A stretch of 64,000 nt of DNA from Azolla caroliniana (GCA_043228905.1 JBHGNT010000005.1:15066001-15130000); one strand, 5' to 3'; positions 1-64,000 are shown, counted from the first letter of the stretch. Translations and numbers: made by a program. Notes: a model not told the origin generated them from the sequence alone.

Positions 1-3000
1 GATGTGTGTCAAGTGGACACGAAGTCACATGCGGATCGCAGTACTTTGTGACGTTCATAGACGACCACAGCTGAAAGTTGTGGGCCACACCGCTAAAGGT
101 GAAGGATCAAGTGGTATCCGTCTTTAAGGAGCTCCACGCGAGAGTGGAAAGAGAAACCGGCCGGAAGTTGAAGGTGGTTCGAGCAGATAACGGAGGAGAA
201 TACCATGGGCAGTTTGAGGAGTATTGCCGCTCGAAGGGAATCCGGCTCGAATTTACCCTGCCGAAGAAGTCGGAACTAAACGGGCTGGCCGAAAGGATGA
301 ACCGAACCATAACTGAGAGGGTCCGGAGTATGCTAGCACATGCTAAGCTACCCAAGACGTTTTGGGCTGAGGCATTGTCAACAACGACGTATGTGATAAA
401 TAGATCATCCTCAATGCCCTTGGACGGAGACACGCCAGAGAGAGTATGGACCGGTAAGGAAGTGTCTTACCGGCACTTGAAGGTGTTCGGGTGTCTCGCT
501 TACGTGCATGTGGCAAAGGACTGGAGAGCAAAGTTGGATCCAAAGTCCCGACCTTGCATATTCCTCGGATACGGCGATGATGAGTTCGGCTACCAAGTGT
601 GGGACCCCGTAGACAAGAAGGTGTTCTGTAGTCGAGATATTATCTTCATGGAGGACAAGACTCTTGCCGATTGGGAGTCAGAGAAGAAGATAATGAACTC
701 TGAGTCGACCGGAAAGAACCAATACGATGAGATGCAATCCCAACTGGCAAAGAGCCGGTTAATACTCGAAGAACCGGTCAGTTATGGAGAGGACACCGAA
801 CCGGCAGAAGAAGAAGAGGAAGCAGGAACCGGAACCAGCCAAGATCTCGAATCGGATTCGGATGAAGAACAAATAAAGGAACAGGTTGCCGAAAACCAAG
901 GACGCAAATATCCTCTCAAAGAGAGAAGGGCCCCTAGAGATTTCTGGATCCAGAGCATATACTGCTAACCGATGAGGGGGAGCCGGAAAGATTCAAAGAA
1001 GCTAAGAGAGACACCCACAGCCGCAAGTGGTTGAGTGCCATGCAAGAGGAGATGGATTCCTGGCATGAGAACCACACATATGAATTGGTGGAGTTGCCGA
1101 AAGGAAAGAGGGCACTCCGAAACAAGTGGGTGTACAAGCTGAAACCGGGAGATGCCGGCAACCCCTCGAGATACAAAGCTAGGATCATGGTGAAGGGGTT
1201 CCAGCAGAAGAAGGGCATGGACTTTGACGAGATATTTTCCCTGGTAGTAAAGATGACTTCCATCCGGACGGTATTGAGCATATTGGCAAGCATGGATCTT
1301 GAGGTAGAGCAGTTAGACGTGAAGACGGCATTCCTCCACGGTGACCTCGAAGAGGAGATCTACATGCGTCAACCGGAAGGATTTGAGAAGAAAGGGAAGG
1401 AGCACCTGTTGTGCCGGCTGAAGAAGAGCTTATACAGACTGAAGCAAGCTCCCCGACAATGGTACCGGAAGTTCGACTCCTTCATGACCGATTAAGGGTA
1501 CCATAAGACGCAAACCGATCACTGCGTGTTTGTGAAGAAATTCGACGGAGGAGACTTCCTGATACTCCTCATGTATGTGGACGACATGTTGATCGTCGGA
1601 CGAGACCAAGTCAAGATACGGCTGTTGAAGAAGGCTCTGAACCGGACCTTCTCAATAAAAGACTTGGGTCCGGCAAGACAGATATTGGGGATGCACATCA
1701 TCCGGGACCGATCGAAGAAGATGTTGTGTTTGTCACAAGAGAAGTACGTGACAAAGGTGCTTCAATGGTTCAACATGTCAGATGCAAAACCGATCGGATC
1801 GACACTCCCAGAAAACTACAGGTTATCCGGTAAGCAAACCCCGAAGACGAAGGCAAAGAAGGAGGATATTTATGAAGATATCATATGCCTCTGCCGTCGG
1901 GAGCTTAATGTACGCAATCGTGTGTACCCGACTGGATATCGGATACGCAGTCGGAGTGGTGAGCCGGTTTATAAGCAATCTCGGCAAGGCGCATTGCTAG
2001 AATGCGGTAAAATGGATACTCTAGTACTTGAAAGGCACCTCAAGTATGTGTCTCCGATTCGGCTCCGTTAAACCCCAACTTGACGGTTTCACCGATTCAG
2101 ATATGTCGGCTGATGCAGATACCAGCCGATCGACATCGGGATATGTTATGACATATGCAAGGGGAGCTATTTCGTGGTAGTCGAGGCTGCAGAAGATGGT
2201 TGCGTTGTCAACCACGGAGGCGGAGTAAATGGCGGTTGTGGAAGTCGGCAAGGAAATACTATGGATGAAGGACTTCATCGAAGAGTTAGGGATCCGACAA
2301 GAGGAATATCGGCTCTATTGCGACAGTCAAAGTGCCATCCACCTTGCGAAGACCGCGGCGTATCACTCTAGGACGAAGCACATCTAGCGGAGGTACCACT
2401 GGATCCGGGAGCGAGTGGAAGATCGAGAGTTCATGCTAATGAAGATCCACACGGAGGAGAATAGGTCAGATATGTTGACCAAGGTGTTGACGCCTAACAA
2501 GTTGGACGCATGCCGAAAGCGAATTGGACTAACTAAACATCCCATGCCGGAGTGAAGGGGGAGTTTGTTAGGATTTTGGTCCCTCCAAATGGGATGATGA
2601 ATGCCCGGTGAGAACCGGATGATGAAGGCCTGGTGAGAACCAGATGATGAGTACCCGGCAAGGAAGACCCGGTGAGAACCAGATGATGCAGGCCTGGTGA
2701 GAACCTCTCACCAGATGAAGGGAAATATATGTAAATATGTTTCTGAGAGCCCATTGGGGCTATACTTGTAAATAGTCCTAAAGTCATATTAGTATAAATA
2801 TGACCTAGGGCAAACACTTTATGATGATGGTGTATTGAGGCCAGTATTGTGATATAGAGTTATTGGTGTAACTGTTATACAGAGAGAGAGAGAGAGTGTG
2901 TGTGTGTGTGTGTGTGTGTCTTTGTTGTAATTGCCATCAGGAAAAGATTGAGAGCAAGAGGTCATTGCCTCTGTGTTCCTTTGTTGTATTCTCCTTACAT

Positions 3001-3204
3001 AGTGATAGTTGGAGTTTGTGGACTCCCGTGGTTTTTCCCATTTAGGGTTTTCCACGTAAACATATTGTGTACTCTCTCTCGTATTGTTTGTGTGTACGTG
3101 CATTTACCTTCATTGCCCATTTCATCTGTGGTTGTGACTCTCACGAAGTGATTGAAGTCTCGGTTGTGGCCGAGATATATTTCGCACACGCATAGTTCTC
3201 TACA
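1..3204 (+). mobile_element. Ty1/Copia LTR retrotransposon, 3' part (INT-RT-RNase H, PPT, 3' LTR), Tnt1/Tork-like, degenerate
   Basis: Integrase (RADNGGEY, NGLAERMNRT, FGCLAYVHV), RT (YKARIMVKGFQQ, QLDVKTAFLHG, MYVDDML) and RNase H occur in Copia order, with stops and frameshifts. PPT GAGTGAAGGGGGAG at ~2550-2563 is followed by TGTTAG at 2566. Confidence 0.93.
2566..3204 (+). repeat. 3' LTR of the Copia element, with U3 tandem repeats and (GA)n(GT)n
   Basis: Starts TG after the PPT and ends ...CTCTACA. Contains GAGAACCRGATGATG repeats at ~2604-2715. The R/U5 part is homologous to the solo LTR at 58612-59277. Confidence 0.8.
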
Positions 3205-3420
3205 AGCTATTACCCACTTTTAAAGCTAAATACCTATTATCGACACACTTGTTATTATCACTATTAGTTATTTAAGGTATTAAAGCTATTACCCAATTTT
3301 AAACCTAGATACCTATTATCAACACACTTGTTATTATCAATATTAGCTATTTTAGCTATTAAAGCTATTACCCACTAATGTAGGTGCCTCTTATGCATGG
3401 GTGACACTTGGCACTCATGA
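3205..3420 (+). repeat. Fragment of the Gypsy LTR seen at 9122-9787, interrupted by the Copia insertion
   Basis: The AGCTATTACCCAC repeats and TAATGTAGGTGCCTCTTAT...CTTGGCACTCATG match ~9370-9573. Confidence 0.8.
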
Positions 3421-4099
3421 ATGCCAACCCAACATGTATTGATATGGTCGAGAAAGTGCACTTGCAAGTAATATTCTAGTCTTGCGAGTAACAAGCAAAT
3501 GTTATGATAAAAACGATAAAATAAGGCACTACCCATAAGAATCAAGCAGTGATGAAAACCAGGGTCAAAAAACCCGTGCTACCTAGTGAAAAAACTGTCA
3601 CAAATAAATGGATGGTGCAAGGTATGCACATATACATCCCAATATGATGGTTGTAATTTGCACAATTGTGACATAAGCCACAAATTGATACAAATGGTGG
3701 TGGTGTTGTGTGCAAAGATGTAGTACTCAATTTTATGAGTAAAACATCAATAGGGGAACTCATGTGTTTTTAATCGAGTTCTAAGGCTCGATTACATGAG
3801 TCAAACCTAGAGAACACTTTGGAAAAAATGTTCAACAAGTGGCGTGATGCCCACTCAATATTAAAATTTAGTCTACATGAATCATTACACCATTAAACGT
3901 ACGCAAATAGTGTAGATGAACTTGAAATAAGGGCAAGAAAGAGAGTTAATTGTGGGTGGGTATTTAATGACAATTATGATAAAATCATCAGAAAGTGAAA
4001 AGACAATTTGTGTAATTAGAAAATAATTAGAATAATAATCAATTAGGTGTATGAACATCAAGCATGCCTTAAGGTATGAAACCCTAAGGTAGTCGATAT

Positions 4100-4530
4100 G
4101 CACCTCCTCAAGACCACCACATCTCCCTAGAATCGGCCAAGGGATGGCTCAATAAAGAGTAAAGTGGCATAGGTAAGCGACATATACCTCGTCAAGGCCA
4201 CAACATCCCATAGAATCGGCCAAATGATGGGTCAATAGAGAGTAGAGTGGCATAGGTAGGTGACATACACCTCGTCAAGACCACAACATCCCATAGAATC
4301 GGCCAAGATTATGCAATAAAGGGAAGAGTGGCATACTCTACATCATATGCAAAAGGGCCATGAGGTGAGCGTGTGCAATTAGGGCAAACACGCTCCACCC
4401 GATGCACAACAATAGTTATTATCATAAGAGATGGCTCAAGAGAGGGGAGCGTGAGAGATACATCGCAATATACAAAAGGGCCATGAGTTGAGTGTGTGCG
4501 ATTAGTGCAAACATGCTTGACCCGATGCAT
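4100..4530. repeat. Tandem repeats: ~83-bp unit x3, plus a duplicated ~65-bp block
   Basis: CACCTCGTCAAGACCACAACATCCCATAGAATCGGCCAA-like units recur at ~4101, ~4186 and ~4268. CAAAAGGGCCATGAG...CCCGATGCA occurs at ~4350 and ~4473. Confidence 0.8.
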
Positions 4531-4767
4531 AAGTAGATTAACATCGTATCATGGTAGAAAGAAGAAAGAAAAGAAAAGAAAACGTAATACCACTTCCCTA
4601 TGACCAAGAAGAAAGCATCATAGAAAAGAAAAGAGAGATCGAGAAAGAAGAATACTGGGTTAAGAATGTTGTTTTAATCCTGTGAAGAGCATGACGAGCC
4701 TCATTACATCCCCATCGCTCACACGCAAAAAACATCAAAACAACAACAAAAGAAAAGGTTAGTAAAT

Positions 4768-5184
4768 GCTCTGATACCACTGTTAAGAGTCTATTACTAA
4801 TCAATAGAACAAAGTAAAGTAAAAGAAGGAAAATAGATTGGATAGAAGAACCCGTTCCACCCGACCACCCCCGAGCTATGATCTCGACATAGCCAACCTA
4901 CCACCGACGTCCCATACCACCGGATATTAGGATGACTAATACCTTGGAAGAGATAAACACGATCTTCGAGACGAGAGCCTAGCCCGCACCACCGATATCT
5001 AAGACAACAGCCTTTTGACGTAATGTGCTTATGAGGTTAGCTAATCCTCATATTTATACCTTTTCTTAGGCCCCTTGAATAGATGCGCCTTTCTAAAAGG
5101 GTCTCCATTCATTGGTTGCCCAAATCATGATAGTGGATGCACCTATCATTCCTTCTATCCAATCACATTAGCCCCCTTTTAACA
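4768..5184 (-). mobile_element. 5' LTR (4781-5184) and tRNAi-Met PBS of a minus-strand LTR element; the visible internal region is non-coding
   Basis: TGTTAA...TTAACA termini. The reverse complement of TGGTATCAGAGC lies at 4768-4779, adjacent to the LTR. Confidence 0.75.
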
Positions 5185-5282
5185 TTAGTGAACATACCCT
5201 TCACTAATGTAAATATTAGTGACCTACCCTCACCAACGTTATGTGTACATAACACCGACATGAACCAAGGAAGTTAAGAGAG

Positions 5283-8200
5283 ATGGAGAACCAACATGTA
5301 GTCCTGGAGTGACAGATCAACCAAGAAGCTATTGTGGAGACACAAATCAATGTGGTGTTGCAAATGATTGAAAGAATGATGCAAAGCCAAGAACATGCAA
5401 CTGCTCTTCATTGAATCAATCAGGTTATTGGCAAGTTTGTAAAGAAAATAGGTCTCTTTGAAGTTAAAAATATATCTAAGTTCTTACAAGTATATGTTAC
5501 TGACATGGGTCGTAAAGGGTTAAACCAACATGATGTTCAAATGAATTTTGTGAGGATGGTTGAACTCCCTTTGAGAAATAGAGTCTCTGAACTCGTAACA
5601 AGTTCTAATCATTGGATTGCATTTGAGCAAAGCTTTATTAAATGAATACATGCTTGGTGATACAATCCGAGCATCAAGGAGGAGTTTCCTGTATTTAGTG
5701 GACAAACAGGACAAGAAGATTTCGGTGATGGAGTTGTTGAAAGAATTTGAAGCTCGTTATAACCAATTAACAACGACCGAAATGACTCTTTTGGAACCGG
5801 AGAAGGTCATATTATTCTTGAAGCATCAGACCGATCCTATCGAGAAAAATTAGTTGCATTCCTTGAAAACTAGATTACGCCCACTGGTCTAGTGTCCGAT
5901 TAGAATCAAGCACATGAAGCCGGCAACAAAATCAAGAAAAGAGCCCAATGGTGTGAAGATCTTTCGATTGCTGGGGTTATGAAAGAGATCAGTTCTCAAG
6001 ATTAGGGAGGATACTAGGAGTTCGTCAACTAACTCCAAGCTACGAAATAGTGATGGACAATCTTATCAAAGGTATAAGAGATCTTTCATTACATGTTGCA
6101 AAGCTACAAGAAGAAAATCCTCGCAGCCCCAAAAAGATTATGAAAGAAGATGCATATGGTGCAATAGTGTCAACCATTCAAGAGGAGGGTGTTATACCTA
6201 TCAAGAAGTTAAGATGGTAGGATTCATTCTTCTGAAACTCGATTACCTCTCCGAACTAACTTTAGAAGAGGTGGTATGAGAAGGATCATGTAAGATGCGG
6301 AAACAACTAGGACGCAAGTTATCTATCAACCAACGACTACAGTCACCCATGTTGGTGAAGGAGGATTTGAATCTAAATTTTGGCCGTGTATTTTGAAAGC
6401 TGCAAGAAAAGGTAAAATCGAGTTTGAAAAGCTAAAGTGTGGAGGTGATGTTGTCCAAAGCAATACTAGTTGGGAAGACCCAGTGGATGGCCTCTCAGCT
6501 TTCACGAAGGTTGCAACAAACTAGGCCCATGAAGTGATCATGGAAGAGAAACGGAAATGGGGGGGAAATGAAGATAACAAGAAGAGGGAGCTAAGAAGCG
6601 CCAAAAAGAGGGAGACGGAAAATCTGAAAATGGTAAGCCCTTACGTTGAAAAAGGTACGGATAAGAAAAGTCCCTCATTCAAATTATTATCATATATTGA
6701 AGTTTCAACTGATTTGAAAAAAAGTACTGGAAGAAAGAATTTTAGATAGCAAATTGGAGCTTTCCTTGAGGGAACTTTTGGGCGTAGCTAAAAAAGAATT
6801 TCATGATGCAATAATAGATGGAATTAAAAGAAAATGACAAAGTATGGAAGTCGCTGAAAACCCAAGAAGTGAAGTGAAGAAAGCAACGGTGGAAGTCATC
6901 AAAGATGAACCAAGCTCTTCCATTGTTGGTACACAAGCTATTGCGACGACAACTTTTGAAGAGAAGCCAAAAGAGCTAAAAAGCTACTATGCTAAGAAAC
7001 ATTGGGCAAGAGCAACAACTGAGACACTCGTGAAGATTGGGAACCTTGAAGATCCGGTCGTGGCCTTAATTGACCATGGCTCAAAAATGAATCTAATTTC
7101 TTATGATATTTATAGGAAAGGTGAATGGCCAATGGAAACGAATCATGGGTGGAGGGTAAAATCAACTAATTCAATGACCGAGGAACTTCATGGAGCTTGC
7201 CGAAACATCAAAGTCACCATTGGAGATGTGCCAGTGGAGCAACATTTCTTTATCCAAAAGACCCAGTGATACTAGTCCAATAGGGATCGGTTGGGTTGTT
7301 AGCCAATAAGAGAAGGATGGGTCAAGATATGCAATTTGATTTTGTGCGAAAATCTTAACAGAACACCAAAGAGCTTACCCACAAATTAAGAGAGAGTTAT
7401 GGGGTATGTTAATAGCTATTAAAATAGATCGTGAACACTTAATTGGTGTTGAAGTTGTGGTTGAAACAGATTGTCGTCCGTTGCTAGGAATGATTTCAAG
7501 TTGTGAAACATCTGATATAGCTATGCTTAGATGGATAGCTTATAGTAAAATCGCTAAGTCTTGAAATCAAGCACATTGCAGGAGCAGATAACCTAGTTGC
7601 CGATATGCTCTCAAGAGCGAGGTTTAAAGGCAAAAATACAATGGTAATGACTGATAAAGAAGATGAGAGTTTTGATTTCTTTTCCATAAATTGTAACCTA
7701 AAGGGGTCATGTGATTTGGGTGTTCATGTTATTCTTCGTGAATCTGAGTACGAGGGGGAGATGTTGCAAATTGGAAAATACTTGAGTACTCATGCGAAAG
7801 ATGGAAGATGGTCAAGGAAGCTATTTCATAAAATAAGAAAGAAAGCTTATAAGTTTTTTCTTCATGAGGGATATTTTTGGAGACATCCAAAAGTTGTGAA
7901 AGGGATTCCACAAAGAGTGGTCGAAGAAGGGAAGAGCAATAGAAACTAATGTTTGAATTTCATTTTACTTTATGGGTAGGTCATCATGGAGTTTGGGCCA
8001 CCTTCTCAAAATTAAAAGAGAAGTTTTGGCGGGTTGGAATGTACAACGACATTGTAGATTATGTACAATCGTGTGAGAACTGCCAAATGTATTCGAATAT
8101 TCGGCATCGTGATGGGTTGCAACTTGCTTATTCTTTATCTCTACATTATAAATGGGTTGTGGATATTGTAATGATACCTGTAGGGGTTTGGCAAATGAGA

Positions 8201-9787
8201 TATCTTGTATTGGCAAGAGAAGATTTAACAAATCAAGTGAAAGGCCGAGCCCTACGCCAAAAAACCACTTCAGTTGTTTGTAAGTTCCTTCTTGAAAATG
8301 TGATATATATAGGTACGGGTGTATTGGGAAGATTGTTGCTGATAGAGGAGAACTAGATTCTAAGGAAGCTGAACATTTTTTCTAAAAAACTGGGAATTCG
8401 ACTATCCTTAACAACGGCATATAACCCTAACGCTAATGGGAAGGCTGAGCATGGACATGACCCTATAGTGAAAGCTTTAGTGAAAGCTTTTGATGCCAAG
8501 ATAGCTAACTGGCCTCATCTATTATCATATGCGCTATGGGCTGACCACACTACTCAAAGTTCCGTGAGTGGCTTTATGCCATTGGAATTGATACTTGGTC
8601 AAAAGCCAATTATGCCAGTAGAGCAATCAGTATTTTCCTGGGTTGCCTTTCCATGGGCAGATTAAATGAGTCGAGAAGATTTGCTTGGTCTTAGAATAAG
8701 GTAGTTAGAAAGAAGGGATAAAGATGTTCAAATAGCTACAAGAAGGATGAAACAATGTCCACTGCAGAACATAGAAGGATTTGATAAACCCCATCACCTT
8801 CGACCAAGAAAGCTCCAAGAAGGTGATTGGGTCATAGTATATGATAGCAGCTTGGATAACCAACATAGTACTTCCTGCAAATTCGCCAAAAGATGGTTCA
8901 GACCATATATCATTAGACAAGTGAGTAAAAATGCAACTTCTTTCCTAACTGAAATGAATGGAGTTGCATTAAGGTTGCCAATTGCGGCGAAGCGAATCAA
9001 GCTATTCAAGAAAAAGGAAGATCAAAGCGCGAACTTCCTCAACAAAGATGACATCCATGAAACTAAAGAAGGAGATGTTCATTGGTGCATGCCGGAGGAT
9101 GCGCAGGTCTAGAGGGGGAGGATGTCGTGATGTTTTCGTGCCACGATGAGAAAATAACCTCTACCAAATTATATGAACTCGTTCAAATATTCGTAAATGG
9201 TTGTTTAACTAAGTGATAGCTAATAACTTGATAAGAACCATTGGCCATAGGATGATAATAGCTGGTTGAATCTACGATAAAACATAATATTGAGTAAAAT
9301 ATTTTAAAGCCAAATACCTATTATCAACATATTTTGCTATTATGACTATTAGGTATTTTAGCTATTAATGCTATTACCCACTTTGAAAGCTAAATAACTA
9401 TTATTAACACACTTGTTATTATCAGTATCAGTTATTTTAGCTATTAAAGCTATTACCCACTTTTTAAGCTAAATACTTATTCAAAACACATTTTTATCAA
9501 GTATTTTAGCTATTAAAGCTATTACCCACTAATGTAGGTGCCTCTTATACATGGGTGAGACTTGGCACTCATGCACCCACTTTTCTCATCCATGGGTGAT
9601 ACTTGGCACTCCTCCACCCATCTTCCTCATGTATAAAAAGGGGGTGAGTAATCTTATCAAGGGGGGGATAATAGTAGACGAAAAATACTATTGTAATAAG
9701 AGAGACAAGATAATTATTGTAAGAAATATTAACAATAAATACTTTGTAATCATCTTGATATATCAATACAAGCTATTTTCGTTGACA
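5283..9787 (+). mobile_element. Non-chromovirus Ty3/Gypsy element (possibly Phygy/Selgy-like): gag-PR-[RT missing]-RNase H-INT, PPT and 3' LTR
   Basis: gag MENQ at 5283; protease ALIDHGS (HWARATTETLVKIG); RNase H begins directly at ~7270; integrase YLVLAREDLTNQVKGRAL; PPT AGAGGGGGAGGA then LTR TGTCGTG at 9122. Homologous to the element at 58015-64000. Confidence 0.88.
9122..9787 (+). repeat. 3' LTR of the Gypsy element, with an AT-rich tandem array
   Basis: TGTCG start after the PPT, TATAAAAAG at ~9632, probable end TTGACA at 9787. The right end is uncertain. Confidence 0.7.
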
Positions 9788-9789
9788 AG

Positions 9790-12700
9790 AAACCCGGTGC
9801 TTACTTCCCAGATTCGCGATTTTCTTGTCCGTTTGCTCTCGTACGACGAGATCAACATCACACTGCGCCCTCAAAGCTAGAAACAAAATGAGTCAGGGAG
9901 CTGATCAGAAGTGTGGTTGGCATGAGGAGGTCAACTACGTCGGGTCATCAACCGAAGTATTGACGAACGACCTGAACATTCTATTCATCGAACACTCAGT
10001 TGAATCAGAATTTTTGTTTACGACTGAAGAGTCCAACACTTGGCTCTTGGATTCGAACGCTTCAAACCATGTTACCCAACACAAATCCCAATTTCGACAA
10101 TATTTGGCCTGACATTCCGACTTGGTCTGAGTCAGAAATTCATGTATCTACACAATGGCTCTACACTTGTACTACACAATGTCCAACATGTATCTGAGCT
10201 CTCACGACCATTGATCTCAGTCAGAAAACTTGACAAAGATGACATCCATGACGACTTCTCATAGAGAGGCTGGACACTCCACATATGGAACCTCCTACTT
10301 GCTCGAGGTCTGAAAGTACATTCATTGTATCCTCTATATGTCACACTCATTGAGGGTGACCTGTTTCTAGTCGACATTCCAGTGTCATCGTTATGGCACA
10401 GACACCTCAGCAAGGCCGACATAACACACATATCTAGAGCTGAATATATCCCCAAACTCTCGTTCTCGGATCATCAGTTATGCGAGCATTGCTAGTGTAG
10501 CAAACAAGTGCAATCTCACACCCTACGAATGCATTGAGAGAATCGAGTCCACTCGATTTGGTCCATTCGGACATCTGTGGTCCTATGCCACGTCAGTCTC
10601 TTGGTGGTGCACTCTATTTTGTCAGCTTCATTGACGACTCAACCAGAAAGGTGTGGGCTTATCTGGCAAGAACAAACGATCGGGTGTTCTCGATCTTCTA
10701 GGAATGGCTCGCTATGGTTGAAAATCAGTCCGACTGAAAGTTGAAATGCCTTCGAACTGACAATGGGGGAGAATTCAAGTCTAAAGAATTCTTCAGATTT
10801 TGCCGATAGCGCAACATTCGACGTGAATATACAGCACCATATAGTCCAGAGCATAACGACATTGTTGAACGGATGAATCGAACGATTCAAGAATGAATCG
10901 TTGCTATGCTTCAACACTCCATATTGTCATATGGCTTCTGGGTAGAGGCTCTACTTACAATAGTACACATAATCAATATGTCGCCGAGTAGGCCTCTCTC
11001 TAGGACTTCAATTACCTCAGGAGTATGGACCAGGAGCAAGCCGAATTATGACAAGTTGAGGATCTTTGGATGTGAGGCGTATGCCCTCATACCGAAAGAC
11101 GGTTGCCGCAAACTTGAACAGAGGTCCAGAAAATGTATTTTCCTTGGCTATGGACCAGAAGGCAAAATTGGATACCGACTTTGGGACCCTGAGAACATAC
11201 AAATCGTCCAATGTTTGGACGTTGTGTTCAACGAGTCGGCTATGCATAAGACGGTCGAAAGGCCCATTGAAATCCGAAGGGTAACTTTCTCAGAGGTGTC
11301 GGCCCTTCATGATGGCCCAACCCATAACACGAGATTGGCTTCCTGGGCAACCAAATCCTCTAGCACCGACTCGGCACCAACCTACTTGGCACAACCGAAT
11401 GATTCGGCTTTGGACCATCCGACTTAGACACCCAATGCAACTAGCCCAGTCTTACCTCGAAGATCTGAGAGACTGTCGCAACCCCAGAGAGGTACTCTCT
11501 TGGAATCTTCTTCATGGACATTGGAGAACCAATATCATCTGAAAAGGCATCGACATCAGCTGACTCAGCCACATGGGATCTGGCGATGGAGTCGGAAATG
11601 AACTCCATTCGGCAAAATAAGACTTGGGACTTGGTTGAACTCCTGAACAACCAACGTGCTCTTCCATGCAAATGGGTCTATCGACTCAAAGAGACATCGA
11701 ATTCTACATATCCCAAGTATAAGGCCAGATTAGTCACGAAGTGTTTCCAACAACAATATGGCATCGACTTCAACGAGATTTTTCACCAGTGGTGAAAATG
11801 TCCACCCTTCGATTTCTACTCGATGTAGTGGCAGCCAAAAATTTGACATTGATTCAGCTAGATGTAAAAAGGCATTCCTCCATGGTGACCTAGAGGAGGA
11901 AATTTATATCGAGCAGTCGAAAGGCTTTGTGGTATTTGACCATGAACATCTAGTTTGCCGACTCAGGAAGAGTCTTTACGGCCTGAAATAGGCACCGAGG
12001 CAATGGTACAAGAAGTTCGATGACTTCATCCAATCAATCGGATTCTCAAAGAACGATGAGGATCACTACCTCTTCACCAAAAAAGCTCAAGATGGGTCGC
12101 TTATCTTCCTCATCATCTACATGGACGACATGCTACTCTCCGGTCTGTAAGCCGGAGAGTTCACCGAACTTGTTCAGAACCTGCGATTGAAGTTTGCCAT
12201 GAAGGACCTCAGTTCAGCAAGACACATTCTAGGGATGAAGATAATTAAGATTCACACTCGACAACAGTTGTTCCTATCTCAAGCCGACTATATTTGACGT
12301 GTCTTAGAATGCTTCAACATGCACCCAGCCAAATTTTTTTCGACCCCGCTCCCCATTAATCTTCAAATCTCTCAACGAGATTGCCCAACATCCAGTCTGG
12401 AAGGGGAAGATATGAAGTCAGTACCATATGCATCCGCAGTCGGCTCCTTGATGTACGCAATGGTTGCGACACGACCTGACATTGCTCATGCCGTAGGAGT
12501 CATCGGCAGATTTATGCACAATTTCGGACGTTCGCATTGGAATGTAATTAAGCATTTGTTTCGATATCTTGTTGGCACAAAATACTATGACATCCTATTC
12601 GGCCCAAACTATTCTTCAGGCGTAGTCAGTTATACCGACTCAAACTTTGACACTGTATAGATGGTCGAAAGTCGACAACCAGATACTGCTTTAAATTCGG

Positions 12701-12935
12701 CAATGCAGCAACCTCATGGAAGTCGAAACTTTAGGACTATATTGCTACGTCAATGACTGAGGCTGAATATGTTGTTCCATCTGACACGGCGAAAGAGGCC
12801 TTATGGCTCAATCGGCTAGCTCGCACATTTCAACATGTCGATTCCGACTCAGCTCCAATTGTCTACAGTGATAGTCAAGGTGTTGTCGCATTATCGAAAA
12901 ATCCGATTTAGCACAACACCTCGAATCATATAGAC
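9790..12935 (+). mobile_element. Degenerate Ty1/Copia internal region (PR, INT, RT, RNase H), no LTRs
   Basis: WLLDSNASNH protease, FGCEAYALIP integrase, KYKARLVTK and YASAVGSLMYAMV RT motifs, with many stops. Confidence 0.9.
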
Positions 12936-12939
12936 ATAG

Positions 12940-13769
12940 CCTAGATGGATACAGATTTGTCTGAATCGGCGTGCTTCTTCCATCACTCGCTCTCCCGGTG
13001 GCCTTTCTTGCCACAATACCAGAAGTCTATCGCAAGCTTTGCTTGCCGGTTCCTGGTGCCAGCTTGACTCCCCCTACTTCTAGAGGGTTAGGAACTATTG
13101 TTGGCATTCCGATTATGCCTTCGGTTTTGCTCTTGTAGGATGCCTCCATTGCGTGTTGACCTGCCTCGTCCACCAAGACCACGGAGCCTATCATCCTTTG
13201 TGTACTGCATCTTGTTGTTGGTGTGTGTACTCGTTGACGCAACCGTGTGGTTCTCTTCAACGAGAAGCATTGATTGAATCTCGAAGAATGATGACATATT
13301 CTCTCTCGTCAGACCACGGTCTGGAATGATCCAAACTTCTACGCCAATCCTCTGAGAAAGACCTGCACCATTTCTTCCTCCTCGACGATCACGTTGACAG
13401 GGGCTAGAGAATCGCAGATGTCCTTGATTCGGGAGTTGTAGTTAGCCATCAACATGTCTCTTTGCCAGACGTTGCTCAACTCCTGTCTGAGTTGTAGCTT
13501 TCTGGTTGTGGTGCTTGCGGCGAAAATCTTCTTCAGATTCCCCAAGCCTCCTTTGACGTCTTGGCGTCACAGATGTAGCTCAATAGCTAATCACCGACAC
13601 TAGATGCAAAGCAGTAGAGAACTCTGCTTGCTGACTGTTCCCAAGTCGGAAAATCCCTATGTGTCAAATCCGGTGCTGCATCGTTTGCTCCTTCAACATA
13701 ACTCCAATACCCATGTCCTAACAGGTATCAGTGCATCTTGTATGACCAAGATGAGTAGTTGCTCCTATC
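12940..13769 (-). mobile_element. Copia gag fragment (family with gag start EKLDRSNYASW); its 5' end continues at 26560-27116
   Basis: NLKKIFAASTTTRKLQLRQELSNV gag. The sequence resumes at 26560 after the chromovirus insertion, with decayed TSD CTATC/TTGTC from CTGTC. Confidence 0.85.
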
Positions 13770-13890
13770 TGTCAAGGATAGTACTAGAGGCAAGGAGAAT
13801 TAGTACTAAAGATAGAGAAGAAAAATGAGGATTAGTGCTAAGAAGGGAAAGAGTGTGTGAGAATCACGAGAGGGGAGAGAGAGAGAGATA

Positions 13891-14401
13891 GATAGATTAT
13901 ATTATCATCTTCGGAGGTCAAATATGACCTATGACACCAAAAATATTACATTTCACCTGATACGTGTGAAGGTGAGTAGCGACTCTAGATGTTCAAGAAC
14001 TTTACCAATGAATGTTGCAATCGAGAGTGCACATCATGGTTGTGAGAGAAATTCATGCAAGGATTGGGCTCGATTGAAGAGATGTGGAAAGCATGGTCAA
14101 ATATGATCAAAGGCAGAGCATTGTATCAAAGTGTGATACTCAGACTCTTGAACTTGTTTAGGGCAAAGTGTGCATAGTGGGCCACTCTCATCACTTGTGC
14201 CCCAACGCCCAATCTCACATCTCAATGTGTGCGAGCTAAGTTGCATGGAAGCAATGGTTTGAATGTCAGATATCGGGATGGGCTCTAACATGTATCAATG
14301 TGTACGGCTTCCCCGTTTCGCGAAGAATATGGTTTTGTAGTTAGGTGCAACATTTGTAGTACAATGTGTGAAGCGTGACCTTTTATCGACGCATTTGTAG
14401 T

Positions 14402-14404
<3 letters not shown>
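13891..14404 (-). mobile_element. 5'-truncated non-LTR retrotransposon (LINE) ORF2 C-terminal zinc-knuckle region
   Basis: ORF 14097-14291 QLSSHTLRCEIGRW...CTLC...ESEYHTLIQC is a typical LINE CCHC C-terminus. The segment is absent from the sister LTR and is flanked by (GA)n. Confidence 0.75.
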
Positions 14405-14448
<44 letters not shown>

Positions 14449-14678
14449 GACAGACAACAAGAAGTATAGTATATTATATGAAGAAAGATACAAGAACGGC
14501 TAGGAGGCTTAAGACTAGCGTTGAACCGAATTGGTTCTAAATAATGCCATGTGCCTCTATTTATAGTACTGTCATGAATACTCCTAAAGTTTCTAGAATG
14601 TTCCACAGTAATTTGTAATCTACATGAATTTCCTATAATGAAATAATAAATGAAAATTATATTTTTGTAATACAATGC

Positions 14679-14744
14679 AGAACTTAATGGTATGGCTTGA
14701 ACCCATCTAACACAAGATCATGGGTTCAAATCCTTTTGGAGCCA
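14679..14744 (+). promoter_or_regulatory. tRNA-like Pol III A/B-box motif in chromovirus 3' LTR U3 (antisense to the element)
   Basis: GAACTTAATGGTA...AGATCATGGGTTCAAATCC...GGAGCCA, with the B box at 14723-14733. Confidence 0.6.
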
Positions 14745-15862
14745 TATCATGACACTATCCCCCCTTTTAAACGATGAGTGCTACGAGTCATCTTTGATTG
14801 AGGACCAGGTTTGTCTGGATACTGACAATGGAAGTCCTCAAGAAGAGCTTGAGCATTTGCCACATTCTCTACTGGTTCCCAAGTACACTCGCTTGGACTA
14901 TACCCTAGCCAATTGACCAAATAGTAGAGCTTGTTGCGAACAATCTTCGAATCGAGGATGGCAGCAACCTCGTACTCAAGTCCATCTTGAAGTTCGATCG
15001 GGGTGGAGGTGGTGTAATACGATTGGGAATAATGTTGTCCTGATAGGGTTCTAGAAGAGAACTATGAAATAACGGATGTATCCGTAGTTGCAAAGGTAGC
15101 TCAAGGCGAAAAGTGACATTATTAATTTTTCCGTTAATACGGAAAGTCCCTAACCGAGTAGTTTTTATGTGCCATCGTAATAGCCATACACGATCTCCAA
15201 TATCAAAGCAGGATGGAAGCCGATGGCGATCCGCATAATCCTTCTGTGTTTGTTGGGCTTGATGTAGGTGGGTAGATAATTTTGCCTGAATCTTTCATAG
15301 CCACTCCAAATGATTCTCTGCACTAGGATTTGTGGGTAACTTTGGAATTTCTATTACACACTAGTGAGGATGGTAGCCTGTACAAGCATAGAATGGTGTA
15401 ACCCTAGTAGAGATGTTGATAAATTTATTATAAGCAAATTCAACAAAATGTTGAATATCTACCCAATTATCTTGTTGATAGCTTAGAAAACATCGAAGAT
15501 ATTGTTCTAGAATTTGATTTGTACATGCTGCTTGACCATCTGTTTGGGGATGATAGCCGACGGAGAGGTTGCATGTGACCTTGAGAAATTTGAAGAGATG
15601 CTTCCAAAATTTAGAGACGAATTGTGGTCCACGATCACTGATGATACTATCGGGAAGGCCAAGATGCCAAAATATTTCACGCATAACAATTCCTGATGTT
15701 TCTTCACTAGTGATTTCCTTAGTACATGGCAAGAAATGTGCCATCTTAGTATACCAATCAACCATTGTTAAGACCGTGTTGAAGCCCTTCGAATACGGAA
15801 GATCTATAATAAAATCTAGAGAAATAGATTTCCATGGCTTGATGGGGATGGGTAATGGCTCC

Positions 15863-18800
15863 TGTTGAGAATCAAGCTCAACTTGGTCTAGTGTGTGAAC
15901 TCACCTTGAGAATGAATAGACATTCCAACGGTCAAGAGTCACCATTATGTCACCACTTTGTATTCTAGCATTTAGTATGAGTCATAGAATCATATTCTAT
16001 GACACATAACTTATGAGCTTTCACATTCCCCATGCTCCATGAGTCTTGTAGTTAATGAAGAGAGAGGGTGACTATATAAAGCACAATGTTGAGTCTTTCT
16101 CCTTTGTTAATATACTTTTACCTTGCGTATTCTCTATGTCTTATTCCTTGTCTTTCTCACTCTCTCTCTCATACACACACATAACTCACATCTCTTCCGC
16201 TTCACAAGAATCATATCCGATTCTTTACATGGTATAAGAGCGATTTGGTAGCTCGATCTAGCCCATTCGCCTCATCGTGATCGTGTGTTGTGGTCCACGC
16301 TGACGACCAAGAACCGGCTCATCGCTATCGTAGCTTCGCTACCTAGCTCGCATTCGAAGAGAGAAGAAGAAGAAGAAGAAGAAGAAGAATCGACATAATG
16401 AATACTCAAATGGGGAGTGCTCTCCCTACCGAGAAGTTGGATCGAAACAACTTCGCATCTTGGGAGTACAACATGCACCAATACCTTGTCGGACAAGGCT
16501 ATTGGAGCTACATCAAAGGAGCGTATGAAGACCGACCCGCCGAAGCGGCTCCCGGATACGCGACATGAGAGCAAGCCGCAAGCCGCGTGATGTATTGCTT
16601 GGCGACATGTGTTCACGATCACATGCTCGGCTACATTCGCGAAGCCAAGACGCCGAAGGAGGCATGGGAAAATCTACGAAAGATTTTCGCGACGAACACA
16701 ACTGCAACACGGCTTCAACTCCGCCAAGAGTTGAACAACATTCAATAAAGGGACATGTCCATTACGATATACACCTCGAAGATCAAGGAGCTTTGCGATT
16801 CGCTCGGCTCAATAAGTGTAAATATCGATGATGATGAGATGGTTCAAATATGCCTCAACGTCCTCGCACCACGGTTCAGTGCGATGCGAACCGCCGTTCT
16901 AGCACAGGAGAAATCTTCCTCCTTCTTCGAGCTCCAATCAATGCTATTGGTCGAAGAAAACCACGTGCGTACAAGGTGCAATGAGTCGGAAGTCCACATG
17001 CTCTACACGCACTCGAACGGAGGAAGAGGACGCGGATGGTCGAGAGGCCGATTCGGCCAAGGACAAGGCGGACGAGGTCCGACCTACGACAACAACTCCC
17101 AATTTCAGCTACAAAACGGAAGCCAACGAGGAACCTTCGCAAGAAGGGGGAGCTTCCACTCCGGCCCGAACCGTAAAAACACAACCGAATGCGGATATTG
17201 CAGAAAGCTCGGCCACCACGAAGAAGAGTGCCGAAAGAAGATGCATGAATTGGCTTCCACAAGCCGACAACTCACGAATTACGCGCACAACTCCGACTAT
17301 GAAGATCGTGGCGGAATGTATGCACACAACTCCGACCGTGGCAGAATGTATGGGCACAACTCCAACTACGAAGATCGTGGCAGAATGTATGCACACAACT
17401 CCGACCGTGGCGGAATGTTCATGATGAAACATAGAGCAAACTCTATGTTGGCCTCTACCTCAACTAGTGCCTCCGGTCCGGAAGATGTATGGTTCGTCGA
17501 TTCCGGTGCCTCGAACCATATGACATCGCATCAAGAATGGTTCCGAGAACTTCGAGAGCCGGACCGACCCGGCTATGTAGAAACCAGAGACAACACTACA
17601 CACCCGATTCAGCACATCGGCAATGTTCCGTTCGGAAAAGAAGGTAAGAAAAATTACATTAAAAATGTCTTGCATGTACCGACCATTACGAAGAATTTGA
17701 TCTCCGTCGGCCAAATTGTAGAGCAAGGGATGCAAGTTCGATTTAATCAAGGCGGTTGCTTCATCGAAAAAGAGGGCTGACTCATTGCACGCGGATGAAG
17801 AGAGGGCCAAATGTTCATTCTCAACTCACACGAGATGAAATCGACCATGTTCGCAAAGGGCATGAAAGCCGACTCCGACATAGAGTTATGGCACAAGCGG
17901 ATTGGCCATATAAATCTCCAAAAGCTTAAAGCAATGAAATCGAAAGGAGTCGTCATCGGACTCCCAACATTCAAAGAGAAGGAGATTGAAGGTGTATGCG
18001 AAGCGTGCCAATTCGGCAAGCAACACCGACACCCATTCCCGAAAGAGCGGAACGTGAGTAAAGGTCTACTCGACGTAGTCCATTCCGACGTATGGGAACC
18101 GGCACAGACGGCTACATTCGGCGGATGTCGATATAACATGCTCTTCATCAATGACTTTTCTAGGCACACTTGGATCTACCCGATGCGGCAAAAGAGCAAA
18201 GTGTTCAAACACTTCCAAAATTTCAAGAATGAAGTCGAGAAAGCCATGGGTCGACATGTACCATGCCTACGATCGGATGGCGGCAAGGAGTACTTCTCGG
18301 ATGATTTCACGGCGTATCTCTGAAAGGAAGGAATTCGGCGAGAATTCACTTGCCGACACACTCCGCAACAAAACGGGGTAGACGAACGCAAAAATCAGCA
18401 CATCCTCAAAGTAGCGCGGGCCATGATGAACGAGAAGCATATGCCCAAGTCATATTGGGCCGAAGCTGCAAATACGGCCGTCTACCTAATGAACCGGTGC
18501 ACAACATCCGGCGTGCATGAGGTCACTCCGCACGAAAAATACTTCAGAAAGAAGCCGGACTTATCGCACACCCGGATATTCGGCGCGATAGCGTACGTGC
18601 ACATCCCCGACAAGAAGCGTCAAAAGCTTGACCCGAAATGTCGGAGAAATGTATCCTCGTAGGATACTCACTGGAGCAAAAGGGGTACAAGTGCTACAAC
18701 CCCTCAACTCGAAAATCTCGAGTAAGTCGAGACGTCGTTTTTTATGAGTCCGCATCCTAGTACACACCAGAGACAACTCCAACTCTGACTCCGCTCAACC

Positions 18801-20233
18801 CGGAATCCGCCGAACAAGAGATAGAGGATGAAGATCGCCTTACACGCTTGTTCGAAGAAAGTCCAATCACGACCTGACTGAGCGAACCACAAGAGCCTTT
18901 GAGCGATCAAAGCACATCACGGCCTAGCTCGAAGATGGACAAAGGCAAGGCGAAAATGTCGGAATACGAAGACGATCGCTTCAACGACGATGAGTCGACT
19001 CACTCACTCGACAGTGAGTTTGGCGGCTTCAATGTACCAATCGGAGCTAAGAAAGCCCTCATCTCTACAAATGAAAAGCTCCGTCGATCCACCCATGAAA
19101 AGAACCTCGTAAGTCGATTCGGCTACAACGATTATATGGCATACCATTACGCCTTTATGATAAAGGTAGAGACAGTATGGGAGCCGGAAACCTTTTTCGA
19201 AGCCGCGAAGGACCTGCAATGGATCGAAGCAATGAACGAGGAGATGCATGCACTACGGAAGAACGAGACGTGGGATCTCATTCCCACCTCACCGTACAAA
19301 AAGGCAATCGGATGCAGATGGATTTACAAAGTGAAGTACAACGCCGACGGTTCCGTCAACCACTACAAAGCGCGACTCGTAGCAAAAGGCTACGCACAAA
19401 CGCATGGAGTTGACTACGAAGAGACCTTTGCCACGGCGAAAGGGTGGCACCTCCATCAAATGGACGCCAAGAACGCCATTCTACAAGGCGAATTAGAAGA
19501 GGAGGTGTACATGATACAACCACCCAGCTTCAACTCAAGCACCCATCTGAAAGCTATATGCCGACTCAAGAAGCCACTCTACGGCATCAAGCAAACACCG
19601 CGTGCTTGGCATTCAAAGATAACGCTGTCGTGAAGAATTTCGGCCAGAGGCGGAAACCGGGAAACATTGGCTACATCGGCGGGGTGCAGCGTGTGTACGC
19701 ACCCATGTACATTTAGTGTGAATATCGAGGGCGCCTTTATGGCGCCGAAGAGTAGTCAAGTCAGGGCAGACGATCCCATGTAAGTCGGGATTTATCCCAC
19801 ATTGTAACGCATCCCTCTCCTTGTTCTATAAAAGGAAGGGAACGCCCTTTGTGAAAGGGTTGCCCATTTTGCATTAGAGGGTATACCGTTAGATTTAGGG
19901 TTTCTTCTTCTCCTTCTTCTCCCCCCTTCGTGTTTGCTTAGGGTTTGCTTTGGCTCGGCCTCCTGTGCAAGACCCCGCTCGGCCCGACGAGCTGAGAGCT
20001 CCCCGACAGCGGCTTGGCAGCTGACGACTACTGTAACCTACCTTGGAACGGCTCGAAACCGGGAATGTATTCTTCTGTTTATATATATACATTTGCGTCT
20101 GTCTGTGTATATTCGCGTCTCTGTTGGTGTCGGGTGCTCCCCCTTTCCTGCGTTTCCTGTACTTAAGGGTGTGAGTTGGGTTGGCCTGTGTGTGTGCGTG
20201 TGTGAGTGTGTGTGCGTGAGTCGGTGTTAAGCG

Positions 20234-20279
<46 letters not shown>

Positions 20280-21720
20280 TTGGTTGCTTCCGGTGTGCTT
20301 CTGGGATGCCCCGGGAACGGTGAAGCACGACTTCCCACGCTCCATCACTCCCTAGTCCAAGACCCCCGTGGTCCCGCCTTTCTCCACGCACGCGCGTAAC
20401 AACGCGACAACGCAATATCTTCATCAAATCGGCTTCCGTATGTCAAAATCGGACAACTCCCTCTACATATGAAGCGATTCCACAAGTCCGATCGTCATCA
20501 TCTTATATGTGGATGACCTAGTCATTGGAGGTGAGCATCTCATCAAAATCAATAAGGTCAAATCCCTCCTTTCCGACAAGTTCGAGATGACGGACATGAA
20601 GGAGCTCCACTACTTCCTCAGCATCGAGGTAATTCGTACTCCGGCCAAAATCATGATCTCTCAACAACACTACATCCTCAACTTGTTATACAAGTTAGGG
20701 ATGGTTGAGTGCAAATCCGCGGCAACCCTGCTCGATTGCAATCTCAAACTGGATGCAAACTCCGACACCAAAGCGTGTGAGCCGACTCAGTATCGGCAAC
20801 TCATCAGGAGTCTCATCTACCTCATGATCACTCGACCCGAACTCAGTTATCTGGTTGGTCTCCTTAGTCAATTCATGCAAACACCGCGTGATACTCACTT
20901 GGATTGCGCTAAGCGAGTTCTATGATATGTGAGCGGCACAATGGATTGCGGCATCCTCTACAAGACCGCGATGCCAATACGACTCGAGGGATACACAAAC
21001 GCCGATTGGGCCAGCTACAAAGACGATAGAATATCAACCTCCGGATTTGTTTTCTCCCTCGGCAGCGGAGCAATATCCTGGATCAGTAAAAAACAACCAA
21101 TCATCGCTCTTTCGAGCACAGAGGCGTAATATAGGGGCGCAGTAGTGGCCGCATGTGAAGCTGTATGGCTCAAAAGGATACTCAAGGATCTGGGCGTACC
21201 CATCAAGGATCCGACTTCCCTTTATTACGACAACATGAGCAATATCTATCTGGCTCGGAACCCGGTGTTCCACACGCGGACAAAGCACATCGAAGTGCAC
21301 TATCACTTCATTCGAGAGCGTGTTCTAGCTGGCGAAGTCGACCTACAACACATTTGCACAAATCTTCAAACGGTTGACATCTTCACTAAAGCCTTAGGAG
21401 CCGACAAGATGTGGCAATTCATGACCGATCTCGGATTGACGATCCCTGACCTGCCAAGCTTGAGGGGGAGTACTGAAGACATTACGCAATAACGCGTGCA
21501 TTTCACAACCACGCAACGAAGCCGCGAAGAGCTGATCCACCGCGCAAAGTCACGAAGAAAGACGCAAGCCGAAGCACAAACTTCGCAACTACGCACAACG
21601 CAAGCTGGAGCACGGATTCCGCAACTCCGCATAAAGCGAGTCGACGCGAGTCGACGCGGACTCTGGAACGCGAGTCGAAGCGGATTTCGGATACCATCTG
21701 AAACCGACCCTAATAAACCC
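15863..21720 (+). mobile_element. Ty1/Copia element nested in the chromovirus integrase: 5' LTR 15863-16229, Met PBS, gag-PR-INT-RT-RNase H; 3' LTR lost
   Basis: TGTTG...TTACA LTR; PBS TGGTATAAGAGC at 16230; zinc knuckle CGYCRKLGHHEEEC; WFVDSGASNH; LWHKRIGH; YKARLVAKGY; NPVFHTRTKHIEVHYHF. Confidence 0.92.
19626..20409 (+). mobile_element. Solo LTR (TGTCG...CGACA type) inserted in the Copia RT
   Basis: The termini are intact and the TSD is 4-bp ACGC/ACGC. Removing it restores RT (HSKIT|QYLHQIG). TATA box at ~19827. Confidence 0.88.
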
Positions 21721-24700
21721 TAATAAACCATATGGATGATGTTTGGGCATCTTCGCTCTGCAACATGTATCACATGTCTGCACGTAGTCTTCGACAAATC
21801 TTCGCATATGCGGCCATCAAAATGATCGTTGTACTAAATCCAACGTTTTAGTACTACCAAAATGTGCAGTTGTGTATGTGTCATGACAATGTTGAACTAC
21901 TTGAAGATGACATGGACCATTGGGAACATACAAAAGTTGCTTAAAGAAAAGTAATCCATCATGACATTACAATTGTCAATAATCCGTACCTGGTTGTTGT
22001 GACCGTGAGCAGGATGCCCGAGAGGAATCAATTTAATCTAGAATAGCTTGAGCGAAAACATTTGTCTTCAAATCTTCGCGTATGGTATCAATAAGGCGGG
22101 AATCTAATGGAGTTTCAAAAACCAATGTTGCTTGCAATCATGCCGAACCCATGATTACTTGCTTTTTATTTTTGAAGGTCAGATCCCCAGGATGAGGTGC
22201 TAGATACAAGCGTCGTGATAATGCATTTGCCTTCCCTTGTTGCTTGCCCAGAAAATATGTAATCTTGAAGTCGAAACGAGTGAGGAATTGGGCCCACCGA
22301 GCTTGTCGTCTATTTAATACACGAGCATTCTAGAAGTAGGCAAGATTCTTGTCATCACTAAATACAATGACTTGATGAGGAGATCCTTCTAAGAAATGCC
22401 TCCATTGTGCAAAAGAGTCCACTATTGCTAATAGCTCCCTGTCATGTATCTCGTAGTTGATTTCGGTGGTGTCAAATTTGTGTGAGTGGAAAGCTTCGGG
22501 ATGTAGCTTCTCATCATTGCCTCGCTGTGACAAAATACTACTGAGCCCAAAATCCACCAAAATCCGATGCGTCTGCCTCAATGATAAATGGTCTTTGCGG
22601 GTCAAGATGAGTTAGAATAGGGACCGATGTAAATGTTTTTTTGAGATCTACAAAAGTCGTGTCCGCTTAGACCAAGGCACAGTTTGATTTACTTTTTTTT
22701 ATGATAAAAATCATTGGCGCCAAGCGTGAGGTATTCTTTGTAAGTTGTGTGAGAGGCAAAATAAGTTGTGAGTAGTCCTTTACAAACTTGCGATAGAAAT
22801 TTGTGAAACCTAAAAAACATTGTGTATCTCGCAACGAACATGGAGTCTGCCACTCTAACACAATTTAGACCTTAGCTAGATCCATAGAGATTCCTTCCGA
22901 GGAGATGACATAGCCAAGAAATTCCACCTATTTACAATCAAAACTACATTTCTCTAGTTTTGCATAAAGACCATGTTCTCATAGTCGTTTTTAGTACGAA
23001 TACTACATGAGAATCATGCTCTGCTTGTGTCTTTGAATAAACTAGCAGATCATCCAAGTAGATGATAAAACTAATGTCCAAAAGATCTCAAAATATATCA
23101 TTTGTCATGTGTTGGAAAACTCGGGGTGCAGAGGTGAGGCCGAATGGTATAATTGTATATTCAAAGTGCCCATATCGGGTGTGAAAACCTATCTTCCATT
23201 CGTCTCCCGATCAGATCTGTGCGAGGTTATATGCTCCTCGTAAGTTGATCTTAGTGAAAAACATTGCACCATTAATCCTTTCTAGAAGACTCGAGATCAG
23301 AGGAATTGCATACCTATTCCTAATGGTGACTTTATTCAAGCCATGGTAATCCATGACTAGGCGAAGTGATCCATCCTTTTTCTTTACAAAGAAGATGGGT
23401 GTGCCGGCTGGAGATTTCGAATGTCGAATGAACCCATCTGCTAGATTTTCCTCTATGTAGGCTCAAAGAACTTCAAGCTTGCTTGGTGATAAGTTGTCGA
23501 TTGGTCCCCACGGTGGCTCTTTTCCTGGTTGTAAATCAATGGGACAATCATACAGTCAATGTTGAGGAAGAGTACTTGCTTTTACCTTCTCAAAAACTTC
23601 GGCATAATGGTGATACTTCTTCGGAAGTTGAATTGGTGACTCCTCCTTAGTGATACTGGAAGGTTTCACTAATATTACAAATACAAACATTGGTTCCTTG
23701 CGTCCTTCCTCACGCAATTGATGTAGCAAAATGTTTGAAATTTCATGAGTAGATCCTCGAGGTTGACGATACTTGATTTCTCTTGTTCTCCAATCAATTT
23801 TGGGTTGTGTAATTCAAACAATGGTAACCCCAAGACAATTGGATGCTCTGGACTACTAATTATATTAAATGATATTTCGCATGCCAAAATGTCTAGGACA
23901 ACACGAACCAACTCTGACTCTTCTATGATATTTCCAGAAGCAATGGGACAACAATCAATGACTACTACAGAAGTTGGGCAAGGGAGCTTTCTTAGGGATA
24001 TCTGATGAACTTGGGCAAAATTCCTATCCATGAAACAAGAATTGGCTCTAGAATCTAAGACTGTTAAGACATGTACTGGAGGATTACTTTTAGTACTAAC
24101 TGCTACTTGAGCTACGAACACCTTGCTAACTTACTTCGAGGGAATGGAACCACTAATGGGTTGCACAGATTCAGGGTTGTCCAACCAAATGACTCCTATT
24201 TTGGCTAGACTCAATCGTTTATCTCTTCTCTTAGTTGACTAAGGACTTCAAATTTGTTGGATAAACTTGGATTACTAGGATTATCAAACACTCCTAATGA
24301 AATAGACTCGGGTTTAGTACTAACGACTACTTGATTTACCTGTCTTCTTGGCTTATGGGGACAAATTACTACAATATGCTCCGATCCACCGCAATATAGA
24401 CATAGTTGATTTGTTCAGCGTCGTTGCTTTTCCTCTTCCGATAATGGTCCACAACAACTTGTGGTGTTGATTTCCATTGGTGTTGGAGTATTTACTAAAG
24501 ACGCATTATATGACACCCTTGGAAAAGGTTTTACTACAGTTGAGACGTAGGTGGGTGGCATTTGGAACTAACGTTCCAAACATCATTCGAAAAGCCAATT
24601 ATTGCATCGTACCGCTCAATTGATTGCTTTTGTGAGCGACTTTGGTTCTTTGGGGAAAGTCAAGAGTAAATCCTTGACGTCATTACATACTAGGCCATTA

Positions 24701-24989
24701 TTAGCAAATTTGCTCCATCAATGCTTGGTCATCCCAAGGAATATCAGTGGCTAGAAGATGGAAATCCACAGCATAAGCCGAGGTTAGCCGATCACCTTGG
24801 CGCAGTCTTCGGATTTTGTTGATTGCCGTCCTAACGCTATCGGTATCTCCAAAACATGCTTTAAACTTGCTAATAAACTCCTCAAAATTATTAAATTAAC
24901 AAATGAAAGTCTTTTTCTAACAAAGGGGCGAACCATGCCAAAGTTGTGCCACTAAGTAGCGTGCCTACTAGTCCCACTTGTGATCACGT

Positions 24990-25776
24990 TGTCGTAGTGT
25001 ATTTCGTACACTACGTGAAAAAGTAAAAATAATATAACCGATTTAATTACATATAAATAAATAAAATAAGAATATCAAAATATTTATCACGTGCATAGGG
25101 CAAGATTCAAACCTTGTACCTCCACGTAGCCAAACCTCAACTTTATCATTATGCTACCTTATCTTTAGTGTTCTACAAATAGATTTAATAACTATAACTG
25201 CTTTATTTGCGCCTACCTTTATTAAAAGGTAAATCATGTATTTTTAGAGTGCGTGAGTATTTTATAGAAAAACGCAATCAACTAAAAAGTGACTCATGCA
25301 CATCTAGCGTGCATGGGCACTATATTTAGCAAATAAAAGCAAGGATTAGAAAAGCATCACATGCACATTTAGTGTGCATGAACATATTAGAAAAAAGCAT
25401 GTAGCTATGCTTAGTCTCTCCCATCACTATATAAGGATGGGGAGCACAATGTAATAGGTGTGTGAAATATTTGGAAATTGGATATATTTCCGAAAACACC
25501 AACCGATTAATATAATCGTGGGATTCACGAAAATAATATAATCTATACTTGTGGGATTCACAAGTTTCTTATATCTTTCTTTCAATCTAAATACATATTC
25601 TTATCTAAATATTGATTAATTGAATACAATACACTCGTGGGATTCACGAAATTTCTATCTCTCTTCTAATAATCTATTCATTACTAGCCTCATCTCATAT
25701 TCTTCTTTCTCCTAGTCCAAAACCTCGGCGGTTCCCACCCGACTCACGCAATGATCCGGAGCCGAAAGGCACGACA
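24990..25776 (+). mobile_element. Solo LTR (TGTCG...CGACA), same family as 40493-41442, inserted in chromovirus gag
   Basis: The termini are intact, the TSD is 4-bp ACGT/ACGT, and it aligns with 40493-41442 (CACTATATAAGGATGGGGAGCA, CTAGTCCAAAACC). Confidence 0.9.
25085..25157 (-). promoter_or_regulatory. tRNA-like Pol III A/B-box motif in the U3 of the solo LTR (antisense)
   Basis: On the minus strand, TAGCATAATGATA (25156) is followed by GGAGGTACAAGGTTTGAATC. The B box starts at 25113, 43 nt from the A box. Confidence 0.6.
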
Positions 25777-26112
25777 ACGTTCCATTGAACTTCATAGGAA
25801 GACCAATCTTGGGTTCTTTGGGAGTCCCTTGAGTGCTTGGTTCCTTTTGTTGCAATGACACAATAGTTGCTTCAAGTTGTTGCAGGCGTAAGGTCAGCTC
25901 CCCATGTTGTTGTTGGTTTTCTAGAGCTATTTGTTAAAAATCCCCCAACAAACGTTGATTTTCTTGTTCTAGTGCTACACACTTTTCTTCTAAGCACTCG
26001 AGCTCCGAGAAAACGGATTGGTATTCTTGAGCGCTAACAATTGCCATTTATTATTGGAGGAAGGAAGGATAAGAGGATTAGTGTGAAGGGAAGGAGGGAT
26101 AAGAAGATGAGA

Positions 26113-26124
26113 AATTTGGTTCAA
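26113..26124 (-). other. Non-tRNA primer-binding site, complementary to the predicted transcript 5' end (self-priming)
   Basis: TTGAACCAAATT lies 2 nt downstream of the 5' LTR. It is complementary to AATTCGGTTCAA, which sits ~33 nt after the LTR TATAAAT. Confidence 0.7.
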
Positions 26125-26126
26125 AC

Positions 26127-26559
26127 TATCAAGGATAATACTAGAGGCAAGGAGAATTAGTACTAAAGATAGAGAAGAAGAATGAGGATTAGTACTAAGA
26201 AGGGAAAGAGTGTGAGAATCACGAGAGGGGAGAGAGAGAGAGAGAGAACGGTGACAAAAAGAAGTATATTATATTATATGAAGAAAGATACAATAACAAC
26301 TAGGAGGATTACGACTGGTGTTGAACTGAATTGGTTCTAAATAATGTCATGTGCCTCTACTTATAGTATTGTTAGGAATACTCCTGAAGTTTCTAGAATG
26401 TTCCAGAGTAATCTGGAATATACATGAATTTCCTATAGTGAAATAATAAATGAAAATAATATATTTCGTATTATAATGCATAGTTTAATGGTATGGCTTC
26501 AACTCGTGTGATACAAGGTCATGGGTTCGAATAAATGATTTTGGAGCCATATCATGACA
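26127..26559 (-). repeat. 5' LTR of the chromovirus
   Basis: Aligns end to end with 13770-13890 plus 14405-14754. Confidence 0.9.
26481..26549 (+). promoter_or_regulatory. tRNA-like Pol III A/B-box motif in chromovirus 5' LTR U3 (antisense)
   Basis: TAGTTTAATGGTA (26481) is followed by AGGTCATGGGTTCGAAT. The B box starts at 26524, 43 nt from the A box. Confidence 0.65.
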
Positions 26560-27116
26560 TTGTCGAGCTTCTCCCTCGAAAGCGAGCTTCCTATACCTCT
26601 GTCCATTTCTCTTCTTGTTTGTTCTTACCGGGTGTTAGGTCTTTGTTTGTGTTGAAGGCTCTTGTCGGCTGCAGAGGATGTTCTAACCCTCGCGCTCTGT
26701 TACCATGTAGAAGTAGCGTGCGAAAGCTAAAAACACACATCACAACCGGCTCGGCCGGATAGCCACAAAAAACACAGAGAATGGAATACAAAGAGTAGGT
26801 GAGAGAGAGAGAGACAGAGAGAGCAAGACAATAATCTCTATTTCAAAAACTTTGTAAAACTCTGTGCATACAATGTGCTCTGTGAGCACTTTTATAAAAG
26901 TCCTTAAAAGGACTGACAAGTACTTCAATGCTCATACCGAGAGACTGGCACTCACTCCTAAAAATATGCCTACATACTAGGCTAGGATCGTAGGCCTCTA
27001 ATGGCCTACCGATTGCACTCAGAGTCAGACACTGATCCGGTTCTTCATTCTGAACATTGATCCGGCTCTTGGCTTGTTCAGCCAATCCAGATCATGTTGA
27101 CCTTGCTCGCTCGACA
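26560..27116 (-). mobile_element. Copia 5' end: LTR 26706-27116, Met PBS, gag start
   Basis: TGTCG...CTACA LTR related to 39582-39972, 42346-42813 and 48815-49275. PBS TGGTAACAGAGC at 26705-26694. Confidence 0.85.
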
Positions 27117-27119
27117 GGG

Positions 27120-27658
27120 GGGTTGGCTGACTGTGGCAATTATGACAAGTGCAAGGCACAATCAAGTGGGGAAATGTATGTTGGTTATCGTGACAGGTCC
27201 CAATTGACAGATACGAACATTAGGATTAGGGGATGACATTGGTGATAAAGGCACAAGAAATCTCATTTTCCACCATTGACAATATTCACTCAACTCCCAT
27301 CAATGCCAAAGCACAAGTCGTGTTGGAATTGGTCACCCCAATAACACTATGGACTCTTTGGAAACAATAGGTCTTCGTCAATCAAACTGTGCACTTGGTG
27401 GGCGACGTTATTACAAGAGATATGGACTGAACTTGTAGCCACGCTAAAGAGCCTATACGATGGCATCATGGGCGGATCTGATGGAGCCGAATTACAATGA
27501 TTAGCCTTTATCCAACAATGGTCGTCCTCTTCCTTTTTAAGTCAAGGGGCCTCCACATAAGATGGAACTATCGAATCCCTTTTGAGATTTGTATATAACA
27601 TTCTCAGCTGTAAAGTTTAATAACTAATGGAAGGAGTTTTGTTTTTTGAAAAAAAAAA
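27120..27658 (+). mobile_element. Degenerate L1-like LINE 3' end
   Basis: A manual translation with stops and frameshifts gives ITLWTLWKQ...LLQEIWTELVATLKSLYDG...QQW...RWNYRIP, resembling plant L1 ORF2 C-termini. An A-run follows at ~27649-27658. Confidence 0.55.
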
Positions 27659-29269
27659 CCCACTGTTATGTAATATGCATCATTCCACCTTATCTCTCTT
27701 TCATTAATCATATATGAGTTTAGGGTTTAGTGCAAAAGATAGACAAACAAACATTAAAAGAGATTCAACCTCAAGTTCTTGTGTGAGAGAGGAGTACTTG
27801 CCACGAGAGAATAGCAAAGGAAGGGTGAAGGATGTAGGAGAAACATGATTACATAGAATAACCAAGAAGCAAAAGGTTTTCTCATTCCATCTTTAATATG
27901 AGTTTTATTTAGCACCATTTTTATATCTTTGGTATTTTGTCGTTGGTTAAAATAGTTTGATTGAAACACAAGAACCACCTAGATTTTGATTTTTTGAAAA
28001 TTCTAATTTGAATCAGTCCTTGACATTACCCAAACAAAGTACCTTCCAAGAGGGTAACTTACATTGTGCCTTGGACTTTGTCCAACATTGATCTACATCC
28101 GATACCTCTAAAATTCTAAAAGATTGGTTTCCCCACTTATATTTCAATGTTCCTTATACCATCAACAACTAATTACCCACCATAATTAAACTTAAATATG
28201 TTTACTTATTGAATTTCTAAGGCTAAAATATTTGTGGCTTTTGAGGTTGTTGTTGTGTTGTATGCATCATTCATAGGAAACTCTCGATAATTTAGATCAT
28301 TCATGTGAATTAATTATTTGCTAGCTTTTATGTCACATATTTCACAATTCAAAGTGCAGAAATGGTAGGTTTACCCTTCACCTCTAAAAGAATGGATCTA
28401 CAATATTGATGTTGACACATCCTCTTGGACATAAATATTGAGAAGAGATAGGATTGCCTTTTAAGAATACTTTAAGAGCTGAGTACTAACAACTTTGTAT
28501 GAATACTTGAACCTTCTCATTGCAAAACATCAGAATTTGTGTACTTATAATTTTGAACATTAAAGCTACTTTGCAGCATTGCAATTAGAACCACTAAACC
28601 TCACACTTTCTTAATATTGACTTTTAAATACTAATGCCATAAATTTCATTCCTTTTATTCGAAAAAGAGAATGTAGAAATTGTCGAGCTATTTGTGTGGT
28701 GGTAAAATTTTGGTGTGGATGATCTCAAACTAACATTAACTTTAAAGCCCAAGCCAACATCGAATAGAGTACCCACGAGTGATGACCTTGGATTGGAATT
28801 CTGATCTCTCGTGGAGTTTCACTATTTTTGTAAGGTGTGAGAGTTCCCTAATTTCATAAACATTAATGTAGTGGGGCATGTCAAACTCTTTTGACACGGT
28901 GTGGGGTGTATAAAGGAAATTCGTCGGGGTGGTAGTGGCGAGTCGTGACACATGGACGTCCCCATGGTAGGTGAAAGAAAGGATGGAAGGCGATGAATGG
29001 ATGCCATGCGGCCATGCCTCACTCACTCACTCACTCCCGAGTCCCCCGCAACCCTCCGCGGGTGTGTGCCCCCCCTCCCCCCTCCTGTCCCTGTCCCGGT
29101 GCGTGTGTGGGGTTGGACAGGTTCTTTCATCATCCGTACCTATCTATAGTTACCTACTTAATTTACATAGTACATACATACATATAAATAATAACAATAA
29201 CACAAACAACAACAATAATGCACACGTTCGTTCATTAACGCCTTTTAAATTTGAGTCATGCGAATAATT

Positions 29270-29599
29270 ACATACATATATATATATATATATATACGAA
29301 TATATATATCTATGTATATACATATACATATACATATATCATATATGTATGTCGTGCGATGATATATGTATATCGTGCGCGCGCGCGGGTGCTTCCTCAC
29401 CGACACACTCACCGTCGACCGAGTCACCACCCTCTCCTCTATTCGTCTGTTCTTGCTCAGCTCTCTCTCACTTGATATGTGTTTTGTTATGTATGTGTGT
29501 GTGTTGTACATATGTAAGAGGAGAGGGACGACGACAAAGAAGAAGCACACACGGTCTGTCTCACTCACTCAACTAACTTTCATAAGTAATCCTATTAGG

Positions 29600-29648
<49 letters not shown>

Positions 29649-29700
29649 CAGAATCTTTCATATACATACATACACATATATAATATATATATATATATAA
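29270..29700. repeat. Microsatellite cluster, (TA)n and (GA)n, in the RLK promoter/5' UTR region
   Basis: (TA)n at ~29276-29295, (GA)n at ~29604-29647 and (TA)n at ~29683-29699, directly upstream of the ATG. Confidence 0.9.
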
Positions 29701-29774
29701 AAGACACATACACAAACCATCAGTCTTCTTATTCATCTAGTCAATCATCCTCATCCTCATCATCCAAGCTGCAA

Positions 29775-31458
29775 ATGACGGTCGATAGATCCTTCTACCA
29801 CTACAGCTACATCATCCTCTTCTTCATCTCCTCCACTTACTGGTGCTACTGCTCATATCATCTCATATGTTTGTGCGATGCCTTTGTCAATCTCAACGAC
29901 ATTAACCCCGGCCTTCCTCCTCCTCCTTCATTATCCTTGACATTTTGGAATGACACGGACACCCTCTTACGATTTAAGGCCACAGCTGTTGTAGCTGCAG
30001 GTAGTGCCGGCCATGGCGCTCTGAGTAGCTGGAATACGTCGGATTGCTGCGCAGAAAACCCGTCGACGTGGGTTGGAGTGAGGTGCGGCGGGGCAGCAGG
30101 CAACAGCAGCAGCAGCAGCAGCAGCAGGAGGAGGAGGAGGAGGGTATGGAAGCTGTCTCTGAAGGGCATGCAGCTGCGTGGCAGTATCCAGGCCCTGACA
30201 TCCCTCACGGAGCTGAGGGTGCTGAGCCTCCCCGAGAACCAATTGGATGTGGAGGTGGAGGTGGAGGTGGGACAGTGGAGCCGCCTGGGGCTTTTGAACC
30301 TCTCCTCCAACCACTTGTGGGGCCCAATCCCGGATGCCATCTCCTCTCTCACTCGCCTCCGGAGGCTGGACCTCTCCCGGAATGCGTTAAACGGACCCAT
30401 TCCACCTCACATCAACTCCTTGACTCGCCTCTTGACGCTGGACCTCCACCACAACGCTCTCACTGGTCCCCTTCCCATGCTCTCTTTGCCCCTCCTCAAA
30501 GACCTCCGCCTTCAGTACAATAATCTCAGCGGTCAACTCCCTCCTCAACTCTTGCGACGCTTCCCGCTCTCCTCCTTCATTGGGAACCCTAATCTATGCC
30601 TCCCCTCTTCCTCTTCCTCTTCCTCCTCCTGCAACTCCAATGCCAATGCCAGTGTAAGCAGCAGCCGCAGTGGAGGCGTCGTTAGTAGCAACCCATCTAC
30701 ACCAATGTATAGCAGTTACTACCACATTCCTCCATCATCCACCACCCCTACATACAGTGGGCGTGGAGGGGACGGGTCTCCCAAACATAACCCCAGCAAA
30801 CTGAGCTTTGGTGTCATTATTGCTATTGTTACCGTGGATATGATTGTTATCCTTTTCTTAGCTCTCACTTTCTTGCTGTATTACTGGAAGAAAGTCAAGA
30901 TCCTTTGTGATTTTTGTGGTGGTGGTGGTGGTGGTGAGGAAGATGGAAGCCGCCAATCATCACCAACTCTTAAGCCTGGATCCCATCACCTGCCTAGTAC
31001 CTTCCAATCGGGCCACCAAGAAGACGGTGAGAAGAGCAGCACGCTCGTGTTCTTGGATGCCATGAGCGCATTTCCTTGCAGGAGGTTTGAATTAGAGGAT
31101 TTGTTGAGATCGTCGGCAGAGATGCTGGGGAAGGGGAGCTTTGGGACGACCTACAAGGCAGTGTTGGGAGATGGCTACGCAGTGGCTGTCAAGCGCTTGA
31201 AGGATGTTGTGCTCATAGATGATGATCATCATCAACAATGCAGGTATAGCACTACTACTACTACTACTACTGATGATGATGATGATGCTGATGGGTCAAG
31301 GACAGTACTAGAGTTGTTCGAGCAATGCATAGAGACAATCGGTAGGCTCAATGATCACCCCAATATTGTGCCCTTGCGAGCCTACTACTGCGCCACAGAT
31401 GAGAAGCTCCTCATCTATGATTTCATGCCCAATGGCAATCTTTTCAGCCTTCTCCATG
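29775..31458 (+). CDS. LRR receptor-like kinase (LRR-III, At1g68400/RLK902-like), exon 1
   Basis: Hydrophobic N-terminus, LRRNT (W..SDCC...WVGVRC), ~5 LRRs, transmembrane segment [24 protein letters not shown], and [27 protein letters not shown]...[10 protein letters not shown] donor at 31459 after LLHG, the conserved LRR-III intron position. Confidence 0.93.
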
Positions 31459-32511
31459 GTATTCTCCTCTCCTTCCTCTCTTTTTCTTATTGGAGCTTTC
31501 TAGCGTTCACTACACAAGGGAGGTTATTCATTGCAGTGAACTTGAACTTGAACACATTGTTTTGGTGTTAGTTTTATCTTCTTAGTGAATTAAACCAACA
31601 TTTTTGTCGCAGCTCTTTGCCATTTACGTTTCATCATCAATTTTTTTAGTAATTAATCAACTCCATCCCTTCCCTTCCTTGGCTTGAAGAAGAAGAAGAA
31701 GAAGAAGAAGTAGGAGTAAGAGTAGGAGTAGTGGAGTCAAGAGTTTGCACTGTCCCACCGCCAGCGTGGAAATGGACATGATCAGACAGACATAGCATGG
31801 AATAGTTGAAGCGGATAAGAACATTAGAGCTTCCCAAAGACGTTTAGTGGCTGCCCATCCGTGCTGTAAAATGATGGCAATCTGTCCTTGGGCCCCATCC
31901 ATCAGATCGCAACTGATCTCTAGCGGACGTTTTAAGGATGTCTATCTATCTATCTATCTATCCACCTCGCCTGTAGGTAGAGACGTTAAAACGTTAAAGT
32001 CAGAATTAGATTGGCTCATCAATCAAGCCTATGCCAGAACTTTAGAGACTTCTCTTATTACAGCAAGTGCTTGCCATGAAAAAACAGGATGATTTCGAAA
32101 ATGCTGTAAAGACTACTTCTCTCACAAGAAGTGGTTGCAAAACCAAGGCCGGTGGTGGGATGTTGTGACTGAATTTCAAGGCTCGTATTGGTAGCTTCCA
32201 ACTATCTATTCAAGAAGAGAATAGTGGTTCTTGTTATTGTACACATTGGTTTTATATCCTATTAATTTTAGTTACAGAATGCATTGATTACCTATATTAC
32301 CAATGTGCTTAGGTGTAGGAAGTTCTACACAACAGACAAGGCAAAGAGGTCAAAACTAATGTGATTGGGATTGTGCTTCCCAGTCCATGTGTTCTGCACC
32401 ATCAACATTGTCAAGGGGTGGGTATTCTGCAAGATGTTTGAAAGGCTCTACTTTTATTTCCCACCCAGGGTGGTTGTACCGTGTTGGAATGATGTAGCTT
32501 TGACTATCTCG

Positions 32512-32560
<49 letters not shown>

Positions 32561-33829
32561 AATAGTTTTGACCTCATAGGTCACAAGTATGTCGGAACAG
32601 GTGTTCCTTCTATTGCGTTTGGAATCAATGCTCCTTACTCTCATCTATAATGTAGTAATAATATATTTGCTGAAGATTTCTATATACCAAATTCAAGATT
32701 GCTTCCAGTTCAATTTGTATATGTCAGCCTTTATGTTGAGGTGCTTAATAACCTGAAAATTAAGATAAAGAACATACTTAACACAACTCATAAGCCAGTC
32801 AGGTCACAATGTATATAATATATTCAGATAACATTCACTTACACACATCATACTAGCCAAATACCATTGTTGTTCAGCACAATATCTCATGCTATGCTGC
32901 TTATAACTTTTCTCTTAATTAATACTTGGAGTCAAAAACATGGTTTAGTATGATGCAAACAGAGAACATGGTCATTTCGATAAATATATAAAGATATATG
33001 TATAAAGATATATGTATGTATTATCTATGTATACATATATATATATATATTTGTATATATGTATGTAGATACGCATGGATAGGTAATGTTAAACTTAAAA
33101 GTAATATGGCGCACACGCATCTATACATAAAGCATATCATGCACAGATATATACAGCATATCCTTCTATGTATACACACTATGGAGGGATGTAATAATAT
33201 TGTTGGAGCTACATCGAGAATTGAGATCTGCAATAATCCACGCGCGTGCACGCATACGCACACACCAAATACGAAAAAGATGGTAAATTACATCTTTTAA
33301 AAATAGTCTCTTTCTTTCCTGAGTGTTAGTGAGTACTTTGCTTTTCCGTCTCATCAGACAGAGTCAGAGAGAGAGAGAGAGAGGTGGGGGTTTTAAAATG
33401 TTTGTTTATATAAAGAGGAAGAGTTTGTTGTGTGTGCGTAGCTGGGGCCTTCCTTCGTTGGATGGCCATGTCATGCCATGTTCTTGGGTTTGCTTTATGT
33501 GCCCGCGCGCTGTGTGTCCTTCCTCGGTCAGTCGTACGAGGCCTTGTACTTTTGGAAATGATATTCTTTTGAGCAGATAAATTTCTTTAATTGAATATGT
33601 TTTGACTCTCTTAGTTACGATTTCTTTTACATATGTACTTGTATTTGTGGTACATATAATGTGACAGCAGAACAGGAATGCATATGAATTTTCTATTCCA
33701 AATTCAAGTTCATCCAAACTTCTCACGAAGTAAGGAGGGAAGTTTGGCATAATGTAGATATGTATCATCATAGTATGCCTTTTCATCCAACTTGTAACTT
33801 AGCCTGCATAAGGATAACTATGTATGCAG

Positions 33830-34464
33830 GAAACCGAGGAATGGATGGAGCTGAAGTCAATTGGGTGAACCGTGTGAAGATAGCATTGGGGGTAGCAAGA
33901 GCATTGGCACACATACACGAAGTAGGCAAGGTACCCCATGGCAACTTAAGGTCCTCCAATGTCCTCCTAGATAAAGATGGTAATGCACGTGTTGGGGATT
34001 CCTTCCTGACAAGGCTAATAAATCCAAGTCTAGTATCGTCCAGGCTGGTGGGGTACCGGGCACCAGAGGCTAACAATAAGGACTCGTTAGGTTTTATCAC
34101 TCATCAGGCCGACATTTACAGCTTTGGTGTTCTTCTCCTTGAGATTCTCACCGGAAAGCCACCAACACAATCCCTACATGATGGTGTAGATCTCCCCAAG
34201 TGGGTGCAATCGGTGATAAAGGAGGGCTTGATCGACCAAGTCTTCGATGATGAACTCGTGCACTACAAAAACATCAAGGAGCAAATGGTCTCGTTGCTTC
34301 AGATTGCCATGGCTTGTGCATCTCTCTCCCCTTTTGAAAGACCAAAAATGAGTCAAGTCGTAAAAGTGATAGAGGATATGGTTAGGCCTGATCACCATAT
34401 GCCTTTGGTCTCTGATCCCTGTTCAGGTTTGGAGAGGGCTGGGAATTCTAGCCATGTAATGTAA
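33830..34464 (+). CDS. LRR receptor-like kinase, exon 2 (kinase C-lobe); spliced CDS 2319 nt / 772 aa
   Basis: The acceptor TGCAG| at 33829 restores LLHG|NRG in frame. Motifs HGNLRSSNVLL, GYRAPE, ADIYSFGVLLLEILTGK and ERPKMSQVV; stop at 34464. Confidence 0.93.
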
Positions 34465-35199
34465 TTTGACTGAAGAAAAAATCCAAATTTGAGCTGGCAA
34501 GACAGAAAACAAAGACAATGTAGCTTCAACAATGGACTGAATTTTAAGATTGTGCCAGAGTTTTATGCTATCGCAGCCTCTTTCTTCCATCAAGTTGCTA
34601 GCTCCAGCAATTGCAAGCCAACCACCTACTTTTTTCCAGGCTTGTTCCCATTTAATGTACTCTCGTTTTTGTTAACCAATGGATTGATTTCATATTTTAT
34701 TTCCAATGTGATTTCTATACTTGGCACGCTTCACGTTGAATGCATCATCTTTGGAACTTCCAAAGGGATAAGTTTACTTATGACACCACTTTGAATGAAT
34801 TGTTCCAGCTGATTGAACATACAGTGCTGCATTTTTGTTTAAAGCAAAATGGGAATGTGGCTTGTTTGTTAAGGAGAAAATAAGGAAGAGGTTTTGGAGA
34901 GGACTAGTCAATGCCACTTCTTTGAATTGTAATAATCCTCAAACAATTAAGACGTGAATCCTTATCATTTAATTACGTGGAACTTTTAATTTTAGGCAGG
35001 AACTCAATACTTCATTGAACGAATTGCTCTTGTGACGTTTGTTGAGGGATCTTTTTGGTCTCTTCATAAGGTTATATATGGGTCTGATTAACACAATATG
35101 GAACTATTGTCAGGCAACTATAGGACTCTTTATGGAATGACCATTTCCAAGATAACAATCCTACCATAATCAGTTAGCAGTTTTTAGTTTATTGTCATC

Positions 35200-35772
35200 T
35201 GTGGGCATATGTTCAACTATTTGGTAATTCCTCACATAACACGACCTATTTTGGTATCTCTTACCATACATGCATGCATAATGGTTAAGGAGGAATAGTT
35301 GCACTTTGAGGATACATCCAAATGCTAACTATGTGTTGTCTGAAGATAAAGATTATTATGTCAAAGCTCATTGAACATTAAAGTATTATCTTTTTATATA
35401 ATAGTAGCCACCTAGAAGATTGCCTCCATTTTGAATGTTCAAAACTAACCCTTAAGAATCATCTGTGACATTAGTAAAATAGTTAAATTTGAAGATATAT
35501 GCAAATGATGTAAACACGAAGGTTTTGCTATGATGGTAAATATAGCGTCAGGCCCTAAATGGAACTACCAAGCATCGAGATGGCTGTTTCTGCCATTGAC
35601 TTCCATGAATGGACAGGAGTTGTAAATATGTGGTCACCATGTACAAAGTGTTAGCGGGATACTTTTGTTGTAAATAGTAGGGTGGGGATTATGTTGTTTT
35701 GATTATGGCTGATCTTTGATGTACTTCTTTTGCTAACTAATGGGAAGTAGTGTTTTTTTTGGAAAAAAAAAA
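35200..35772 (+). mobile_element. Possible highly decayed L1-like LINE 3' end
   Basis: PKWNYQASRWLFLP at ~35554-35595 resembles the terminal motif at ~27560. An A-run follows at 35763-35772. The left boundary is uncertain. Confidence 0.4.
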
Positions 35773-36029
35773 CACGAATGTTTTGCTTTTGCCGTATTCA
35801 AGTTATGGATTGGGTTAACGCATTATTTTTGATATAATGAATAGATAACTTAAAGATTGATTACCTTGGGATCTCAATTGAGATCTTATAGACTTTGACA
35901 AGCATTGTCATGGAAGGGCAAACACAAAAGACATATGCATGATGCATTAATTGTTCATGTTTTCGTGAAGTTATGCGTGTGCGTGTGAAATTTGAGAGGA
36001 ACCATACAGACTTGAATTGGATAGGATGG

Positions 36030-36850
36030 GTAACTCGAAGGCTAGGCAGAGTCGAAAGCTCCTAGGAGTCGAAAGGTCACTAGACTCGAAGGCTCATTGG
36101 AGTCGAAGGCTCCTCAAAGTAGAGCCGATGAGAAGATAGTTTGAAGGTAAGGCTAAGTTGAAAAGAAGACAAAGTCGAAGGTAAGGCAGAGTTGAAAGTA
36201 AGACAGAGTTGAAGGTAAGATAGAGTCATAGGTAAGGTAGAGTCGAAGGGATTAGCCCAAAGAGCATGAGATTATGAATGAATTTCACAATATTGAGTCT
36301 AGGTTGGCCACTTTATAGGTTGAAAATGCAAGATTAAGAAAGAAATTCCTTTTATAAAATAAGGTTTGCTATATCTTAAGGTAAATGATTACAAAAGTGG
36401 TAATTTTTAAAAATAAAACAAAAACTAAGAACCCTAAAATTCATGAAAAAGAAGAAAATAAAACCTAAGATCTCAAGTGTGTTGAGGAGAAGAGAAAAGA
36501 TGGAGGAAAAAATATTAAATAGAGGAGATAAGTTCACGAGTAGAGTTTCCTTTAGTTTCAGTGCAACATCCCACCAAACGATGACCACGTCGCCCCTTGT
36601 AAATGCTGGTCTTCCACGCCCTCTTGATTCGTAACCCTAGCTCTCTAGCTTTTGAATTTGGTAGCATGTCCGTGTCTCTCCTTTTTCATCCCCCCAATAA
36701 TTTGGCTACTTCATCCTTTTATAGGATTCAAGAGGCTCTCTCACGAACAAAATTAGTGAATACTTTTTTATTTTAGCATGCACCATGCTTTTTTTTCACT
36801 TGCACACTCATAGAACAAGCTTTTAGCAATTGAGCTAAGACTTTTTTATT
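36030..36850 (-). repeat. Gypsy LTR remnant, an inverted homolog of 38171-39070, with a degenerate ~20-bp array
   Basis: 36565-36645 is the reverse complement of ~38487-38570. The GAGTCGAAGG array at 36030-36250 mirrors the CTTCGACTC array at 38910-39060. Confidence 0.7.
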
Positions 36851-36914
36851 ATTTTTAAATACAAATTGTTATTTGTCCCTCATACCACACCCTCAATCTA
36901 CAATTCATTTTTAT

Positions 36915-39070
36915 TGCACGAGAAGACCTCACAAACCAGGTAGAAGGAAAGGTTCTAAAAAATAAGACCATTACAACGGTGTGCAAACTTCTCTTGGAGG
37001 ATGTGATATGTCGATATGGAGTTGGATGCGAATGAATCTAAAGAGTTATTTTCATGTCTTGAAGTTAAACTCTTCCTTACAAATGCATACAACCTACAGG
37101 CAAATGGAAAGATAGAGTGAGGGCATAGCCCGATAGTCCAGGCACTCGTTTGAGCATGTGCGGGAAAGATTGTAGATTGACCCTGACTACTATCTTATGC
37201 TTTGCGGGCAGATATAGCTACCCATAGCTTTGTGAACTGAAGTACCCATAACTTATGTATGGTCAAACACCTATTAAGCTCATTGAGGAATCGATCACAT
37301 CATGGGTGTCAATGCCATGGGATTATGAAATGAGTAGAGAGGACCTATTGGATATGTGTCACAACGTTGACATGTATATGAGATTAAATTCGCTAGATGG
37401 CACTGTGGGATATAGGGGTTGAACCCACGACCTCGTGGTCTCCATTGGGCATCCTTACATAACATTTAAATTGATGCATTGTATGTTGAACACTAGAAAC
37501 TTCTAGAGAATGCATCCTCATGCATTCTCTAGTAGTTTCCTAGATTGTATGCATTCACATGCATTCTCTAGAATATTCCTAGCTTGCATGCATGCCTCCA
37601 CCTTCTTGTATAAATACTTGGGCGTACCTTGATTCCAATAAAGGTGAACAACACTAGTTACAAAAGTATAAGTTAAGTTCTTGTTCTCTTTCTCTCGTCT
37701 CTTTTCTCTCTTGGTATTAAGTCTCTTCTTGGTTCTGCTCTATTCTACTCGTCCATGACACTCTGCGGATACGACAACTTGAAAGACACTAGGAGCACTT
37801 AAAGTTGGCATTCTTTCTAATAAAAGAGGCTAGACTCTGTAATAAGGGAAGATTTGAATGAACACATCGTCTATGTCTGAAGAAGATTGAAGAAGGGTTT
37901 TTTGTGATTGTCTATGGCAGCCGTTTAGACAACAAACATAGTACAATGAAAAAGTTTGCAAAGCAATGGTTTGGGCTATACATGGCAATGAAAGATAATG
38001 ATAATGCTACCTACCACCCCACGAAGTTAGAGGGAACAAGGTTGGTGATACAAATAACCGGGAAGAGAATCCAGAAACTCAAGAAATAGAAGGACGAAGA
38101 ACCATACATTGAAGAATGACGAAGAATTGGACGTGGTGAATGGAGGACGTGCAAGTTTGGTGGGGGTGGACGTCGTGATGTGGGGAGAATATAGGAGGAA
38201 ATAAGTTGAATTAGGAATATTAAAAAGGTTGAATGATCAATTGAAGGTGTGATAAAAAAGACATAATTTGAGTTAGAGTTAAATATAACCAATAAAAAAC
38301 CATTACTAGGCATCAAAAGGAAAAGTAGAGCATGTAAGTATAAAAGAAAGCAGGGTGCACGCTAAAATAAAAACACACCCACTAACTTTATTCATGTGAG
38401 AGCCTCTTTCATCCTATAAGACGAGGACACAACAAAATGGGAGGAAGAAAGAGTGAGACAAAGAAGCTCTGTCAGATTGTAAAGTGAAGCTAGGGTTGCG
38501 AATGAAGAGGGCGTAAGACCAACATATACAAGAGGCGGCATGGTTGTCGTCGTTGGGACACTCGTGGACCTCGCCTCAAAGCTCTACTTGTGAACTTAAC
38601 TTATCCAATTATTCTTTTCTTCTTCTTCTCCACAACATACTTGTTGTCTTAGGGTTTTATTTTTCTTCTTTTCCTAAAATTTAACATTCTTCATTTATGT
38701 TTAATTTCTAGAATTTATCATCATTGTCATGAATCTCAAAAAAAAGTTGAATCCGTAATTTATAAAGGGAATTTCATTCTCAATCTAGCGTTTTTGGACC
38801 TAATATTGTGAAATCTCTTCCTAATCACATGATCTTTGTACTAATCACATGTTTCCTTCATAATCTCGTGTGTTAATTTCTGTTCGGTTTGTTTCTTTGT
38901 TTGACTTTAACGAACTCTTGACTTTGACCTACCTTCGACTCTCTAGAGCCTGCGACTCTGATCTACTTTCAACTTTGCAGAGTGTTCGACTCTGAATTAC
39001 CTTCAACTCTATAGAGCACCTTCGAGTCTACATAATCTTTGACTCTTACATTCGACTCTAACTTATCTTC
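36915..39070 (+). mobile_element. Non-chromovirus Gypsy integrase fragment, PPT and 3' LTR
   Basis: AREDLTNQVEGK...; IVYGSRLDNKHSTMKKFAKQWFG; PPT GGTGGGGGTGGA at ~38159-38170, then the LTR. Confidence 0.8.
37357..37760 (+). mobile_element. Solo LTR (TGTCA...TGACA) inserted in the Gypsy integrase
   Basis: The termini are intact, TATAAAT is at ~37609, and the TSD is decayed (ATATG/CTCTG). Removing it restores an EDLL.(L/M)RIRQLE-like motif. Confidence 0.78.
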
Positions 39071-39074
39071 TCTA

Positions 39075-39581
39075 CTTACAAAATAAATTATAATGTGAAT
39101 AACCTAATGGCTAAAGTTAAGTGTTCTCTTTGAGGAGATTATTGCCGAATTATTGGTTCGAGTCACCCTAAACCTAATGGGGGTTTATCTACTCATATGA
39201 CACCATCCCCCTCCTTTGATGACGAGTTTCATGAGTTGTAATGCATGAATTGAGACTCGGCTTATCTAGATATTGGCAATGAGATTCAACTACCAGGTTA
39301 GAGGCATTATCAAGGTTCTCGGTGGGCTCCCAACTACAATAATTAGGTGTATACCTTAACGGATCCACGAGAAATTTAAACTTCTTATGTACTATCTTGG
39401 ATTCCAAAACAATTTTAACTTCAAAATCTGGGCCATCAACATGTTGAATCAGAGGTGAAGGTGGAACAACCCAATCTGGATTGGAATTACAAATGTAAGA
39501 ATCCAACAATGAGACATGAAATACTAGGTGTAGATGTATGTGTGGAGGTAGATCAAGGCAGAATGCAACATCATTGATTTG
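39075..39581 (-). mobile_element. Second chromovirus 3' end: chromodomain, PPT and truncated LTR
   Basis: FEVKIVLESKIVHKKFKFLV...CSWEPTENL chromodomain; PPT at 39203-39216; LTR starts TGTCATATG at 39202. Confidence 0.82.
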
Positions 39582-40492
39582 TGTTGAGCGGACAAGCTCA
39601 ACCGAATCCGGGTCGGTTGAATAAGCCTGAGCCGTATCGGTATCCGGAATGGAGAACTGGATAGGTATTCGGATCGGTATGTCCGATCAGAGAGACAGAT
39701 TGGATTGTAACCGGTAGGCCATTAGAGGCCTACAATCCTATTCTAGTACGTAGGTAGATTCCTTGGAGTTAGTGTCAGTCACTCGTATGAGCATTGAAGT
39801 ACTTGTCAGTCCTTTTAAGGACTTGTATAAAAAGTGTTTTGTAGGACATTTGTATGTACAAAGTATTATTATTTTGAATTCAGTTTATGCTATTCTGCCC
39901 TCTCTGTCTCTCTGTTCTGGTGTTATCCGGACTAGCCGATTTTGTCTTGGCTTCTGCACATTACCTTTTACATGGTATCAGAGCGTGAGGGTTGAGAACC
40001 TCTGCAGCCGACAAGTGCTTTTCAAAGACAAACCCTAATATCCGGTAGAGAACAGAAATCAAGAAGGTTAGAATAGACCGAGGAATGGCTAGCTTGCTTC
40101 CGATGGAGAAGCTCGACAGATCCAACTATGCATCTTGTCGTACAAGATGCACTAGTACTTGCTCGAGCATGGTTATTGAAGTTATATCGACGGAGCTAAC
40201 GATACGGCACCTGATGCGGCACATAGGGACTTCCCGGCTTGGGAACAAGCGGGAAGTAGAGATATGTACTGCTTTGTGTCCAGTGTCGGCGGTCAGCTGC
40301 TGAACCATATACAAGACGCCAAGATGTCAAAGGAAGCTTGGGGAAACCTGAAGAAGGTATTCGCCGCAAGCACCACGACCCATAAGCTGCAACTTCGGCA
40401 GGATTAAGCAATGTCCGACAAAAGGACATGTCGGTGGCCGAATACACGGCCTGTATCAAAGACATCTACGACTCACTTGCCTCCATCAACGT
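39582..40492 (+). mobile_element. Copia 5' LTR (39582-39972), Met PBS and gag start, truncated by a Gypsy insertion
   Basis: TGTTG...TTACA termini; TGGTATCAGAGC at 39973; MASLLPMEKLDRSNYAS. Confidence 0.88.
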
Positions 40493-42345
40493 TTTTGAAG
40501 CGTATTTCATACACTACGTGAAAAATGTATAAAGTACCCGATTTAATAAATATGAAGAAAACGAAGAAAATATTAGAATAAATGTTACATGCATAAGGCA
40601 ATATTCAAAACCTTGCACCTCCATGTTAATAAATTAAAGTCGTACCATTACACTAACACATAATGAGTGTTAAGAAAATAGATATCCCACATAGAAAGGT
40701 CAGTTCACGCATATTTTCTAGAAAAAAACTTTCGTTAGAAGAAATACACATGATAGAAAAAAACTACACATGCACATCTAGCGTGCATAAACACTATAGT
40801 CGATAAAAAATGCATGAGGTTAGAAAAAGCATGTTAGAGAAAGCATATGGTCTATAGATAGAAAAAGCATGGATTGCTAAGACTCTCTCATCACTATATA
40901 AGGATGGGGAGCAAATTGTAATAAGGTTGTTGATTCTTGGGTTTTTGATTACATTCTATAGATAGAAAAAGCATGGATTGCTAAGACTCTCTCATCACTA
41001 TATAAGGATGGGGAGCAAATTGTAATAAGGTTGTTGATTCTTGGGTTTTTGATTACGTTCTATAGATAGAAAAAGCATGGATTGCTAAGACTCTCTCATC
41101 ACTATATAAGGATGGGGAGCAAATTGTAATAAGGTTGTTGATTCTTGGGTTTTTGATTACGTTCTAAATATTGATTAATATAATACTTGTGGGATTCACA
41201 AGTCTTGATCTCTTTTCTCAATCTACTCTAATATACTCTAAACAATTTTAATTTATTACTATGATTTTAAATATTAAGTTAAACTAGATCACTATATTCG
41301 TAGGATTCACGAATTCCCATCTCTCTTTCTTGGAATCTATTTATATTCTTATTAGCCTTAAAACTCTCCTCCTCCTCCTAGTCCAAAACCCCAACAGTTC
41401 CCACCCAACTCACACAATGATTTGGTGCCGAAAGACACGACACAATTGGTGAACCCGATGTGAAAACAGGTGGCAAGGAGATGGAGAATCAACAAGAGGA
41501 TAGCAACATGATGACGATGTTCGAGCGGATGCTACAAGAACAACACGCGATGTTAGAGATTGCAAAGACAATGGAGCGGCTCATGCAACGGAACAGGAAA
41601 TTCAACGGGAAGGATGTGTCACGTTATTTGCGGGACTACAAGGCGGAGATGCTACGGTGCGGAATATGGGAAGGATTGCAAGTAACATCCTTCAATTGAG
41701 TGGCTACTGATGGGCTTCAAGGGAGTATCCACAGGATACGACAACAAAATCCGACGTGTGGGGGGGGGGAGGGGGTTGGGGTTTGAAGAAGCGTTGAAGA
41801 CTACATTTGCTATCGAGGACTCCTCCAAGGCAACGTGGAGAGGATTCGAAGATTACGTGGAAACACTGGACAAGGGGTTGAAGGTCCTCGATGTGTTTTC
41901 GGCATTTAAAAGTCGATTCAAAAGCTATCCTTGTACGAGATAAAGTGATCATGTTCTTACGAGCCTTGGATGTCCGGGACCGGAAAGATCTTGGAGTACT
42001 TCTAGAGGATACGACTACTAAGAGTGGCGTCACCAATACATGGGAAAATGTGGGGGACATCGTTGCATGATACACAAAGAGGAGGCAATGGCTCGGTAAT
42101 GAATAAAAGAGAATTTCGGAACCAATCTTGAGACCAAGACCCGGATTGGTAGATCACCAACCACGACCTTGGGAGACTGCAAACGAAAAGGGAATCGATG
42201 CAACCACGGTGGAGCAATTGCTGAAGGAGATGGAAAATCTCAAGACTGCTACAGTGAAGAAATCGGAAGACCGTCCCATGAGTTCCAAGTATATGGAGCG
42301 TTGATGCATATGGTGTGATAACACCGAACATGATCAGAAAGATTG
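40493..42345 (+). mobile_element. Non-chromovirus Gypsy 5' LTR (40493-41442), tRNA-Trp PBS and gag
   Basis: The LTR matches 24990-25776. PBS TGGTGAACCCGATGTGA at 41447 is complementary to the plant tRNA-Trp 3' end. gag reads MENQQ...FNGKDVSRYLRDY. Confidence 0.85.
40852..41166 (+). repeat. Near-perfect 104-bp tandem triplication containing the LTR TATA box
   Basis: Units start at 40852, 40956 and 41060. Confidence 0.92.
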
Positions 42346-44914
42346 TGTTAATGTTAACGTGCGGAAGTGTTTAGACAGAACCGGCTCAGCCGGATAGCAA
42401 CAGAGAAGAAGATGAAGGTTTAATCGAGAAGCTTAATACATAGAGAGTATACGCGGGAGAGACAGAGAGAGCAGAACGTAAATGTAGATTCAAAAATAAT
42501 AAAAACACTCTGTAACACTCTGTACACACATCGTGCTAAACATCACTATTTATACAAATCCTCAGAAGGACTGACAGAAGTACTATGTACTTCAATGCTT
42601 ATACGCGCGACTGACACTAATTACGAGACAATGATTACCTAGTAGTCTAGGCTATTACTAGGCTTCCGGTTCGCACTCGAATCCGGCTCTTCGATCCGTC
42701 TCCTCGATCCGGTCGGTTGTTTCCAGATACCGATCTGGCTCATCCTTCCGGATGCCGATTCGGCTCTAGCTTATTAAGCCGATCCGGATTCGGTTCAGCT
42801 TGCTCGCTCAACACTCCCCCTCAAGCTCAACTCGAGGTCGGATCGTGGTGTTAGTGTCTGTGGTAGTCGGTTCTTCTACCCAGCTCCTTCTGGCATCGCT
42901 CCGCCTTGGTCGCGCTCCTCATCCGGTCTGGTCCTGTTTGTTGCGAATCTTTTGGTTTTGCGCACCTCGACCTCCTCAGTCGGCTTGTCTGCTCAATAGG
43001 CCCATTTCAGCTCCCTCGCTGCTACAACTCAGGCATTTGTCGACTCGTCAGTTCCTTCGTGTTGGCGTCGACTTCCACTGCATTTGTGTCCATTTGGCCT
43101 TTAGTTGATCTGGCTCCTCCGAATCCAACTGTTGAAGCGAATCGGCTGTCTCTGATTCATTCCCGCTCTTATTCGAGTCGGTGTTCTTTAACTCGTCTTC
43201 CGGTTTCAGGCCCTTCACCACATCAGACCATGTCCGAGTCTTGGCCTTCTCCTTTCGGTCGGCTCTATCCTTCTTGTCTCTGCCGCCACTGCCGCCGTTC
43301 CAACTTCCTTCGTCGACTCGACTTCCTTTTTCCTCTTGTCTCCCCCTTTGTTGGTTCTTCCCTTTCCGACTTCTTGTCCGGTGCCGTCAACAGTTTCTTT
43401 GCCTTTGCCCATTATGGCACCGGTTTCTTTGCCTTTGCCCATTCTCCCCCTCAAGTGCGGCACATCGAGATGTTGAACACCAAGCATTTCGGTGAAGTAC
43501 TGCAACTTGTCCAATTCGAGCGGTTTGGTAAAGATGTCGGCAACCTGCCGATCCGTCTGAACATACCGAAGTTCGACTTCACCACTCAGGACCCGCTCAC
43601 GCACGAAGTGATAATGCACTTCTATGTGCTTTGTTCGAGCATGGAATACGGGGTTCTTGGTGAGCTGTATGTTTATGTTGTCACAGTAGATTAGGATCGG
43701 GGTCGGCACCTCGATCCAGAGATCTCGCAGTAGTCGCAGAAGCCAGATGGCTTCAGAGGTGGCATTGGTAGCGCCCCGATACTCAGCCTCAGTGCTCAAA
43801 AGAGCCACTGTTGGCTGCTTTTTGCTGCTCCATGCAACAGCCGTGCTACCGAAAGAAAACATGTAACCAGAGGTGGATCAACGATCCGATGCATCACTAG
43901 CCCAATCAGCATCTGTGTATCTGACGAGCTCTTCAATTATACCATGCCCGTATAACAGTCCCTAGTCCTTCGTGCCGCTCACATACCGCAATATTCGATG
44001 CACGCATTGAAGGTGCTCCACTGTTGGCTTCTGCATGAATTGGTTGATCACACCGATCGGATAACTGATGTTGAGTCGGGTGATTGTCAAATATATCAGG
44101 CTTCCGACTATTTGTCGGAACCGTTTCTCATTGCAGGCCGATCCAGAGTTGGGACGGAGCTTTTGGTTCCGATCCAGGGGTGTGGAGACAGGTCGGCATT
44201 CCGTCATGCCGAACTTGTACATCATATTCAACACATAGTGTCGTTGTGAGAGCAATATGCAGTCGGGGTTTCGGATCACCTCGATCCCAAGGAAATAATG
44301 AAGGTCCCCCAAGTCCTCCATCTCAAATGCGTCTGACAATTGGGCCTTGAAACGGCCGATTTCATTGAGTCCGGGTCCGTTGATGACTACATCATCTACA
44401 TAAAGTAAGATGTAAACCGGACCGTCCGGACCTTGGTGGATGAACAACGATGAGTCGGATTTAGAGGTCACAAACCCCATCTTACGCAACCGATGCGTGT
44501 TATCTTCGCATTCCAAGCTCGGGGGGCTTGTTTCAGACCGTAAAGCGACTTCTTAAGCTGGCACACCGTCGACTTGTTCATCTCCGACTGAAAACCGGGA
44601 GGTTAGATCATATAGACCCTTTCTTCAAGGTCACCTTGAAGAAATGCATTCTTCACGTTCATCTGGTGAAGATGCCACCTCCTTGCCGCAGCAACCGCTA
44701 GTACTACACGAACCGTCCTCATCTTCGCTATCGGAGCGAAGGTCTCGTCGTAGTAGATTCTGTGGGTCTATGCGTATCCCTTCGCCACTAACCGGGCCTT
44801 GTATTGGTTAACCGAGCCTTTGGCATTGTACTTTACCTTGTACACCCACTTATATCCGATCGGTTTACAATGTCGGGGAGGATCAACGAGGTCCCATGTG
44901 TCGTTGGCATCGAG
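42346..44914 (-). mobile_element. Copia 3' half: RT, RNase H, C-terminal extension, PPT, 3' LTR (42346-42813)
   Basis: DANDTWDLV...YKARLVAKGY; LLYVDDVV; WSSKKQPTVAL; PPT CTTGAGGGGGAG adjacent to the LTR. Confidence 0.9.
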
Positions 44915-44980
44915 GGAAAAGAAGAAAGGGGTAGGGGATTGGATGTGGGGAAAGAAGGGAGAGATAGAGAGGAAACGAAG

Positions 44981-45011
<31 letters not shown>

Positions 45012-45059
45012 CTCGAGAGCTCTAAAGGTTTTTTGCAAAGAGACAGAAACAAGGTAGCC

Positions 45060-45594
45060 ATGGCAAGATTGAGGCGTTCGTTCAAGAAATCGAAACTTGT
45101 AGCAAAAGTAGGAATGCCACAGGAAAAGACCTTCAAACCCAAACCTACAACTTCGTACCTCCAAAAGTAGTAATAGCTGGCGTTAAATGGGATGAGCATG
45201 CAAGCCTTTTGTGGAATTATAAGTCATTAGGGATTGTGCCTAACTTCTTGGGTGCTCGATTGAGTACGAGGGACACAATGATCTCAAAGAGTTTGCAAGT
45301 TCCTAATGGAGCTCAAGATATGATTGCCGATGATGGTAGCGATGTCGAAAGTGATGATTTGAAATCTGCCCTAGGGAAGAAAAGACGAGATGGTGATCAT
45401 GCTCCTATTCAATGACTTACAAAGGTGCAAAGAATTTACATGATCCAATTAATATCCAAGCACAGTGAAGATTACCAGGCAATGTCAAGGAACTTGAAGT
45501 TGAATAAATGCAACACTCACCGGGAACATTGGAGAAGCTTTGCAAGCGCTTTTGTGCATACGAGAAACTATCAGCGTATCAAGATACTGAATGA
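45060..45594 (+). pseudogene. NOP16: Processed (intronless) pseudogene of nucleolar protein 16 (60S ribosome biogenesis factor)
   Basis: Conceptual translation across 2 frameshifts and 1 stop: MARLRRSFKKSK...KVGMP...KWDEHASLLWNYKSLG...FLGAR...DDGSDVESDDLKSALGKKRRDG..APIQ*LTKVQR...DYQAM...KLN.MQHSPGTLEKLCKRF. This matches plant Nop16 motifs as I recall them; no database search was run. Confidence 0.82.
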
Positions 45595-47741
45595 AAAGTT
45601 AAAAAACATTTTCATGACTGAACGTGAATCAACTAAACATCACGCATTCATTGCTTACGAAATGGAATTTGTATCAAGGGCATTGATTTTGAAGTTGTGT
45701 AAGTTGTGTTGTAGGAAGCCCTTTCGTTTGTTTCCATCATTTAAAAGTACTCTTGATTCATATGGGCAATGATCTAATGTGGGGAGAATAAATGTGAAGT
45801 TAGCTTGAATTTGTACAATTAGAGAGAGAGAGAGAAGGCGCCATGGAGGGAGGGCTCAGACATCTCACTCACACCGCCATCTCCTCCTCTCTCAACTCCA
45901 CACCCTCTTGGCCGCCTCGGGGCAATGATCTCGGGCACTTGTGTTGCCTGGGTCGATTGCAGCGGGGTCATCACGAGCCCCATTGCCGCCTCCTCGACTG
46001 TCTCCCTCATCTCGAAATTGTGCTCCTTCAAACTCAAGATCCCTAAGCTCTTCTAGCCCATAATTCTTCATCGGTCTCTGGTTCGGGTGGGGTCATGTCT
46101 ATTTGGTTGAATCCATGTTTTGTTCTTGGTTCTTGGTTTAAAATCATATTAGTTTTTAACCATGTTTGTATTGTGTATTGTGTATGTGTATGTGTATTTG
46201 CATATGCATGGTTGTGTTTGTATGCATGCACACATGCATTTGCAACATTCCCTCTCATGTTTTTTTTTCCATGTTAATTTTTGTATTTGCTATACAACCT
46301 CACAATTCACATTCTTCTTGTAGAGTTCCCTTGATTTTTGAAACAATTAATGTAGTGAAATCATTTTCCTTCAATTAAAAATCTAGAGATGATGTCTGCT
46401 AACAACTAGATTTCCTTTATAGTTACAAAGGAAGAAAGCATTTGTCATGATAATCTCTTTTTCCAAGGAAGAAGGCATATCCAACAAGAAAACAAGTGCT
46501 TCCTTGAGGGGAGTCTCCTAATGGAAGGAGGCTAAAACTGAAGAAGTCACCAACATGAAATCTACAACCATGAAAAGACCAGTAATAATTCCGGCACTCA
46601 GGATCTAATTTGGATGAGTTTACAACAATAAAATAACATTTTATTGGAATATGTACATCATTTTATTGCTCTAGAATGACCCTGAAGAAGAAAACACAGA
46701 ACTGATGGTGCTATATTCATGGATGTAATGTGTAAATGTAGGTATATATCCCAATAAAATGTTATATTTATTGTTGTAAAATGTGCTACATCATTATGAG
46801 AATGCATGGTCTTGATTTCTACTTGTTGTAAATAATTGTATGTATTGTAATATGGAATTGTTGTCATTACTTTCCTCTCATATAATGAATCATTGTTTGT
46901 TTGAAACATTATTTGAACCTTAGGTATTTCATTATTATAGCAAGTTGGTTTTACATTTGTTTGTTTGTTGTAAACGATATACTCTAAGGAAAAGGTGTAC
47001 TACAAAGAGATGCTATATAGCCAATAATGATTGATATATATGTCAAATGTGGCTTGACCCATGTAGCACATATATTGCTTAATAAGCTTTGCATATTGAA
47101 TTAGTCATATATTAATATCTTCCATGTTAAATAATGTTGTGATGTGAGAAATTATTGAGCATTTGAAGGAACTTCTTGTAGTGATGGCATATTGATGATG
47201 ATTGTTGATGAAATTTCATAAAGTTTAAATATAGAATATTTATCAAACCAAATAATGAACTCGTGAGTCTTTATTAGTAAAAGAATATTTATAATTTAGG
47301 TGCAAATGGATGCCTTCCCACTACACACACATACACATAACCTATAGATACATACACATATGTCATACAACTAGGATATACAACACATACAATATAATAC
47401 GTACATAAATAAAGATGGAATACAATACATACATTTGAACAGACACACACACAAATAACACATACATACATACACACAACACACACATAAAATATATACA
47501 ATATATGCAATACAATATAATACATACATACACCCATTTATAAAACATACATATATCTTCTATGTAAGGGCATTTAAAATGAGGTGTTGTCAAAATATAT
47601 ATTCGCACTAAGGGTTATTTTTATTAGCTATTTTTTTATAGAAGGGTATCTAAAATAGTAAAAAATATATGTATAAGGGGTTTATAAAAGGAGTCGTGAA
47701 CGCACGTGATACAACCTCTTTAAACATAGTGGAGCCCCCCG

Positions 47742-48722
47742 GGCCCTTGCCCCGTCGACAATCGACCGGTTCTTCCTTTCGGCCACACCGTTTTGCTCAT
47801 GTATGTATCTCCAACTGAATTGTCTTTGAATTCCATTCTGTTGCAGATAACTGTTGAATTGGCTAGAAAAGTATTCTTTTCTGCCATCTGACCGCAAGCA
47901 CTTGATCTTCCTCTCCGTTTCCCGTTCAACCAAGCTTTGAAGGTTCCGAAAACAGTCGAAGAATTCGCTCTTCCTCTTGACGAGGTAAATCCATGTGTGC
48001 CGGCTGTAGTCATCGATGAAGGATACGAAGTATCGACTCCCGCCAAGACTAACGTTCTGTGCCGGTCCCCATACATCCGAATGGATTAGGTCGAGCTTTT
48101 TACGGCTCCGGTTTTGTTCGGTGGGGAATGGAAGCCGATGTTGCTTCCCGAGTTGGCAGGCTTCACAAATTTCAGCTTTCCAGTCGCTAAATTTTGGCAA
48201 ACCGAAAACAACTTGTTTCGATTGCAAGTCCTGAAGCCTCTGGTAATTGACGTGGCCGATTCGCTTGTGCCAAAGATCGATGTCCGATTCAATCTTTTGT
48301 CCTTTAGCAAACATGGTGGTGTCGGCATCGCTAGTGTTGAGGATGAACATCCTCCCTTCTCTGTGCCCTTGCGCAATAATCTGGCCCTCTTCCTCAATGA
48401 AGCACCCGAGGTGTGTAAATCGCACCTACATTCCCTGGTCGACGATTTGTCTGACCGACACCAGGTTCTTTGTGATTGTAGGAACGTGTAATACGTTCAT
48501 CAGCTTCCCCTTCTATCCGACATGGCTCAAAGGGACTTCTTCGACATGCACAATCGGGTGAGGAGTGTCGTCTCCAGTTTTGACAACTCCTAGTTGATCC
48601 GGTTTCTCTAGAAGGGAGAACCACTCTTCGTGGCTCGTTATGTGGTTCAATGCACGGGAATCAACGTACCATACTTCCTCCGATTTGGACGTAGTCTTCT
48701 TCATCGGATTTGCCTTGTGTCT
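47742..48722 (-). mobile_element. Copia PR / GAG-pre-integrase / integrase fragment
   Basis: VWYVDSRALNH; LWHKRIGH; CEACQLGKQHR; IHSDVWGP; NGVAERKNR. Confidence 0.9.
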
Positions 48723-48814
48723 CATCTCTCATCTCTCTCTCTCTCCCTCTCTCACATTGAACCTCCTTGGGAGGGGGGTGGAACCATTCTAGGCACCACC
48801 CCCACGACACAATG

Positions 48815-49735
48815 TGTAAAAGTTCATATGCGGAATCTTAGATAAACTGGCTCAGCCGGATAACAACAGTAAAATAGAAATGTAGGTTTAATGGAAGCTT
48901 AAGAATACGTAGTGCACTGGAGAGACAGAGAGAGCAGAATAGCATAAACTCAATCCAAAATAATAACACTCTGTATATACAAATGTCCTACAGAACACTT
49001 TTTATACAAGTCCTTAAAAGGAGTGACAGAAGTACTGACAAGTACTTCAATGCTCATACAAGCGACTGACATTAGCTCGAAGGAATATGCCTACGTACTA
49101 GACTCTGACCATCGGCTCCAAAGGCCTATTGGTTTTCACTATTCCGGAATACGATTTGGCTCTAGATTCTGGATACCGATATATCTAGACACCTATCTGG
49201 TTCTCCATTCCGGATACCGATCCAGTTCCGGCTTATTCAGTCGATCCAAATCCGGTTGAGCTTGCTTGCTCAACACTCCCCCATAAACTCAACTTGAGAG
49301 CAGATCGCTATGTGTGTACACCGGTCCTTTACTCTGGCTCCTCCTGGTGTCTTCCCACCTTGCTCGCACTCCTTGACCCATTCATTTCCGATTAGTACGA
49401 CCCGTCTGGTCCACGGACCTCGACCTTCTCAATCGGCTTGTTTGCTCATAAGGGCCTTCTCAGCTCCTTCGTTGTTGCGACTCTAGTGCTTCTTGACTTG
49501 TCGATCCCTTCGTGTTGCACTTCTATGTCCTTCGTCCGAGCATGGAACACAGGGTTCTTGGCTAGTTGCATGTTCTTCATGTTGTTGCAATAAATCGGGA
49601 TCGGAGTCGATACTTTGATCCACAGGTCTTGCAGCAACCTGTGAAGCCATATGGCTTCACAGGTGACAACAACAACGCCTTGATACTGAGCCTCAGTGCT
49701 CGATAGAGCCACAATTGGTTGCTTCTTGCTGCTCG
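48815..49735 (-). mobile_element. Copia 3' end (RNase H remnant, PPT, LTR 48815-49275)
   Basis: ALSSTEAQYQG...NPVFHARTK; the LTR is related to 42346-42813. Confidence 0.82.
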
Positions 49736-52700
49736 ATAATGCACCTCAATGTGCTTGGTCCGGGCATGGAATACAAGGTTTTTCGCAAGGTGGATACTGC
49801 TAAGGTTGTCGCAATAGAGCATCGTCGGATCAGACACCTCGACATGTAGATCCCGTAATAGTCATTTCAGCCAAATGACTTCGCATGTAGCGACAGTCAC
49901 CCCTCGATATTTGGCCTCCGTGCTCGACAATGCTACTATCGGCTGCTTCTTACTGCTCCACGCGATTGCCGCATTTCCTAATGAGAAGGCGTATCTGGAT
50001 GTGGATCTACGATCACTGGCATTTCCGGCCCAATCGGCATCTATGTAGCCAACCAACTGTTCAGCTAAGCCTGCCTGATACAACAACACCATGTCTTTCG
50101 TGCCGCTAACATATCACAATATCCTTTGCGCGCACTGAAAGTATTCGGCTGTAGGCTACTCCATAAGCTGACTGATTAGTTCGACCGAGTAGCTGAGGTC
50201 TGGCCTGGTGATCGTCAAATATATCAGACTTCCGACAATTTGTTGAAACCGTGTCGGGTCGCATGCCTTTCCCGAATCTCAACGAAGCTTTGCATTTCTA
50301 TCCAAAGGGGTCGAGATGGGCTTACAATTGGCCATCCCGAACTTGAAGAGCATATTCAACGCGTAATGACGTTGGCTGATCAATATGCCTTCGGGGGCGC
50401 GGATCACTTCGATCTCGAGGAAGTAATGAAGGTCTCCAAGATCCTTCATTTCAAATGATGCCACAAGTTGAGACTTTACACGGAGGATTTCGTCCAGGTC
50501 GGCACCGATGATGACTAAATCATCAACATACAGTAGAAGGCTTACCAGTTCATATTGACCTTTCCGAACAAATAGTGAAGAGTCCGATTTTGACGTTGTA
50601 ATCTTCGCATTCCAGGCTCGCGGGGCTTGCTTAAGTCCGTAGAGTGACTTCTTTAGTCGGCAAACTTCCGAAGTGTTTCGTTCGGATAGAAATCCGGGGG
50701 GTTGTACCATGTACACCTGTTCCTCAAGATCACCTTGTAGGAAAGCGTTCTTTACATCCATCTGATGTAAGTGGCACCCCTTTGCCGCAGCTACGGCTAG
50801 CAAAACACGCACGGTAGTCATCTTCGCGACAAGTGCAAAGGTCTCATCGTAGTCCACACCCTGCTTTTGCGTGTAGCCTTTCGCAAGTAAATGGGCCTTG
50901 TATCGATTGACTGACCCGTCGGTATTGTATTTCACTTTATACACCCACCGACATCCGATCGGCTTTACACCCTTTGGTGCGTCAACCAGGTCCCATGTCT
51001 CATTATTAGTCAAAGCATGCATCCCTTCCTCCATCACGTCACGCCAGTTCACATCTTTCACCGTTTCTGCATAGCTCTCTGGCTCACGCACTTCCACCAC
51101 TCGTGTCATGTACGCGTAATGATGCGCCATGTACTCATTATACCCGTATCTCTTTACAGTCTTCATGTGGGTAGATTGGCAAAATTCGAGATTACCCGAT
51201 TTCACAACCTTTTCGGCTAATGTTGACCTCTTCCGTGGAGGTTCCTTTTCAGTTTGCCTGTACTTAGACTCGCTTCGATTTGACTCGGCATTGTTGAAAT
51301 CATACTCCAACATCTTTTTCTTCCCTTTCTTCTTGCGCGTAAACTATCCCCTAGGTTCTTTACACGGGGACATCACGGCTGAGTCTTCACTACTCGCCGT
51401 CTCTTCAATAGGTTGGTCATTTCTGCTCAACCCTTCATTCGGCCCACTTAGCCGAAATGAGATCGGACTCTCTTAGAGCTCTGATTTCCTCATCATGTGG
51501 AGGCATCTCAGCCTCGCCGACTTCTTCTTCAGAATTCGGAATGGAGTCATGAGGTATTGGAGGGGAAGGCAAGTACCACGAAGCAGAATCGTCGAACACG
51601 ACATCTCGACTTACGCACACTTCCTTTGTTCGGGGTTGATAACACTTACACCCCTTCTGCTCTTCTGGATAGCCGACTAGGATGCACTTTTCGGCTTTGG
51701 CGTCGAGTTTCCTCCTCTTTTCCTTTGGCACATGCACATATGCAATGCTACCAAAAATCCTCAAGTGTGCCATGTTCGGCTTCTTCCCGAAAATTCATGT
51801 GGCGACACTCCTCCATTAGCAAAAGTCCGATTCTGCAGGTAGACAGCCATCCTCACGACTTCAGCCCAATAGAATTTCGGCATCTGCTTCTCTTCAAGCA
51901 TTGCCCTGGTCGCTTCTTCGATTGTCCGATTCTTCTGCTCCACCACGTTGTTCTGCTACGGCATGTATCTACACGAGAATTCGCGTCGAATTCCCTCCTT
52001 CTGTAGATAACTTCTGAACTGGTCGGAGAAGTACTCCTTCCCACCATCGGACCGTAGGCATTTGATCTTACGCCCTATTTCCCTTTCCACAAGGCTCTTC
52101 ACCTTCAGGAAACATGCGCAGACTTCGCTCTTCTTCGCAATCGTGCATACCCACATGTGCCAAATGAAGTCTTCGATGAAGGTTACAAAGTAACGGCTTC
52201 CACCGAGACTCACTTTCTGTGCTAGACCTGAACGGATCAAATCCAGCGGATTTCGACTGCGATTACGCTCGTTGGGGAATGGAAGTCGGTGTTGTTTTTC
52301 CATATGGTAGACTTCGCAGACTTGGCCATTCTGGCCTCGAAATTTTGGCAAGTCGAACACAATGTTCTTCGACTGCATTTCACGAAGCCGTCGGAAGTCC
52401 ATCTCGACCTTCTGCCCTTTCGCAAACATAGCGGTGCCCACATTGTTAGTTTCGGGGATAAACATCCTCCCTTCACGGCGCCCTTGCGCGATTACTCTGC
52501 CTTGCTCTTCTATGAAGCACCCTAGATGCGTGAATCAAACCTGCATCCCTTGGTCGACGATTTGTCCGACCGACACCAAGTTCTTCATTATTTTTGGGAT
52601 GTGTAGCACGTTCAAGAGTTTTCCTTTCTGCCCGACATGGCTGAGGGGAACTTCACCAACATGTTCGATGGTATGCCGGGTGTCATCTCCCATTTCGACT

Positions 52701-54278
52701 ACCCCTTGCTTTTCTGGCTTCTCCAAGTACGAGAACCATTCCTCGTGACTAGTCATATGATTTAACGCTACGGAATCAACATACCACACCTCGCTTGATT
52801 TTGAGGTGTTCATGGCCATTGAATTGTCCTTGTGCTTCATTACGAAGGCAGGACCCGATCCATTTCCGGCTCGTTCGGAGCCCTCAACTTAGTGCGACTT
52901 TTGACGCCTTCCTGTGTCTCTTCCGCTCGATCCGGCTTTGTCCGAGTCGGGTTTCTTTTTCCAATACTCGCTCGCCCTGTGGCCTTTCTTGCCACAGTAC
53001 CAACATTCTGTCGCGGCCTTCTCTCGCCAGCTTCCGGCGCCGCCATGACTCCCCCTGCTTCCGGAGGGTTCAGAATGGTTCCCAACATTTCGATTATGCC
53101 GTCCATTCAGCTCTTTTCGGCCACCTCCATTATGTGCCGATCCGCCTCATCCACCACAACCACGGGGCCTATCTCCCTCCGTGTACAACATCTTGTCGTT
53201 GGTGTGCATACTCGTGGATGCACCCACATGATTTTCCTCCACGAGCAACATTGACTAAAGCTCGAAGAACGTAGGTGTATTCTCCCTCGTACAGATCTTC
53301 GTTCGGAATGCTCCGAAATTTGACGCTACCCACCAAGAAAAACCTGCACCATCTCATCTTCCTCGATGTTCACGTTGACGGAGGTGAGAGAGTCACAGAT
53401 TTCTTTGATCTTGGAGGTGTAATCAGCCACCGACATATCTCGTTGTCGAACATTGCTCAACTCCTGCCTGAGTTGAAGCTTCCTGGCTGTGGTGCTAGCG
53501 GCGAAAATCTTCTTGAGATTTGCCCATGTGTCCTTGGGCGTCTTGGCATCCCGAATATGGCTCAATAGCTGGCCGCTCACATAGGACGCAGAGCAGTAGA
53601 GAACTCTGCTTGCCACTTGTTCCCAAGCTGAAAAATCCCTGTGTCGATTCGGGTGTTGTATCACTAGCTCCTTCAACATAACTCGAGTAGCCATGACCAA
53701 GCACATATTGGTGCATCTTGTACGACCAAGATGCGTAGTTGCTCCTGTCGAGCTTCTCAGTCAGTAGCGAGCTTCCCATTCCTCTGTCCATGTTGTTGTC
53801 AAGAATAACAATTCAACTATCTCTCTGTCGCAAGCTTTTCTGTCGGCTACAGAGGACTTCAACTCTAGCATTCTGATACCATGTAAAAGAATACGTGTGC
53901 GGAAGCGTATGCGAAACACAGAGTACATAGTTTGGAGAGCGACAGTTTGGTGAAACACAGAAAACGCAGAGATGGAGAGGGAGAGGAAGAGAGAGAGAGA
54001 GAGAGCAGACAACTCAGTTCTATTTCAAAATAATGACACTTTGTACATACTTCCTGCTCAATGAGCACCTTTTATACAAGCCCTGACTATCGGGCTGACA
54101 CAAGTACTGACATTACTTGACTGCTCATAAATGAGCCTACTACACTAACTCCCAAAATTATTCCTTACGAGGAATACCATACTAACGGCCTTTCGGTTTA
54201 CGCACCGATACGGCCACATTATGCATATTGTTTTACGCACTGAGTCTACGCACTGGGTTACGCACCCATCACTCAACA
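49736..54278 (-). mobile_element. Copia element: 5' LTR 53882-54278, Met PBS, gag-PR-INT-RT-RNase H, degenerate
   Basis: PBS TGGTATCAGAA at 53881-53871; MGSSLLTEKLDRSNYASW; RT ORF 50279-51313 with YVDDL. Inserted into the gag of the plus-strand copy starting at 54279. Confidence 0.92.
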
Positions 54279-57200
54279 AAGATGCACCAGTACTTGCTCG
54301 GGCATGGCTACTGGAGTTACATCGATGGATCTAATGACGCAACACCCGAATCGACACACAGAGATTTCCTAGCCTGGGAACAGGTAGCAAGTAGGGTTCT
54401 CTACTGCTTCGCATCCTGTGTGAGTGATTAGCTTTTGAGCTACATTCCAGTTGCGAGGACGCCGAAGGATGCTTGGGGAAATCTAAAAAATATTTTTGCG
54501 CGAGTACCACAGCCACAAAGCTCCAACTTAGGCAAGAGTTGAGCAATGTTCGACAACAAGATATGTCGGTGGCTGAATACACCTCCAAGATCAAGGACAA
54601 TTGTGACTCTCTCGCCTCAATCGATGCAAATGTCGAGGATGATGAAATGGTGTAGGTCTACCTCGGATGGTTAGCATCAAAGTTCGGAGCATTCCGAACT
54701 GCTATCTGTACGAGGAAGAATACGCCGTCATTTTTCGACTTATATTCAATGCTCCTAGTAGAGGAGAACCATGTGGGTGCGTCAACGAGTACGCACGCCA
54801 ACAATAAGATGTTGTACACAGAGGAAGATGTGGGGAGTCGAGGCGGCGCCAGAAACCGGCAAGGAAAGTTTGCCACGGAATGCTGGTACTGTGGCAAGAA
54901 AGGCCCCAGGGAGAGAGTGTTGGAAGAAACGCGTTGATTCGGAGCAAGCCGCATCCGGCTCGAGGTGGACCGAGCAAGGAAATCGGCAGCGATCGCACTA
55001 CGTCGAGGGCTCCGAATGAGCCAAAAATGGATCGGGCCCAACCTTCGTAATGAAGCACAAAGCCAATTCGATGGCGGTGAACACCTCGAAACTGAACGAG
55101 GTGTGGTATGTTGACTCCAGAACGTCAAATAATATGACAAGTGACGAGGAATGGTTCTCGTACTTGGAAAAACCGCAAAAACAAGGAGTGGTCGAAACTG
55201 GAGACGACACCCCGCATACCATCGAACATGTTGGTGAAGTTCCCCTTAGCCACGTCGGGCAAAAAGGGAAACTCATGAACGTGCTACACATCCCAACAAT
55301 AACGAAGAACTTGGTGTCAGTCGGACAGATCGTCGACTAAGGGATGCAAGTTCGATTCATGCATCCAGACTGCTACATCAAAGAAGAGGGGAAAGTCGTT
55401 GCACAAGGGCATCAAGAAGGGAGGATGTTCATCCTCAATACCAATGAAGTCGGAACTGCGTTGTTCGTGAAAGGATAGAAGGTCAAGTCGGACATTGACC
55501 TATGGCACAAGCGGTTCAACCATGTTAACTTCCTACGGCTTCGTGAAATGCAGACGAAGAACATCGTTTTCGGATTGTCAAATTTTAGTGGCCAGAGCGG
55601 CCAAGTCTACGAAGCCTGCCATCTTAGGAAAAGCACCGACTTCCATTTCCCAAACGAGTGTAATCGGAATCGGAATCCACTCGATGTGATCCATTCAGAT
55701 ATATGGGGACCAACATAAAATGTGAGCATCAAAGGAAGCCGTTACTTCATAACCTTCATCGATGACTTCACTCGGCACACTTGGGCGTGCTTGATCGCGA
55801 AAAAGAGCGAAGTCTTCACGTGTTTGTTGAAGGTGAAGAGCCTTGCGGAAAGGGAAACTAGGCGAAAGATCAAGTGCCTAGGTCCAATGACAAGAAGGAG
55901 TATTGTATGACCAATTCTCGAGTTATCTACAGAAGGAGGGAATTTGACACGAAATCTCGTGCAGATACACGCTGCAGCAGAACAACATGCCCGAGAGGAA
56001 GAATGGGACGATAGAAAAGGCGGCAAGGGCGATGCTTGAAGAGAAGCATCTACCAAAGTTCTATTGGGCCAAAGCTGTCAGAACAGCTGTCTACCCTCAA
56101 AATCAGGCATCCACTAGTGGAGGAGTGTCGCCACATGAGTTGTACTTCAAGAAGAAGTTGAACTTGGCACACTTGAGGGTCTTTAGTAGCATCGTGTATG
56201 TGCATGTGCCAAAGGAGAAATGGACGAACCTAGACGCCAAAGCCGATAAGCGTATCTTGGTTGGCTACTCAGACGAATAGAAGGGTTATAAGGGTTATAA
56301 CCCCCAAACCAAACAATCTCACATAAGTCGTGATGTTGTGTTCGACGAGTTCGCCTCGTGGTACTTGCCTTCACCTCCAACCCCTGACGACTCCATTCTC
56401 ATCTTTGACGGAGAGGTCAGCAAGGCTGAAATGCCTCAAGATGAAGGAGACATCGGAGCTCTTGAAGAGAGTCCAATCTCATTCAGGCTAAGTGGGCCGA
56501 ATGAGCGACTTGGTGAGCATGACTAGTCAGACGCAAAGCTGGCAAGTAGTGGAGACTCATCCGTCCATTCCCTGCGCAGGAAGCCGAGGAGACGGTTTAC
56601 ATGCAAAGAGAAGGGAAAGAAGAAGATGTTAGAGAATGACACTGATAAAGAAAAATCGGATCGAAGCGAATCCGACTCCGAGAAGAACGAAGACGGACCT
56701 TCCGAAACAAAGTCCGCATTGACCAAGAGGGCCTCAAAACCGGCTAATGAGCAATTACGCCAATCCACCCGCCAGAAGAAACCCATGGTGCATGACATGA
56801 GTGACGGAGACTACGCAGAAGTGGCGAAGGACCCCGTCTTCCATGCCCGGACCAAGAGCATTGAGGTGCACTACCATTTTGTCCACGACTGTGTCCTCTC
56901 CGCTGAAGTCGAATGAGTGTATGTTCCGACGAATCGGCAGACTGTCGACATCTTCACCAAGCCCCTTGGTCTCAACAAGTTGCTGCCATGCTCAGGTGCA
57001 CTTGGTTTGCGGCATCTCGACTTGCCAAACTTAAGGGGGAGAAAAGACTAGGAAAAGGAGCAAGAAAGGAGCTGAAATGGCCGAGAAGCCGAGTCGGATG
57101 AAGAATTTGATTTCGGGTCGGCTGAAGAAGCTGAAGGCGGAAACAAGGGCAACAACCAAAGGGAAGAGCCAGAGTCAGGCGATCAAGGGGGAGATAACGC

Positions 57201-58014
57201 CAAGAAGGCCAAGAAGTCCAAGAAGGCCAAGAACAAGACATGGTCTGATGTGGTTAAGGGCCTAAAGACAGAAGACGAATTGGAGACAACCAATTCGGGC
57301 AAGAGCGGAAAAGAATCGGAGACAGGAAATTTGGCTCGAATGTTCAATTCGGAGACGTTGAATCAACTGAAGTCCAAGCGGAGGAAGGGCATTGGAAGAG
57401 GCGCCAACACCAAGATAGCAAGGGAGATAAGAAAGGCCACACGAGCAGACAAGCCGACCGAACATGTCGAGGCACGTGGAATCGAATGGGTCAAGTATCG
57501 CGAGCAAGGCGTGAAGCCAGGAGAAGCCGGAACGAAGATCCGGAAGAGCACGCGGAACCTCAAGTTGAGCTTGAAGGGGAGTGTTAAGATACAAGGTCAA
57601 CCTTGGTTGCGTAAACCAGTGCGTAGACTAGGTGCATAAACCAATACATAGACTGGGTGCGTAAACCGTGTGCGCAACGAGAGGCCATAGCGCTACATAA
57701 ACCGGGAGGCCGTTGGCCGTTGGATATATATTCCGAGGAGGAATATATTTTGGAAGTTAGTGTAGGGGCTCCTTGATGAGCATTGAAGTATGTGTCAATA
57801 CTTCTGTCAGTCCGTATGGACCTGTATAAAAGTACTCTCTTAGCACATCCTATGTACAGAGTATTACAGTATTGTTTTGGAATAGAGTTTTCTGTGTTCT
57901 GGTCTCTCTGTCTCCCCCGCGTACGCTGTGTTGATTAAGCTTTCCATTAAACCTTCCTTTTCTCTTGTCTTTTGTATATTGTTACCAGGTTGTGTCTGTT
58001 AAGGTTTCGCACAT
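54279..58014 (+). mobile_element. Copia element of the same family with RT deleted: gag-PR-INT-[deletion]-RNase H tail, extension, PPT, 3' LTR 57582-58014
   Basis: KMHQYLLGHG gag; WYVDSRTSN; integrase; a jump from RQSTRQKKP to AKDPVFHARTK at ~56790-56820; PPT then TGTTAAG. Confidence 0.88.
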
Positions 58015-61000
58015 TGTCGCCGTATTTTGTGTTCACGTGCAACAACTACGACGAGACTACGGGGGCCTCAGACCAAGGAGTGATAGAAGAAGAAGAAGAA
58101 GAAGAGATTATGGATATCAACCGAATGTTATAGATTATGGAAAACAATAGCATACAACTGGCTCGGAAGGAGTCAGAGGAGTGGGCTAGCCACACCACTC
58201 ACGCACAGACACTAGGAGACACCGAGACACAATGGGGATTCTCTATTGAGAGCACACTGGCTTCCTACGTGAGCAGAGGCTTCCAACCGAACCGTGCACC
58301 CAAAATGAAACTGAGAGAGATAGAGAGCTCGGTCCCCAAACCGACAACGCTTCATCTTCCTATAAAAACTTTCCCCTTTCATCAGTCCTCTCTTTCCCCT
58401 TTTATAGATCACGGAGAGAGAGAGGGTTGTTACAATGGATAGTTAATTCGGTTGCTTTAGGCCGAGATTTTCCTCGATCTCCTTGCGTGATCTTTCATAT
58501 TCCCCCGCCCCTTTCCGTGAAGATCTTTAAAGTACCTATCAAATCCTAGTCCCTAGTACTTACTAGTCCTAGGTTATTTACACGTGTTTATACACAATAC
58601 ATATTTTTGAGTGTTGAGAACTCGACGTTCCTTATGTCCGACACTCGGCCACAACCGAGATTCTTTTCATACACAGAAAAACAGGTAATGAAACGCGACA
58701 CGAAAGAGGAGAAATGGTACACAGGAGGTATACGTGGAAAACCCCAAAATAGGGGAAAAAACCACGGCAGCCCACAAGCTGCAAACTGTCACTATGCAGA
58801 AATATACAACAGTGAGATCACTGAGGCAACGACCTCGTGCTCTCAGATCTTCGCCACACGCGGCGGTTACAACAGAGGCAACGACCTTGTCTCTCTCTCT
58901 CTCTCTCTCTCTCTCTGTACAGTTACGCGCTCTAATTTCTACTTGCACCAACAAGAAGGAATAACAACAACCACTAAAAGTTTGCCCTAAGTCATATTTA
59001 TACTAATATGACTTTTCGGCTATTTACAAATGCAGCCTCGATGGGCTCCATCCGGCTCTCCGCAGTCGGGTACTCCTCATCCGGTTCATACCGGGCCTAC
59101 ACCATCCGACTCTCCGCAGTCGGGTACTCCTCATCCGGTTCATACCGGGCCTACACCATCCGACTCTCCGAAGTCGGGTTCTCACCATTCGGTTCATACC
59201 GTTTCGGCCTCGGCCGAGTTTGTTCATCGGCACTGTTCTTCTCCCCCTTCCCATCCAGAGGGACCTGTCTACCAACATTGAGTGCATCAACGTGTGCCCT
59301 CTTTCACGCACATTCGACCCTTTTCCCCTTCATGACCGGAATTTTTCACGTCATCCACCCCCACCAAACTGCACATCCACCGGTATGTGTCGAGAGAGGA
59401 AAGGCGGAAATTTTGGTCCCTCGATTACCCATCGTCCTCCGGTCCGTCGACCTCCCAAATTTCGTCCGGTTCCCCCGTTTCGCCACCCTCGCTCTCATAC
59501 TCCAGATCCGGCTCCTCTTCGTGCCACTTCTTGAAGACCTTAATCTGCTTCCCCGCAACTGGCACCTCTAACCTTGTTCCATCGAGCTCTACAAGGTGGT
59601 ACGTGGCATTGTTGTTCACACCCGTCACCATGTAAGGCCCGAACCATCTTCGTGCACATTTTCGCGTAACTTGTGCAGTTTGTAGAGGTTGCTATCATAA
59701 ACCAATACCCAGTCGCCTCCCTTGATCTTCTTCAGTCTTAGCTAGTGTGTCTAGTCAAACCGGGCCTTGTTCTTCTTACGCTCTGCATACAACTTTTCTT
59801 TTGCCCTCTCTACGTCCTGCAACCTCTGATTGAGCTACCGAATCCTCACCGCCAACAGTTCCTCCTAGCTCATTTCGCCCGTCCAATTGATCGCCGCCCA
59901 CGAAAAGATTGTGTGCTCCACCAGCAAGATCTATATGAACCCAGTCACCGAACTGTGCATTGTTCGGTCCGCCCACAATGCGTAAGGTAGGAACCGTGGC
60001 CAATTCCTGACTTGCCCTTCGCACGCTTGTACTAGTGCCTTCACGATTGGTCCATGTCCACGCTCCACTTTCCCGTTCATCTCCGGATTGTATGTCGTAG
60101 TGAGGGGGAGCTTCACCCCTATCCGATTGAACAGCTCTTCGGCTTCTTGCGCATCCAGCTCCCTACGGTTGGCCACAATCTTCCCTACGCACCCGTACCA
60201 TCAAATCACTTCTTCGATTAGAAACCGGCATACAACCTTGGTCTTTTTGTTCTATAGTGCTCGGCCCTCCGCCTGATTCATCAAATCTTCTCGTGCTAGC
60301 ACTAGATATCGCATTTGCCCCACCCCCATCGGCATCCTCACTAAATCCACCACCCACTTGAAGTGGACGATTGGAGGGTAGGTCGGGTGCAATTCATCTC
60401 TATGCCAGATAGTGGAATGCATTTGACAACTCTCACAATTCGTCACGAATTGGTGCACGTCCCAGTACATATACTCCCATATACTCCCATTCCGTATACT
60501 CCCATTCCGCAAGAAGAAACGATATGCCTTCTTCCAGATCCGGTTTGCTTTGCCCTTCGTCCACGCCGCGTCTGGTGTCAATGTACTCAAGAATCTACCG
60601 ATCCGGAGTCACTCCCCCTCGTACTCATTCTCGTTAAACTCGTTTAGTGCCGGAGTGCTCCTCCCCTTTGCCATCACTTGAGATGACTCGAAGAAATCTA
60701 CGTCAACTTCGTCATCTTCCGATACCATGTCGTCTTCGTCGACAAACTAGGCTATTGAGAGCATATCGGCCATGGCGTTGTCTTTCCTGGAGATGTGCTA
60801 TATCTCTGGATTCAGGGACTTAATCTACGCGATCCACCTGAGCATAGCCAGGTCTAGAGTCGTGCAACCGGACACCATACCGAGGATTCGTAGGCAGTCC
60901 GTCTCGATTACTACCTCTATCCTGATCAATTAATCCTTGTCGGCCTTGACTGCCAAACCGATACCCCAAAGTTCTCATTTAACCTGGGCATATCCTCGCT

Positions 61001-64000
61001 GCCGCTCACTCAATACTTTCGCTCCGAATCGGATGGGGAACCTCATGCCGTCCACCTCATCCTAATTGACTACGCATCTGATTCTGGTCAGACTCGTGTC
61101 CACCCTCACGTAAACCGGGGAACCTTTCCCGTAGACCACCTTCTTGAGGGCCAGTGCTGTTGTCAGTAGCTTCCGAACTGACTCCGTGTGCTCTTGATTC
61201 CATTCGAATCCATCCAAATGTGGTAAAACGTGCACGCTCCTACGAACCTCTGGACTTCTGTGACCGAATTACATTCTTCCTTCATCGCAGAGATGGCCTC
61301 AACCTTTTCCGGAGAAAATTTCCGGCCGTATGGCCCGGACAAGTGTCCGACCACCAAGATTCTGGATTGCTCAAAAGCCAACTTCTCTCCAAAGAAAGTG
61401 AGTCGGGCTCCTTTGAGCCTCTGTAGTACCTTCTTGCAGTCGTTGATATGATCCACCACAAACCTCTTGCATTTGTCCGGTCCAACCAATTCATCCTTCT
61501 CTTCCACCGGACATCCCTTGATCGGGATATCGTCCAAAAATGGCATGTTGATGTGCGGGATGCGGTCCCTTAGAACCTTGTTCATCGCGTTCACCATGTG
61601 CACTACCGAATTGGTCCCTCCTTGCTGAAGGGTACACATCCGCACTAAGCCGAGGCAGGTCTGCATCATCATGATATCCCTACTCTGTACGACTAGCTGG
61701 AACGATCGTACCCCGAGTACAAATCACCAACCGAATAGATCGACCTTCCGGCGAAGGCCTCCGCGAACTTCAGCCCGATCCCTACGTTCTGAATGGTCAC
61801 TTTATTGACCGGTTGTAGGTCCTGAATGAAGCGCAAGGTGCCGTTCTTCATCAGCACCATAAACCACCAATTTGAATATGGGGCACTCGACAGATTGAGG
61901 ATGCCCATCTCCACCTTCTGTTTCAGCAGCTCCATCAGCTTCGAGATGTGAGCTCTCGGTACTAGGATCGGCTTGAGGTCCCACGACACATGTGGTACAA
62001 TGAAGATAACCATCGGCTCCTAGATGGTCAGGTCGACGCACCCGATCTCCTCCAGCAAGAATACGAAGGCCTTCGCATGCTTCCCGAACATCCTCCGAAA
62101 CTGGTCCTCTTCTACCGGCAATAGGAAGCGACCCCCACCGATCTTCAGCTTCGGTAGGGTCTCGTCGATGAACTGTTGCCCTATGCCGGATGAATCCCAC
62201 AGACTCGGGTCTGGCGCGACCTCTTTCATTTGCTCCTCGCTTCCCCTCCGGCAAGGGAGCCACGACCAGCCTCACCTTCCGGTCCACAGTCTTGTACTTG
62301 GTGTCAACCTAGGCCGTCTTCTCTGACCCAATCATCCCTCCGAATTCCGTGATGACTTCATACATTTCCATGACACTGACCGGAATTACTCGGTCTTCAT
62401 TCAGGCCTTCATTGGCTACCCTTCCGATCTCTTCAAGGGTGATGTCGAAACAGACCACCTCCACGACACCGTTGATCTTTTGTCAGAGCTAAGGGCACCT
62501 CACACCCTTAAACACTCTTCAACCCTCTTCCTTTCCCGATCTCTTACGCCGGTTATAGTACAACCTCCGTTGTTGGAGAACCAAAATTTACTATCTATGG
62601 TACACGTGTGGGGTTTCTCAGGGGTCTTCGAACTATCGCGGCCCCATGCCTTGACCTCTCTAAAAATATTGTCTCGGTCGTTACTGTCAAGAGACTGACG
62701 GTTACGCTCGTGGTTCGGTCACACCGTGGAAAATTGGACAGAGTGACGCCCGTCTTGGTCCTTCACCCGTGTGTACACCAAACCGTTGTCCAGCACTTTG
62801 GTCTCCATACGGGCCGCCGTAATGTATGCTTCGCCAAGAATCACCGGGTGCAAGGAGGTCTCCTGCACGAAAAAGTGTTGATCAATCTTGACATCTCCAA
62901 TCTTCACGCGTGCATTCGGGCACGCCCCGTGTAATTCCTCTGTAGCACATGTGGCCACACATATTCTCTACCCATGCTTGGTATTGATCGTCCATTTCCC
63001 CTTCTTGTAGAAATCCATGGGCATTAGGTTGATTTTGGATACATGGTCTATTAGCGCCACCACCGGTTCCTGAACGTTCCTGATCTGAACGAGAGTCTCC
63101 GTAGTTGCCCTTGCCCAGTGCGGCTTCAAATAGTGGCTCACCGCCACTTCATCTTCCATAATCGCGTCATCCAAGTGCGTCATTCGTACCTCCACCTGCT
63201 TCTCCGTCTCCGGCTCCATTTCGAGCCTGTTGCGCTTCACCAAGTCCATGATGGAGTCGTGGAACTCCTTGACAATCCCTAGTACTTCCCTCACAGTCAG
63301 CTCCGCTGAGCGGTCAAGGATCCATTCTTCAAGCACTTTCCGCAAGTCCTTCGCTCTTTCTATTTCCATTCCCAGCCGGTAACCTGCCGGCTTCGACCTT
63401 TCCTGTGCGCTCTTTCTATTCATCTTTCTTCTTTGGAGCGCTCCGCGTCTCGTACCGATTGGCAGGTCCGGCTCCTTCGCCCTTCCCTGCTCGTTTATCC
63501 TCCACAAAACCTCGTAGTTTTGGCATGCGGCTTCTACAAACCCGGTCTTTTCTTCGACTGGATCATCCCATCCGGTGACCTCTCTGACCCGCCTTTCCAC
63601 GTGGTCCGCTTGCTCCTTCCTTAGCTTAACGCTGGTGAGACCTTCAAGCACCGATAGCCAAAACCCAGAATCCTTTGCCTTCTCGCCGCCATCACCTCCG
63701 ACCTGGATGCCAACCGACGCTAAATAATGGACGGCCTCGGCGTGTCGCACCCTAACTTCTTCCATTGACCGCGTCATCCCGCCCCGACCAGTATTCAATT
63801 CTAGGAGTTTCTGGGTCTCGCATGCATGCACCCGCCCGTTCCATAGGTACACCACGTTACTCCTAAGCGCCTTGGAGAAATCCACCCACTCTCTCCGGAC
63901 ATGGCCGATCGCATCGCACCACACGCATCGTTGATCAACCGGAGGCCTCCGGTCATGTGACTATCCCCCATTATACCTCTGGGCTTGCACGATCTAGAGG
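58015..64000 (-). mobile_element. Non-chromovirus Gypsy (gag-PR-RT-RNase H-INT, PPT, 3' LTR 58015-59353), running off the window
   Basis: HWARATTETLV/ALIDH protease; LRFIQDLQPVN, DLYSGYD and PFLDD RT motifs; YLVLAREDL integrase; PPT GGTGGGGGTGGA at ~59365-59354. Confidence 0.9.
58612..59277 (-). mobile_element. Copia-type solo LTR with a 54-bp tandem array, nested in the Gypsy LTR
   Basis: TGTTG...CAACA termini, perfect 5-bp TSD TTGAG/TTGAG, homologous to LTR 2566-3204. Repeat units start at 59048, 59102 and 59156. Confidence 0.9.

Follow-up and report, generated by a model that had tools for sequence, protein, structure and literature searches.

An antisense tRNA-type A box/B box module in the LTRs of two Ty3/Gypsy lineages of Azolla caroliniana

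Why would the LTRs of otherwise dissimilar retrotransposon families carry, near their outer edge, the A box and B box of a tRNA-type Pol III promoter that points away from the element? The question is raised by a 64,000-nucleotide stretch of contig C5 in the 523-Mb genome of Azolla caroliniana (the window, hereafter), where nested Copia and Gypsy elements surround an LRR kinase gene. An initial annotation of this sequence had claimed six such motifs, all antisense to their elements, and we recover all six where it had placed them and in that polarity (Table 1). A minus-strand chromodomain and PPT orient the pair of sites at 14680 and 26481 as well as the site at 39100, while the pair at 25103 and 40601 is oriented by a plus-strand Trp PBS at 41447 and the solo LTR around 37415 takes its orientation from PPT-bearing relatives.

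Table 1. Positions of the module-bearing LTRs, their antisense modules and the orienting features in the window
Feature	Position	Strand	Remarks
F1 3' LTR, same element as the LTR at 26127..26559	13770..14754	-	split by an insertion at ~13893-14417
F1 3' LTR antisense module	14680..14733	+	score 23.1; four-T run after B box
F1 PPT, chromodomain, SH3, integrase core	14750..15900	-	frames broken; orientation fixed by these
F2a (Phygy-like) solo LTR	24990..25776	+	4-bp TSD ACGT; inserted in F1
F2a antisense module	25103..25156	-	C56T in B box, G19A in A box; score 16.2
F1 5' LTR, Tcn1-like chromovirus	26127..26559	-	no tRNA PBS after it
F1 5' LTR antisense module, A box-AGGT-B box	26481..26534	+	score 20.6
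F4 chromovirus solo LTR	37357..37760	+	TATA box at 37609
F4 B box and AGGT	37415..37434	-	A box deleted in window copy only; score 9.5
F3 chromovirus 3' LTR antisense module	39100..39165	+	contains private 11-nt insertion
F3 LTR start (39202), PPT, chromodomain, SH3	39192..39686	-	
F2b (Phygy-like) 5' LTR and Trp PBS from 41447	40490..41464	+	LTR outer end decayed
F2b antisense module	40601..40655	-	B box decayed (11.8); relative L108 intact (28.6)

By itself, the window sequence is modest evidence for a module. Scanning with A- and B-box weight matrices trained on 73 tRNA sequences from the same genome gave 6 matches at a score of at least 20, where 20 shuffles averaged 0.5; three of the six were sites of the initial annotation. 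At a score of at least 14 there were 11 matches versus 9.3 in shuffles, and because this is no excess, the case depends on family copies. Neither ARAGORN nor Rfam called a tRNA within the window, and no Rfam 5S match fell within it.

Family statistics were drawn from natural copies and column counts rather than from family consensus LTRs. Judged by eye in aligned copies, the module is present at 30/30 F1 loci, at 30/30 loci of the 25103 family (F2a) and in every one of the 25 F3 loci, from a set of 30, that include the LTR start. The A box is visible in 18 of the 29 other F4 loci; the remaining F4 loci are deleted, unaligned or copies of a free element described below, and the F4 relatives L098, L114 and L119 have a different segment without a module. 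These copies correct two details of the initial annotation. The 55-nt spacing at 39100, which it had taken for a long variable arm, comes from 11 nt inserted in the window copy alone, since 24 other F3 copies have normal spacing, and the "B box only" site at 37415 lost its A box through a private deletion. The claim that the motif is an integral part of the LTR, as opposed to a set of SINE insertions, fared better: young elements with LTR identities of 98-99.9% have the module in both LTRs, polarity is shared and Copia is nearly without it. The module occurs in almost every copy and, with shared flanks, in both LTRs, a pattern that does not match independent SINE insertions. Nor are these tRNA genes, as the initial annotation had already concluded. 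ARAGORN returned none at 24/24 LTR loci, as in the window, and the module does not form a cloverleaf with paired stems, its pairing equalling a cross-family null.

The module is real and genome-wide. For a scan against shuffled and Copia controls, as the initial annotation had proposed, LTRs were anchored independently of the motif, by PPT or chromodomain, and a B-centred score of at least 8 was sought in the first 90 nt. Among PPT-anchored chromovirus LTRs, 21/30 passed in antisense and 2/30 in sense; among chromodomain-anchored ones, the figures were 28/29 and 0/29. The pass rate was 0.3-0.7% for shuffled LTRs, and 1/23 and 0/15 for the two sets of Copia control LTRs. A stricter A+B score was passed by 8/30 PPT-anchored LTRs and by 8/30 in the other anchored set, the low numbers reflecting decay of the A box in several groups. 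An exact tight pattern has 7,853 matches in the genome versus 1 for the reversed pattern, a count in which copies of a family are not independent of one another. Of its first 30 loci, 29 belong to LTR families and one is, by eye, tRNA gene-like; 27 of the 29 were oriented by PPT, PBS or family and two by resemblance. In an evenly spaced 600 kb sample, 26 matches (0-2 in shuffles) were read as 19 tRNA genes or decayed copies, 5 LTRs and 2 instances of the free element. The procedure is partly circular, in that the matrix itself found some of the families and the AGGT term came from the comparison of family representatives.

The range of the module is nonetheless restricted. Trp-PBS families mostly lack it, with 2 weak isolated matches in 30 position-ordered loci and a family-wide module in 2/18 clusters; these families without it have GC-rich LTRs, and the module-bearing Phygy-like subset is AT-rich. 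Copia thrives without it. Of four "sense" matches at Copia loci, three are nested Gypsy LTRs and the fourth is weak (16.1) and lies upstream of the LTR. One of the 23 Copia control LTRs grouped with chromovirus LTRs. A metagenome comparison covered 80 loci, with the LTR start locatable in 33. Loci L314, L318 and L319 (57-68% protein identity, L318 and L319 sharing one LTR) have the antisense module, L313 has a B box and L312 has none; the module occurs in 0/28 more distant metagenome loci, and the viral contigs searched yielded no relative.

Which elements carry the module? F1, F3 and F4 are chromoviruses, with a chromodomain at the integrase end. Their relatives with intact ends have, after the 5' LTR, an 11-nt site complementary to a stretch of their own LTR ~32 nt after the TATA box. 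This self-priming feature is present in F5 and F4 (L201-L203, L207), and a search for a tRNA PBS after the F1 5' LTR found none. F2 has a Trp PBS and 4-bp NCGN target duplications (ACGT, CCGT, GCGT, CCGG), and the frames of the Phygy-like L152 gave no Chromo match. As far as the available text goes, Tcn1 combines a chromodomain with self-priming, Phygy has a Trp PBS and NCGN target without a chromodomain (PMC6317226, PMC2864245), and both the Tcn1-like and the Phygy-like lineages are limited to mosses and club-mosses (PMC6317226). We thus label F1, F3 and F4 Tcn1-like and F2 Phygy-like, labels that rest on element features and not on a reference tree; a Phygy-like integrase tree of only 7 rows was uninformative. 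In chromoviruses, 6-62 nt separate the module or B box from the LTR end; in Phygy-like LTRs the distance is 113-380 nt. In each case the module faces outward, back-to-back with the Pol II TATA box ~90-270 nt behind it. Module-bearing elements measure 3.6-8 kb, some with RT/RH/INT frames, and F5 is an intact family with a gag of 341 aa, a pol of 1199 aa and LTRs that are 99.7-100% identical.

Comparison of 20 family representatives indicates which parts of the module are conserved. In the usual tRNA numbering, positions 52-56, 58 and 61 are constant in 95-100% and AGGT at positions 44-47, which lies outside the matrix, in 85-95%, versus 30-70% for positions 25-43 (the anticodon arm); the A-box core, AGGT and B box together are 85-100% constant, G19 excepted. 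Stems, on the other hand, pair no better than cross-family mixtures: 0.39 versus 0.36 for the acceptor stem, 0.66 versus 0.68 for the D stem, 0.39 versus 0.41 for the anticodon stem and 0.69 versus 0.68 for the T stem. Conserved letters, together with stems that pair no more than the null, point to selection for base identity and spacing rather than for an RNA fold. The B box keeps the invariant positions of tRNAs that a TFIIIC site would need, apart from part of F2a, where it is broken.

Within families, the picture is more varied. The expectation that the boxes would be the better conserved part holds in F6, F3 and F1, where box columns are less variable than the other columns, and is not clearly borne out in F5 and F2a. 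The CpG of the B box can decay on either strand, and in anchored copies it has become CA, which tRNA boxes tolerate, 25 times versus TG twice. Among the 100 F2a matches listed of 724, there are 36 CG, 37 CA, 25 TG and 2 CT; 23 F2a LTR pairs among the matches listed comprise 11 CA/CA, 6 CG/CG, 2 TG/TG, 1 CT/CT and 3 CG/TG. The skew of CA over TG fits selection, in copies that are not independent. C56T is found in 25 of the 100 listed F2a copies and in 20/33 copies near the window copy; being common to so many, the broken box has been passed on through transposition. Retention of the B-box CpG is likewise mixed, better in F6 and F3 and worse in F2a; protection of this CpG from methylation was considered as an explanation, with an outcome that differed between families.

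F5, the youngest intact family, has its B box at LTR nucleotides 6-16, within a terminal hairpin, and an A box that is half left or decayed; in F5 and the related G2 group the A-box GG is lost and the B box retained. Contigs from four other sequencing runs, of eight that a search recovered, were compared with the 3' LTR and pol end of an F5 copy; they have no listed difference in the last 23 nt of F5 and 18 variable places in the preceding 76 nt. The unchanged terminal block is also the integrase end. One RNA-library contig covers the F5 box; it may derive from DNA, and such contigs show neither strand nor start. Taken as a whole, the sequence patterns indicate that the module is probably under selection.

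Where did the module come from? The sequence between the boxes is related within and between both lineages (z 8.7, 9.0 and 5.8), so that one old capture or two, with later transfer, would fit as well as the repeated acquisition put forward in the initial annotation. It is also tRNA-like, with a shuffle p<=0.05 in 20/24 LTR representatives, and its best-matching tRNAs differ by family (Lys, Thr, Ile, Arg, Gly), no single type fitting all in a comparison set of 19 types from which nuclear Trp was absent. A free SINE-like family with the same head, which the initial annotation had suggested seeking, was found for the F4 head only. This element is ~205 bp long and sits in GA repeats (2,193 first-look candidates, of which 40 were scored). 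The F4 head forms its 5' end, beginning 13-15 nt upstream of the A box, the distance expected for a Pol III start, and is joined by a second, opposite tRNA-like head and an A/GA-rich tail. These features suggest that the element is SINE-like and that its head has served Pol III as a promoter. A tree addressing priority of LTR or SINE (62/69 rows, 7 ambiguous ones dropped, and 108 columns) gave no resolution. The initial annotation had itself overlooked this relative, as well as the RNA-pairing explanation weighed below. A tandem array of tRNA-Ala was considered as a candidate TRIM array and dismissed.

The explanation that we place foremost, with about an even chance of being right, is that the module has been retained as a TFIIIC-binding DNA site, which would form a chromatin barrier on the outer side of the 5' LTR promoter. 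The Tcn1-like lineage of the host would have acquired the module early, from a tRNA gene or the head of a SINE, with transfer or parallel capture into a Phygy-like subset; owing to the location of the module in U3, reverse transcription would then copy it into both LTRs in each round. TFIIIC bound to the module would limit heterochromatin silencing of the LTR Pol II promoter, and outward Pol III firing from copies with an intact A box would probably be a by-product. Sequence features favour a TFIIIC site over transcription as the role. In S. pombe, according to the available text of PMC4502379, boundary activity is partly due to B boxes, and loss of B boxes alone has a mild effect. A broader proposal, that two distant autonomous Pol II Ty3/Gypsy lineages carry a portable TFIIIC barrier and seed thousands of TFIIIC sites, and that the outward promoter of one LTR family begot a SINE, is tentative and in our judgement somewhat more apt to fail than to hold.

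Several other explanations draw on the same observations. Outward Pol III transcription could itself be the selected product, tuning the element through a short RNA or open-chromatin bubble at the 5' LTR or through an antisense RNA over the PPT and integrase at the 3' LTR. Many families do retain a full A box at tRNA spacing, and the F4 head recurs in the free SINE-like element, which begins 13-15 nt upstream of its A box; however, F5 and G2 have dispensed with the A-box GG and kept the B box, and a four-T terminator lies within ~35 nt in just 6/20 representatives, which leaves this account credible but unlikely. The modules might instead be old tRNA or SINE heads that were captured in U3 and passively inherited, their antisense polarity being tolerated. 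Such neutrality agrees with frequent losses (the L098/L114/L119 subfamily, the L199 family and most Phygy-like families), with the inherited C56T of F2a and with the tRNA resemblance that persists between the boxes in 20/24 representatives (p<=0.05). It is quite unlikely given that boxes and spacing are kept despite diverged surrounding and inter-box sequence, that CA outnumbers TG at one CpG, that in three families the box columns are less variable than the rest and that the module is also present in relatives from other samples, whose proteins are 57-68% identical.

Strict antisense polarity and U3 position would also be accounted for if the module acted in the sense RNA, annealing to the D, variable and T loops of a tRNA and thereby aiding strand transfer or packaging; a fixed C56 with G57A permitted suits G-U wobble as well. 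HIV-1 reportedly embeds in U3/R a tRNA3Lys-like sequence that matches its primer tRNA and has been proposed to aid strand transfer or packaging. The Azolla elements resemble it in having tRNA-like sequence within U3, but either lack a tRNA primer or do not match the one they use. The chromoviruses self-prime, by the 11-nt own-LTR site of L201-L203 and L207, and in Phygy-like modules only 4-7/15 letters agree with the 3' part of the Trp primer. Position 52 is G in 20/20 representatives and position 53 in 19/20, although wobble would permit A, and all families are not fitted by any single tRNA type; we consider RNA annealing highly doubtful. Finally, TFIIIC on cDNA ends could tether or direct integration. 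The nearness of the chromovirus B box to the LTR end (6-62 nt, and in F5 inside the terminal hairpin) would be in keeping with this, as would the use of the Pol III machinery in yeast Ty1 targeting described in the consulted part of PMC12786077, but the Phygy-like box, 113-380 nt from the LTR end, makes it scarcely plausible.

If the module is a TFIIIC barrier, it would explain, in a way open to testing, how retrotransposons with a chromodomain can still be transcribed within silent chromatin. The intact-looking copies, at least 7,853 of them, could influence where TFIIIC binds and where chromatin borders fall genome-wide, and families without the module and copies with a broken B box provide ready natural controls in the same genome.

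Several known systems bear a likeness to the module. Helenus TRIMs and TRIMp3 also have tRNA-derived LTR sequence that is conserved around boxes A and B and is unlikely to be a working tRNA. In the accessible text on them, Helenus elements are non-autonomous and 311-1263 bp long, with the sequence in sense in LTRs from Selaginella and two wasp families, whereas the Azolla module is antisense beside a TATA box, in elements of 3.6-8 kb that include an intact family (PMC10886601). The autonomous partners of Helenus are held to need Pol II promoters, as canonical elements do (Kojima 2024, PMC10886601). The same source, as far as consulted, mentions a similarity to tRNA for "not a few LTRs" of Repbase, which it leaves undescribed, and the Azolla module may thus have been seen before without description. 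A literature search, which took in few subscription papers and no Repbase notes, found no description of an antisense tRNA-type promoter in autonomous Gypsy LTRs. In the excerpts at hand, PMC13570524 merely cites Helenus, PMC3286476 describes a mosquito element with a tRNA dimer at the PBS, and the Tcn1 LTR is described with TATA and CAAT boxes and no tRNA-like module (PMC6317226, PMC2864245). Cassandra TRIMs, judging from partial texts, are likewise plant elements whose LTRs have an internal Pol III promoter; theirs is of 5S type and drives the element's own RNA in a non-autonomous element, whereas the Azolla module is of tRNA type (PMC10886601, PMC12786077). At the IR-L and IR-R boundaries of S. 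pombe, B boxes likewise act as DNA elements bordering heterochromatin, but these boundaries are, in the available description, fixed in the host, while the Azolla module is borne by retrotransposons and its barrier role is putative (PMC4502379). The module shares with Helenus and Cassandra the principle of a captured promoter and differs from them in size, autonomy and polarity. LTR Pol III promoters are known for making the own RNA of short non-autonomous elements, and one that faces backward and is retained by full-length Pol II elements needs another purpose.

In module-bearing LTRs of both lineages, the Tcn1-like chromoviruses and the Phygy-like elements, U3 is AT-rich and repeated CATGCA-type motifs lie between the TATA box and the module, an antisense tRNA-type A box-AGGT-B box (window 37500-37600 and 25290-25400). 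The presence of both traits in the two lineages hints at a shared cassette.

Several modules contain a second B-like box, which either lies within the anticodon arm or takes the form of a short duplication (window 14693-14744; L006, L249, L156 and the metagenome locus L313), and the module of chromovirus family F1 also scores weakly in the sense orientation. A Phygy-like LTR (L230:2132-2561; L185) carries a second, decayed antisense module upstream and, downstream of its TATA box, a sense A/B match with a score of 24.0. Module-less GC-rich Trp-PBS LTRs (L423, L425, L428-L431, L440-L442, L445, L449) contain a weak sense B-box match (~16) approximately 60 nt before the LTR end. At the LTR start of the intact young chromovirus (L201-L203, L173-L200), an 8-bp hairpin encloses the B box, and this element also possesses an 11-nt self-priming site.

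Outside the LTRs, we observe a SINE-like element of ~205 bp, set in GA repeats (L391-L420; L223:3809-3863; L228:1193-1247) and frequently present as partial tandem copies. It contains two convergent tRNA-like heads, the first of which is common to the LTRs of chromovirus family F4. There are also tandem arrays of tRNA genes, of Ala (1191-bp unit), Lys/Asn, Ile, Arg and Asn/Thr types, many of which include decayed copies (L258, L121, L138, L139, L254).

Additional features of the window
Feature	Window position	Context
LRR receptor-like kinase gene	29586-34461	between element clusters
104-bp repeat, three tandem units, TATA region in each	40851-41174	within LTR of Phygy-like family F2b
Inverted pair, 69% identical	36250-36796 and 38342-38846	on either side of F4 solo LTR
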